In this document: in pieces, positions 1 through 64,000 of the stretch | How the letters are laid out: the number at the start of each line of letters is the position of its first letter | How positions within the stretch are numbered: the first letter of the stretch is position 1 | Origin: Monocercomonoides exilis PA203 | Taxonomy: Eukaryota > Protista > Preaxostyla | Length of the DNA stretch: 64,000 bases | NCBI GenBank assembly: GCA_001643675.2 | Contig: LSRY02000065.1 | Location: 186,001-250,000 of the forward strand | Direction of reading: 5' to 3' | Position numbers and translations under genes: made by a program | Notes under the pieces: model-generated | What the model was told of the DNA's origin: nothing | What the model saw: only the letters and a program-made list of their open reading frames with translations | Database searches by the model: none

Positions 1-73
1 CTATTTGAATAATATAGAATCAAAGGTTTATTTGAATTTTGTGTAACTCTATTAAAGGTTATTATTCAAATAG

Positions 74-598
74 AATGCTGAAATGGAAGTACTTTTAGAT
101 GAGCATGTACAGCAGCAAATGCTTGCTGCAAAGGTTTGCATCAATAACTTGTGCCTATTAATTTTTTATCTTTTGTTAATTTTTTATCATAATTTATTTT
201 ATTTTTTTCAGGAAGAAGCAGAAATGGCACATATGAATGCAGTTGTAACTGCATCAAAGAGCCTTCATCATTTGGTATCCACAAAAACTCAACCATCAAT
301 TTTTGCCTCTCCATATGCTACTCAGAAGCCTACTATATGTGGAGAAGATGTGGAGCAGTTTATTGAAAAGCAGACAAAGGATGTAGTCAAAACAAGGATG
401 ATGACCCAGCGCTTGTCGAGAACAAGAGCAATGGCTTCTGAAACAATGGGAAGAACCGATAACATGGCAAAAGAAACTCAGAAAAGAGCAACACTTAAAG
501 ATGGAAGTGGAAGAGGAAGAACAATTGGAGGAGTGGAAAAAATGGGTACTACAAGTAAAACTTCTCAGTTATCAACACGTGGAAGAGGGAGAATGTGA
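74..598 (+). CDS. 3' exons of a hypothetical protein, probably starting upstream of the window; probable in-frame 78-nt intron 134-211
   Basis: The acceptor-like TAG at 71-73 precedes the frame. The AT-rich GTTTGC...TTCAG segment 134-211 interrupts coding-like sequence. Stop TGA at 596-598. No family recognised. Confidence 0.55.
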   Translation, partial: NAEMEVLLDEHVQQQMLAAKVCINNLCLLIFYLLLIFYHNLFYFFQEEAEMAHMNAVVTASKSLHHLVSTKTQPSIFASPYATQKPTICGEDVEQFIEKQTKDVVKTRMMTQRLSRTRAMASETMGRTDNMAKETQKRATLKDGSGRGRTIGGVEKMGTTSKTSQLSTRGRGRM

Positions 599-966
599 GA
601 ACGAAAAAAGAATCTTTTGAAAAAACTAACTTTTGTTTTCTTTCTAGCGATTTTTGTTTTTGTTATTCGAATTTCATGTTATATTCATCCCATTCATTTC
701 AAAGCATTTCACTCAATTCAGCTTTACAACACACAAAATGAGCAAAAACAAGCGGCATTTTGAAAATCTTTTTGATTCGCATGAAATGAAATGAAATGAA
801 ATGGAAACACTTTTTAAATTGAAATGAGTGAAGTGTTGAAAAGCAATGAAGTGAAATGTTTTTATGATTTTAAGTTCGTGGAGCTTTTTGAATGGAAAGA
901 TTGATAAATAGAAATTGATAACAAATGATTGCATTGACACTCAAGATAATTGTTCTAAAAAAGTGC

Positions 967-1882
967 TCACAAACCTCCCAATGCCTCTGGAAGACGCTCT
1001 ATGTTGTACCTGCGAGCAGTCCTACCTCCTATATACATTATTGGAACTCCTGGAATTTTTCTTAATCTTCTTTTCAAATCACGATCATTTGTTGCAACAA
1101 TATAAACAGGATCCTGTGGAAAAAAGACATGAAAATTTCAAGAAAAATGAAAATCATTTTTTTTTCAATAAAAAAAAACCTTGGCAACAATATTGCAAAT
1201 GCAATCATCAGCATATGTTCCTTTGTGCATGCAATGAATCCTCTCAAATCGTGGATCTTTTGCAATTCTGTTAAGAAGATGATTTAGCAATGAAAAAGAA
1301 AAAATAAAAATTTCCTTAATAATAAAAATAAGAAATATATAAACCTTAATGCAATGCGATACTTGGGCCCAAGTTTTTCAAGCTCGGCAAGAACACAATC
1401 ACTTATGCATGGTGTACCTTCATTATGAGATTATGGTACGGAAACTTAAAAAATATCAAAACAAATAAACTGCAAACATTTTGCCAAAAGGCAATCCATC
1501 ATCGATTGAACCAAGTCTAATTTTCTTTGAATGGAATGATTTATAAAGTTTGTATCAACGATTATGCGATAAGGTGGTCCAAGTGCCTCATTATGCGAAA
1601 AGAACATCGTTGACTGAACCTTGGGACTATAATAATGAATAAATTTAATAAATGCAGAATAAAAATATTCAATGCAAGAAATTAAGTTTTTGTTTTCAAA
1701 CGCTTCAACTGGAGCAAGTCTTTCTGCTTGTCGTTTCTTTTGTCTTTCCAGCTTTTCCTGTGCACTTGATCTGTCAAAAACGTTAAATGTGATCATAAAA
1801 AATAAACAACAAACAATCTTGGATCGCTTGGTGAAATTATTTTCTTCACAGTTGCAAATTTCTTGAATTTTGATTTTGGCAT
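967..1882 (-). CDS. FCF1: rRNA-processing PIN-domain protein Fcf1/Utp24, 6 exons
   Basis: Spliced translation [23 protein letters not shown]...[90 protein letters not shown]...[25 protein letters not shown]...YNIERLPEA matches Fcf1 motifs. Five GT-AG introns restore the frame. Confidence 0.95.
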
Positions 1883-1932
1883 TTTTGAATTTTTCTAATG
1901 GGCCGTGCCCAAATTCAAAATTTGTTGTGAAA
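1883..1932. promoter_or_regulatory. 50-bp divergent (bidirectional) promoter with dyad symmetry
   Basis: FCF1 ATG at 1882 (-) and KDSR ATG at 1933 (+). The interval contains TTTTGAATTT...AAATTCAAAA inverted arms around TGGGC-CGT-GCCCA. Confidence 0.6.
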
Positions 1933-3381
1933 ATGAATTGGCTTGGAGGCTCTTTGTTAACGTTGTACTTCCTTGGTACATTTTTTGTAGTTCCATTTAC
2001 AGTTTTATATTCCCACTTTGGAAATGTGAATGAGTATCTTCCTTATCTTCACGAAATCATATCTGGATTCGTTATTCTGTTGTACTTGCTTTCTCAACGC
2101 ATGTTCAACGGAGTTCTTGAGTTCATTTGTGGTATTGGAGCTGCAATCTCTCAACTTATGTCCGGATTTTCAACTGTTCAGTTTTTGGTAAATGAACACG
2201 AATCTCTTTCAATGTTTGAGAAAGTTCATTTGCTTTGCAGCCTTGTATTTTCTTTCATCTTAATTGTCGGAATAACTGCTGTTATTGTTGGCCTATTTGT
2301 CCTTTTGTTCTGGGGATCTGCCGTTTGGATTATTGACCAATTTCGTGTTGATCGTTACAAAGAATTCAGAAAGGAAGGAAATAAAGCACATGTGATTATT
2401 ACTGGAGGTGGAACCGGATTAGGAAAGGCAGCAGCCATTCTTTTTGCAGAAATGGGAGTTGGACACATTACCGTTATCTCTCGTAACATATCTCATCTTG
2501 AGAAAACAAAAGAAATTGCAATGAAGCGTGCAAAGTTTCCACAAAAACAGCATATTCACCCACTTGCATGCGATGTCACCGATCTTGAAATGCTGAAAGA
2601 AAAATTGACCCAACATATCGAGGAGACAGGTATTCCTGATCTTGTTATCTGCTCAGCTGGAGCTTCTCTTCCTGGGTACTTCCTCGAAGTCTCTCAAGAA
2701 GTCTTCTACAAGCAGATGAATCTGAATTACATGGGATGTGTGAACACTGTGAAGGCCATTGCCCCGCTGATGTTGGACCGCCCTGCCCCGTCGCTTTTCC
2801 ATCGCGGGTTCCTGAAGAGGTCTCACCCGCACAAGGGAGAGATATGCCTGGTCAGCAGCGCACTCGGAGTGATGGGGAGCATCGGGTATTCGATGTACTG
2901 CCCCACAAAATATGCTGTGAGAGGGCTGGCTGAATGCCTGCGACAGGAGTTTGCTCCGATGGGTCTGAACATCTCGTGCTTCTACCCTTCGAACATGAAG
3001 ACCGAGTCGTTTGCGATTGAAATGCAAACAAAACCAATCGAAGCACGCAAGATCGACGAGCAGGCAGCGACCATCACACCCGAAAGAGGTGCAGAGCAGC
3101 TGCTGCGTGGGCTGAGCAGGGCGCAGTTCCACATCTCCACTGAGTGGTTGATTGACGGGCTGAGAGGACTGTCGAACGGGATATCTCCGACTGGAACACC
3201 TGTGCTGGAGTTCTTCATCATCCCAGCAACGTTTGTGATTGGGAAGGTCTACAGATGGTACATGGACCTTATCTGCGAGTCTGAGGCAGCGAAAAAGGGC
3301 ACAGGCAAAGAAAAGCAAAAGAAGGAGAAAGGGAAAGAGGAAAGCCACAGCGAAATGAAAATGAAGAAGAAGCCCGAATAA
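1933..3381 (+). CDS. KDSR: 3-ketodihydrosphingosine reductase (SDR family) with N-terminal multi-TM extension
   Basis: [12 protein letters not shown] (Rossmann motif), [36 protein letters not shown] (YxxxK), [14 protein letters not shown]; typical KDSR/TSC10 signature. First ATG at 1933; intronless. Confidence 0.85.
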
Positions 3382-3733
3382 ACTGTTAACCTTTTATAAA
3401 AATCATATCATTAAAAAATTTATTTCTCAAGTCTCCATTTATTGTTCCTATTTGAATTTTCTTGGTGTTTCATTTTTCGCTCTGTGACTTCTAGTTACTT
3501 CAGATGCGACGTAACTTTTTTAGAACAAGAATAAATGCAAAAATGTGGAGAAAACACACAATCAGAATTTTTGTGTTTAAAAAAGTGAAATGTCAAGTCA
3601 ATACAGAAAGTAAAAAGTTAACAAAAAAACATAAATACGAAAGTGAGTGTGCGTTTCTTTTCTTTTCTTTTCTTCTTTCTCTTTTGAACTCTTCTCTTCT
3701 CTTCTCTTCTCTTCCCATTCCAATTTATTCCCT

Positions 3734-6211
3734 TTATGAAATGAGGGAAATGCTCATGATTCTAATATCATCCAACGGTCTGTCTCTTCTGTCGGTCTTC
3801 ACCTTCTCAATCAGCTGCACCGCCTCTGTCCCTTTCACCACCCTCCCAAACACCGTATGCTTGCCATCCAGCCACGGCGTGGGCACAAACGTGATGAAGA
3901 ACTGCGACCCGTTCGTGTTCGGCCCTGCATTCGCCATGGAAAGTGTGAACGGCTTGTCGTGTTTGAGCGACGGGTGGAACTCATCCTCAAACTCCTTGCC
4001 CCAAATGGATGTTCCGCCAGTCCCATCGCCCGACGGATCCCCTCCTTGCATCATGAACCCCTTGATCACCCTGTGGAACGTGAGGTTGTTGTAGTAGCCA
4101 TTCCGCGCATGCACCGTGAAGTTCTCAACTGTCTTCGGACACTCCTTCCCAAACAGCCTGACCGTGATGTCTCCGAGTGTCGTGTGCAGAATAGCCCCTT
4201 TTGCCAGATGCCGCTCTTCTTCCTCGACCGACGCGGCTTTTGCCTCTTCCGCATTCGGCTTCTCGTTGAGGACATTGCGAGACACTTCTCTGAATATTCA
4301 AATAAATAAATAAATAAATAAATAGAATAAAACAAAATTATGAATAATTGACGAATGGAAAAGGAGAGTCGTGTTTGAAGAAGTTGTGAGCGAAGAAATA
4401 TCGATGAAGAATAACCGTATCAAGGAAAAATGTGTGTTTTTTTTAATAATTCAATAAAAATATATTATGTTAATAATTGAGTTTATAACAAAATAAACAC
4501 ACCCTTCCTCCTTTGGCTCTCTGTTGGAGAAGATGTAAAACCGATCCTTTTGGAAAGCGGTGCAGAACAGGCACGGGTCAGGGATGTCTTTGTACTTGGC
4601 CATCTCCAGCATTCTGGGTGTGCCGATGAATGTGGAGGGGATGGAGGGGACACCTTGAAACAGACACACCTGCAGAAATCGGGTGCCTGTCTCGTGCTGT
4701 CCAATCAGACGCAGCAGCCTCCGAGAGTCGATGTGCATAACTAAGATTCAACGATATAAATAAATAAATAGAATTTTATAAAATAAAAGTTATTTTTGTT
4801 TTCATAATTTATTTTTGATTTATTTTTAAAAAATCATCAAAATATCAGAAGGAGTTTGATGATTTTGATAACAAAAATATTTGTATGCAGACAAATAATT
4901 AAAATAAAAATAAAAATAAAATATAAACCTTTGATTCCAAAGCAAGTAGCATAGATCAGAATTTGCCCAGTTTCGTCAAACACAGCATTCCAGGGAGCGC
5001 CCAGGTGTCTTGTGCTGAACTCTTCTTTCTCCTCTTTCTCCTCTTTCTCTTCGCCAGCATCTGACGGAGTGGTCGAAGAGGAGCTCTTTGCTTCTCTTGC
5101 CAGCGCAGCCGCAGACGCTGCATGGTTTGCGCGGTCGATGCTCTTCTCTGTGTTGATGCGGTGTCCAAACTCGATGCTGTCAATGAATAGCTGGCTGTCC
5201 TTCGGCGCCACTTTCTGCAGCTCCACCGCCGTTGCGATGCTTTCATCGAATTCGCACTTGATCTTTCCGCTGGCCGTGTCATACACACGCACAATCCTGT
5301 CGCTTCCCACACACGCAAATTGAGATCCGTCTTTTGAAGCTGCCAAAGAAAGCGCCACGCTCTTCTTTGCAGCCAATGCCCCCAAATCAGTCTTTGCTAC
5401 CTTTGAAAATTTGACTCCATGAACAGGTTGTTCAGGATTTTTTCGATCCCATAATGAGAGCATTCCGCTAGTGTCACTGGAAATAACAGCATCAAATGAT
5501 GGAAGAAAGCACATATGAGTTACAGAATGAATATGTGCTGTGGAGAAAGTTTGCAATGGTGTATCATCACCCTTTGCATCATAAACATAGATAAACGAAG
5601 ATGAAGAATCTGCAACAGCAACAAGAGAATGTGCATCTCGTGGCTTTGTTATCATGCAACATGTTGAAGGTACAAAGTCAAGTTCTATGATATTTATCAT
5701 GTCAAATGAAGTTACGTCAAATATTTTTAATGTTTTGTCCGTTGAACAACTAACAAGTGTAGCTCCATTCGAACTGCAAGATAATCCCGTAATAGGGCCA
5801 AGATGAGCCTTGAATGTTTTGACAAATTCTAATTTTAATGGTAATTTTCTCCAAAATTTTATAAATCCATCCTGGCTTGCCGTTATCAAAAAATGTCCAG
5901 ATGTTAAAACCAAATTTGATAAAATATCTCTGTGCTTAAAACTTAACTCATAATTGATAGCTGACGGCAAAGCTAAAATAGCTTTCTCAACTTCAGGTTC
6001 TGGTTAAAAAGATAATTATAATATTAAACAATGTTTGGAAGGAAAAGAATATACCTATTCTTAATCGTTTGTTAACACTAACTTCCTCTTCTTCCTCTTC
6101 GTCTTCATATTCAGAATATTCTTCATATTCAGATTCTTCCTCTTCTTTTTCATTGTTTGCTTGTTTCAATGAAATATCAACATCTTTAGTAAGAATTGTA
6201 TCTTTATTCAT
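3734..6211 (-). CDS. PPWD1: Peptidyl-prolyl isomerase with WD40 repeats (spliceosomal cyclophilin), 4 exons
   Basis: WD part [15 protein letters not shown]...[15 protein letters not shown]...[11 protein letters not shown]; cyclophilin part [35 protein letters not shown]...[17 protein letters not shown]. Introns approx. 6000-6054, 4741-4928 and 4290-4502 restore the frame. Confidence 0.95.
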
Positions 6212-6870
6212 TGTAAATGTTTCTACAGTTCTTTTTAAAAATATGCTTTACGAAATAATAGTGTTTAACTTGCAAATTTTGCAAAAATTTAAAAAATAAA
6301 TGTTTATCCTACAAAATTATTAATTTACGGTTTAGATCATAAATAGCTTTTTTTTGTTTGTGACATAGCACTGGAATGCATTAGGTGCCAAAAAGATAAG
6401 ATTATCTACATGTGTTCTCAAAAAATTATTGAATTTGGAGTTTGATAGATATTTAAGGTATTTTGAGATCAATCAACTTCAAATAAATGAACAAAGCTGA
6501 AAATTGAATATCAATAAATAATTTCGGAATAAAAAAAGATATTTTTCAATTATTATTGAATCGTAAAACGAAATGCTAATCAGTGATTGATTTGAAATTA
6601 GAAGGTTTGATTATTTCTGAAGCAATTCGATTTGGGATGATATTTTTTTTATAATGAATTTTGTTCCATTCTGCACATTTAATTATATTTCTCTGTTTTG
6701 AAAACTTTCCTTTTTTTTATTTTTTTGTTGTTGTTGTTGTTGTTGTTGTGCCATTTTGACTTAATTGAACGTATAATTTTGAAATACGAGATTTCAAAGA
6801 TTTTTGAACAAAAAATCGATTTTTCAAAGAAAAATGAACCCAATATAAAACAAATTGTGATTATACATAT

Positions 6871-7111
6871 GGGTGATAATGTTTGAAAAGTCGCAAATGT
6901 TTAATTTTCAAATAAATCAAAATTTTTATATTTTTCTCAAATTTTTGTTAACATTCACCAAACTTCACTAATATGGAATCTATTTTTTTGATAATGCTAT
7001 TTCATGAATTGGAAAGAAGATTCATGAGCGGAAACAGAAATTTGAGCAAAACATGAATTTTTTGATTTATTTAAAAATTTAACATTTGCGACTTTTCAAA
7101 AATAATTACCC
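6871..7111. mobile_element. MITE family A, copy 1 (GGGTGAT...ATTACCC termini, ~60-bp imperfect TIR, ATAT target duplication)
   Basis: gggtgataatgtttgaaaagtcgcaaatgtt... pairs with ...aacatttgcgacttttcaaaaataattaccc; ATAT at 6867-6870 and 7112-7115. Confidence 0.8.
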
Positions 7112-7722
7112 ATATATGGCCCTGTTATTATATATGTTATTAAATGAATGGAAGAGTGCAAAAAACGTTCGTGCACAAAATAATTGAATTCTAACGAATG
7201 CGATTGTATTTGATGTTATTATATCCCGTTTTGACAAAATTAATTTTGAAATCATGTGTCAGATCAGTGGATGAATAGAATACCACTTTGCAGTCATGTG
7301 AAAAGAAAATTTTGAAAAGCTAAAAAGCCATCAAATTGTTGTCTTTTTGAAATCATTTCCCCACAGAAATGAAAAAAAAATTATTTTTTGTGTTTTACAT
7401 GAAAAAACATTAATTTGATTTCAAAGTTTTTGCTCAAAATTATTCGAATAAAAAAATTGATTGAATAAAATAGTAACAAAAAGAAATTCTCAAATTGATA
7501 GAAATAAGATTTAATGTACAGAAAAGTTGATAATTTTCATTAAAAAATTCCATTATAATTTTTCCTTCTTTTTCAATAGCCAGTGAAAAATTAAAGATTT
7601 AATGATCATTTTCAAATTGAACTTGAATTGAAATGAATTGAAAGATTGAAAAACACATTTCCCGGAAAAAAATTTATGAGAAAAAAATAATAAACCATAT
7701 GGCCTATCTTTTTTGACATATA

Positions 7723-8460
7723 CACCAAAAATTATTCACAATCGAAAAAATTAAAAAAAAAACATCGAAAATTATTATTCAGAATCGAAAAAGTTTAATT
7801 CAAGATCGAAAATATTTAATTCAACATCGAAAATGTTTAATTTAAAATCGAAAAAGAAGATAATTTGTTTAGAATTTCAATTCAAGTCAAAACCATAAAA
7901 GTTTTTTTGAAACAAATGTTGATAATTACAAATGTTTATTTATTGGAAATGTTTTTCTTTCGTTTATAACAACTGTCTTCTACGATACAGACTGATATCA
8001 ATCGATTCTTTTCTCATTTTGAATATTGAAAATGTTATATTGTGTCAGCTTCCAATGCAATAAATAAAATTCAAAACATTTCGTATTCGATAAATGAGAT
8101 ATATTTCTGTCTTTTAGCGCACAAAACAAGATCATGAACTATCCTATCACTTTTATTTTTTGCTTATATTCCTTCGAATCACCGGAATACATGTGAAAAG
8201 TTAAATAATAATTCAGTTTTATCCTATTTCCACTATTTCACACAATCAAACACCATTAAACATCAAAAAATATTTTTCTAATTGAAATTGACAAATTTCT
8301 CAGATCGTGCTTCGAAATAAAAGAAAATGACATAAGTGTGAAATTTGAAATTTTGATTGAAAATTTTGATGATAAAGAATTTTCGATGTTGAATTAAATA
8401 TTTTCGATTTCGAATTGAAGTTTTCCGATTTCGAATAATAAATTTCGATCTTGAATTTTC
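7723..8460. mobile_element. Degenerate Foldback-like element (family C)
   Basis: Starts TA-CACCAAAAATTATTC like the element at 54550. ~21-bp TCGAAAA-containing repeats at 7723-7855 and their inverse at ~8378-8460; right terminus eroded. Confidence 0.55.
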
Positions 8461-8729
8461 TTTGTTTGATAATTTTTTATGTTTTATCAGTGGACGTTTC
8501 TGATTATTATGGGAATATTTTAAGAAATGCAATGCGTTTCATTCAAAAACTCAAATTTTTATTCATTTATTCAATATGAAGTGCGTAAATAAGTAATTAA
8601 TTATAATTTTGTTAATTATAATTTTTATTTTGAAAATATGTTGAATTGCAGAGCAATGTTATTAATTTGATTAATATTAAAATGTTGGAAAAATTCATAA
8701 TCACAAAAAAATTGAAAAGTCAAAAATTT

Positions 8730-8998
8730 GGGGAAAAATACGATCTTTCAAGCTTTTTTTTGCACAAGGCATTGAAAAACTGCTTCACTCATAACTTTAT
8801 TTTGCTTTCTCAGATTTCAAAATAAATTTGATTTTCAAATCTGCAAACAGGCAACAGTGAAATCATAACATGAAGATTTGTGTCATTCCGCGTATGTCAA
8901 AAAATTGACCCATTTTTATTGTATTTTTTGTACTCAGAAAATCAACGAAATGTGCATAATTTTTCAATGAAAATGCCTGAAGTGAAATATTTTTCCCC
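8730..8998. mobile_element. MITE family B, copy 1 (GGGGAAAAATA...TATTTTTCCCC, ATTT target duplication)
   Basis: 11-bp perfect TIR; ATTT on both sides (8726-8729, 8999-9002); colinear similarity over its full length to 53364-53631. Confidence 0.8.
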
Positions 8999-9474
8999 AT
9001 TTAATCTCAATAGAATTTGTTTCATTAAGTTTTAGCAAAAGCAATATCATATACAACATGCTTATCCTGGAACAACTCATTTTTACAAAAATCCCATTGA
9101 GAATGATTTTTTTGTTATAACTCGAACGAAAGTTTTGAAATCAAAAAATGATAAGCCTTATCGTGTTTAAAATAAAAATTTATAATTTTTAATTATGGAA
9201 ATAGAATGTGAAAGAAAAGTTTTCCTATTTTTTTGTATTCTTAAATAAAATACAACCAATTTATATCTAACTAGGATATGAATGATTCAAATATTGAAAA
9301 TGGTGATGAGTTTTTTTCTAACCATAATAGATATCATCTTATCTTTTCAAATTCCGCATCAGACTTGATCGTTAATAATTGAAGTTTGTATCATTTAATT
9401 TATTTTTGAGAATTTATTGTATTTATGCGTATGTTATCAAAATTGAACTTTATTTGTCACTTGTAAATTCAGCA

Positions 9475-10770
9475 ATGTCAATTATCCGCAAAATCGTCGC
9501 TCGTGAGATCTTGGACTCTCGTGCCCTTCCAACTGTGGAAGTTGATTTATTCACTGACAAAGGAATGTTCCGCGCAGCTGTTCCATCTGGTGCTTCAACT
9601 GGTATCTACGAAGCATTGGAGCTCCGTGATGGAGGTTCCCGCTTCCTTGGAAAGGGCGTGTCAAAAGCTGTTGCAAATGTCAACACCGTTATCGCACCAG
9701 CTTTGATTGGAAAATCAGTTATGGATCAACGTGCTCTTGATAAGATCATGTGCGATCTTGATGGTGACAAGAAGAAGAACACTCTTGGAGCCAATGCCAT
9801 TCTTCCAGTTTCAATGGCAGCATGCAGAGCCGCAGCAGCTGAAAAAGGTCTCCCATTGTACAGATACATCGGAGAATTGGCTGGAAATTCCACATTCCGT
9901 CTTCCAGTTCCATGCTTGAATGTCATCAACGGAGGAAAGCATGCTGGAAACAAGCTTCCAATGCAGGAATACATGATTGCTCCATGCGTTGCAACATCAT
10001 TCGCCGAATCCATCCGCATGGGAGCTGAAATCTACGGATGCTTGAAGGGCATTATCAAGGCTCGCTTTGGAATCGACGCCACCAACGTTGGAGATGAAGG
10101 AGGGTTTGCACCACCAGTTATCGATGTTATGGAACCACTTGAACTTCTTGTTGAAGCTATCGAGAAAGCTGGATACACAGGACGTGTTCGTATCTGCATG
10201 GATTCAGCAGCTTCTGAATTCTATGATGAAAAAGATAAGACATATAACCTTGGATTCAAGGATTCAACACCCAAGAAGATCTCTGGTGACGAATTGAAAG
10301 CCACATACGTTCAAATGGCCACAAAATATCCAATTGCCTCATTTGAAGATCCATTTGACCAAGACGATTTTGAGAGCTATGGAAAATTGACTGAAGAATT
10401 GAAAGAGAAACACGTTCAAGTTGTTGGAGATGATCTGCTTGTGACAAACACTGACAGAATTAAGATGGCTTTGGAAAGAAAAGCTTGCTCTTCATTGCTT
10501 CTCAAAGTTAACCAAATTGGATCAGTGACCGAAGCAATTGATGCTGCCAAGATGGCTCTTGATGCAGGATGGTCTGTTATGGTTTCTCATCGTTCCGGAG
10601 AAACTGAAGACACTTTCATCGCTGATCTTGTTGTTGGTCTCGGCTGCGGACAAATCAAGACAGGTGCTCCATGCAGAGGAGAAAGAACTGCTAAATATAA
10701 CCAGCTTATTCGCATTGAGGAAGAGCTTGGAAAAGAAGCTGTGTTCGGATATGAAGCATGGAAGCATTAA
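9475..10770 (+). CDS. ENO: Enolase (phosphopyruvate hydratase)
   Basis: [84 protein letters not shown]. Intronless, strong codon bias; ATG at 9475. Confidence 0.98.
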
Positions 10771-10999
10771 ATGTTGTTAAAATTTTTTCTCTTTTTATAC
10801 ATATGCTTAGCAAATTGTACATATTCAACATTTTTATTTAAATAACATTCACAAGTAGTTATTGCATTTATTAAATCGTTTATTTTTATTTAAAGTTTCA
10901 AAGAAATGGAAATAAATCGAGATTATCGGGAAATATGATCATAAATGCAATTTTATAATATGAAAAAACTTGATCTTTTTTGAGCATTTTTCTATGTGC

Positions 11000-13419
11000 A
11001 TGAGCGATGATGATTATCCTTTTCCTATTGACAGAGAAGAACGTGAAACAAGTAGATTATTAACGTTTTCGCAAGGGATTCCTTTTTCATCTGTGACAAA
11101 AACCACAGAAGAACATATCGCTTTTCTTCGATTTGAAAATCGTGGTTGCACACTTAAAAAAGCTAGAAAACCGAGTAAAACAAATTCCCATCAACCTCGA
11201 ATGCAAACACGAATGGTTGATATATTTTCTACACAACATTTTTCACTTTACATTTTTAAAAAATATTCTAGAAAGAAATTACGAATGAAATTTTTAAACA
11301 AAAAGAATGTGGAAACAAGGAGGAGCTGCTTAATGCAATTATACAACTGAGGAAGTTGATTTCAAATGGTTTGAGAAAAATGTCAGTTTAAAATTTGCAT
11401 TTCTTTTCAGAGAATTCAGTAGACCCAGATGATTTGATGAAAACAGGCGTATCAGAACCCTTGTTTTCATTGCTATCTACGGAAGCAGATTCGAGATTTC
11501 AAGCAGAGATTTTATTATGTCTCTTGAATATTGGTTTGCATTAAGATTATCAAGTTCTTTTTTGAATTTTTTGCTTTTGGAATAGCTGCAACGAACAACA
11601 CCAAATTTATACCTCTTATAACATATTCTGAAATTGTTCCAGTTGCTATATCACTTCTTGATTCTCCAAAAGGAATAGTTGTTTCTCATGTGTGAAAATT
11701 ATTAATTTATTTATTTTTTTGAATAGATATTTTGATAATTTGAAGTCTTTATTACTTCTGGCGAACCTTTCTGCAGACAACATAGATTTTAGTCACTTTT
11801 TAGCTACTGATAAACTTCTTACGAAAATGTTCAATTTACTGAAGACATCTCTGAAAATAGCAAGTTCTCTTCCGCCACCTTTTTCTGATCCTTCGCAAGA
11901 AATTGTGCAACTTGAAAATGATTTCCCAATAAAACAAGCAAGAAAGTTAGCAAAATCTGATGCGGAAAGAGATCATAAGATGGATACGGTCGAATCTAAA
12001 GCTGAATACGAATCTGATGACGATGATTACGATGATGATGACGAGGAAGAAGATGAGGAAGAGGAAGAAGAAGAAGAAGAAGAAAGCAACCAACACATTT
12101 TCGGTGGAGAAGGAACAGAAGAAGGTTCATCGTCACATTTCGTTAAGCTTCACAGCAGCCATATTGTTGACCAGATAATTGGCCCACTGATTCTGCTTTT
12201 CAGCAATCTCTGCCGCACGCCAACGAGCAAAGAGCTTTTCAAGCCGTTTGTTCCCGTTCTTGTTCAGCTGGTCTGCAGCAAGTGCTGGCCGCTGATTGTC
12301 GATTCGCTTATTTCGCTGGCGCGGCTGGTTGAGGCAGGGAATGGCTACACACAGGACATGTGCCACAAGCCGCTCTTTGAAACGCTGATTGGTCTTTTGA
12401 AGATGAAGGACCGTGTGTATCAGAGCAGCGCTGTGATATTCCTGAGTGCTGTGATGTATGCAGATGCACCAGAGCTGTCTGAGGTTTGCTGTGTAAAGCA
12501 TTATTTACAATGATTCTTGTTCTGCGTGCTGCAGGAGAATGAAAAACCATTTTCTTTCTTTCTTTCTTTTCCTTTCCTCTTTTTTATCTCTCAATGATTT
12601 CAAATTAATTTCATATTAATATATTTGTATTTCACTTTAAATAATTGTTAACTCAAATATTTCATAAATTTATGTTATACTCGTCAGTTGGCTTTGAACA
12701 GTGGATCCATCCCAACAGTTGTAGCACTCCTTGACGATGATCGGCTGGCACTGCTGTCAGAAACACTGAGCATCATCACCAACAGCGTGTTAAGCGAAGA
12801 GTGTCGGAGGGAGGCACTAGCTGCGGGTGTTGCGCAGAAGCTGAGTCACATCCTGCGGAAGTCGCAGACGCTGGCTATAAAGAAGGAGACAGTGCTGTGT
12901 GTGCACAACATTGCGTGCGGATCTGCCTTCTGTGTGAGCTCACTTGTTGAGGCCTCGGTACATGTGGAGCTGATCCGGATGCTCAACTGCCCAGACGAGG
13001 ACACAGTGAAGAAATGTCTGAAGATTCTGTTTCGATCACTCAGATTCGGAGAGAAGATAGCGAAGGAGGTTGAGAGGATTGTGGAGAGCAACAGCGAAGA
13101 TGAGGGAATAGATGACGAAACAATCACAGACGGAACAGCTGGGAAGATGGAAGTTGAGGCAGATGAGATGGCAGAAGCAAAGAAAAGTCTGTCTTTGTTG
13201 GCTGATTTGAGGAACGACAACACATCTTCATCTCCGAGTTCGGATATTTATAGGATTTTGAAGCATTACAACTTTAACATTGTTCTCCAGTCACTTGACG
13301 AAAATAACATAAGGCCAATATTAAAGTATCTTCAAACAAACGGGACAGACTCCGTCAAACAAATGTCAGAAAAGTTGTGGGATATTTTCTTTAAGCCTAT
13401 TGAAGACTCTGAAGATTGA
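11000..13419 (+). CDS. Armadillo-repeat protein, importin-alpha-like, multi-exon
   Basis: ARM-type helices (SGSIPTVVALLDDD, AGVAQKLSHIL, KKETVLCVHNIA, VHVELIRMLNCPD), acidic insert, basic N-terminus loosely like an IBB domain. Intron 12484-12687 is clear; 5' exon structure uncertain. Confidence 0.6.
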
Positions 13420-13925
13420 ATGAAGTAGAACAAGAGATCATTAAATGAATAGCTCTTCTCGTATACATCACCATGATGCGTTTTGAAGAAAAGGAAGCAA
13501 GTTTGAGAAGAAACTGATTTAAATCTTCATATTTGCAATGTTCATAGAAGCTTTGAATTTCTGCATTTTAAAGCAAGAAGTTTTTTATCATAAATGTCCG
13601 TTCTAAACTATAGATTAAATTTTTAATGAAATTTCAAATTTATCATATGGGGCAAAATTTTTTATTTTTTGAAAAAAAAAACAAAGATTTATTACAAAAA
13701 ATTTCCGTTATGAAATCATTATAAGCCTAACATTCCCATGCAAAAATAACATAGAATAATTAAAGAATTGAGAAAAATATTTGATTATAAAGAATGGAAC
13801 ACAATTCATAAAGCAAAAAATTTCTTCCGATATGTAGAAAAGATGCACTTTTTTTTGCTATCTTGACGAATTCTAATCAAAATGTAACATCTATTAAAGA
13901 TATGAAAACAGAGTGATTCAATTTA

Positions 13926-15941
13926 GGTTAGTGTTTTTATTGGCACCATTTTTTTATTGGCACAAAATTTTTGAAGTGATAAAATTCAAAAAACACAGAC
14001 TCAATTAGCAAAAATAAACAAAACTTGGGTCAAATAGTCTTCGAATTTTTCTTTTTCCTGAACTTTGATCTGCAAAATTTTCTTCTTCGATATTTTCCAA
14101 ATCATCAAGCAAAATTCTTCGCAAAACTCTTTTCTTCTTTGACTTTAATGGAAGAGTATCTTCAATGTTTTCTGTTTCTTCTTCGACTTCGGAACTTTTC
14201 GCACTTGTTCGAATAAAGATATCTTCTTCCCACTTTTCTAAGAAATCCTCATTTGTGAGCAGTTTTCCGTAAAAATCAAAACGATTTGAATAAGTGGGCA
14301 AAGGAAATGAAGAGTGTTTGGGCAATTTACGTAAAACTGGTCCTGAAGATCTGAACAAAACACCACTTGTATCAAATGCATTCTTAATTACTGATGGCGC
14401 GAATGCAGAGTGAAGAGCTTGAGGAAGGATGTCCGCCAAAGCCTTTCTGTTGGAAGAAGCTGTTGAAGATTGAGGTATTTCTATTGATGAATTTTAAACA
14501 GATTTAAGAACAGCAAAAACACCTCTATCGAGAGGTTGTGAAATATGTGTTGTGTGAGGAACAAATGTGATGACATCCACATTCGATTCCATAAATTTTC
14601 TCCAAATAATAGGGTTTGCGCGAGAGCTGTGCGTATCAATGAATAGCAAACATCTCTCTTCAGTCAATTTCATCCTTTTCTTTCTTTCTAATATTTCTGG
14701 AAGAAGAACACGCAAAGAGTATCGTTCGAATAAAGAAAAATTCATCCAACCGTTCGTAATGCACCACACATCAAGCGAAGGAGATAGTGAAGGAGTCAAC
14801 TCTTCCGGAACATTTGAACTTGGCCAAAGAACAATTGTAGGCAAAGAAAATCCATCTGAGGCAATAGCAGCCACAAGCGTCGCATTTCGAACTCTCGAAG
14901 GTGCTAGACAATAGGCTGAAGGAGATTCCGAGGATGTCGCAACAAGTTTTTGACAATTATCTGATAATCTCAGTGATGTTTCATCCACATTAAAGATTAG
15001 CTCCCTTCGGTATTTGAACTTTGAATGCAAATCATCAAGCATTTCGTACCAAGGTTTCAAAACGTCTTGACAAGATGCTGCAAGACATTTTGAATCCAAA
15101 ATTTTTGGCTTTTGTAATTTCAATTCGGGTTGATTTCGCAAGAAGGAATAAGCCGCGGATTTTGAAATTTCTTTTTTTGGTGAAGCATCAACTGAAATCT
15201 CTGAATCTTCATCTTCTATCGCATTTTCAATCTTTATAGAGACAAAAAAATAGAAAAAAAATATTTTGCAAACCAATTCTTTTGTTTTCTTCACTGTCAG
15301 GTTTGTTCCACACTTTGCTTCAATTTTAATTACGTCTGTAACAATTTCCTTTTTTTCCTTACGCAGCAATGACGTTCTTCCTGCTTTGGCAACATCCCTG
15401 TCACTTTTAACAGCATTCACTGCATGGATGAGAGTTTTTTTTTGAAAATTCACCGAAGTTGGTCGCATCCACTAGCCTGGCTTTTCCGTCAATCAGAATT
15501 CGCGCTATTCTCTCGAGTCTATTTTCAAAAATGCGATAGTTTATCGACGCCATTTCTGCATGCATTTTTCTTTTTCCTTCTTCAGCTTTTTTTTTGATCA
15601 TAAAAAAAACCAATCAATTTTTTGGGTAATGATCAAAAAAAAGTCCTTTTTGAACAGCCAAAAGACATTTCAAGTTTTGAAATGGGAAGTATTTGCTTTA
15701 ATAAATTTTTATATATTCAATTTGTTTTAAATAAGTATTTGTCATGTTATTTTCAAACGATAATTTCACTAACGAATTTAACTTTTGCCCCGAAATCAAA
15801 TAAGCACATCTGTTCTTTTACTGATGATAAAAACAATTGTTTGTGCAAATAATCTTTGTTTCTTATTGAAAATTATATCTTTCACAAAGAAATAGAAAAA
15901 AGGTGCCAATAAAAAAAAAGGTTCCAATAAAAGCACTAACC
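13926..15941 (-). mobile_element. pogo/Tigger-like (Tc1/mariner superfamily) DNA transposon, ~2.0 kb, ~38-bp TIRs, TA target duplication
   Basis: TA|GGTTAGTGTTTTTATTGGCACC...GGTTCCAATAAAAGCACTAACC|TA. Each TIR carries a doubled TTTATTGG(C/A)AC motif. Encloses a DDE_1 transposase. Confidence 0.92.
14005..15601 (-). pseudogene. DDE_1 (pogo/CENP-B family) transposase with two frameshifts and a probable 42-nt intron
   Basis: IFNVDETSL, NGWMN, LLFIDTHSSR, FVPHTTHISQPLDRGVFAVLK, VIKNAFDTSGV. Frame breaks in an A-run near 15440 and near 14495; GTTTGC...AAAG segment at 15232-15273. Confidence 0.85.
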
Positions 15942-16308
15942 TAATACCGAAAATTTCAATACTCTTAATTGTTGTTTGTGAATGATATTTTTCTAAATAG
16001 ATTTACAAAACGCAATTTCGGTTGTACGAAACAAACTGATAATTGCAAAGAAATCAATGCAAACAAAGGATAAGTATCATAGTTAGTTTTATTTTGACTA
16101 AAATGACATGTGAAATGTGAAGACAACAAAATTTACAAAACATACAAAAACCATTGATTTTATTGATTTATCACATTCATTCCACCGCTATACCTCCAAC
16201 ATGAAAACATCTCCTTCTTCCCATTTGAAATAATTAATCTTTTCATTCAATTATTTCTGTTGATACTCCACTTCCTCTCAATCTCTCATTGTCCTTTCGA
16301 TCCAATGG

Positions 16309-19300
16309 TCAATATTTGGCTCCTGAACTTTTGCTCTTGCTTTTCCCTTTCTCCTCTTTTCCTTCACTTGAGATTTCTTCCTCCTCCTCCTCTTCTTCTG
16401 CTTCGTCTTCATCTGTCTCGAAGTCGATGGCATCAGAAACTGTGAGCACAGCTGCTCCCTTCGGGAACTTTTGGATGCACATCCGCTTCACCCAAACAAG
16501 ACTCGGCCGCTCCGATCCCTCCTGGCTCAGCAACAACTCAATCACCTCCTCTGCCTTATTTCCCAGCATTGTCTTGCTGATCGGCCTCTCTCCATTCACA
16601 ATCTTCTGCCCTGCAGCCTCTGCCTCATATTCCCCAAATGGCACCTCCAGCGTCAGGCACTCCCACAACATCATCCCAATCGAGAAAGCCACTGACTCCT
16701 TCGTAGCATCCATCTTCTTGTACATCTGCAGTTCAGGTGCCTTCCATCTCAGACACTCTTTTCTGAAGGCATCCTCATCCTCTTCAAATGCAGATGAGGG
16801 AAGGGATTCATCATCATCACCATCTTCCTCACTGGCAGATGTCACAACTGTTGATGATGAGATGGAGGATGAATCTGAATCATCTGACAATAAGTCAGAG
16901 TGCATCACAACACAAATCACCATGTGTTCCGAGAATAGAATAATGTGCGGACTCAGAGTGGAAAGCGAAGATAATCCATTTTCCATTTCATCAAAAGAGT
17001 GGAGTGCGAGATTGGCCACCCAGAACAGGATCTGAGCAGCTGTTTGTTCTCTTTCCTTCAAGGAGCCAATATCCATTTCCTTCTTCTCGTTCCTTCCATG
17101 CAGCAACATGAACAGCGAATCCCTCAGATCTACGATCAGCTTTTCATGTGGCGAAGAGCATGCCATTGCATCCACAAGATTCGACATGGATGAGGTGGTT
17201 GGGCACAGACTCTCTGATCGAACAAATGTGGAATCTGAATCAGTTGTTGAAGTGGATGAAATGGAAGGTGATGGTGATCTCTTTTGAATCTCTTCTTCTT
17301 CAACCTTCTCCAATACCCATTCAGGAATCTTATCTGAGTCTCTTCCCAGAATATATTCAGTCGATCCGCTTTCAGAAAGAAGATGCTCTGATGATTCTGA
17401 ATGTCCCAAGCTTTTCTCATACACCCTCTTCTTTGTCCTCTCTTCGTTCTTCCTCTCTGCCTCCTTCTCAGTTCTCCTCCATTGCTCTTCGGGTGACATC
17501 TCCATCGTCACCATCTCAAATGCTTTGGGGTCCTTCTTGATATTATCATTCACAATCTCTCTCAGATCTTTTGCTTCATTCTTCGCCTTTTTCCATCGAA
17601 CAATGAATATCACTGCAATTATCAGTATGATAAGAAGAACAAATGCCATGATAATCACAATCAACAACCAGTAAGATTTCCCTTCTTTTCCTCCTTCCAC
17701 CACTTTATCATTTCCAGTCTTTGGTTCTGTTTCGTTCTTCAGAATCCGTGGAGAAGTTGCAGCCAATTGTTTTCCAAACAGAATCATCACAGACACCTCT
17801 GTTTCATCTGCAACCTTTGAAATATTTTCTGATGGGATTGTTCCAATCACCTCAGTTTCCGATTCAAAGCCATCTTCCTCAAACTGATATGTCTCAACCA
17901 ACTCCACATCCCCCGTTTTATACACAAGTCTGAATGACAAATCACAAGGCACAAAAAGGGATCCCTTGAATTTGATAAAAATGTTGCTTCCATTTTCATT
18001 CACAGAAGCATCTTCCAATTTTGGAATGAAAAAAGAAGATGACCTTTCTCCTGCTACTCCCTCAAGCGTGCATCCTTCATTCAGAATCCAAAGTGATGTG
18101 TTTGGTAAAACCTCATCACCTCCTTTCAAACTGGAAATAGCCAATGAGGCAGAATCAGAACAAATAATGTTTCTTCTCACTGATGGGTAATTCTCAATCG
18201 AAGGATTGTTGTTCTCAAATAATCCCATTTCAATTGTAATAGATCCTCCACTCACACTTATCCCTCCCTTCGATGAGTTGCAAATCGTGGTGTCTCGCAC
18301 AACTGCTTCACCATTCGACAAGTCAACAACTGACCCATTCCATTTGCACACTTCATCAGCAACTCCATTCCCTTCTGTTCCTGAAACAAGATTCCCTTCA
18401 AACACACACGACTCCATCAACATCTCCTCTGCCAATGCAATCGCCACCTGGCTCCCCTTTTGTGACTCTGATGAACACTCATGAAACGAGCAGTTGTACG
18501 TCTCAAAACCACTCATCGGCTGACTTGTGCAAACAATGCACGACCCATCACTCGATCGGCTGATGTTTGTGAATGATGACACCATCAATGATAAAATGAG
18601 TGATGAGTGGCTGTTTTCAAGTGAGATCAGACTCCTTTCTTCCAAATCAATGTTTGTGGCTGCCAATTTAGAAACACTCACTTTCTTGCTCTTTCCACTT
18701 TCAATCAACGAACTTTTGCATTCCACACCATCCACTCCCACATCCTCAAATGTTGCCTTTTCTGAATGCAATATCTGAAACACAGGCTTTGAGAATTTCA
18801 AGTGGCCAACAATGCACTTTTCTGCCTCAAACAACCCTTCGTCAACAACAATCAGAGAAAAGTCAAAAAGGGTCTGTGAATTTTCTGTTGTTCTGTTCTC
18901 TGACAAGAATGAAACAGATTCCAGAATGAGAGATCCACTCAATTGGTGTATCAAGCACGAGCAGACAACATTCCCCATTCCACCAAAAACAAATGACACC
19001 TTCTCAAATCGAACAGATTCTGATGTTCTCACAACTCCCTTATTCCCAAGCTCAATCTCTCTCACTTTTATCTTCCCATTCCTGCTCGCCTCCATCGACT
19101 TGATCGTCACCTTCTCAGCTGAACACGAACCAGTCAATTCTGTTTCATTCCAAACAAATAACAGTGAATAATCCGATGGGATGATGTGGCTCACCCCAAC
19201 ATTCAGCGATGAGCATGTGCTCTTCATCTCCCCACACTGCTTGCTGTCGCTGCTGTTCTCCACAATCGATGAAACAAATATGAATTCGCTCCTGAATACA

Positions 19301-22300
19301 AACACCATCCTCAGCAGATCCTCTTCATCCCCATAATTGTCTGCTGTGCATCCCCATATCGCCAGCTCCCTCACAAATGGCTCCCCAAAATTTATCAGGA
19401 ATTGTGACTCACTTATCTGCGAGTCAAGGTCTGTACACTTCACAAACACATCCCTCCCCTTCGATGCAACATTCTCCTTGAATGTGATGTTCGACAGCAC
19501 AAATGGCAATGCCTTCTGTGAGACACTCTGTGATTTCAAAAACATCCCTCCTCCTCTCCCAATGTTCGAACAGAAACACCCTGTCACATTTGTGTGATTC
19601 ATTTCCAATCTCCCCCTCTCATTGAGAAGGATAAACACTCCTCCTCCTTCATTCGAGCTTGTCGATCCACAACCGTCTATTGTTGAATTCCATATTTTCA
19701 GTCTCACTTCATTTGGCACATCACAGCAAAGCAATGAAGGGTTGTTTGACCCATTGTGCTTCACATTCACAAAGCTGCATTGCTCAAATAGAATATTCCA
19801 AATTTCTTCTGAATTATCATTCCCCCTCTCAGAAATCACACTTTCACTCATCACAATTGCACTTTTCCCACTCAATGAAATATCTTCAAATGTCACATCG
19901 CTCATGGTTGTCACGCAATCAGCTGATATACTCATTATCTCATGCATCGTTGAGAATCCAGCCATTTCTGTATTTTCAATCGAAATAATTCCTTTCGAAG
20001 CACTGATCAGAACAAATGACACCTCTCTTTCAGCATTGCCAATTGTGTGAATTGAACAGCTCACAACACTCGTTTTGATTGCATCTGAACCTGCCTGGAT
20101 AAGGATGCTTGCTCCGTTGTCAAAGGCACTGGGGATCAGAATCCCCAATTCACTGAACTGAACAACCCCTTTGCACTCAACAACAGTATCTCCATCCCCT
20201 TCAAGTGCTTGAGCAAATCTGATTTTGTCTGATTCCATATTTGTTCCTTCCAATTTCATCCCATTCATCTCTGTCACACTCCTCACATCGCAAATCCCAT
20301 GAATCATCATCTGCTCGACTGTTGAACTGCCGATACGATTCATCCCATAATCAACAGATTGGCACGGAAGATTTGGAAAGCCACACACAACAGCATTGTT
20401 TCCTTCCTCTGCAATATACACACTCGATTCAATCGATTTCCAGAAATAGATCAGTGGGATTGCACACTCCTTGTTTTCTCCATCATATCCCATCATCGAG
20501 TCTTCGGTCAATACCTCCAATCTGTCTTTCACAAATGGAAGTGTTTCGTTCTTGATGCTCTTGGCAAGCAACGGAGATGAAATGAACAAATCCTTCCCAT
20601 ATTTCGCATTGTTTGGCTTCCCAGATGAAAAAACTGGTGAGGATATCACAAACCCTGCTTTTCCTTCTTCTTCTTCTTTCAGGATCTTCAGCATTATTCC
20701 TCCTCCATATCCAACACTTCCCTCTTCATATGGTGCTGTGCAACAATAAAACGAACACAAACTTATCAAAAGATTTGTATTTGCAGATGCTTCATAAAAG
20801 AGTGCACCTCCTCCAATCTCATTTTTCTCTTCTTCAACAGCACACCCTTCAAATGTGCAATCATCTATTTCCACTTTGAAATCTCTTCCATCATCATCAT
20901 CATCATCCTCATCATCATTGTTTGCAATGCTGATGCATCCTCCACTTCCCTTCGAACCAGTGATCGATGAAAATGTGCATCCTGACATCTCTTCAATAAT
21001 CCCCTCGTGGCACTCGACAACACACCCATCACCAAATGTGATTTCGGAAAAATCACTATTCGTCATATTCATCGAAGGCACACTTTTAGCATTCCCTTCA
21101 ACAACAAATATCGATGAATCTCCAATTTTCATATTCTCTGATCCAAACTCACTCACCTCCACAACCCCTCCAACAGCCTTCACAAATATTGTCGAAATAG
21201 TCTCAGCGCCTCCTTCCATCCCACATCCATTCAGTGCGAGCTTCCCTGAATGACACTCAAACACACTTTCATGAAAGGTCAGCGATTTCTTCAAAGAAAA
21301 TACAATGCCAGTCACAGACACAGAAACTGTGTTTTTTATCAAGCCACTTTGAGCTCCCTCTTTCTGATCAGAAACATCGCACTTCATCTCATCCTCTTTG
21401 GATGCAATGCTCCATTCATGTGAAGTCACCCCCAGCTCCTCCTCAAAGACAAATGGCTCAAGAAGAGCAACATCCTTTTTCTTCCCTTCCAAATGGATTG
21501 AGACTGCCTTCGAAATGGATGAGCAAGGAGATGCTTCATATCCACACTTCGAGAAATCATGGCTCAATGATCCTCCTCCCACAAACACTGGTGCTGAAAA
21601 GTTGTTCCACAGATACACCACCAGCGGAATGGCAAATGTCTCATTCGATGTTGATCTCTCAAACCCATTCAATTTTGTGAAGTTATTCAAATCAACCTCA
21701 AATCCAATCGATCTCCTGTCAATCACACTCCAAAGATCATTCGCATTGATGAAGATTTCTTTCCCTTCTTGAGCATCACACTCAGCAAATGAAACATCCT
21801 TCAAAGTGAATGAGCTTGTCCCATCAGCCAAATGAAGATAAATCCCTCCTCCATATCCACACTCTCCATCTGCTGTTTGCCTTGCCTTGCAGCTCTCAAG
21901 TTGAAACAAATTACTTTCATCATTTGAAGTTATTTCATTCACTTTGTTGGCATTCGTCATGTTTCCCACAGTGAATGATGATCCTTCTCCCATCTCAACC
22001 CACATCCCTCCTCCATTTCCTCCTTTGCTCTCACACCCTGACATCACCCCTCCAACAATTTCCAGTGAGCAATCTCTCCCAAGCGTGCATTCAACTGCTC
22101 CCCCATTTTCTCCATTCCCTTTGAATCCTCTCATCGTATTGTTTGTGAGCTTCAGCAACTTGACTGAATTTGTGGAAATCATTCGAACTGATCCTGATGA
22201 TAATGATTCTGTTTGTTGTGCTGTTTTCACTGAAAGCGTTGAATCTTGAATCGTAAAAGATGCTCCATTCTCCGCTCCAAACAAAACACTATTAACTGTC

Positions 22301-25300
22301 GAGCTTATATCTTCAATGATCATGGAAGTGAATGTGCCAGCAGCATTGTTTCCATCAAGGCTGATCAATGGATGATTCCCAATCACCAAGGATGATACAA
22401 CAAAAGACGAAACAGACATCTCGCCTGCTGTTGCTGACAAAAACACAAAAGATAACGCTGATCGAGAATTTTGAAATGTCAGTGAGCAGCTCTCGAGCGA
22501 AAATGATTGTGAGGAAGAAGAGAAAAATATTTCGTGATTTGCGAGTGCAGAAGGAACAGAGAAAACAAGTGATTTCAAAACAGTATTTGCACTTATTGTT
22601 ATCAAACTTTCTTTCACTCCGTTTCGTTCATTCCCCACATTCCATCCACTGTTTCCATCTTTCCCTCTGATTGTGTGCTTGAGGGAGTCAAATGTCAGCT
22701 CATCTTGCATTTCAATCATCCCATCAACAACAATCTTCTTTTCCTCTTCTTGCATTTCCAGTGAATGCTTCAGAGTCAGACAGGGAAACTCAGCAAATCC
22801 ACAACGAGAATGATCAAATGCATCAGCATTGCTCACAACAATCTCGCTTGGCAAAGGAATCAGATAAACACACAGCGGAATCGGAATCGTTTCATCCCCA
22901 TTGTGGAATCCTCGGATTTTGTTAATCGTGGAAATTGATGCTGTCAATGAAGTGATCTTCCCGCTTCTTGCTGTTGTTTCCAAATTGGGAGAATCAATGA
23001 AAATATCACTTCCCCATTTGGCCACGTTTCCATTGAATGCTGATGAAATCTGAAACTCTGCATTTGTGTCTTTCACTTTCAGCCCAATCCCTCCTCCCCT
23101 CCCTTGTGTGGCTGATGCATAACAATTCTTCACAATACCTTCATCCATAGTCAATGAACTCTCTCTTCCAGCTTCAATCATCAATCCCCCTCCAAAATCA
23201 CAGTCTTCATTCCCACACCCATCAATCGTGCATCCTTCAAGAGTTATTGAATGCGACCCTTCACCCACACTTATCAGAGATGACCCCGCTGTTGTTCTCA
23301 CAATGTTGCTGAACACACATTTATCCAGAGACAACATCACAGATGATTCTTGAGAAAGTGATATAACACTTGCAGCGCTGAATGTTCGTCCCCATCTCAC
23401 ATCTTGCATCTTCAAACTTCCATCTTCCATCTTCACAAGCGAATTCTGAATGCTCCTCTCTTCTGAATGAGCTGAATCCATCGATATGTTCATTCGCTTC
23501 ACATCCATCAATCCACTTCCCTCAACCTCAAACAGAATGCATTGTCTGTTGTTTTCAAAAGATGTATTGTGAACAACTGACAGATCATTCACAGTCAACT
23601 CTCCTGTTCCAACACAAAACATACTCAGTCCATTTCCCTCGAATTTCGTTTCAATGGAAGAACCCGATGAAGAAGCTCCATTCACAGAGATTGTTTTCTC
23701 CCCAACATCAACTCCTTTTTCTTCCACAACTGTTCCACTCAACACCTTGATTTCCTCCACAAACCCCACAATCATTTGAGACAGGCAATGGCTGATTGTC
23801 GAGCACGCATAGGATTCATTCAATCCACAGCTAAATGTGTCTTTTGCGTTTTCCTGAGCTTGAACGGAAGAAACAAATCTGCTTCTTCCTCCTTCATTTC
23901 GCAGCCATTCACTTCTATCTCCATCTGCATAATATCTCACACCTTTAGTTCTTGTCGAATAACACCACAGTACTTGTGAACCTGTGGAGTTATCATCCAC
24001 ATAAATGTCATTTCCATTTGGAGCTGTATTATTGTGGAAAAAGCAAAACCACAAGAGTTTTCCATTGTTTTCGTTTATCTTTAAGCATGTTGCCCCGCCA
24101 TTGTAGTTTGAATAGCATCCTTTAAAAAGACAATTTTTCATTACAATTCTATCAACTGCATGCCAATGAAGAAAGCCCCCACCAAGAGAATCTGCAATAT
24201 TATGCCCACTACAGTTTTGAAAATTACAATTCAATATACTATCTTTTGTTTTTGTTGCTTTGGAACTGCGAATTCCAAGTCCTCCAGCATCATTTCCTGA
24301 CCATCCATCTTTGAAAAAGCAGTTTTCAACAAGCACTTGAATTGTTATATCATCAATTTCTGCTCCTGCTCCTCCATAATTTGTTGATGCTACACAATAG
24401 CACTCAACAAATGTGGAATGCTTCACAGTACATTCTGCAATATTCAACGCATATATCCCTCCTCCTCTGGTTGAAGTTGCATTGCATTTCACAAATGACG
24501 AATTCTCAACTGTCAGTGTTGCACTCGAATTGTCATGCACATACAGCGCTCCTCCACACGAAGCGTTGCACTCAATCCATTCAGCGTTCACATACGACTG
24601 ATTTTTGGTTGTTTCATTTCGCTCAGTGTTTTTCATCTTCCGATCCACTCTTTCATTCTGAATAAATGTGCAATTATTGCAGGTGAATGAACCAGATCCT
24701 TCTGTTCCACTCACAATCCCTCCTTCAAGCACATTCATTGATCTTTTAACATCACAATCTTCTATTGAACTCATCTTCATCAATGTCACTTTTCCAGTTT
24801 GCATCTTCTCTATTTCACCACATTTCTTTGAGATGTTCGCAAATATGCAATTTTGGATTCCTTCAAAACTTCCTGAACCATCTCTCAAAAAACTGCCTCC
24901 ACTCCCACAAAACACAACATCCTCAAACTCACTGTTTCTCACAAACAGCGAAGACAAATCACCCCCTTCCATCTTCACCATACTCCCCATCATTCCACAT
25001 TCCTGACCATTCCCAACACCCAAACTCGTGTTTATCAGCCAGCATGTCCCTCCATTCCTCACATAATGACCATTCAACTCGTTTTTTCTCACAAACACAC
25101 TTCCCTCAACAAGCAGCAATGATCCTGATCTTATTTCAATCATCACACAATCATCTGGGTTTTCAAGCAACATCCCCTTCAATTCAACTGACGAGTTGTG
25201 AATATCGCAAAACATCCGAACAACACTTCCCTTCACAAAAATACCACTCTTTTCCATTCCACGAACATGGAAAGCATCATATTCATTTCTCATCTTGTAG

Positions 25301-25359
25301 TTTCTGTCTATCCCACAAATGGCTGACAACAAACACACAAGAAAAATCGAAGGAATCAT
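16309..25359 (-). CDS. Giant (3016 aa) type-I membrane receptor: signal peptide, repeated Pmp-like/pectin-lyase beta-helix modules, TM helix, degenerate TKL-type (pseudo)kinase tail
   Basis: Hydrophobic N-terminus; many GGA(L/I/V)...FxxN/C motifs; TM YWLLIVIIMAFVLLIILIIAVIFIV (~17595-17673); C-terminal CLRWKAPE...FSIGMMLWECLTLEVPF...GERP...ERPSL. Intronless ORF. Confidence 0.85.
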   Translation of the reverse strand: MIPSIFLVCLLSAICGIDRNYKMRNEYDAFHVRGMEKSGIFVKGSVVRMFCDIHNSSVELKGMLLENPDDCVMIEIRSGSLLLVEGSVFVRKNELNGHYVRNGGTCWLINTSLGVGNGQECGMMGSMVKMEGGDLSSLFVRNSEFEDVVFCGSGGSFLRDGSGSFEGIQNCIFANISKKCGEIEKMQTGKVTLMKMSSIEDCDVKRSMNVLEGGIVSGTEGSGSFTCNNCTFIQNERVDRKMKNTERNETTKNQSYVNAEWIECNASCGGALYVHDNSSATLTVENSSFVKCNATSTRGGGIYALNIAECTVKHSTFVECYCVASTNYGGAGAEIDDITIQVLVENCFFKDGWSGNDAGGLGIRSSKATKTKDSILNCNFQNCSGHNIADSLGGGFLHWHAVDRIVMKNCLFKGCYSNYNGGATCLKINENNGKLLWFCFFHNNTAPNGNDIYVDDNSTGSQVLWCYSTRTKGVRYYADGDRSEWLRNEGGRSRFVSSVQAQENAKDTFSCGLNESYACSTISHCLSQMIVGFVEEIKVLSGTVVEEKGVDVGEKTISVNGASSSGSSIETKFEGNGLSMFCVGTGELTVNDLSVVHNTSFENNRQCILFEVEGSGLMDVKRMNISMDSAHSEERSIQNSLVKMEDGSLKMQDVRWGRTFSAASVISLSQESSVMLSLDKCVFSNIVRTTAGSSLISVGEGSHSITLEGCTIDGCGNEDCDFGGGLMIEAGRESSLTMDEGIVKNCYASATQGRGGGIGLKVKDTNAEFQISSAFNGNVAKWGSDIFIDSPNLETTARSGKITSLTASISTINKIRGFHNGDETIPIPLCVYLIPLPSEIVVSNADAFDHSRCGFAEFPCLTLKHSLEMQEEEKKIVVDGMIEMQDELTFDSLKHTIRGKDGNSGWNVGNERNGVKESLITISANTVLKSLVFSVPSALANHEIFFSSSSQSFSLESCSLTFQNSRSALSFVFLSATAGEMSVSSFVVSSLVIGNHPLISLDGNNAAGTFTSMIIEDISSTVNSVLFGAENGASFTIQDSTLSVKTAQQTESLSSGSVRMISTNSVKLLKLTNNTMRGFKGNGENGGAVECTLGRDCSLEIVGGVMSGCESKGGNGGGMWVEMGEGSSFTVGNMTNANKVNEITSNDESNLFQLESCKARQTADGECGYGGGIYLHLADGTSSFTLKDVSFAECDAQEGKEIFINANDLWSVIDRRSIGFEVDLNNFTKLNGFERSTSNETFAIPLVVYLWNNFSAPVFVGGGSLSHDFSKCGYEASPCSSISKAVSIHLEGKKKDVALLEPFVFEEELGVTSHEWSIASKEDEMKCDVSDQKEGAQSGLIKNTVSVSVTGIVFSLKKSLTFHESVFECHSGKLALNGCGMEGGAETISTIFVKAVGGVVEVSEFGSENMKIGDSSIFVVEGNAKSVPSMNMTNSDFSEITFGDGCVVECHEGIIEEMSGCTFSSITGSKGSGGCISIANNDDEDDDDDDGRDFKVEIDDCTFEGCAVEEEKNEIGGGALFYEASANTNLLISLCSFYCCTAPYEEGSVGYGGGIMLKILKEEEEGKAGFVISSPVFSSGKPNNAKYGKDLFISSPLLAKSIKNETLPFVKDRLEVLTEDSMMGYDGENKECAIPLIYFWKSIESSVYIAEEGNNAVVCGFPNLPCQSVDYGMNRIGSSTVEQMMIHGICDVRSVTEMNGMKLEGTNMESDKIRFAQALEGDGDTVVECKGVVQFSELGILIPSAFDNGASILIQAGSDAIKTSVVSCSIHTIGNAEREVSFVLISASKGIISIENTEMAGFSTMHEIMSISADCVTTMSDVTFEDISLSGKSAIVMSESVISERGNDNSEEIWNILFEQCSFVNVKHNGSNNPSLLCCDVPNEVRLKIWNSTIDGCGSTSSNEGGGVFILLNERGRLEMNHTNVTGCFCSNIGRGGGMFLKSQSVSQKALPFVLSNITFKENVASKGRDVFVKCTDLDSQISESQFLINFGEPFVRELAIWGCTADNYGDEEDLLRMVFVFRSEFIFVSSIVENSSDSKQCGEMKSTCSSLNVGVSHIIPSDYSLLFVWNETELTGSCSAEKVTIKSMEASRNGKIKVREIELGNKGVVRTSESVRFEKVSFVFGGMGNVVCSCLIHQLSGSLILESVSFLSENRTTENSQTLFDFSLIVVDEGLFEAEKCIVGHLKFSKPVFQILHSEKATFEDVGVDGVECKSSLIESGKSKKVSVSKLAATNIDLEERSLISLENSHSSLILSLMVSSFTNISRSSDGSCIVCTSQPMSGFETYNCSFHECSSESQKGSQVAIALAEEMLMESCVFEGNLVSGTEGNGVADEVCKWNGSVVDLSNGEAVVRDTTICNSSKGGISVSGGSITIEMGLFENNNPSIENYPSVRRNIICSDSASLAISSLKGGDEVLPNTSLWILNEGCTLEGVAGERSSSFFIPKLEDASVNENGSNIFIKFKGSLFVPCDLSFRLVYKTGDVELVETYQFEEDGFESETEVIGTIPSENISKVADETEVSVMILFGKQLAATSPRILKNETEPKTGNDKVVEGGKEGKSYWLLIVIIMAFVLLIILIIAVIFIVRWKKAKNEAKDLREIVNDNIKKDPKAFEMVTMEMSPEEQWRRTEKEAERKNEERTKKRVYEKSLGHSESSEHLLSESGSTEYILGRDSDKIPEWVLEKVEEEEIQKRSPSPSISSTSTTDSDSTFVRSESLCPTTSSMSNLVDAMACSSPHEKLIVDLRDSLFMLLHGRNEKKEMDIGSLKEREQTAAQILFWVANLALHSFDEMENGLSSLSTLSPHIILFSEHMVICVVMHSDLLSDDSDSSSISSSTVVTSASEEDGDDDESLPSSAFEEDEDAFRKECLRWKAPELQMYKKMDATKESVAFSIGMMLWECLTLEVPFGEYEAEAAGQKIVNGERPISKTMLGNKAEEVIELLLSQEGSERPSLVWVKRMCIQKFPKGAAVLTVSDAIDFETDEDEAEEEEEEEEISSEGKEEKGKSKSKSSGAKY

Positions 25360-28300
25360 TGATTTTGTGATGATTATGGGTTCATGATCCCATATTTCTG
25401 ATTATATCCCATTATCTTTCCAAATATCAAAAAACATTTTTTCCTGCACAAATTCCATTTTCAATATTCATTTCACTGCTTTCATTTTCATTTTTCTGAA
25501 TCATTCTAATTTAATATTAATTCCAAGAAACTGCCATCTTTAATTGATTTCCTTTTTTTTCTTCAATTATTTGTATCTCTCATCTTTCTGCAGATATTTT
25601 GCTTTAATTAAGTGCCTCATTCACCCAATTCATTTTTCGTAAAAAATTGTTGGTTTTTATCTGATATCTTCATATTTTCTTCACTTGATTTCAAAGATTC
25701 CTGAAAACACAAATGAAAATAAATAGAAAAAAAATATCAAAAAAAGATGAAAATAAAAATTTCCACACCAAGAAATAAATCTAGCTGATCTTAAGCTACA
25801 TATTATAGCTTTTGCCGTATTCAGTAAAAATTGCTTCAACTTTTCATCATATCTCCAAAATAATATTTTTCTGCAATTCTTTTCGATGGAATTTCTTTTT
25901 TCCATTTTTTCAGAAAGAAATTGATTTTTGATTCAATATCCTCTGTTCTTTCTCTTTTCTGAATTCTCTTCATTTGTTCCTTCGTTTAATCCTCTTTTCT
26001 CTTTCTTCTATTTCTTATCAACTGTTTTTCAGGATTTCTTTTTCTTTGAGTCTTTCAACGTTTTCTATCAGAATTTTCATTTTCTTTGTTTTTCTAATTT
26101 CCAGTTTGTTTTTGAATCAATCTAGTTTCAGAGCATTCTTGGTCAGTAATCCAATGAAATTCTTCCTTTTTCAGATATTTTCCTGTTCATTCAAAAATTC
26201 TTCAATTCAACCTTATCTTGTCTCATTTTGAATTTTCAATAGCTTGTTTGTCAAATCAGCTAAGATTTGTAGATTGCTTAATCATGATAACTGTTTTTTC
26301 CAAGGGGAACTTTTTCCATACTTCCATTTCCGCTATAGAACCGTTATATTATTCACATCTTTGTTCCACCAACGGGTCGTTGGAGAGTTTCTATGATTAA
26401 TAATCTAAATAATCCGTTTTTCGATGATTAAATAAAAATACATAAAAATATAAATCAAAAATAATTTTCATAAAAGAAAACTTCAAACATGCAATTCCTT
26501 TGACTTTTTCGTTGTTTTTGTTCTGGGTCTGTTTTCCCTTCAGATTCGAGTCTGGAATAACAGTCATTTCTTTTGGATTTTCGGGCCAAACACAGCCTTT
26601 CAAAGGCAAATGAAATTGGCCAAAAAGAAACACATATAAAAACAAACCGTAATTCTAAATATGATTATTTTGCTCAGGAATCACTTGGAATGGATTAAAA
26701 TGAATCATTTTTTGAAAAGCAATCCATTTAGTCATTAATATCATAAGGCTTTGGAATAAAAGTGGAGTCTCTGCAAAAATACAAATTAACGAGCGAGAAT
26801 GAAAATGAATAAAAACATTTATGCTTCATCTGCCTTCAAAATAAAACAATTTTCTTCTAGCAAAAATAACTGGAACAAACTGACAATTCCCTCTTCATCA
26901 ATGTAAAAACGTATGATACATAATTCTTTGTGCAAGTTTCATCTTGAAATATTCCTCAACAATTTTATAAAACACCTGAAAACAAGAAAGAGAAAATGCA
27001 GGAATTCTTATGTTATTATGGGCAAATTTGATTTTTTGAATAATCATTAATCACTGTTTTTCCAACATTCAATAGTTATTGAAACGATAGAAAAATATGA
27101 ATATATATTTTGTTTCATTTGGCTCAATTTCTTTTTAAAAATCTACGGAAAATATCCATCAGAAAGGTTTTTCAAAGATTGGAAATGAATAATTGAAATT
27201 GTAAAATGAATAGGATGTGAAAATTAGTATATTTTTCTTTGAATAATAAATCAACTATATTTAAATCGAAATATGTATAATTTTTTCATTTTTGGTTGCT
27301 TAGCAAAAACCACTTTTCAGATTATGAAAAACGATTATAAAAATCAATAAAGAAAAAATTGATTCTAAAAATGAAAAAAAATAAAAATAAACCTTTGGGT
27401 AATGTGAACAAAGAAGAACTGAATTTCGTTTTTGACAAAAAGATTTGCAATCAAACCAGCAAAATGGTTGAGAACAAGAATCAATCATTGAACAAAGCCT
27501 TTGTTCTGTGAAAATGCATCGGACATAATTGTGACTGAAAAATATGAAGTGTGATTAATATCAGAATTCTTCTTTCAAAGTGACATTGGTGAAGATGATT
27601 GTTGAAGAGGAAGAAGAAGGAAAAAAGGAAAAGAACAGATGGCTCTTGGTTGATCTCTGAGAATGCAATCTTTCTTTAAACAAAGAAGATTTCAATCAAC
27701 AAGTACAAAAAGTGACAATTTGAATTCCTTGTCTTCTGTATGCTACAAAAAGCAAAGGAAAAAACAAAACGAAACAAAAAGATGTTGAAGTGATTTTGAA
27801 TTCATTTTGTTGTGTTGGTAAATGAGAAGTTCACAATGACAAAACTTTAAAAGAGAAGATGATGGGGAATATGGATTTTGAAAAAGAATTTAAAATGGAT
27901 TTTGAAAAGCTGAAAAGAAGTGTGAATTGGATGAAACCAGAGAAAGCCAATGGAGGAAAAGAAACAAAAAAGGAATGGATGATTGGGAAATGGATTCAGG
28001 TTACACAAAAGTTCATCCATCAGAGATGGTTGCAGTGAGAAGGGTCTGATAAACTCTTCACCATTGTTGGAGGATTGAAGTGACTCGTGGTTGGCACTTT
28101 CAGACGCATTGCAAGAAAAAAAAGCAAATTTGTTGAATGGAGGATCTGAAACGATGAAACAAGCCTTGAAAAAATGCTGAGAATAAAAGTGTCTGTATTT
28201 GCGTTGGAGGTGCTGCAATTCTTGAAAATGAACATGAAAATGGCTTTTTATTATTTTTGAGTTTCTGATGCAAAAGTTGAGAAGAGTCAAAGGAACATGG

Positions 28301-29612
28301 AATCCAATTGTGGAGTTCTTTTTCTGGAAATGGAGATTCCTGAACGGAAAGATCTTCTGAAATTGATTTCTTTAATTATTTTTTTTCTCTCTTCATTCAA
28401 TTCTGAAAATCTCTTTTGTTCTACCATCTTTGCACTGATTCGTTCTCATTCCATTCACACTTCTATGTGAGCAATTTAGCAAAAAAGCAAAAGTTGAAAC
28501 AAAAAAGAAAAGAAGAAAATTTTCTTTTATTTTTTCAATGACACTTGTTAAATATCTCTTTGTCATTCTTTCCAAAGTGCGTACATTTCATTCAACATTT
28601 GGCCAATCAACAAACAACCACATTTAAGTGCGAAATGAAAGAACAATCCAGAAATCAAACATTCATATGAACCCCTACACAATGGATCATAACTGAGAAT
28701 CCGGGTTATTCTTTTCTGAAGCAGGGCATTGAATGGATAATAATCACCAGATAGAAAGTTTGAAATATATGGAGAAAACAATAAAGATATGGGATAAAAT
28801 AAACTCAAGGAGATGAAACAAGACCACTCAAAGATTTTTCTCAAAGAATAATTTTCCAATAAAAAGCAGGATATGATTCCTTTCCATCATGCAACTCACA
28901 AAATGAAGATTCTCCTGTTGAATTGTGTCACACACTTTAATTTGTTTTCTGTTCATCTCTTTGAAGAATCCATTGAAATGACAGCTTTGATGGCTGAAGG
29001 ATGAAACACAGCACAAAAGAATTACCAACATGTTGCCCATGAGATTCACTGACGCAGTTGAAAATACAACTCTCTCAAGAGTTGTGAATACTTCAGAGCA
29101 ATTGGAAAGTGAGATTTCTGAAACCGCATTGAAGGAACAGTTCCAGAAAAAAGAATAATATCTGGAGTGAAGCGATCAGGCGAATGCTTTCGTCAAGCCC
29201 CAAGATGATTGAGATTGAGCAAAACCAAAGAAGGTGGAAAAGCAAAGCTCGAGATGAACCATAACGAAATCACAATAAAACACAAGAAAGCGAACATGTA
29301 GATTACCAAAATCTTCAAAATGTGTGCATCTGAATTGTGAAAATCCTTCTCTCATTCTCATTAAAGATTGTTTGTCTTTTCTATCTTTATACTTTGCTTT
29401 TTATTGTTTTTCACATCATCTGTCATTTCGAGATGATATACGTTCAATCCTTCAACTGTACAAAAATATGCAATTGTTTTGATTCCAAATTGAAAGAAAA
29501 AAGAAATACATAAAAAAATAATTATTGGTGATCAGAAATAATTCATAGAATGGGAGATATTGAAAAAAATTGAGAATTTTTGTTTCGAGGAGCTGGACGG
29601 CAGTTTTGAAGC

Positions 29613-32600
29613 ATGACGAACGTGATTCACTACCGTTTTGAGATAGACAAAGGGTTCAGCTCGATTGGGTTTTCAGGGTTTTTGATAAGCGTGCGGGACT
29701 TGAAAGAAGAAATTGCGACGAAGGAGAAAATCCCTCTCGGGGAAGGCGATCTGCGCATTGTGGATGCCAACTCTGGCGAAGGTGTGCACCGTGGCGAAGT
29801 ATTTTTTTGCCACATGTCCGGGATTTGATTTGTTTTTCGAGAGAAAAAACATTTTTTTTGTTTTTTGGCTTTTGGCTTTTTTCCATTTTTCGCTGTGAGT
29901 CTCTTTTTTTTGTTCTTCACGTCATTGTTTGGTGGCATCAACATTTGTGGCTGCTTTTCGTCATATCCTTTTTGTTAAAACTTATTTGTTTGTGCTTTGC
30001 AACATGAAATTGGTTGCTGCAGAGTACAGAGACAACAAACTGCTCACGCACGATACGCAGGTGATTGTCTCGCGTGTACCCTCTGCAAACTCGCGAACGC
30101 TGCTTCCGAATGCTCGGTTTGGATGCTTCACCCACTTTTTATTCTGCATTTGGATTTTCTCTCCGTTTTCTCGTTATGCTTTTCCATTTTGATGCAAACT
30201 CCAATGCTCTTCGCTATTTATTTTGCGGGTTGGTCCTTATCTGCTGGCATGGTGCTTGAATTAAAGAGATGTGGATCCAAAGCCCCGGCCGACATCTTTT
30301 GTGTGTTTTTTGTTGAGCTTCACATTTTTCTTTTTTTTCACAAAGGATTGCCTGTTTTTTATTTCATCTCTTTTCCACATGTATTCTCCAACATTTGCGC
30401 TCTGGTATTTGGATTTGATGTGCCTGCCATTGTTTTTTTCTTCCTTCTTCTTCTCCTTCTTTGTTCTCCTTTGATTTGATTGCCCTTCTGCTGTTCACTT
30501 TTTTTCTTTTCCCTGGATTGGGCTGGAATTGAAAGATCAACGAGGAGCGGATTCGAGCAGAGCATCTGGAGAGCCAAAGGCTGGGGGCAGCGCAGGAAGA
30601 AGAGGAGGAAGAGGACTATTACAAGAAGCACACAGATGTGTTTGTGCAGCAGAACCAACGGTTTGTGGAGCCATTTGCTGAAATTGTTTATTTCTCTGCT
30701 TCTTCAATTTTATTGCTTATTTTATTTTGTTTTGTTTTATTTTATTTTGCGGATGGCGCTTGTGCTGTGTGCAAATGGTGCTGTGTGTTGCTGAGCCAGG
30801 CCGCTGCGAGGGCGTTTGGGGAGCAAGTGGACAGTGGCGACGGGGCGAGGGAGCGGCGGAGGGCTGGGCGGAGGTGGGGGCGCGGGAGGGTTTGGCGGGC
30901 TTGGCGGGTTTGGCGGGCGCTTTGGAGGAGGGTTCAGGGGAGAAGACGAAGTGTGCGGGCGGTGCGGGGGGAGGGGGCACAGCACGATGAACTGTCCGCT
31001 CTCGACAGTGTCAGGAATCCCTGCCTCGCACATCAAAGTGGTGGAGTGTGTCTGTTGCGCCTGTTTGGGCATTTGCCTTTTTTTGCCTTTTTTGTGTTAT
31101 TATTTTGTGTTTTGTGTGATGGCAGCAGAACAAGAGAATGACAAGTGCCGATGACAGCTGCCAGCCATTTTTGTTGGCTTTGGCAGTTTTGCTGGCCATC
31201 TGAAGAGTTTTCTGTTGACTTTTGAGTGTTGCTGCAAAAGCTGTTTTATTTCAATCGGATATTTGCATTTTCCTTTTTTCCATTTTTTTATAATCATCAT
31301 TTTCATTTTTGTGTGTTTATTTTTTTATTTTTTTATGTTTTTTTGAAACTGGCGATGCATCAACGGAATGGAATTGTGCTTTTTCTTCTCTTTTTCTTTC
31401 TCTTTTTTTTCATTTTATTTTTTTGGTGAACAAAACGAATGACTGCAAACAAAACTGGTGATTTGAATGTGCAATGTGCAATGTGCAATGTGCAACGTGC
31501 TCTATCTGTATATTTATATGTATCGGACACTCTGCCATTCAACCAATGAATATAAACATCCAACTCTCTCTCTCTCTTTCTTTCTTTCTCTTTCTCTCTC
31601 TCTTTTTCTTTCTCTTGGGGCAGTCGGCGGGATGAAGACTTCGATCCGTCTGAGCGGCGTCTGGTGGGGCAGGACGGGCAGTATGTGGAGGAGATTGTGC
31701 GGGCACAGGACAGGCGGTGGAACAGGCCGATGGACGACTCGTTCTCTTCGCCTGTGCTGCACACTCAGCCTCTGCTGCCCCAGCAGACACCGCAGACACA
31801 GGCAGCATCCACACGGGGTGCTTCAGGGATGGGCAGAGGAGGAAGAGAAGGCATGATGACTCAACCTTCCATGCCCTCTTCTTCTTCTTCTTCTTCTTCT
31901 TCTTCCTCATCTGTTCCTGCTTCTGTTCCTGTGCAATCACCAGCACCATCATCAGCACCAGCACCAGCGCCAGCACCGATTGTGGTGCCAGCTGAGCTGC
32001 AGTGTCCGCTGTGCCGGCGGCTGATGAAGGATGCAGTTACGATGACGTGCTGCGGGGCGGTGATCTGCCGGCAGTGCGGGTTTCAGAACATGCGTCCGCC
32101 GGCGCGGCCGAGCTGCCCTGTGTGCGGGGCAGGCATCACACGGGCACAGATCGAGCCGAACGCGGCGGTGCAGGCACGGGCAGCGGAGTATCTGCGCACG
32201 CTGGCCATCCCATCCATGGCGAGCCTGTCGGTGGTGGCACCCGGCACATCATCTTCTTCTTCTTCAGCTTCATCAAATGTGGCAGCAGCAATGACAACAA
32301 GACCAGGAGAGGATGAGAGGGCCTTCCTTTCCCCACACCCAGGTGTTTCTGGCGTTTCAGGTGTATCAGGGGCGAGAGGCGGAGGAAGAATGGGCGTTGG
32401 GCAGCAGCTGCGGCAGGCGTCGCCATCTCCGTCGCCGTCTCCGTCGGTGCGGCTGACAGCGCTGGAGAAGCTGCAGAACGAAGATGTGGATCTGCTGGCC
32501 GAGCTGAACGAGAAGGAACCGTCGGTGCCTGCGTCTGCGCCTCGGCCGCTGAGCGAAGGAGGGCTGGGCAGCACAGCAGAGGAGAGGGGAGACACGCTTG

Positions 32601-35600
32601 GGCAAACAAGACAGACAGGAATGACAGGAATGGCAGGAATGGCAGGGCAGATGGGGCAGACAGGAAAGGCGCTGTTTGCACGGCCACCCATCCAGCCCAT
32701 CCAGCCAACTCAGCCAATGCAACCAATGCAACCAGCACAGCCAATGCAATCAGTTCAACCTGTTCAACCTGTTCAGCCGGGCAGAATGGCAGGTGCCCCA
32801 CCGGCAGGGCCGTATTATGGGGGTGGGCAGCGGATGGGCGGAGTGACTGGGCAGGCGCCGTATGCTCCTCCGCCCGGCAGATACGGAGGAATGGGGCCGT
32901 ATGCTCCTCTGCCGCCCACTCCGCCCACACAGCAGATGCAGCAGATGCCACCGCAACACGCTCCTCCTCTTTTGTATCCGCCTCCTTCAATTGGAGGAGG
33001 AGGGGGTGGAGGAGGTGGAGGAAGACAAGGAGGAGGAGTGGGAGGAGGATATGGCGGAGCACCGCCATATGCAGCTGGCCCTGTCTATGGCAGAGGATAT
33101 GCCCCTCCTCCGAATGCGCCTGGTGCTGTTGAGAATATCAACACAAATGGAAATACAAATATGAATATGAATACGAACATGAATATGAACATGAATGAGA
33201 ATGTGAATGTGAATGGGACTGGATATGTCGGTGCAAGTGGAGCAGAAGGAGGATATCCTCCGATGCCAATGCCAGCACAGACACAGACACAGACACAGGC
33301 ACAGACACAGACACAGATACCTATACCAATGTCAATTCCTATGCAAATGCAGATGCAGCCAGCTGAACAGGAAAGGGCAGACGAGAAGAACAGCAAACAC
33401 AATTGTATGGCTCTTTTTCAGAAAACGTTTACTTTTCTTTTTTTGTTCATTTTGTGTATTTTTTGGTTTCTTCTTTCGATTTTATTTCACAACAACAAAG
33501 CAAGACAACATCATTCAACTTTTTTTTTGATAATCATAACTGCCAATCTATTTTCCTCTTTTTTTCATCACTTTTTATCATATATTTATTTTTCTTTCTT
33601 TTTTCTTTTTTATTGTGATCTGATTGTATTTCATAGCATCTGGGCAGTTGATGGAAGAAATAGGGAAGAAGAGCAAAAGGAAGCGAGGAAGAGGAGAAAT
33701 GGGAAAAGGCGAACAAACAGAGAAAACTGAAGAAGAGGACGATAAAAAAGAAGAGGAAGAAGAAGAAAGCGAAAGTGAAAATGAAAGCGAAGAGAAAGAA
33801 GAAAAGGAAAAAGAAAGTGGAAATGAAGATAATGATGAAAATGATAATGAAGATGAAGAAGATGGAAGTGATGATGAAAAGGGAGAAGGCGAGGCAGCTG
33901 GGCGGAAGCGATCGAGGATTGAGGAGCAGACAGAAGGAGAAGATGATGAGAATAAAGAGGAAGAGGAAGAGGGAGATAAAGATAAAGAGGAAGATGAAAG
34001 AGAAGAGCAACAAAGCAGCACAGACAGCAGGGTGTCTAATGGAGAAGGAGAGGCAGAAGTGATGGCACCCCCACAGCAGGCGATGGCAGCTGCTGGCTAT
34101 TCGAATGGGGCAGTAGCAGCCATTGCGCCGGGTGGAGAAGCAGGCGGCGGGCAGGCAGCGGGGCAGGGCGGATACGGGGCAGCGTATGGCGGGGGATATG
34201 CGCAATACAATCAGCCGTATGCACCTCCGCCGTATGGGATGCCTCCTCCTCCTCACACTCTTCCTCCTCCTCATCCTTCTCTGCCCCAACAACAACAGCA
34301 GCAGGGAACAGGATATGCAGCAGGTGGGCAGGGGTATGGCGGAGGGGTGTATGGCATGCCGGGTGGGATGGCGCCGTATGCAGCTGGATACAACAGCAAC
34401 AACAACAACAGCAGCAGCAGTGGTGGTGGTGCACCGCCTGGCTATCCGCCACCGCCTTATCAGCCGTCGGGGAGGATGCCTTCTTATCTGCCGCCTTATG
34501 CACCTCTGCCGATGCAGCAGGGGTGGGGCAGATACAACAGCGGGGCAGGGGGTGGGAGTGGGGGTGGGGGTGGGTATGGCGAAGGGGCAGGGCGGAAGGG
34601 GGGAGAGGAGGGAGAGGGAAGGAGAGGGGGGCAAATGGGACAAGGGGAAGGAGACAGAGAGGGAGAAGTGAGTGAGGGATATGGGAATGGCGGGTGGGGG
34701 TATGGGGTGCCTGGGGTGCCTGGGGTGCCTGGAGTAGGTGGAGTGAGTGGGCCAGGGATGTGGCGGGGGAGAGGGCGAGGGCGGAGGAGGAGGGGAGGAG
34801 GCGGAGGGAGCGAGCGAGGGGGCGGGAGAGGGCGAGAGGGAGACAGATGGGGCGGGGCGCCTGTGCCTGTGTCTTCGCAGCAGTTCTACGGAGAAGGCGC
34901 TGGGCAGAGTGCACATCCATCTGAGCAGCCCTTCCAATCAGGTGGAAAAGAACAGGAAGAAGGCAGGGCATCAGACAAGACACACCATTCATCATCATCA
35001 TCGTCGTCATCATCATCATCTTCTTCTTCTTCTTCACATCGCAGTAAAAGGGATGAAAGCGAAAGAAGGCACAGAAAGAGCAGAAGCAGAGAAAGAAGCA
35101 GAGAAAGAAGCCGAGAAAGAAGCAGAAAGAGGAGTCGGAGCAGACAACGAAGCAGAGAAAGAAGAGAAAAGAAGGCGAGCCACTCGCAAAACAGAAGCAG
35201 AAGCAGAAGCAGAAGCAGAAGCAGAAGAGCACACAGCAGTCATAGAGAAAGAGAGAAAGAGAGAGAGAAGGAGAGAGAAAGGGGAAAAGAGAAAGAGAAA
35301 GAGAAAGGAGGAGAAGAAGAGCAGAGGAAGAGACGCAGCAGGAGCAGAGACAGACACAGAAGAAGCAGAAGTCGAAATAGAAGTCGAAGCAAGCACACAA
35401 CACGCGATAGAGAGGAGAGAGAGAAAGAGAAAGAGAAAGAGAAAGAGAAAGAGAAGCAAAAAGAAGGGCAAAAGAGCAGCGTTGCAGCAGACAAAGAGAA
35501 CAAAGCAAGGAATGAAAGCAAAGCATCTTCAAGCAGCGATGGAAAGGCACGACAAAAAGATGAGAGAAAAGAAGATCGAAGAGATGATAGAAGAAGTGAT

Positions 35601-36011
35601 AGAAAAGAAAGAGACAGACAAAAAGAAAAAGAAAGAGAAAGAGAAAGAGAAAGAGAAAGAGAGAAAGAAAGAGAGAAAGAGAAAGAGAAAGAGAAAGAGA
35701 AAGAGAAAGAAAAGGTGAAGGAGAAAAAACAAGATAAAAGAAAAGATGAGAAATCGACAATAGAAAACGATATCAAAAGAAGAAAGGAGCGCTTTCAAGA
35801 GAATTTTAAACAACGAGAAATTAATTCAAGCGACAAGTTGGCGAAAAGCGGAGATTTAAAAGCAGAAAAGGAAAGTAATTCCAATGAAAGAAACGAAGAG
35901 AAAGAGAAAGTTCAAAGAGACCGCTGCACTTCAGCAGATTATTCGGAAACTGCAAAACATGAAACTTCAGATGAGAATACAAGTATACAAAGCGATGATT
36001 CCTCAAAGTAG
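29613..36011 (+). CDS. RBBP6: RBBP6/Mpe1-like protein (DWNN, CCHC zinc knuckle, RING, Pro/Gly-rich and RS/ER-rich tail), ~7 exons
   Basis: DWNN MTNVIHYRF...ISVRDLKEEI...DANSGEEY...VIVSRVP; knuckle CGRCGGRGHSTMNCP followed by SGIP; RING VPAELQCPLCRRLMKDAVTMTCCGAVICRQC...CPVC. Introns 29782-30022, 30117-30266, 30301-30535, 30661-30799, 31046-31623 and 33405-33636 give a continuous frame. Confidence 0.88.
35430..35712 (+). repeat. (GAGAAA)n coding microsatellites (Glu-Lys/Glu-Arg repeats) in RBBP6
   Basis: Runs of gagaaagagaaa are directly visible. Confidence 0.8.
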
Positions 36012-36345
36012 CAAAACGAAGGACAGAGACGAATCTATCGCTTCAGAAATGCAACCAAATCCAGAAAAGTGAAAAAGCTGAAATGTCAGAACTCTATTTG
36101 CACTTAAAGATTGTGAATTTTTGGCTTTAAAGATGTGAAGTTTTATTTTCTTTTATTATAATTTCATTTCATTATTTTTATAATCTAAGATTTATACAAA
36201 TAGCTATTTAATTAAAAATTTAATTCTTCATTCAATATTTTCAATAATCAAAAAATAGTCATTCAAAACATTTTGATCAAAATGATCATGAAATATCCGA
36301 AAAATGCCTTAACGATCAGGAGATCAACTTTTCATCTGGAAAACC

Positions 36346-36906
36346 ATGAAATACCTGCCTAAAAAGCAATTAAAAGTCAATCAAGTCATCAAGCCATCAA
36401 ACCGTAGAGTTTGTATTAATTATATTTGAAAACGAAAAATAGGATCTCATTCGAATTGTTTTTTTTATTTGAACACCTGTTTAAGCGTTTATGCAAAAGA
36501 GTGAAGCTTGTCAGAGAAGTTGTCCGTGAAATTTCTGGATTTAGCCCTTATGAAAAGCGTATTATGGAGTTGTTGAAACTCGGAAAGGAAAAGAGAGCTT
36601 TAAAATTTGCAAAAGCAAGAGTATGCTTTTTTAGTAATGAAAGCGATGTTTCTTATTATTTGAAACCATTGTAATTAAATAACAATTATTTTTAAAAATT
36701 ATTATTTATTTTTCCAGTTGGGAACACATCAACGAGCTTTGAAAAAAAGATCTGAACTTGACAGAATTCTTCATCAAGCCGCAACCAAAAAGAAGGCCGA
36801 CCATCATGTTCACGAACACAAAGAGCACAAGGATCATAAGGAACATAAAGGTGTAAAAAAAACCGAGAAAAAAGAAGAGAAGAAGGTTGAAGTTAAAAAG
36901 AACTAG
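36346..36906 (+). CDS. RPL36: 60S ribosomal protein L36 (eL36), 3 exons, atypical N-terminus and His/Lys/Glu-rich C-terminal extension
   Basis: [42 protein letters not shown]|[14 protein letters not shown]. Introns 36409-36485 and 36621-36717; start codon uncertain. Confidence 0.85.
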
Positions 36907-37528
36907 ATGATATTTTATTATAAGAATTTGCTGTGAAATGCTGATCTCATTTCTTTAAAAAAACAAGCTTCATCAAATACATGGTGATTTTGTTTATTTG
37001 TTTCAAAGAGTTGTGTTTAATGATGTATTTTTAGTGGAGAGTTAAATAGTCATTTTGTTAGTGTGATAAGCATAGTTGAAGAACTTCTCAAGAAAATGTT
37101 ATACGAATTTGCTCTTCAATTTTCAAATATTTATCAATCAAATCTGCAAGAGGATGTTTGTGGACTTTTGCAAATAAAAGTCAAAACAACAAAAGCTGAA
37201 TTGAAATTACAAGTCATAAAGAAGAATAAAGTGAAAAAATTCAAAAAAATAAATTGCTTTCCTTTGTCTTGAAATTTTGTTAAACAAAACAGGTTGTTTG
37301 TGTGTTATCTTCTTATGAAAGAATAAGTTTTAATTCTGAAAAAACTTTTCTGTCTTTTTGTTTTCACTCAATTTTTTCTTTATATAAAAATTTTGAAGTT
37401 CATTTTAACCAAGTTTCCATTCATCTCGTTATTTGTTTTCATATTATGTGAAAATTTCAGAAGAAGTTGAAAATTGATCAAATTTTTGTATTATTTAATT
37501 TTGAATTGCCACAAACTTTGTTTTGGCT

Positions 37529-40500
37529 ATGAACAGATGCTTGCTTTTGTTTGCCTGCTTTCTTTCGGCTAAAACATTTGAAGAGCAATATTGCTTTCGA
37601 TATTTCGGTATAAAAAGTAGCAATACAGATTCCGATTCATTTGTGCGCAATTTCTGTTTTTTATCAAAAAGATTCAGCATATTAAATACTTATTCGACAT
37701 CACATGCAATTCCATCAACTAAATTTGGACTGTTTTCTCCTCGCAACACGAAGGGGTTGAGTCTAAGTCAGTTCACTTCTGATAATTCATTTTTTGGATT
37801 ATTCAACTCCACACTCGAATTGAAAAGAATTACAATTGAATTACTTTCTTCGCCATTTGTGCTCGCAGCAAGAAATTCAACCGTCGAACTCGATTCTTGC
37901 ATTTCACAACAAAAATCTGTTTCGCCGTTTCATCTTGAAAGCGGGTCAATCTGCCTCACAAACTTGAGTTTGATCCCCCAAAAGAGTCTTAACCCCTCCA
38001 GTCTCATATTTTCATCTGATGATTCCAATTCAGCCATTTTGAAGAATTCTATCATCACAGATCTTTCTATTTCATCATCAGACAATTTCCTGCTATCAGG
38101 AAAGAGCAAAAGCGAACAGATTCATGATTGTGCCTTCAGGAACATGTCTGTGAAATATGACAAGAAAAGTGATTATCAAATGGACCATTTATGCCATTTC
38201 AATTCAATGGAGAACTGCTTTATTTGTTCTTCTTTGAATGTGTTTGAAGGAGGGATCTCGAGTGGATCCTATTCTTCTCAAGAATTTGTTTGCAAAAACA
38301 CAACAATTAGCAATGGAAAAAGAGAAACAAATGCTCTTCAAAGAAAAGAAAAATTGGACTCAACAGAAAGTCAATCATTTTCATTGTGTGAATGGACTGA
38401 TTGCACAGCCGAACAAGGAGGTGCTCTTTTTGTGCATGACAATGAAAATGCAATATTGACAGTTAAAAACTCTTCATTTTTGAGATGCAATGCTTCTTCG
38501 ACAAGAGGAGGTGGAATATATGCTTTGAAAATTGGAGAATGCAATGTTAAACATTCCACATTTGAAAAGTGCTTTTGTGCTTCGTCAACTGATCACGGAG
38601 GGGCTGGAATAGAATTTGAAGGAATAAGTGTGCAACTATTTGTTGATAACTGTTTGTTCAAAGATGGATGGAGCGGAAATGATGGTGGAGGAATCGGTGC
38701 TTGGGGGGCAAAAACAACAAAAACAAAAGATTGCATATTGAATTGCTTTTTCCTAAATTGTAGTGGAAATAACTATGACGACGGTGGTGGAGGAGGCTTT
38801 AAACAATGGAATGCAGTTGATAAAATTGTATTGAAAAATTGTCTTTTTCAAGGATGTCATGCAGATAAGAGAGGTGGAGCTGTGTGCATTGAGACAAATG
38901 GATACACTGGAAATCTTTTGTGGTTTTGCTTTTTCCACAATAATACAGCTCCAAATGGAAATGATATTTTAATTTATGATAACTTCACAGATTCCCAAAT
39001 TGTTTTCTGTTATTCAACAAGAGCTGATGGGAATAGATATTATGCAGATGGAGATAGAAGTGAATGGCTGCCAAATGAAGGAGGAAGAAGCCGATTTGTT
39101 TCATCAAAGACGAATCAAGCGAATGCAAAAGATACGTTCAGCTGCGGATTGGACGAAGACCATCCGTGTGAATCATTGAGCCATTGCATCACGCAACTTA
39201 TTCCTGAATATGTGGAGCGCATTAAAATCATGAATGGGACGATTTTTGAACACAGCGAGGTGATTGTGAGATCAAATGCTTTTGCCATTAGTGGAGCAGG
39301 TCTGGGGAAAAGTGTCGTTGTAACTGGATTTATATCTGAAAGGCTGACTCTTTTTTCAGTTGGACCAGGAGAATTGAGTGTGAGCGATCTGTCTGTGATT
39401 CACAACACATCGTTTGAAAACAACAGGCGATGCAGACTGTTTGAGATTCAGGGAATTGGGTTGATGGATGTGAAGCGAATGAACATTTCGATGGATGCAG
39501 CTCATTCGGAAGAGAGGAGCATTCAAAACTCACTTGTGAAACTGGAAGGGGGAGAGTTGAAGATGCAAGATGTGAGATGGGGACGAACATTCAGCACTGC
39601 AAGTGTGATATTAGTGCCTCAGGAATCGTCTGTTTCGCTGTCTCTGGACAACTGCACATTCAGCAACATTGTTGGAACAACAGCAAGATCATCGTTGATA
39701 GGTGCCAGTGAAGGGCCATTTTCGATAACTCTTGATAGATGCACGATTGATGGCTGTGGGAGTGAAGATTCTGAGTTTGGAGGGGGAATGATGATTGAAG
39801 CTGGAAGAGAGAGTTCATTGAATGTGAAAGGAGGCATTGTGAAGAACTGTTTTGCCTCGACCACTCAAGGGAGAGGTGGAGGGGTTGGACTGAAAGTGAA
39901 AGATACAGGTGCAGAATTTCTGATTTCTTCAGCATTCAACGGAAACAGGGCCAAATGGGGAAGTGATATTTTCATTGATTCTCCCAATTTGGAATCAACA
40001 GCAAGAAGCGGGAAGATCACTTCATTGACAGCATCAATTTCCACGATTAACAAAATCCGAGGATTCCACAATGGGGATGAAACGATTCCGATTCCGCTGT
40101 GTGTTTATCTGATTCCTTTGCCAAGCGAGATTGTTGTGAGCAATGCTGATGCATTTGATCATTCTCATTGTGGATTTGCTGAGTTTCCCTGTCTGACTCT
40201 GAAGCATTCACTGGAAATGCAAGAAGAGGAAAAGAATATTGTTGTTGATGGGATGATCGAAATGCAAGATGAGCTGACATTTGAATCCTTGAAGCACACA
40301 ATCAGAGGGAAAGATGAAAACAGTGGATGGAAAGTGATTGACGATTCTGATGGAAGCAAAGAAAGCATGATAACAATAAGTGCAAATACTGTTTTGAAAT
40401 CACTTGTTTTCTCTGTTCCTTCTTCACTCGCAAATCACGAAATCTTCTTCTTTTCTTCTTCACAATCATTTTCGCTTGAGAGCTGCTCACTGACATTTCA

Positions 40501-43500
40501 AAATTCTCGATCAGCCTTGTCTTGTGTGTTTTTATCTGTAACAGCAGGCGAGATGTCTGTTTCGTCTTTTGTTGTATCATCCTTGGTGATTGGGAGTCAT
40601 CCATTGATTCGCCTTGACGGAAACAATGCTACAGGCACATTCACTTCCACGATCATTGAAGATATAAGCTCGACAGTTAATAGTGTTTTGTTTGGAGCGG
40701 AGAATGGAGCGTCTTTTACGATTCAAGATTCAACGCTTTCAGTGAAAACAGCATCACAAACAGAATCATCATCAACAGGATCAATTCGAATGATTTCCAC
40801 AAATTCAGGAAAGTCAATAAAATTGTCGAACAATACGATGAGAGGATTCAAAGGGGGTGGAGGAAATGGGGGAGTAATTGAATGCACACTTGGGAGAGAT
40901 TGTTCTCTTGAAATTGTTGGAGGGATGATGTTCGGGTGTGAGAGCAAAAGAGGAAATGGAGGAGGGATGTGGGTTGAGATGAAAGAAGGATCATCATTCA
41001 CTGTGGGAAACCTGACAGAGGCAGACTCAGCAAGGGCAATATTTTCCAGCGAGGAAAGGTGTTTATTTCAACTTGAGAACTGCAAGGCAAGGCAAACAGC
41101 AGATGGAGAGTGTGGATATGGAGGAGGGATTTATCTTCATTTGGCTGATGGGGCAAGCTCATTCACTTTGAAGGATGTTTCATTTTCCGCTTGTGATGCT
41201 CAAGAAGGGAAAGAAATCTTCATCAATGCAAATGATCTTTGGAGTGTGATTGACAGGAGATCGATTGGATTTGAGGTTGATTTGAATAACTTCACAAAAT
41301 TGAATGGGTTTGAGAGATCAACATCGAATGAGACATTTGCCATTCCGCTGGTGGTGTATCTGTGGAACAACTTTTCAGCACCAGTGTTTGTGGGAGGAGG
41401 ATCATTGAGCCATGATTTCTCGAAGTGTGGATTTGAAGAGTTTCCATGCTCATCCATTTCGAAGGCAGTGTCAATCCATTTTGAAGGGAAGAAAAAGGAT
41501 GTTGCTCTTCTTGAGCCATTTGTCTTTGAGGAGGAACTGGGGGTGACTTCAAATGAATGGAGCATTGCATCCAAAGAGAATGAGATGAAGTGCGATGTTT
41601 GTGATCAGAAAGAGGGAGCTCAAAGTGGATTGATTGAAAGCTCGGTGTCTGTGTCTGTGACTGGCATTGTATTTTCTTTGACGAAATCGCTGACGTTTCA
41701 TGAGAGTGTGTTTGAGTGCCATTCAGGGAAGCTCACACTGAATGGATGTGGGATGGAAGGAGGCACTGAGACTATTTGGACAGTGTTTGTGAAGGCTGTT
41801 GGAGGGGTTGTGGAGGTGAGTGAGTTTGGATCAGAGAATATGAAAATTGGAGATTCATCGATATTTGTTGTTGAGGGGAATGCTGAAAGTGTGCCTTCGA
41901 TGAATATGACTCATAGTGATTTTTTGGAAATCACATTTGGTGATGGGTGTGTTGTTGAGTGCCACGAGGGGATCATTGAAGAGATGTCTGGATGCACATT
42001 TTCATCGATCACTCGTTGGAAGGGAAGTGGAGGATGCATCAGCATTGTGAACAATGAGGATGAGGATGATGATGGAAGAGATTTCAAAGCGGAAATAGAT
42101 GATTGCACATTTGAAGGGTGTGCTGTTGAAGAAGAGAGAACTGAAATTGGAGGAGGTGCACTCTTTTGTGATGTATCTTCAAAAACGAATCTGTTGATAA
42201 GTTTGTGTTCGTTTTATTGTTGCACAGCACCATATGAAGAGGGAAGTGTTGGATATGGAGGAGGAATAATGCTGAAGATGCTGAAAGAGGAAGAAGAAGG
42301 AAAAGCAGGGTTTGTGATATCCTCACCAGTTTTTTCATCTGAGAAGCCAAACAATGCGAAATATGGGAAGGACATGTTCATTTCATCTCCGTTGCTTATC
42401 AAGAGTGTCAAGAACGAAACCCTGCCATTTGTGAAAGACAGATTGGAGTTACTGACAGAGGACTCGATGAGGGGATATGATGGAGAAAACAAAGAGTGTG
42501 CAATCCCGCTGATCTATTTCTGGAAAGAGGTTGGAACGAGTGTATATGTTGCAGAGAAAGGAAACAATGTTGTTGTGTGTGGATTGAGCGAGTATCCATG
42601 CCGATCTGTTGATTATGGGATGAATCGTATCGGCAGTTCAACAGTCGAGCAGATGATGATTCATGGGGTTTGTGATGTGAGGAGTGTGACAGAGATGAAT
42701 GGGATGAAACTGGAAGGAACAAATATGGAATCAGACAAAATCCGATTTGTGAAAGGGATTGAAGAAAATGGGAATGTTGTTGTTGAATGCAAAGGGGTTG
42801 TTCAGTTCGGTGAATTGGGGATTCTGATTCCCAGTTCCTTTAGCAACGGAGCAAACATCCTCATCCAGGCAGGTTCAGATGCAATCAAAACGGGTGTTGT
42901 GAGCTGTTCAATTCACACAATTGGCAATGCTGAAAGAGAGGTGTCATTTGTATTGATCAGTGCATTGAAAGGAATTGTTTTGATTGAAAATACAAAGATA
43001 GCTGGATTCTCAACGATGCATGAGATAATGAGCATGTCAGCTGATTGTGTGACAACCACGAACAATGTGACATTTGAAGATATTTCATTGAGCGGGAAAA
43101 GTGCAATTGCGATGAGTGAAAGTTTGACTTCTGGAAGGGAGAATGATAATTCAGAAGAAATTTGGAATATTCTATTTGAGCAATGCAGCTTTGTGAATGT
43201 GAAGCACAATGGGTCAAACAACCCTTCATTGCTTTGCTGTGATGTGCCAAATGAAGTGAGACTGAAAATATGGAATTCAACAATAGACGGTTGTGGATCG
43301 ACAAGCTCGAATGAAGGAGGAGGAGTGTTTTTTTTTCTCAATGAGAGGGGGAGACTGGAGATGAATCGCACAAATGTGACAGAGTGTTTCTGCTCGAACA
43401 TTGGGAGAGGAGGAGGACTGTTTTTGAAATCACAGAGTGTTGCACAGAAGGCATTGCCATTTGTGCTGTCGAACATTACATTCAAGGAGAATGTTGCATC

Positions 43501-46258
43501 GAAAGGGAGGGATGTGTTTGTGAAGTGCACAGATCTTGACTTGCAGATAAGTGAGTCACAGTTCCTGATAAATTTTGGGGAGCCATTTGTGAGGGAGCTG
43601 GCGATATGGGGGTGCACAGCAGACAATTATGGGGATGAAGAGGATCTGCTGAGGAGAGTGTTTGTGTTCAGGAGCGAATTCATATTTGTTTCATCGATTG
43701 CAGAGAACAGCAGCGACAGCAAGCAGTGTGGGGAGATGAAGAACACATGCAGATCACTGAATGTTGGGGTGAGCCACATCATCCCATCGGATTATTCACT
43801 GTTATTTGTTTGGAATGAGACAATATTAACCGGTTCGTGCTCGGCTCAAAAAATGACAATCAAGTCGATGGAGGCGAGCAGGAATGGGGAGATAAAAGTG
43901 AGAGAGATTGAGCTTGGGAGTGAGGGAGCTGTGAGAACATCAGAATCTGTTCGAATTGAGAAGGTTTCATTTGTTTTTGGTGGAATGGGGAATGTTGTCT
44001 GCTCGTGCTTGATACATCAGCTGAATGGATCTCTCATTCTGGAATCTGTTTCATTCTTTTCAGAGAGCAGAACAGCAGAAAATTCACAGACCATTTTTGA
44101 CTTTTCTCTGATTGTTGTTGAAGAAGGGTTGTTTGAGGCAGATAGGTGCAGTGTTGGCCACTTGAAATTTTCAAAGACTGTGTTCAACATATTGCATTCA
44201 GACAGGGCAACATTTGAGGATGTGGGAATAGATGATGTGGAATGCAAGAGTTCGTTGATTGAATGTGGGAAAAGTGAGAAAGTGAGTGTTTCGAAGTTGG
44301 CGGCCACAAATGTTGATTTGGAAGAGAGAAGCCTTATATCACTTGAAAACAGCCATTCATCACTCGTTTTTTCATTGATGGTATCATCATTCACAAACAT
44401 CAGTCGATCAACAAGCGGGTCTTGCATTGTTTGCTCGAGTCATCTGATGAGTGGTTTTGAGATGTGCAACTGCTCTTTTCACGAGTGCACATCAGAATCA
44501 CCAAAGGGGAGCCAGGTGGCGATAACATTGGCTGAGAAGATGTTGATGGAGTCGTGTGTGTTTGAGGGGAATCTTGTTTCAGGAACAGAAGGGAATGGAG
44601 TTGCTGATGAAGTGTGCAAATGGAATGGGTCAGTTGTTGACTTATCGATGAGTGAAGCAGTTGTGAGAGACACCACGATTTGCAACTCGTCGAAGGGAGG
44701 GATGAGTGTGAGTGGAGGCACAATATTTATCAAAGATGAAAGATTTGAGAACAACAATCCTTCGATTGAGAAATATCCATCAGTGAGAAGAAACATTATT
44801 TGTTCTGATTCTGGAACATTGAATGTGATGAGTTTGAAAGGAGGTGATGGAGTTTTACCAAATACATCGCTTTGGATTCTGAATGAAGGATGCAATTTTG
44901 AAGGGATTGCATCTGAGAGGGTGTCTCCATTCTTCATTCCAGCGTTGGAGGGTATTGAAGCAAAGGGAGTGGGAGAAGAAGAGGAGATTGTGTTCAAAGG
45001 GAAGCTGCTGCTGCCTTGCAACTTGTCATTCATGGTTGTGAAACAGATGGGAGAAGAAAAGCAGATTGAAAAATATGAGTTCGATGAGAGTGGATACGTG
45101 TCAGAGACCGAAGTTGAAGGGAGACTGCCAAAAGAGACGATAATCAAGGCAGGAGACGAAACAGAAGTGTTCGCTTGCATTCTGTTTGTGGATTCTGGCA
45201 AGCAATCATCCACTGATTCTTTCATTCTGAAGAACAGAAGTGAGCCTAAACTTAAGGAAGATGAAAGAATATCTGAGGAAGAAAACAAAACTGAATGGAG
45301 TTTGATTGCCTTCATTGTTTGTGTGATTGCTGTTGCGGTTCTGTTATTTGTTATTATTCTGGTTGTTGTTCTTGAGCAGAAGAAGCATAATAGAGGTGGA
45401 AGGATATTTGAAGATGCAGACATTGATGGAAAACAGAATGGGGGAATTTGCGAATGGAGAAAAGAAGATAATGGGCAAAGAGTTGAGAAAGAGGGAGAAA
45501 TGAGAAAATTATTGGTTGAAGAATCGGGAAATGAGATAGATGTGATTGCAGAGGAGGTTGAGGAGCTGGAGGTGTGCGAGAACAAAGAAATGGTTGAGAG
45601 TGGATTTGATTGTGAGGAAGTGATAAAGATGGTGCCAATGAGCTATTTGGAAACGCAGACGATTGCTACGCTTCAAAGTTGTGGAGAAGAAGAAAACATG
45701 GAGGCAGGTGCTGGTGAAAATGAAGAGGGGAATTTGTTTAAAAGAGAGAGGAAAACGAAGAAAAGGAAGCTCAGAAAGGGAAAGAAAGAGAAGCAAGTGG
45801 AAATGGATGAGAAAGTGTGGAATGATAGGGAAGGGGCTGAGGTTGGATTTGCAGAGATGAGTGGGATTGGAGTTGATAAGAGAAGAGATGGAACTCAGAC
45901 AGAATGTTATGTTGGGATATCTTCTAAACGTGATTGTCATTTTTCGATCGATGGAGACTATTCAGAGGAAGTGGGTTCGAACAAGTTATTGGAAGAAGAA
46001 ATGAAAAATGAAGATAGGGAAGAGGAAGATGGTGTTATAATGGAAATCGGGGAAGTTCCAGAAGCAGGAAGGAGGATAACTGAAGAAATTGAAAGGGAAG
46101 AATTTGCGAAAGAGAGTGAAGGGGTTGAAGGGGTTGAAGGGGAGGAAAAGCCAAAGAAAAGAAAGAAAAAGAAAAAGAAAAAGAAAAGCCAGAAAAGAGA
46201 AGAAAAATTGGGAATTGTTGAGAACATAGTTGAAATGGGATTGTTAGATGCGGGATAG
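37529..46258 (+). CDS. Giant (~2909 aa) type-I membrane protein, paralog of 16309-25359, lacking the kinase-like tail
   Basis: Signal-like MNRCLLLFACFLSA; ectodomain largely colinear with and often identical to the minus-strand paralog; TM WSLIAFIVCVIAVAVLLFVIILVVVL (~45296-45373); acidic and Lys-rich tail. Confidence 0.85.
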   Translation: MNRCLLLFACFLSAKTFEEQYCFRYFGIKSSNTDSDSFVRNFCFLSKRFSILNTYSTSHAIPSTKFGLFSPRNTKGLSLSQFTSDNSFFGLFNSTLELKRITIELLSSPFVLAARNSTVELDSCISQQKSVSPFHLESGSICLTNLSLIPQKSLNPSSLIFSSDDSNSAILKNSIITDLSISSSDNFLLSGKSKSEQIHDCAFRNMSVKYDKKSDYQMDHLCHFNSMENCFICSSLNVFEGGISSGSYSSQEFVCKNTTISNGKRETNALQRKEKLDSTESQSFSLCEWTDCTAEQGGALFVHDNENAILTVKNSSFLRCNASSTRGGGIYALKIGECNVKHSTFEKCFCASSTDHGGAGIEFEGISVQLFVDNCLFKDGWSGNDGGGIGAWGAKTTKTKDCILNCFFLNCSGNNYDDGGGGGFKQWNAVDKIVLKNCLFQGCHADKRGGAVCIETNGYTGNLLWFCFFHNNTAPNGNDILIYDNFTDSQIVFCYSTRADGNRYYADGDRSEWLPNEGGRSRFVSSKTNQANAKDTFSCGLDEDHPCESLSHCITQLIPEYVERIKIMNGTIFEHSEVIVRSNAFAISGAGLGKSVVVTGFISERLTLFSVGPGELSVSDLSVIHNTSFENNRRCRLFEIQGIGLMDVKRMNISMDAAHSEERSIQNSLVKLEGGELKMQDVRWGRTFSTASVILVPQESSVSLSLDNCTFSNIVGTTARSSLIGASEGPFSITLDRCTIDGCGSEDSEFGGGMMIEAGRESSLNVKGGIVKNCFASTTQGRGGGVGLKVKDTGAEFLISSAFNGNRAKWGSDIFIDSPNLESTARSGKITSLTASISTINKIRGFHNGDETIPIPLCVYLIPLPSEIVVSNADAFDHSHCGFAEFPCLTLKHSLEMQEEEKNIVVDGMIEMQDELTFESLKHTIRGKDENSGWKVIDDSDGSKESMITISANTVLKSLVFSVPSSLANHEIFFFSSSQSFSLESCSLTFQNSRSALSCVFLSVTAGEMSVSSFVVSSLVIGSHPLIRLDGNNATGTFTSTIIEDISSTVNSVLFGAENGASFTIQDSTLSVKTASQTESSSTGSIRMISTNSGKSIKLSNNTMRGFKGGGGNGGVIECTLGRDCSLEIVGGMMFGCESKRGNGGGMWVEMKEGSSFTVGNLTEADSARAIFSSEERCLFQLENCKARQTADGECGYGGGIYLHLADGASSFTLKDVSFSACDAQEGKEIFINANDLWSVIDRRSIGFEVDLNNFTKLNGFERSTSNETFAIPLVVYLWNNFSAPVFVGGGSLSHDFSKCGFEEFPCSSISKAVSIHFEGKKKDVALLEPFVFEEELGVTSNEWSIASKENEMKCDVCDQKEGAQSGLIESSVSVSVTGIVFSLTKSLTFHESVFECHSGKLTLNGCGMEGGTETIWTVFVKAVGGVVEVSEFGSENMKIGDSSIFVVEGNAESVPSMNMTHSDFLEITFGDGCVVECHEGIIEEMSGCTFSSITRWKGSGGCISIVNNEDEDDDGRDFKAEIDDCTFEGCAVEEERTEIGGGALFCDVSSKTNLLISLCSFYCCTAPYEEGSVGYGGGIMLKMLKEEEEGKAGFVISSPVFSSEKPNNAKYGKDMFISSPLLIKSVKNETLPFVKDRLELLTEDSMRGYDGENKECAIPLIYFWKEVGTSVYVAEKGNNVVVCGLSEYPCRSVDYGMNRIGSSTVEQMMIHGVCDVRSVTEMNGMKLEGTNMESDKIRFVKGIEENGNVVVECKGVVQFGELGILIPSSFSNGANILIQAGSDAIKTGVVSCSIHTIGNAEREVSFVLISALKGIVLIENTKIAGFSTMHEIMSMSADCVTTTNNVTFEDISLSGKSAIAMSESLTSGRENDNSEEIWNILFEQCSFVNVKHNGSNNPSLLCCDVPNEVRLKIWNSTIDGCGSTSSNEGGGVFFFLNERGRLEMNRTNVTECFCSNIGRGGGLFLKSQSVAQKALPFVLSNITFKENVASKGRDVFVKCTDLDLQISESQFLINFGEPFVRELAIWGCTADNYGDEEDLLRRVFVFRSEFIFVSSIAENSSDSKQCGEMKNTCRSLNVGVSHIIPSDYSLLFVWNETILTGSCSAQKMTIKSMEASRNGEIKVREIELGSEGAVRTSESVRIEKVSFVFGGMGNVVCSCLIHQLNGSLILESVSFFSESRTAENSQTIFDFSLIVVEEGLFEADRCSVGHLKFSKTVFNILHSDRATFEDVGIDDVECKSSLIECGKSEKVSVSKLAATNVDLEERSLISLENSHSSLVFSLMVSSFTNISRSTSGSCIVCSSHLMSGFEMCNCSFHECTSESPKGSQVAITLAEKMLMESCVFEGNLVSGTEGNGVADEVCKWNGSVVDLSMSEAVVRDTTICNSSKGGMSVSGGTIFIKDERFENNNPSIEKYPSVRRNIICSDSGTLNVMSLKGGDGVLPNTSLWILNEGCNFEGIASERVSPFFIPALEGIEAKGVGEEEEIVFKGKLLLPCNLSFMVVKQMGEEKQIEKYEFDESGYVSETEVEGRLPKETIIKAGDETEVFACILFVDSGKQSSTDSFILKNRSEPKLKEDERISEEENKTEWSLIAFIVCVIAVAVLLFVIILVVVLEQKKHNRGGRIFEDADIDGKQNGGICEWRKEDNGQRVEKEGEMRKLLVEESGNEIDVIAEEVEELEVCENKEMVESGFDCEEVIKMVPMSYLETQTIATLQSCGEEENMEAGAGENEEGNLFKRERKTKKRKLRKGKKEKQVEMDEKVWNDREGAEVGFAEMSGIGVDKRRDGTQTECYVGISSKRDCHFSIDGDYSEEVGSNKLLEEEMKNEDREEEDGVIMEIGEVPEAGRRITEEIEREEFAKESEGVEGVEGEEKPKKRKKKKKKKKSQKREEKLGIVENIVEMGLLDAG

Positions 46259-48512
46259 ATTTGATTTGATTTAATTTAATTTTTTTTTTTTTTGAACTGA
46301 TCAGATAATGTTGATGAGCAAATTTCAAAAAATGAAGCTGGATAAGAGGTGCAGAAAAATTATTTGCATGAATCGAGAAGAATAATTATTTGTGGTGCTT
46401 TTTCATTGTGCGAAGACCGATGAGCAAACGCCCTGGTGGAAATGCTTTGTTGGTTGAAAATCAGTTTATTTATGAAATGAATGTTCAGATCAATTAATTT
46501 TTTGCTGCATTTTCTGAAAGAGAAGAGTTGGGATAGCATTGCCATTCTGATAGCTCGCCAATCTTCATCTTTGCTGTACCTCATCATTTCACATAACTTT
46601 TTGTATTCATTTTGTATTCAATTGTTTTATTTTTTGTTGTTGTTGTGTTTGTGTATTTTTCCGACCGGAAGTTTTAGAAGATAGCATTTCGCAAAATATT
46701 TTTCTTTTCAACAATTGTTTTTTCTGGCTGTAATGTTATTGTTCCTTTTTCATCCATATTTCTCTTATTAGTGTCAACTTTTTTTTGGGCTTTTTCTTTA
46801 TCAGCACCCTTTTTTGTTTTTGTTTGCTAGTTTCAGAAAAGCACGTAATTGCGTTCATCATTTGTACGCATGCTTTAGGCTGGTTTTTTCCATTTTATTC
46901 ATTAACCGCTTTTTCTGTTTTCATTCTTTCTCACCAAGATATTCTGGTTTTTCAGTTCTTTTTGAAAGAGCTTTTTTTGAGCAGCAAAGCTTTTTGAAAG
47001 AATGTGAAATAGAGCTTCAAGCAATGTTGACTTTTATCCATTTGTCATTCAAAGTTCAAATTTCACAACCTTTTTTATCACATTATCAACACTTCATTAA
47101 ACAGTAAAGAAATTATTTGATTTTTTTCTTTCATGTTGATGAGAATGCTTGAAGTTTGCAAGAGTTAATTGAAGAAAAATTCACATTTTGAAACGAATTG
47201 TGATGCGTTTATTGCTGTTTTTTTCATTGGTTTGTTTCTCATTTCCAGTCATCAAAATATGATTTTCCACTTCAAAAAGACACGTTGATGTGTGTATTTC
47301 CATCAATCACCAATATGTCACAGTGTAGAATATCATTGACAACGCAGATTCATTGTTGTTGATGAAAGAATTAATATGATATTCTCAACAGTTGAGTTCA
47401 AAACAAAAACGGAGAATTGAAGAGTTTTGTGGAAATCGATAAATCGAACAAATGATAGATTGTTATTCACAAAAATTGATAATTCTTTCACAAATACAAC
47501 ACTTCTATAAAAAAAAATATTGTTGTGTGAGATATATTGTTTACTGATGCATAAATGTGAATATTATAATAATATAATTTTTGAAACTCGTTGAGAAATA
47601 TGAAATAAAAAAAGAAGAACACTTTGGAAAAAGTCTGGGTTAATAAATCACCATCAAATAACCAAATAATATTTTTGACTTTATAAAACTGCAATATATA
47701 TATTTCTCAACGTTTGTTTTTTGTTAGACGATTTAAAACTTTTGGGATGAATCAAAATGCGAATAATGATTTAAAGATTTTTAAAATAAAAAGTGAAATG
47801 AAAAATTGATTTCAGACAACTCATCAAGTCACTTCGAAAAACCAAATTTGAGGAATTTTCCAAAGATCAAATTATTGTTGGTCAAGGATTGTGTTATTCA
47901 CCAAAAAATCATTGAGAACAATTCAAATACGAAAATAAATCTGAAAAAAAAAAAAAAAAAAAACTGAACCTCAACTACAGTCAAGGAAACGCAAAGAAAA
48001 GAATCTGATTTCTTGATCTATGATAGCACATATTACAGACAAATTTTAGATGGTCAAACTAACATTAGAAAAAAATTAAAAGATAAATTTAAATTAAAAT
48101 TGAATAAATCAAAAATAAAAATCAAAATTAATAAATTAATAAATAAATTCAACTTTATAACTCCTCTGTGCAGTTTGTTGTTTCTCTTTCACAAATAAAA
48201 AATTAATCTCAACAACTAAACATATATAGCAAAATATAAGGAAAAAATAACGAAATTAATGAAGATAATAATTTCTTTGAATGTGCATTAATAATGATCT
48301 GAATTTCAAAACAAAACATTCTTTTAGAAAACAAATAAGTCAATACATATATAAATTCCAAAAAATGCACAAAAAGAAACGTAATCAATGTCTGAATTTT
48401 AATAGATCATGACTTGTGACTTCCATATGGCTTAATGGCAGTACGTCGACAATAACATCAGTAACAGAAATAATTGCTCATTCATAAAAAAACTAAATAT
48501 CAAGAATCCCTG

Positions 48513-51500
48513 TTACAATGAGTATCCAACCATGTCTTGTGTCACATCATCACTTTCCATCTGGATCTTCTTTCTCTCATCGTCCAGAAGAGGCTCTCTG
48601 CTCATGCGACCTTTAAAGCTCGATGCCTTCCACTTCTTTTTGCAGCAGCCACAGAACAATTTCCCGCTGAATATGAATTCCACCACTGGAATCAGCTTCC
48701 CAATGTAATTCAAATACACAAAAGTTCCTCCCAACGCAGTGATCAGGCCAACAGCCGACGTCTTAAACGACCTCGTCGTCACAACCACCGTCTGCGACAG
48801 CTCCACAAGCACATCCACACCCACACTCAGCGCAAGGCTTAATCCGCTGTTCTTCACTTGAGAGCCTGGCTTGATTGAAATCCTGCTCGCTTCGTGCCCC
48901 ATCTGCACAATGTGCTTCCACTTGTTCTCTTCATACTTGCTAACCATCAGCTCAGCAACAACCTGCGTTTGCTCTCCGCCTTTGAAAATATGTGACGGAT
49001 CCCCATCAAAATGACTTTCTGCTTGCGACTGGTACGAAGAGTCAATGAAGAAGTACCCTTTCTGCTGTGTTATTCCAGAATCAACTGAAATGAATCCATC
49101 GATCCCATAAAAGAACGCATCTTTCTCTTTCGAATAGAACGACAGAAGTTTTGCTCTTCTTTCAATCGTATCAACGCTTATATTCTCTCCTGAAAGTCGA
49201 ATTGAACAGTCTGTTGTTGATGCGAATAATTTGTTTGGAGACGGAGATTGACTGCATCTTGGCTCGATAGCAACCGGCTCGGTGGGATAAATATCTGAAA
49301 AGTTTCATTTTTGAAACAGCAAGCAAAGCAGATAATGAAACAAGAAATATAAAAACAAGTAATTTTTCAAAGATAAACTTTAATATTTTTGTAAAAAAAA
49401 TAACAACGTACTTAGTGGGTCATATGACGTTTTTCCGATCCCAAGAAGTGGAGAGCATTCGCCTTGTGCTTCAGCATGTTTGTCTTTCACATCCTTCACG
49501 CATTCCCCTGAATAATCTCTCAACCGAATTATGAACTCCATCTTTTTGTTTGTGTATTTATCCAGCGTAATGTTCTGGATTTTTGAGTCAACATAAATCC
49601 GATTCTCGAGCGTGTTGATCAAAAAGAATAACACAATCACTGCTGAAGCTGCACCAACCACAAAGCAAATCCCAATTATCGAAACACATCCGCCATAACT
49701 CGTTTTCTTTACGGTCTTTATTGCTTTGTGTGTCTTTTCATCCAGGACATCCTTGTAAGTATTGGAGTATTGATCCAGTTTGTACAGTTTGTCTCGTGTT
49801 GGCAGGCAAAAGCACACAACTGCCACAATCAAGCCAAGTGTCAGTGAAACACCATAAAACAACACTGTGAACATTGTTTCTTTGTTCGAATTAGGATCAT
49901 ACGATTTTGGCTGCTCTGTGCACTCAAACAGCTTTCTCTGCAACGTGTTGTTGTTTGCAGCTGATCCAACAATACAGCTGCTGTTTGATTCACAATATGT
50001 GCAATTATAATGGTTAATTTCTGACATGAATGTGCCTTCTTCGCAGGGAACACATGAATAAATCGATGTTCCAGATCCTCCTAAAAATGCACCAATTGGG
50101 CATTTTTCGCATTCTGTTTGATTCAAGTGTGAAGAATATGATCCCCAACACAGATCACATTTATTTGTTTCATTGTTAAAATATGATCCTGGAGCGCAGC
50201 CAGAAAGGTGACTCTTCAATTTTATTCTTGTGAGCTTGTTTGTGGCAATCGGAAGTGGGGTCATTCTGTCGCTCACTGCGTATCCGCCAAGACAATAAAG
50301 TGAATCGAGCACAAAAACGCAGCTGCCATGCACTAAAGGGAAATCCATTTCCTCTCTATCTTCATCATATTTGTGTGTGGCAAGTTTGATTTCTCCGTAT
50401 TCATCGAATGTGAATACGGATAAGTATGATTTCTTTGCAACGCCAGATTCCTCTCCTCCGACAACAAATACTATTTCTCCATCGCCAACAACAACTCCAG
50501 AGCTACCAATAGGGAATTTTGGACCCTTTAATTTTATCCATCCTCCATAAGAAGTAGAAACCTCGAGCGGATGTGCAAAGCAACCTTCAATTGGCCTTTC
50601 TTTTTCATCTCCACCACAAACAAATAAATGTGGAATTGGCTTTTGATCGTCTCCTTTAACTTTTTCATTCAAAGCTTTCAATTTTTCCATTTCATATTTC
50701 GAATATTGGCTTTTGCTTTTTTTATGATTAATTAAGTGTTCTCTTGGAATAATGCTTTTCACAAATATTGTTGGTCTCTGAGCTGCAGTGTTCATTTCCA
50801 TAACTTTGATCCATTCTGATGTGGCAAAATTGAATGCCCATATGTCTTTCTGCAGAATTTTGTTCATATCGCAGCCTCCAGCAATGTACAACACCGATTC
50901 ATATATTGTCGCACCAGAACGGCACATTTTCGGTGGTTTGAAATCATTTTTCACTCTTATTTTTTGCCAAGTATGTGAAACGTCATTATATTCAAAAAGG
51001 TCATTGCTCATTGTTGCAAAATCTCCGTCGTTATCATAAGTCGCTCCGCCAAATACGAAAATTCTTCCACTCAATGCAGCAACTGCAGCTTCTGCAACAA
51101 ATGGAACTTCTTCAGAACAATATTGAAAATCTAATGGTTCTATCCATTCCCCATTACTAGGACTGAATATTCTGTTAATTGCCATCATTTTCTTTTGTTC
51201 GGGGTTGTATCCTCCCACAACAGCTATTGCTCCGCTCAATTCAGCAAGACGATGTTTTGTTACAGGAAGCGAAGAATCATAAGTTTTGCCTGATAATCCA
51301 AATACATTGTTTCTCTTTTTGTTCAGAGGAAAAGAGAAGAATGCAGATTTATTGGTCAGAAATGAGTTGATGGCTTTTTGACTATCTGAGTCTGCCCATT
51401 TTTCTTTAGATATGAGATAAATGTCGTTAATTGCATAATTTCCGTTTTTTCCACCAAATGCATACAAGGTTCCTTCTTCGTCCATCGTGCAAGATGTTCC

Positions 51501-52433
51501 CATTTTACCGAACCTCAAATAAAATGAAAAGCCATTCAACGTGAAATTTTTCACCTCGGGGTTGATCCCTGCAGCAGTCAGATTCAAAACAAATAAGACA
51601 TCTAATGGTTCTGTATTTGTTCCTTCCTTCCCACACCATATAAATCCGAAGCATTCTGTTTCCGAACTGTAACTTGTGAATCCAGATCGAAAAATAGCTC
51701 CACTAAAAGGATAATTAGTAATTATTTCAATTAACTGGCAATCATCTGGATTTGACAGTTTTATCCTGTAAACATTTGGCTTGTCATCAATATTATTTGT
51801 CAGGCCCCCAAAAATAAACAAATAATCTTTGAACACGCATGCGCCTCCATCACGAAGCGGGGGTGGATTTTTTGTCTGATCATTTTCGCGCAAGCAATGC
51901 CACAAAAATGTCTGTTTGTCCAGTTCCCACAAATCATTCAAAAGTCCGTGAATTCCCTGCCCACCAAAAATATAAACACGAGATGGCGTTTCCACCATGC
52001 AGGGGGCATATCTCTCGCAGGGAATCCTTCCTGATTGCGGGAAGATTTCCCAAGAGCCTTGTTCAAAATCAAATGAAAGCAATTCTTTGGAAAGCCCGCG
52101 ACTGGTTAGGCCACCCCAAATATACATAACGCCTTCAACGCAGAATGATACGCACATGTACCGATCGGGAAGAACATCAAGATTTGTCGTTGGAGCAATA
52201 TTCCACAAATTCCGGTTCAAATCAAAAAAATATGCATCTTTAATGATATTTCCATCAACACCCCTTCCACCACCGATAAACAACCCTTTTCTTTTCGTGC
52301 TGTTGATGAAATGGAAAAATGAACCTTCGCGGGGACAAGGCGGAGGGCCAGTATTTGGCACACTTTCAACTGCTTCCACCAAATCCATATCTTCAGAGAA
52401 AACGATTTGGATGCAGCACAAAATTATGAGCAT
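48513..52433 (-). CDS. Kelch-repeat membrane protein with Cys-rich (ephrin-receptor-like/GCC2-GCC3) repeats and ~3 TM segments, 2 exons
   Basis: Kelch motifs (MYIWGG, VYIFGGQG..LLNDLW, LFIFGG, LYAFGG, IFVFGG, LYIAGG); CAPGSYF...CEKCPIGAF...CVPCEEGTF; hydrophobic helices. Intron 49295-49411 joins the ORF in frame to 48513-49294. Confidence 0.8.
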
Positions 52434-52991
52434 AACAATGTGATAAATCGATAACTCCGAATCTTCCCTGTAGTTATTAAAAAACCGACTTCTGAAACAA
52501 TCAATTTAATAATGGGCATTTTGAAGAAAAGTTGAAAGTTTTTCAAACGAGTGAATAATGGAAAAAGTGCTTTGTTATATTGAAGAGAGATTTGAAAATA
52601 TTAAAATGAATTTTCTATTAATGAACTTGATATTTTCACTCCAATTATAACTAATAGATTTATTTTTCTAGATTTTTCGAGCAAGACATGTCAAAGTGCC
52701 TTTTTCAAAATACTTGTTGGACCTGTGTTAAACGACATCGTATTTTTCGATCTGCTGGCTACTTTGAAAAAAATAACGAAAGAAAAGAATAATATTTTTT
52801 TCCTTATCATGGAAATAACATCACTTCCATCATCATATTATTATAATTATTATTTGATTTTAATTATTATGAAAAAAAGAAAACAACTCACTATCATTCA
52901 ATCGTTCAATCTATTGTTATGAATGCAAATTTATAAAACTGCAATTTCTATGAACTGTGTTGTTCATTATTAAAATACAAAAATAAAATAT

Positions 52992-53249
52992 GGGTGATTG
53001 TTTTTGAAATCATATATTTTTTCGGGGTGTTGATTTTTCAAAGACAGTCAGTTTTTTGAAAGACAATTATTTTTTCATAAGAAAAGAAGCATAATGATTA
53101 TTTCCAATAACTAATGGTTATTCCGAATCAAAGATTAAAATGTATTCAATAAGCCTTTTCACTTTTCAAAGTTTATTTATTGATATTCAAGAAATATTTT
53201 TGCACCGAAATTTTTGAATGAAAAATAATGATTTCAAAAATAATCACCC
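52992..53249. mobile_element. MITE family A, copy 2 (GGGTGATTGTTTTTGAAATCAT...ATGATTTCAAAAATAATCACCC, ATAT target duplication)
   Basis: 22-bp TIR with one mismatch; ATAT at 52988-52991 and 53250-53253; termini match 6871-7111. Confidence 0.8.
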
Positions 53250-53363
53250 ATATGATTACACAAATACAATTGGGTAAAATTCAAATGAAATTCCCATAAA
53301 TGTTTTTGTATTGAAAAACAAAAAAGTGAAGTTTTGAAATATGCACATTATTTGAAAAAAAAT

Positions 53364-53631
53364 GGGGGAAAATACTGATTATCAAGCGTTTTTTGCACTT
53401 AGCACAAAAAAATTGCTTTACTCATAACATTGTTTCTCCCACTCAGATTTCATAATAAATTTGATTTTCAAATGCTTAAATAGGCATTGTAGAAATAAAA
53501 ATAAAAGGTTTTCCGATATTTCGTGTTTGTCAAAAAATAAACACATTTTTATTATGTTTTTTGACAGAAAAAAGTCAACGAAAAGTGCATAATTTTTCTA
53601 TGAAAATGCCTGAAGTGAAATATTTTGCCCC
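53364..53631. mobile_element. MITE family B, copy 2
   Basis: GGGGGAAAATA...TATTTTGCCCC; shares internal blocks (ctcataac, ctcagatttc, aataaatttgattttcaaat, tcaacgaaa, gtgcataattttt, atgaaaatgcctgaagtgaaatatttt) with 8730-8998; flanks AAAT/ATAT. Confidence 0.8.
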
Positions 53632-54549
53632 ATATCAACTTTTTTTATATTGAATGTTGTTTATTTGATAAGCACGAACAACAAAACTTTCAATTGTTGA
53701 CTGTTGATTATTGAAAACATGACAATCCACAACAAACTTTCAGATAAATAATTCTATAACAAAAATTATAACATTCAATGATATTTAAATCTTTCCAAAA
53801 AATTTGTTGACAAATACAGATTATTCAGAATTAATAACAACATTCAATACAGCAATTTGTTCACTCCTTCAAATCTTTAACAGTCACATCTCAATTTGTT
53901 GTGTTCAATTGTTGTCATATTCTTCTCAGAATGTGACTCTTATAGATTTATTTAGCATTTATTGTTATCGTGCACAATCACTGATAAAAATGGAATGAAA
54001 TTTGCATTTTTATTAACATTATTTCATGATATTCCTGCTTTTAATTAATTTGTCAAGCGATATCTTCAATTTTCACTATCAGACAACGGTGATTGTTTTT
54101 TTATTCATATCTTAATTCTGGATGTTAAGAATCTGATGATTTGTTGTCATTGCCTTGAAATGTTTATGAACTGATGCAATTTCAAACACAGAGTTTTTGA
54201 TGAAAGAAAACAATGATTTAATTCATCTTTGTTATTTCTTTTTCCAGTTCGTTTGAAACATCGAAAATAAAATTTCAAACCAATATACTTGAAAGAGAAA
54301 AATTGATTTCAAAAAGAATCACCCATTTTGTTGCAACAGATTATGCCAAACCACATGTGAATAATTTCTGTTTAACTGTATGTTGTGAAAAAAAATGAAA
54401 AAAAAAAAAAATATAAGTTCTCCAACAATGTGAGTTCGAATTGGTTTTCATTCTTTGAAAGAATCGATAAATCATTTATAAGATGAAGGTGATATTGAAG
54501 AATGAGGGACACATTATGATTAATTTCTTGTTATTTTTTTCGGTTATTA

Positions 54550-55579
54550 CACCAAAAATAATTCTAATTCGAAAAAGAATAATTCAATTTCGTAATTAAT
54601 ATTTCAATTTCGAAAATTAATAATTCGAATTCGGAATTAATATTTCAATTTCGAAAAAAAATAATTCAATTTCGTAATTAATAATTCAATTTCGTAATTT
54701 ATTAATTCGATTTCGAAAAAGAATAATTCAATTTCGAAACGTAAATTTTTTTTGATTTGTGGAATGAATAACTAGTGATTGGGGTTTTAAATTCTTTAAA
54801 TTTTTATCTCATCAGCAAATTTTGTTTATCAATATTTGAAAAATGATGCATTTTCATAAAAAAATTTTCTTTCATTTTGAATAAAGATTTATTGATTGAA
54901 GTTAATTTGAAAAGGAAATAAATACATTATAATGTTTAAAACCGATATTATCCAAAATTTTGCCAATGAAACAATCACATTATTGTGAAGAAATAATTCA
55001 ATAATCGTGATAAAATTTTTTTAATTTTTATTTGGTAATTCTATAGAATGAATTTTTATTAAATTATTATTATTTGAGTGATGATTTTCGAAAATGAAAA
55101 AAAAATTTTTAAAAAATTGATTTATTGATTGTTGCAATAAAAAAAACAGTTTTCTATGAGAAATAAAATTTGATTGGTTAAAAAATAACTTGAACTTTTC
55201 TGAAATCCATTCTCGAGAAAAATTAAAATTTCAGTTTTTAATGAATTACGAAATTGAAATATTCATTTTCGAAATTGAAATATTCTTTTTCGAAATCGAA
55301 TTAATAAATTACGAAATTGAATTATTAATTCCGAATTCGAATTATTTTTTTTCGATTTTGAATTATTAATTCCGAAATCGAATTATTTTTTTTCGAATTC
55401 GAATTATTAATTCCGAATTCGAATTATTTTTTTTCGATTTTGAATTATTAATTCCGAAATCGAATTATTTTTTTTCGAATTCGAATTATTAATTCCGAAT
55501 TTGAATTTTTTTTTTTCGAAATTGAAATATTAATTCCGAATTCGAATTATTAATTTTCGAAATTGAATTATTTTTGGTG
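54550..55579. mobile_element. Foldback-like non-autonomous element (family C): long inverted arms built of ~19-21-bp tandem units, TA flanks
   Basis: TA|CACCAAAAATAATTC...GAATTATTTTTGGTG|TA; left arm ~54550-54740 and right arm ~55243-55579 made of TTCG(A/G/T)AA-centred units in opposite orientation. Confidence 0.85.
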
Positions 55580-56369
55580 TATTTGACACTTTGGAAAAAC
55601 AACAAAATCGAAATGAAAATGTCAAAAAACTATCTTCCACATGAATAAAAAACTATGTCACAAGAACAAAATGTTTTTAGTGTCATTGTTCATTCTGAAT
55701 GAAAATTTTCAAAATAGGTCGAATTCAGTGATAACAATTTTCATAAGCAAATTAACTTCACATTTGTGATCATTTTTCACATCATATCTTTTTTTGAATG
55801 TGGATAACGACTGAGTTCATTTCATTTGCAACTTTATTTTCGTTAAAATGTTCTGTTCATCGAAGATAATCCTAAAACAAATTTGAGACAAAAGAAAATC
55901 AACGAATTAAATTTTTGAAGTTATCTTTTTTGGGTTCATTTTCAAGTTTCACGAACAGATTTTTCAACCGAAGCTGTTGAATGAAAATAATAAGAGAAAA
56001 AAAGAATTACTCGTTTCTTTCAATGATTCTTTCATCATTATTATCTTGAAAAACAAAACAAAAAACATTTGTAAAGTCAAAAAGAAAAAAAAAAAATATA
56101 ACAACAATAAAAATTCAATCCTTATTTGCTTTCAGATTTCTAAACAGGATAACATCCCTCCGAACAATTTGCGTTCAAAAAGCTAAAATCACAAAAAAAA
56201 AAAAAAAAAAAAAATATCAAATTCGAACTGACTCATGAACATACCCAACACAAACAGATGCCACACACCTTGGAATATCAACAGCGCAAAAGAAAATGCC
56301 AACACCAGAAATGATACAAGCACACAAATACATAAAATGAAAATTCAAACAATTTTCCTCAAAGACCGT

Positions 56370-59300
56370 TCAACTCAGAAACAACAGCCTCTGCTTTGCT
56401 GCCAGGAAAGAAGCCAGCAAATAATCGAAAGAAGGAGAAGCAGAATGAAGCATTTCCACAAGCTCCTCGCAGCTGCCAGGCATCGTGTAGTACGCACTCA
56501 TCTGCCCCGAAGCTGAATTCTTTCTGTGCTGTGCTTTCTCTGCCTCCGCTCTCTCCTGCTCCACTTCATACATCTCATCTCCTTCCCTTGTTGTGTTCAA
56601 AGAGTGCATGAACTGTGCATCAGCTTCCCCTTTCACAACCAGCTCTGCAAATGGCTGCGGAGAGGCAAACTTGGCAATGTCGGCTGAAACAGAGCGGCTC
56701 TCAGTGCTCAGCACAGAAGTGAACACAGACAGCCGCTGGGCTTCTGCAGCAGACTGAGCTGACAGAAGAGACGATGCAAAGGAAGACTGCGAAGCGCAGG
56801 TGGGGAACTGGAGGCGGTGCTGGCGAGACAGTTTCGAAGGGGAATAGCGAAGAGCAAAGGGAAAGGCAAGCGACAAGAACGGGGTTGACTTGCACGACGA
56901 CGCAGCAAAGAAGACTGCTGGCTTGTGCAAGGGGGTGAACAGGATCAGCGCATTCGGCGAGGCAAGGCGCATTTGCAGCTCACTCGCTTTTTGGCTGTCT
57001 GCTCTCTTTTCCTGTCGCTTTTGAGGGGAAAGAGAACGAGAGCGCTTCAATGAAGAATGAGAATGCTGCTCAGAAAAAGCAGATGTGTCAGAAAGTGTTT
57101 GTGGATCTGACGAACTCACCGAAGATCCAACAGAAGATGAGGGGAATGCAGACGCACAAGAAGAAGAAAATGAAGAAGAAGAAGAAACATTCAATGAAAG
57201 TGCTGAAGATGAGACAGAAGAAGAGCAGTTGAGTGAACGATGAAGCGGATCTTGCAATCCAGAGGAATCAGCAGAAACAAGATATCTCAACGGATCTGTT
57301 GGAGGAAGCGAAGCACATTTTGAGCAGCTGCATTTCAGGCGATGGAGGAACAGCAGCTGAGAATGCGACAGCTCTTTCTCTTTGGCAGACACCCCCAGAC
57401 GGGATGTGCTGTCAGCCACAAGCAGCGGCAGCTCCTTGTGCGCGGATGGAAACGGGGTGAGTGCAATGGGCGCAGAAGGAGACGACGGGAATGCCAGCAC
57501 CGCAGAGTCCTTCATCTTCTCCACTGTTGGCACACACAAAGAAGAAGAAGAAGAAGAATACTTCCTCTGCCTCAGTCTTGAGTGTCGCATCTGTCTTTCA
57601 TTGGATGTTCTCTTGAGATCGCAGGGTGCAACAGAACATTGCCGTGCAGTGGACTTCCAAGTGGTGTGGCGGTGGAGAATGGCCAGCGAATCGAGAGAGG
57701 CAGAGGCGATTGTGCTTTTGGTGGTGGTGGAATTGGGCTTCACAAACAGAGAAGCACTGGCAATTGGGATTGCAGCAATGCACTTCATTTCGAGATGGCT
57801 GCCTGTGGATGAAGAAGAAGAAGAAGAAGAAGAAGAAGAAATGTTTGCTGTTGAATGTTTTTTGTTGAACAAAGGAACTGAATTTGATCTGCCTCTGCCT
57901 TTTTGATCGGAATAGCTGAGCTGAGAGTCTTCAATATCAGCTGCTGAATGGTTGATGGAATGCTTTGTTGTGTGTTGTGTTTTTGACATTCTCTTCGAAA
58001 GACCATATGAATCTGTGTTCAAAGAAGAAGCCAATGAGCTTGATGAAGACAAAAGGTTTGCATCTGAGGAAGACAACTGGATTTTCCAGAGGACAAGCGA
58101 ATTGCTTGTGATTTGTGTGGCACACGGCACATGCTTCCCATCCACCAATGCCATCACCCGCGGCAGAGACGGGTCAAACGGCAGGACAGTCCCACACAGC
58201 AGCTGAATGCTGCTGCTGGACACTTCGCTCGCAAACATTGAGGAGGTGAACGACTCTGCCCGCTTCTTCAGAGAGAACATCGTTGACTGTGTGCGATTCT
58301 GTGTATGTGTCTGTGTTTTCATCAGTGTCTGTGATTGCGAATGAGAATGTGTTTGTCCCTCTGCTTTGCCTGGTGAAACAAACAATCTTCCTGTGCTCGC
58401 TTTTGTAAGCATTGCCAAGTGCTTCGAGGAAGCAGAAGAAGGCAGAAGACAATCGAGTCTGGATGTGTTTCCATCTTCATCTGCAAAAAGAGGATAATCT
58501 GTGATTCTATTGTTTCTATTGTTTCTATCACTTCTGCTTCTTCCATTGCTGTTGTTGCTGTTATTGTCTTTGTCAAGCAGAGAAAGCGAAGAAAGAGCAG
58601 CCTTCATCGACCACAGGAGCGATGTCACTCCTCTCAGCACTTCCACCTCGTCTGACGGCAGGCGCAGATAAAGCGAGGCTGCCGGCGCACGCGACGACTG
58701 CAGAACAAGAGGCCTTTCACAGAGCATTGATCGTCTTTTGGATGAGGAAGAAGAAGAATTGTTGATGGAGCGAAGGAAAGAGGATGTTGAATGGGATTGC
58801 AGCTCGTCAAAGTGGAGGGAGGACTTGAGAGAGGAAGGCTGGTACGTGCTTTGTTGGGTGTGGGGGTGCTGAGAAGGATGTGAAGATTGTGAAGAAGAAA
58901 CAGAAGAAGAAGGAGAAGCAAAAGAAGAAGAAGAAGAAGAAGAAGAAGAAGAAACAGAAGGACGAGAATTAACCACATCGCTCTTTGTTCTTCCATGGGC
59001 TGCCTTCACAGGCACAGCTGAAGGGGCAGACAAGAACATCGACTGATAAGAAGCGAAGGATGTGGATGAATGGAGCTGATTGCGAGAGAAAGGGAGCATT
59101 CCATTTGTGTCCTTTGAGGAGTGCTTTGTGGCTGCTTCTTTGCCTCTCAGCAGCAGACTGCCTGCGGAGTCAGCTTTTGCAATGGAAGAGTGAGGGTCAT
59201 GTGGTGATTGATATGATTGAGATGATTGCAATGAATTTAATGATTGAATAGATTGAATAGATTGAATTGGCTGAAGTGATTGAGGAGATAGAGGTGTTTG

Positions 59301-62300
59301 CGATGGAATAGGAGAAGAAGGCGAAGGCGAAGGAGAAGGAGAAAAAGAAGGAGAAAGAGAAGGAGATTGTGTGTGAATGGCAGACGCCTCTGACAAAGTG
59401 GATGGGAAGGACAGATTCATCGGCAAACTGGCTTCATTTGTGAAGCTGTGTGGATTGATTGGGAAGGAAGCCAGGGAAGAATCACGCGAGATGGAGGAAT
59501 TGGGGCAAAGAGAAAGATTTCCAGTGAGTTTGTCTGCTTCTTCTCTTTCTTCTCTTTCTCCTTCTCCAAATCTGCCGAGGCTGGAAGAAGAAGGAACAGA
59601 AAGAGCAGAAAGAGCAGAAAGAGGGGGAGAAGAAGAAGAGGAAGAATGCGAAAAAGCAGAGATTTCAGTGCAGAGTGACTCAGAGATGGAGGAATGGGAC
59701 GGCTTTAGAGAGGAGGCAGAGCTTGAGTGGTTGTGGGAGAAAAGAGGGAGGGAACAGCTGGGGCTGGAGGAGAGGACTGAGGAAGGAGAAGGAGAAGGAG
59801 AAGAGGAAGGAGAAGAGGAAGGAGAGTGGGGGAGAAGGGAAGAAGGAGAGGAAGAGGAAGAGGAAGAGGATGAGTTGATGAGGTATGAGTAGTGAGGAAG
59901 GGAATTGTGAAAAGTTGAAGATGAAGAGGAAGAGGAAGAGGAGGAGGAAGAGGAAGAAGAGGTTGAAGAAGATGAAGAAATGCCTTCGTCCAACACTGCA
60001 ACATTTGCAATCGGAACTTTCAAATTTCCATTTGCTTGATCTTCATCTTCATCACCAACGTCATCATCCATCGAAACTTTAGAATCTGATCCCAAAGAAA
60101 GAGAAGAGGAAGAAGAAGAAGAAGAAGAAGAAGAACAAGAGGAAGAAGAAGAAGAGGAGGACTGAGCCAAACAAGGCAAAACTGAAGGAATCTTGCGAAA
60201 AGCACCGAAAATCTCCAGAGCTGCGTCAGAAAAGGCAACAAAGGGGGTTTTGGGGACGGTTGAAGCATCTTGGAAGACTTCTATGGTTTTCTTGTTTTGG
60301 GCGAAAGATCGAATTAAAGAGGACAAAGAAGAAGAGAAAGAGACGAAAGAGTCAAAGAAAAGAGGTTTCACGCCAACAGACGAGAAGGAAGAGGTGTTGA
60401 ATAAAGAGCCGGTTGATTGAGTGGATTTTGCATTCAAAGAGAAAGAAGAGGAAGAGGAAGAGGAAGAAGAGGAATTTTCTTGTGATTCAATGAAAATGGT
60501 TGGCTCATCTTCCATTTCAATGCCAAGAATGGAGTTTTGTTTATTGTACTCTTCCTCTTCCTCTTCTCTTCCTTCTCCTTCTTTTCCTTCTTCTTCTTCA
60601 ATTTTGATATCATTTTCATTTCTTGTTTCCTTTTGAGAATTTGATGGCTGAGTGATGCTGATTTTCCTTTGCTTGTTTGTTGAGGTTGAGTCAATCGCTT
60701 CTTTTGATTCTTTTGTCTGTTGAGGCTTTTCGTTCTCTTTTTGTTTCTTCTTCTCTTTTTCTTTTTCTTTTTCTTTTCCCTTCTCCTTCTTCTTTTTCTC
60801 CTTTTCTTTTTCTTCTTCTGCTTCTACTGCTTTTGTTGTTTTTAACGTATTTCCATTTAAATCTGTTATTTTTATCTCTTCTCCTTCCATTTTGCCATTC
60901 TTTCCCATCGTCATCATCATCATCTTCTTCTTCTCCTCCTCCTCCTCTTCCTTCCCTTCCTTCCCTTCCTTCCCTCCATTCACATCAGAATAATCTCCAC
61001 TTCTTAATTTCTTTTCATCCTCATTCCCAATCGTCAAAATTCCTCTTGTTATTCCGTCCTTCATATTCATCTTCATCTTCATTCTCCTCATCTTCTCCCT
61101 TTCTCTTTCTCTTTCTCTTTCTCTTTCTCTCTCCCTCTCCTTTCCCTTCCAATCAGCCGAATGCAGAAGAGAAGGCGTGACATCAATAGAACAGCCAAAA
61201 CAAGGGAGCAATAGATTTGCTTTGCACAGAAGCGAGTCGATATCTTCCTGTGTTGTTATTCTTGTCTCTATTTCAGAAGAAATGATGGACGAGGCAAAGG
61301 GATCGAAGGGCGTTTTGAGGGGAAGAGGAAGAGGATGAGAGAGAGAAAGAGAATGTTGATGGATAAGAGAGAGGAATAAGGAGTCACGAGAAAGAGAAAG
61401 AGAAAGAGAAAGAGGGGTGTGGGGGGATGGGAGAGAGGAAGAAGGAAGAGAAGGAGAAGGAGAAGGAGAAGGAGAAGAAGAAAGAGAAAGAGAGGAGGGA
61501 AAAAGAGAAAGAGAGGAAGAAGAAAGAGAAAGAGAAGAGGATTGAGGTTGCATTTGTTCTTGTTCTTGTTCTTGTTCTTGTTTATTTTCTTGTTTGCTTT
61601 CTTTCCTTTCCTTTTCTTCTTTTTCTATTCTTCTTGTGATTTCTCTCTTTCCTTCAAACAACTCCACGATTCTTGCTTCTTCTTCCTTTCTTTTTGCTTC
61701 TTCATCAACTTTTCTTTCTTCCTTCTTCTCTTTCCCCTTCTCTTCTTCTCCCCTTTCCTCCTCCTCTTCCTCCCCTGTTTTTATCCCCATCCTCTCCATC
61801 ATCTTCTTCACCACTCCAATCGGATCAACCAGCGCCTCTTCCACTTCCAACAACTGGCTGTAAATGTGCTTCAGCTGAAGAGAATGCCACCAGCACAACT
61901 TTTGCGGCTGTATTTCTGTTGCCTCTTCTTCTTCTTCTTCTTCTTCTCTTTCTCTTTCTCTTTCTCTTTCTCTTTCTCTTTCTCTTTCTCTTTCTCTTTC
62001 TCTTTCTCTTTCTCTTTCTCTTTCTCTTTCTCTTTTCCTTCCATCTTCTCCTTCTTCTTTTTCATTTTTAATTTCCTTCTCAAAAAGATATTCTTCATCC
62101 TCACAATTTTGTAATTTTCGTTTATTTCTCCGAACAGCCGTGTTTCGAGCGCTTCCTAAATTGGCCATTCGTGTTCGGCAGAGGATGCGGAAGAGGACGG
62201 TTAAGGCTAGATCAAAAGTGGCTGTGCGGACTGTGAGTGCTGGGGGAAGGAGAGAAGAAGAAGAAGAAGAAGAAGAAGAATTAGATGATGATGATGAGCC

Positions 62301-64000
62301 AAACAATGGAGACACCACTGCCTCGTTCATCTTCTGCACTGACTGACTCAGAAATGTCAATATCCCATCCACCCATCGTGCATCATACTCAAATGCATCT
62401 TCATCCATTTCGTTTGTTTCATTTGTTTCATTAACTTCTTCCTTTTCTCTTTTATTTTGTTTATTTTGTTTATTTTTTCTTATATTTTCTTTATTTTCTG
62501 TATTGTTTTTATTGTTTTCTCTTATTTTCTGTGATATTTGAGCAGATAAATTTGACATGCCATTATTTTTGACATGTACAAATCTATGGAATTCATGGGC
62601 ATCTGTCAAATTTCCATTTTTATTTTTATTTTCATTTGCCTTTTTCGCTCCTTTCAAGCAATCTTCCATCAATTTGAATGAAAACTCCTTTTCTCTTTGA
62701 ATTTCTTCTGTTTTGTCTAATTTTGGAGGAGACGAAAAGATCATTGCGCCATTCACAACATCCACATAGATATCTGACAGAGAAGAAGAAGAAGAAGAAG
62801 AGAAAGAAGAAGAAGGAGAAGAAAAAAATGAATGAGAAGAAGGAGAGGAAGGAGAAGAAGGAGAGAAAGAAGGAGAAAATGAATGAGAAGGAGAAAAAGA
62901 AGAAGTTAAGGAAGGGGAAGAAGGAAAATGATTTCTATTTGTGTCAGGATATGATATTTGAGGGAGAATGTGAGGAGAAGGAATGAAATGAGGAGGAGAA
63001 GGGTGTTCAGAAGAGGAAGAGGAAGAGGAGGAAGAGAGAGAAGAAGAAGAAGAATGAAATGAGGAAGAAGAAGAAGAAAGAGAAAGAGAAAGAGAAGAAG
63101 AAGAAAGAGAAGAAGAATTACATGAAGAGGAAGAAGAAGAGGAAGAAGAACTAGAAAGTGGATCTGAAGTGGTGAATGTGAAGGAGAAAGAAGGAGAAGG
63201 AGAAGGAGAAGAAGATGACGATGAAGGCAACGCAAAAGAAGAACTTTGAGAAGAAACCGAAATGATGGAGGAAGGAGAAGAAGGACGTGATGAGGATGGC
63301 TGTGAGTGTGATTGCGAAAGAGAAGAAGAAATCTGATGAAAAGAAAAAGAAGAAGAAGAAGAAGAAGAATGTGAAAGAGGGCGAGTCATCGAAGGCAGAT
63401 GTCTTTTTGGCGTGGAAGGCATAAAAACTGGCTCGTTTCCCTCAAAAGATGGCATTTTGAGTGGAAAAGAAAGGATTTTGGTGCGAAAGAGAGGGAACTG
63501 GAGAACAAGGTTGTTGGGGGAGAGGGAAGGAGGGAGGAAGGAGAGAAGGGGAGAAGAAGGAGAAGAAAGAGAAGAAGAATTGAATGAAGAAGAAAGAGAA
63601 AGAGAAAGAGATGGAGAAGGAGAAGAAGAAGAAGAAGATGATGATGATGATGAGGAAGAGGAGGATGAAAGAGAAGAATTAAATGAAGAGGAAGGAGGAT
63701 GAGGAGAAGAAGAAGAAGAAGAAAAATGATAAGGATGATGAAGATGAGGGCGAAGACGAGGGTTAAATCCCAATTCAGACAAGAACTGGAAGGGGGTGTG
63801 GGGGTTGTTGAGGGCAGAGAGGAGGAAGAGAAGAGTGGAAATGGAAAGGGTATCATCAATTAGAAGAGAAGAAGGGGGAGAAGGAGAAGAAGAGGAAGAG
63901 GAAGAGGAGGAATTTTGAGTAAAGGAAAAGAAATCATCAGAGGAAGGAAGGAAAGGAGAAGGAGGAGGAGAAGAAGAATTTTCAATGTTATCATTGTTTA
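56370..64000 (-). CDS. Very large Ser-rich low-complexity protein, 5' end outside the window; possible degenerate GEF-like domains
   Basis: The frame stays open from the window edge to TGA at 56370-56372 (>2500 codons); poly-Ser and Glu/Lys/Arg tracts separate short globular-looking islands. Confidence 0.65.
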   Translation of the reverse strand, partial: NNDNIENSSSPPPSPFLPSSDDFFSFTQNSSSSSSSSSPSPPSSLLIDDTLSISTLLFLLSALNNPHTPFQFLSELGFNPRLRPHLHHPYHFSSSSSSPHPPSSSFNSSLSSSSSSSSSSSSSSSSPSPSLSLSLSSSFNSSSLSSPSSPLLSFLPPSLSPNNLVLQFPLFRTKILSFPLKMPSFEGNEPVFMPSTPKRHLPSMTRPLSHSSSSSSSFSFHQISSSLSQSHSQPSSSRPSSPSSIISVSSQSSSFALPSSSSSSPSPSPSFSFTFTTSDPLSSSSSSSSSSSCNSSSLSSSSLSLSLSSSSSSFHSSSSSLSSSSSSSSSEHPSPPHFIPSPHILPQISYPDTNRNHFPSSPSLTSSFSPSHSFSPSFSPSSPSSPSSHSFFSSPSSSFSSSSSSSLSDIYVDVVNGAMIFSSPPKLDKTEEIQREKEFSFKLMEDCLKGAKKANENKNKNGNLTDAHEFHRFVHVKNNGMSNLSAQISQKIRENNKNNTENKENIRKNKQNKQNKREKEEVNETNETNEMDEDAFEYDARWVDGILTFLSQSVQKMNEAVVSPLFGSSSSSNSSSSSSSSSLLPPALTVRTATFDLALTVLFRILCRTRMANLGSARNTAVRRNKRKLQNCEDEEYLFEKEIKNEKEEGEDGRKREREREREREREREREREREREREREREREEEEEEEEATEIQPQKLCWWHSLQLKHIYSQLLEVEEALVDPIGVVKKMMERMGIKTGEEEEEERGEEEKGKEKKEERKVDEEAKRKEEEARIVELFEGKREITRRIEKEEKERKESKQENKQEQEQEQEQMQPQSSSLSLSSSSLSLFPSSLSLSSSPSPSPSPSLPSSSLPSPHTPLSLSLSLSRDSLFLSLIHQHSLSLSHPLPLPLKTPFDPFASSIISSEIETRITTQEDIDSLLCKANLLLPCFGCSIDVTPSLLHSADWKGKEREREREREREREREKMRRMKMKMNMKDGITRGILTIGNEDEKKLRSGDYSDVNGGKEGKEGKEEEEEEKKKMMMMTMGKNGKMEGEEIKITDLNGNTLKTTKAVEAEEEKEKEKKKKEKGKEKEKEKEKKKQKENEKPQQTKESKEAIDSTSTNKQRKISITQPSNSQKETRNENDIKIEEEEGKEGEGREEEEEEYNKQNSILGIEMEDEPTIFIESQENSSSSSSSSSSFSLNAKSTQSTGSLFNTSSFSSVGVKPLFFDSFVSFSSSLSSLIRSFAQNKKTIEVFQDASTVPKTPFVAFSDAALEIFGAFRKIPSVLPCLAQSSSSSSSSCSSSSSSSSSSSLSLGSDSKVSMDDDVGDEDEDQANGNLKVPIANVAVLDEGISSSSSTSSSSSSSSSSSSSSSTFHNSLPHYSYLINSSSSSSSSSPSSLLPHSPSSSPSSSPSPSPSSVLSSSPSCSLPLFSHNHSSSASSLKPSHSSISESLCTEISAFSHSSSSSSPPLSALSALSVPSSSSLGRFGEGEREEREEADKLTGNLSLCPNSSISRDSSLASFPINPHSFTNEASLPMNLSFPSTLSEASAIHTQSPSLSPSFSPSPSPSPSSPIPSQTPLSPQSLQPIQSIQSIQSLNSLQSSQSYQSPHDPHSSIAKADSAGSLLLRGKEAATKHSSKDTNGMLPFSRNQLHSSTSFASYQSMFLSAPSAVPVKAAHGRTKSDVVNSRPSVSSSSSSSSSSFASPSSSVSSSQSSHPSQHPHTQQSTYQPSSLKSSLHFDELQSHSTSSFLRSINNSSSSSSKRRSMLCERPLVLQSSRAPAASLYLRLPSDEVEVLRGVTSLLWSMKAALSSLSLLDKDNNSNNSNGRSRSDRNNRNNRITDYPLFADEDGNTSRLDCLLPSSASSKHLAMLTKASTGRLFVSPGKAEGQTHSHSQSQTLMKTQTHTQNRTQSTMFSLKKRAESFTSSMFASEVSSSSIQLLCGTVLPFDPSLPRVMALVDGKHVPCATQITSNSLVLWKIQLSSSDANLLSSSSSLASSLNTDSYGLSKRMSKTQHTTKHSINHSAADIEDSQLSYSDQKGRGRSNSVPLFNKKHSTANISSSSSSSSSSSTGSHLEMKCIAAIPIASASLFVKPNSTTTKSTIASASLDSLAILHRHTTWKSTARQCSVAPCDLKRTSNERQMRHSRLRQRKYSSSSSSLCVPTVEKMKDSAVLAFPSSPSAPIALTPFPSAHKELPLLVADSTSRLGVSAKEKELSHSQLLFLHRLKCSCSKCASLPPTDPLRYLVSADSSGLQDPLHRSLNCSSSVSSSALSLNVSSSSSFSSSCASAFPSSSVGSSVSSSDPQTLSDTSAFSEQHSHSSLKRSRSLSPQKRQEKRADSQKASELQMRLASPNALILFTPLHKPAVFFAASSCKSTPFLSLAFPFALRYSPSKLSRQHRLQFPTCASQSSFASSLLSAQSAAEAQRLSVFTSVLSTESRSVSADIAKFASPQPFAELVVKGEADAQFMHSLNTTREGDEMYEVEQERAEAEKAQHRKNSASGQMSAYYTMPGSCEELVEMLHSASPSFDYLLASFLAAKQRLLFLS
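61945..62032 (-). repeat. (GAAAGA)n perfect hexamer microsatellite encoding an (ER)n tract
   Basis: tctctt repeated about 14 times on the plus strand. Confidence 0.85.

Follow-up and report, generated by a model that had tools for sequence, protein, structure and literature searches.

Apparent mosaic ancestry of two giant receptor-like genes within a several-hundred-copy protein family of Monocercomonoides exilis

Entamoeba, with its transmembrane kinases, and plants, with their receptor-like kinases, have large families of receptors that cross the membrane once and combine TKL-type tails with varied ectodomains. In Giardia VSP, Plasmodium var and trypanosome VSG a variable outer part stands on a conserved membrane-proximal end, and mosaics arise by recombination among copies. 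Recombination in large protist surface families is well known, which limits the surprise of finding it once more. The two genes analyzed here lie in a window of 64,000 nucleotides from Monocercomonoides exilis PA203 (contig LSRY02000065.1, positions 186,001 to 250,000 of the forward strand). As in VSP, var and VSG, they belong to a large paralogous repertoire with mosaic members but, in contrast to those systems, recent near-identical donors were not found among proteins of 1604–5105 aa, the best head match being 72–78% identical. Compared with the receptor kinases of Entamoeba and plants, the M. exilis ectodomain is predicted to be a beta-helix, and the catalytic motifs are lost in every tail examined. 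A signal peptide, an ectodomain and one transmembrane helix, all features of receptor-like TKL/tyrosine kinases, were present, with kinase homology in gene 1 only; a full two-lobed kinase domain was not, the matches covering the C-terminal third of the profile only.

To our knowledge, M. exilis is the first eukaryote known to lack mitochondria. According to the accessible text of two papers on this species, tyrosine kinases are the largest family of its genome, with 332 predicted members, 320 of them TKL (PMC6759080; PMC8767320), and overlap with unclassified repeats in the long-read assembly (PMC8767320). PF07714, a kinase family, is present in most of the relatives found here, and some have been named putative kinases, although they were not matched to the published kinase list. 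The accessible parts of the same papers make no mention of ectodomains, membrane helices, dead active sites or mosaics (PMC6759080; PMC8767320). A literature search, with subscription papers and the supplement of PMC6759080 outside its reach, returned no description of the architecture or its mosaics, and a term search of PMC10463195 and PMC10703272 gave nothing on this receptor family, the former being without mention of oxymonads.

Comparable proteins have been described in other organisms. In the available text of the report, DGF-1 of Trypanosoma cruzi and the bodonins of Bodo saltans are uninterrupted genes of about 10 kb and unknown function, present in hundreds of dispersed copies, with pectin-lyase-like folds, with Cys motifs at a spacing of about 400 aa, and with a reticulate evolution in which two main groups stand out (PMC9967923). 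The M. exilis family resembles them, as described, in size, predicted fold, copy number and reticulate history, but has a single membrane helix followed by a pseudokinase or acidic tail instead of the 8–9 C-terminal membrane helices given there for DGF-1 (seven to nine for DGF-1/bodonin) (PMC9967923). The chlamydial and trichomonad Pmp adhesins, as far as the accessible text describes them, combine GGA(I/L/V) and FxxN repeats with a beta-helix and, in trichomonads, a C-terminal membrane helix (PMC6701047). Both types of repeat are present in the M. exilis proteins, which differ from the trichomonad Pmp proteins (67–68 kDa in that text) in being four to five times longer and multi-module, in lacking a Pfam Pmp match and in having a kinase-derived tail (PMC6701047).

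Gene pair and stepwise identity

Two open reading frames, with the coordinates originally given for them, were confirmed at 16309–25401 (−) (gene 1, 3030 codons) and 37505–46258 (+) (gene 2, 2917 codons). The likely start Mets, at 25359 (aa 15 of the gene 1 frame) and 37529 (aa 9 of the gene 2 frame), are each followed by a hydrophobic signal-like stretch and lie 12.2 kb apart in divergent orientation, which bears out the description of two divergent genes of about 9 kb separated by 12 kb. Residue numbers are counted from the first codon of each frame. The genes had also been called intronless; both frames are unbroken, and the contigs from an RNA run that match gene 2, which are shallow and may be DNA, showed no internal joint. 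A tblastn search of the window with 120 family proteins revealed no family fragments or hidden kinase exon elsewhere, the matches outside the frames being only 5' extensions of gene 1. The features of both genes are as follows, with the subfamilies (A, B, C) and tail types (T1, T2) described below.

16309..25359 (−): gene 1; encodes a single-pass membrane protein (3016 aa, counted from its likely start Met) with head and stalk of type A, a juxtamembrane domain of type B and the common tail T1
24739..25359 (−): gene 1 signal peptide and subfamily-A head (diagnostic sites, trees)
18031..24738 (−): neck of gene 1, followed by its five modules (342, 419, 387, 383 and about 420 aa); module starts taken from the C-G-x5-C-x-S/T-I motif
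18006..18201 (−): gene 1 A-to-B junction interval, aa 2401–2466, located in a block that is conserved from one subfamily to the other
17725..18030 (−): juxtamembrane domain of gene 1, Ig-like (IPT/TIG-like) and belonging to subfamily B (predicted fold, trees)
17596..17670 (−): gene 1 transmembrane helix (hydrophobic stretch)
16312..17595 (−): gene 1 cytoplasmic tail T1, with a helical stretch, a Ser/acidic region and the probable kinase C-lobe remnant
about 16471–17148 (−): very likely kinase C-lobe remnant in the gene 1 tail, without glycine loop, VAIK, HRD or DFG
37529..46258 (+): gene 2; encodes a single-pass membrane protein (2909 aa, counted from its likely start Met) with a head of type B, a stalk of type A, and a transmembrane helix and tail of type C
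37529..38581 (+): signal peptide and head of gene 2 with the beginning of the neck; subfamily B, low G (diagnostic sites, trees)
38579..38605 (+): gene 2 B-to-A junction interval, aa 359–367, spanned by two short-read contigs
38603..45250 (+): subfamily-A part of gene 2, comprising neck, five modules and Ig-like domain (diagnostic sites, model)
45248..45256 (+): gene 2 A-to-C junction, aa 2582–2584, directly behind the pre-membrane motif SSTDSFILKN, which is conserved
45311..45379 (+): transmembrane helix of gene 2, subfamily C (hydrophobic stretch)
45380..46255 (+): gene 2 tail T2, native to subfamily C; both acidic and basic, without a kinase remnant
18014..44949 (no strand): inverted DNA repeat, the shared part of the genes, with arms 18014–24583 and 38389–44949, 87.9% identical

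The arms of the repeat form one inverted DNA alignment of 6580 columns, and no flanks common to both genes were found in the DNA comparison of the pair. The longest identical run (202 nt) falls inside a tract of 74 residues that is the same in both proteins, as had been claimed for the colinear ectodomain. In place of the three-part layout of head, stalk and tail, the identity profile has five steps: 26% in the heads (forced global alignment), 60% in the neck, 88% in the stalk (gene 1 aa 761–2360), 46% in the juxtamembrane part, and tails that cannot be aligned, the last as originally described. The heads are indeed barely alignable, but they are not unrelated; they are distant homologues with 34% identity over aa 40–345. 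The dS between the genes spans 0.015 to saturation, with values of 0.76 in the neck and 0.17 in the stalk and saturation at both ends. In the stalk dN was 0.060 against a dS of 0.168, and dN/dS was at most about 1 in every window of 100 codons with computable dS. The silent differences of the pair (121 of 1357 sites) were clustered, with p 1e-4 for the sum of squared run lengths and p 0.008 for the longest run; at fourfold sites alone p was 0.009 for squared runs, and the longest run (p 0.056) was not significant.

As originally noted, the head of gene 2 is less rich in G than its body (0.153 vs. 0.281; the head of gene 1 reaches 0.309). Low G is common to all B-type heads, which are rich in Ser, Phe, Leu and Pro (18 B heads compared with 30 A heads), and its use as a sign of recent transfer was rejected, as it tracks the amino-acid make-up of these heads.

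Family architecture and the common tail

Relatives of gene 1 numbered 581 proteins at E ≤ 1e-10. Among the 120 of them listed, two were the window's own and 118 were named, all from Monocercomonoides exilis; PF07714 was carried by 89 of these 120. When the neck and two modules were compared with 50%-cluster representatives in a profile-free search, 399 matches were obtained at E ≤ 0.001, and the 20 that were looked up comprised 13 proteins of M. exilis, two of Blattamonas nauphoetae and five unnamed ENA proteins.

In the members, a head (about 220 aa) and a neck (about 290 aa) precede the modules, of which there are usually four or five (340–550 aa), and a transmembrane helix and a tail complete the protein. 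Each module begins with a Cys-Gly-x5-Cys motif, which was used to delimit the modules because self-BLAST showed no internal repeats at E ≤ 1e-3 in the five proteins compared. Members of subfamily A differ by one whole module. Both window proteins have a hydrophobic N-terminus and one strong hydrophobic stretch of 21 residues near aa 2580–2600, and the single membrane helix is followed by a soluble tail of 294–429 aa. Per ectodomain there are 14–15 FxxN, three strict GGA and 12–13 looser GG[AG]x motifs, as well as 38–39 N-glycosylation sequons. No Pfam family, including the Pmp repeat, middle and autotransporter domains, matched either whole protein at E ≤ 0.01.

The ectodomain is predicted to be a parallel beta-solenoid of the pectin-lyase-like, right-handed beta-helix type, as modeled on aa 9–860 of gene 2. 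This AlphaFold model (60 family rows) had a mean pLDDT of 76.7, with short strands repeating from model residue 88 and the first 88 residues unresolved. By homology to it, the neck and modules of gene 1 are likewise predicted to be beta-helical, and the shared motifs and weak mutual similarity of the remaining four modules suggest the same fold for them. A Foldseek search with the ectodomain model gave 15 matches at E ≤ 0.001; those shown were all beta-helix proteins, the best being beta-helix alginate lyases, glucanases and phage tailspikes with about 10% identity and TM-scores of 0.16–0.25. Low TM-scores of this kind are as for long solenoids. The last 100 residues before the membrane gave a model with an Ig fold of the IPT/TIG-like type (Z 9.5; rmsd 3.1 across 90 residues).

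Three tail classes were distinguished in 185 of 284 proteins, those of at least 1000 aa with a membrane helix and a tail: T1 in 154, T2 in 10 and T3 in 10, with 11 singletons. Scanned alone, the T1 tail of gene 1 matched PF07714 (E 1.3e-5) over positions 164–252 of the 258 of the profile, and its PDB matches, over about 90 residues, were ILK, MLKL, TNNI3K and BTK. The glycine loop, VAxK and an HRD-like motif were each absent from all 154 T1 tails; a DFG-like triplet occurred anywhere in the tail in three of them, and WxAPE was kept in 149. T1 is very likely a pseudokinase remnant, since the catalytic motifs are gone and only the last third of the profile is matched. No kinase trace was detected in T2 of gene 2 scanned alone. 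T2 was also found on P0038 and on the eight proteins of a third subfamily, C, with ectodomains 13–37% identical to that of gene 2. The fold model of the tail was poor (pLDDT 48), and the structure search with it was discarded, the model being too weak and the match list filled by the Ig domain.

T1 remains about 82% identical even on ectodomains that are less than 28% identical, and tail-core identity was at least 75% in 48 of the 51 T1 carriers whose module 4 is less than 28% identical to that of gene 1. The constant part of the family is the tail T1 and not the stalk. The picture of a variable head on a conserved stalk was not supported in this respect, as stalks are 20–45% identical between subfamilies. 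The retention of the C-lobe remnant at more than 80% identity across the family may reflect a shared docking or trafficking role, or homogenization of the tails; a docking or trafficking module is suggested here tentatively.

Mosaic ancestry and the position of the switches

Family comparisons were made on paralogue proteins only, with dS and DNA alignment limited to the window pair. Clustering of the modules of the 120 closest proteins separated two stalk subfamilies, A and B, with homologous modules 33–44% identical between them. After dropping 32 proteins judged mixed or odd, 40 pure A and 47 pure B proteins served as references. The nearest relatives of both window genes were found to change from segment to segment. 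In gene 2, 44 of the 46 called diagnostic sites up to aa 359 were of type B, type A began at aa 367, and 93 of 95 sites in the last module were A. In gene 1, the last module was A at each of its 75 sites as far as aa 2401, and all 18 sites from aa 2466 on were B. The boundary of clear similarity had been placed at NVLEGG/NVFEGG; the motif was found near the expected spots (24738 in gene 1, 38234 in gene 2), but the junction lies about 350 bp past it, at aa 359–367 of gene 2. As B sites run on to aa 359, the motif itself was ruled out as the junction.

Segment trees (38 chosen proteins with heads, LG+G4, quick search; 37 rows for module 4) gave the same picture. The head of gene 2 nested among B heads and the Ig domain of gene 1 among B domains, both with SH-aLRT 99, and a clade of gene 1 and gene 2 was rejected by the AU test for the head (p 1.1e-48) and the juxtamembrane Ig domain (p 0.001). 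In module 4, by contrast, the two genes were sisters (support 81). Judged by diagnostic sites and trees, gene 2 is composed of a B head, an A stalk and a kinase-less C tail, and gene 1 of an A body, a B Ig-like domain and a T1 tail. On the same grounds gene 2 has at least three sources, and the patch at aa 553–618 (about 39160–39360), for which no relative above 56% was found, may be a fourth. The exchange of segments within a large family, as originally predicted, is supported by relatives that change by segment, diagnostic sites that switch sharply and segment trees that conflict; congruent trees with uniform dS were not obtained.

A two-state segmentation detected an A/B switch in 21 of the 120 proteins, two of which (P0022 and P0117) look like third-type sequences; these counts are not independent events, and six mosaics may stem from one event followed by duplication. 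Sixteen of the 21 switch within aa 2320–2477, a stretch that includes A–B column identities of 0.63–0.68 against 0.38 overall, although an interval that lacks diagnostic sites is by construction conserved, a bias towards a reading as conserved blocks. The A-to-B junction interval of gene 1 recurs in P0004 and P0058, and the A-to-C junction of gene 2 has the same position in P0038. Head and stalk types agreed in 50 of the 63 proteins with head data, with eight swapped and five of a third head type, and free combinatorial assembly was thus not supported. The Ig domain agreed with the stalk in 81 of 105 proteins (14 swapped, 10 other).

The best match to the gene 2 head was 72–78% identical (76 matches), similar to B-to-B identity; none of the 76 was a near-identical donor, the proteins searched being of 1604–5105 aa, a range outside which short silent cassettes fall. 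The Ig domain of gene 1 was 85–89% identical to those of B members. With the best head donor at only 72–78%, the swaps look evolutionary and not programmed; by these identities they look old, or else the donors are absent from the protein sets. In the DNA of the pair, the junctions showed neither a cassette array nor a repeat. In the stalk, the partner gene was the best match in only some windows, which indicates that exchange is not confined to the pair.

Origin of the mosaics

Taken together, both genes are read as patchwork members of a several-hundred-copy M. exilis family, likely put together as dispersed copies occasionally recombined or underwent gene conversion at short conserved blocks, and their products are predicted to be surface receptors or adhesins in the form of beta-helix rods whose tail is non-catalytic (probability about 0.7 for this reading as a whole). 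The junction pattern suggests that dispersed copies would recombine occasionally where sequence is still shared, heads, modules, Ig domains and tails moving between subfamilies. Strand exchange might be primed by four conserved blocks (gene 1 numbering): the neck at aa ~295–345, the module border at ~805–845, the pre-Ig block at ~2360–2466 and the pre-membrane motif. As the junctions lie in conserved blocks close to domain borders, products that stay in frame would survive. Within subfamily A, patchy conversion, perhaps with the two inverted neighbors as partners, may have come later, and the clustered silent differences of the pair fit it. The time scale would be evolutionary and not per-cell.

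That the mosaics are assembly chimeras, with repeats misjoined at their most similar blocks, is hardly to be expected. Misassembly would also place junctions in conserved blocks, and when short-read contigs (two DNA runs and one RNA run) were compared with gene 2 the gene was covered in pieces, no single contig spanning it. The B-to-A junction is nevertheless bridged by contigs X1 (38435–38707) and X3 (38373–38937), which share a single sample and may belong to the very data from which the assembly was made; the A-to-C junction was not counted as bridged, because the listed contigs hold only about 30 letters on its left. Against chimeras, the frames are open across all junctions, and junctions recur in P0004, P0058 and P0038. 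The gene 2 protein is letter-for-letter the same over both junctions in NCBI and EukProt, which appear to represent two assembly versions, as they carry different gene-model versions elsewhere. The newer assembly is also described as long-read based in the accessible text of its report (PMC8767320). Still less credible is a simple local inverted duplication followed by fast divergence of head and tail under uneven selection: the genes are close neighbors and sisters in module 4, with P0004 as a third close relative, but the differing parts nest inside other existing subfamilies, dS rises abruptly from its stalk value of 0.17 and is saturated at the ends, the flanks are not shared, and the AU tests refute it if the alignments are right.

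An active variable-surface or recognition repertoire, with one or few members expressed per cell and new combinations of head, stalk and tail generated as in antigenic variation, would accord with hundreds of copies and mosaic members, with a tail that hardly varies (48 of 51) while the ectodomains differ widely, as in variant surface proteins, with the repeated use of the same junction blocks and with a gut endobiont lifestyle. It is judged rather unlikely, as is programmed diversification in general, since the best head donor (72–78%) is as distant as ordinary B members are from each other, most heads (50 of 63) are of the same type as the stalk they stand on, there is no excess of amino-acid change between the pair (dN/dS at most about 1), and neither cassette array nor repeat marks the junctions. 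Mosaics might also be by-products without benefit of selfish or near-neutral repeated DNA, gene 2 being perhaps a non-signaling or decaying copy. The very high copy number, the overlap with unclassified repeats in the available text of PMC8767320, many shortened gene models and the dead kinase motifs point that way; this is considered very unlikely, however, as both 9-kb frames are intact, stalk dN (0.060) is below dS (0.168), the signal, membrane helix and module cysteines are retained, and relatives exist in Blattamonas nauphoetae.

On the favored reading of occasional recombination between dispersed copies, the proteins are, according to the models, probably long glycosylated surface rods. 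The fold alone suggests polysaccharide binding, and their ligands might be those of bacterial prey or host mucus; part swapping would then rewire the binding end, reach and output. A bolder version, possible though improbable, would make the largest gene family of M. exilis a recognition repertoire: hundreds of giant beta-helix receptors on one constant pseudokinase tail, with built-in exchange blocks and a subset expressed per cell, sampling bacterial prey or evading the host.

These genes are real mosaics in a receptor-pseudokinase family that appears to be undescribed. The published 'kinase' expansion of M. exilis would have to be re-read, at least part of it consisting of receptor-like proteins of beta-helix type that are catalytically dead and exchange segments between subfamilies. 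With exact junctions, three tail classes and a constant tail at hand, a species in culture can now serve to test surface recognition in oxymonads.

Genes and transcription around the receptor pair

The two giant receptor-like genes, gene 1 (16309–25401, minus strand) and its divergent partner gene 2 (37505–46258, plus strand), have ordinary genes as neighbours, with a housekeeping stretch at 1867–12513, and do not lie in an array. A low-complexity gene separates the pair, and a membrane protein gene split over two frames adjoins gene 2.

Neighbouring genes (window positions)
1867–3381, short-chain dehydrogenase, housekeeping
4837–6003, WD40 protein, housekeeping
9379–10770, enolase, housekeeping
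31556–36011, low-complexity RING-finger gene, between gene 1 and gene 2
48513–52505, minus strand, membrane protein with Kelch repeats, rich in Cys and bearing an ephrin-receptor-like motif

Upstream of gene 2, an RNA contig of high coverage (36506–36883) contained a GT..AG intron (36620–36718) and ended ~650 bp before the gene.

Mobile-element-like and repeated DNA

Several repeated or transposon-related stretches were found in the window, including a transposase fragment ~0.8 kb downstream of gene 1.

Repeats and element-like DNA (window positions)
54552–55580, AT-rich element of ~1 kb, with long inverted ends built from 20–21 bp tandem units
8722–9000 and 53356–53633, dispersed direct repeat of 280 bp, copies 78% identical
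7761–7834 and 8379–8452, inverted pair of 74 bp
14494–15471, minus strand, DDE_1 transposase fragment

The AT-rich element begins with CACC, ends with GGTG and is flanked by TA on either side; it resembles a foldback/MITE-type transposon. A faint relative of this element was observed near 7730–7861.

Mosaic members and public gene models

In the neck of gene 2, short-read DNA contigs from each of two runs (X1 and X3) were joined over a 65-base stretch at 38969–39035, and this join may mark a paralogue or allele carrying a replaced patch. Elsewhere in the family, member P0042 carried a tail of the third class (T3) on a subfamily-A stalk, which is a second example of tail swapping; like most tails of the common class T1, T3 retains the kinase-remnant motif WxAPE, and it is without catalytic motifs. 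Family lengths reached 4197–7986 aa (P0123, P0143, P0145, P0146 and P0152), and in P0123 the nearest relative differed from stretch to stretch, with a central block without a close relative.

The public gene models of members P0003 and P0019 begin at later methionines, so that the signal peptide is missing, and many relatives likewise appear to be N-terminally truncated. Such truncation would mask the receptor layout.
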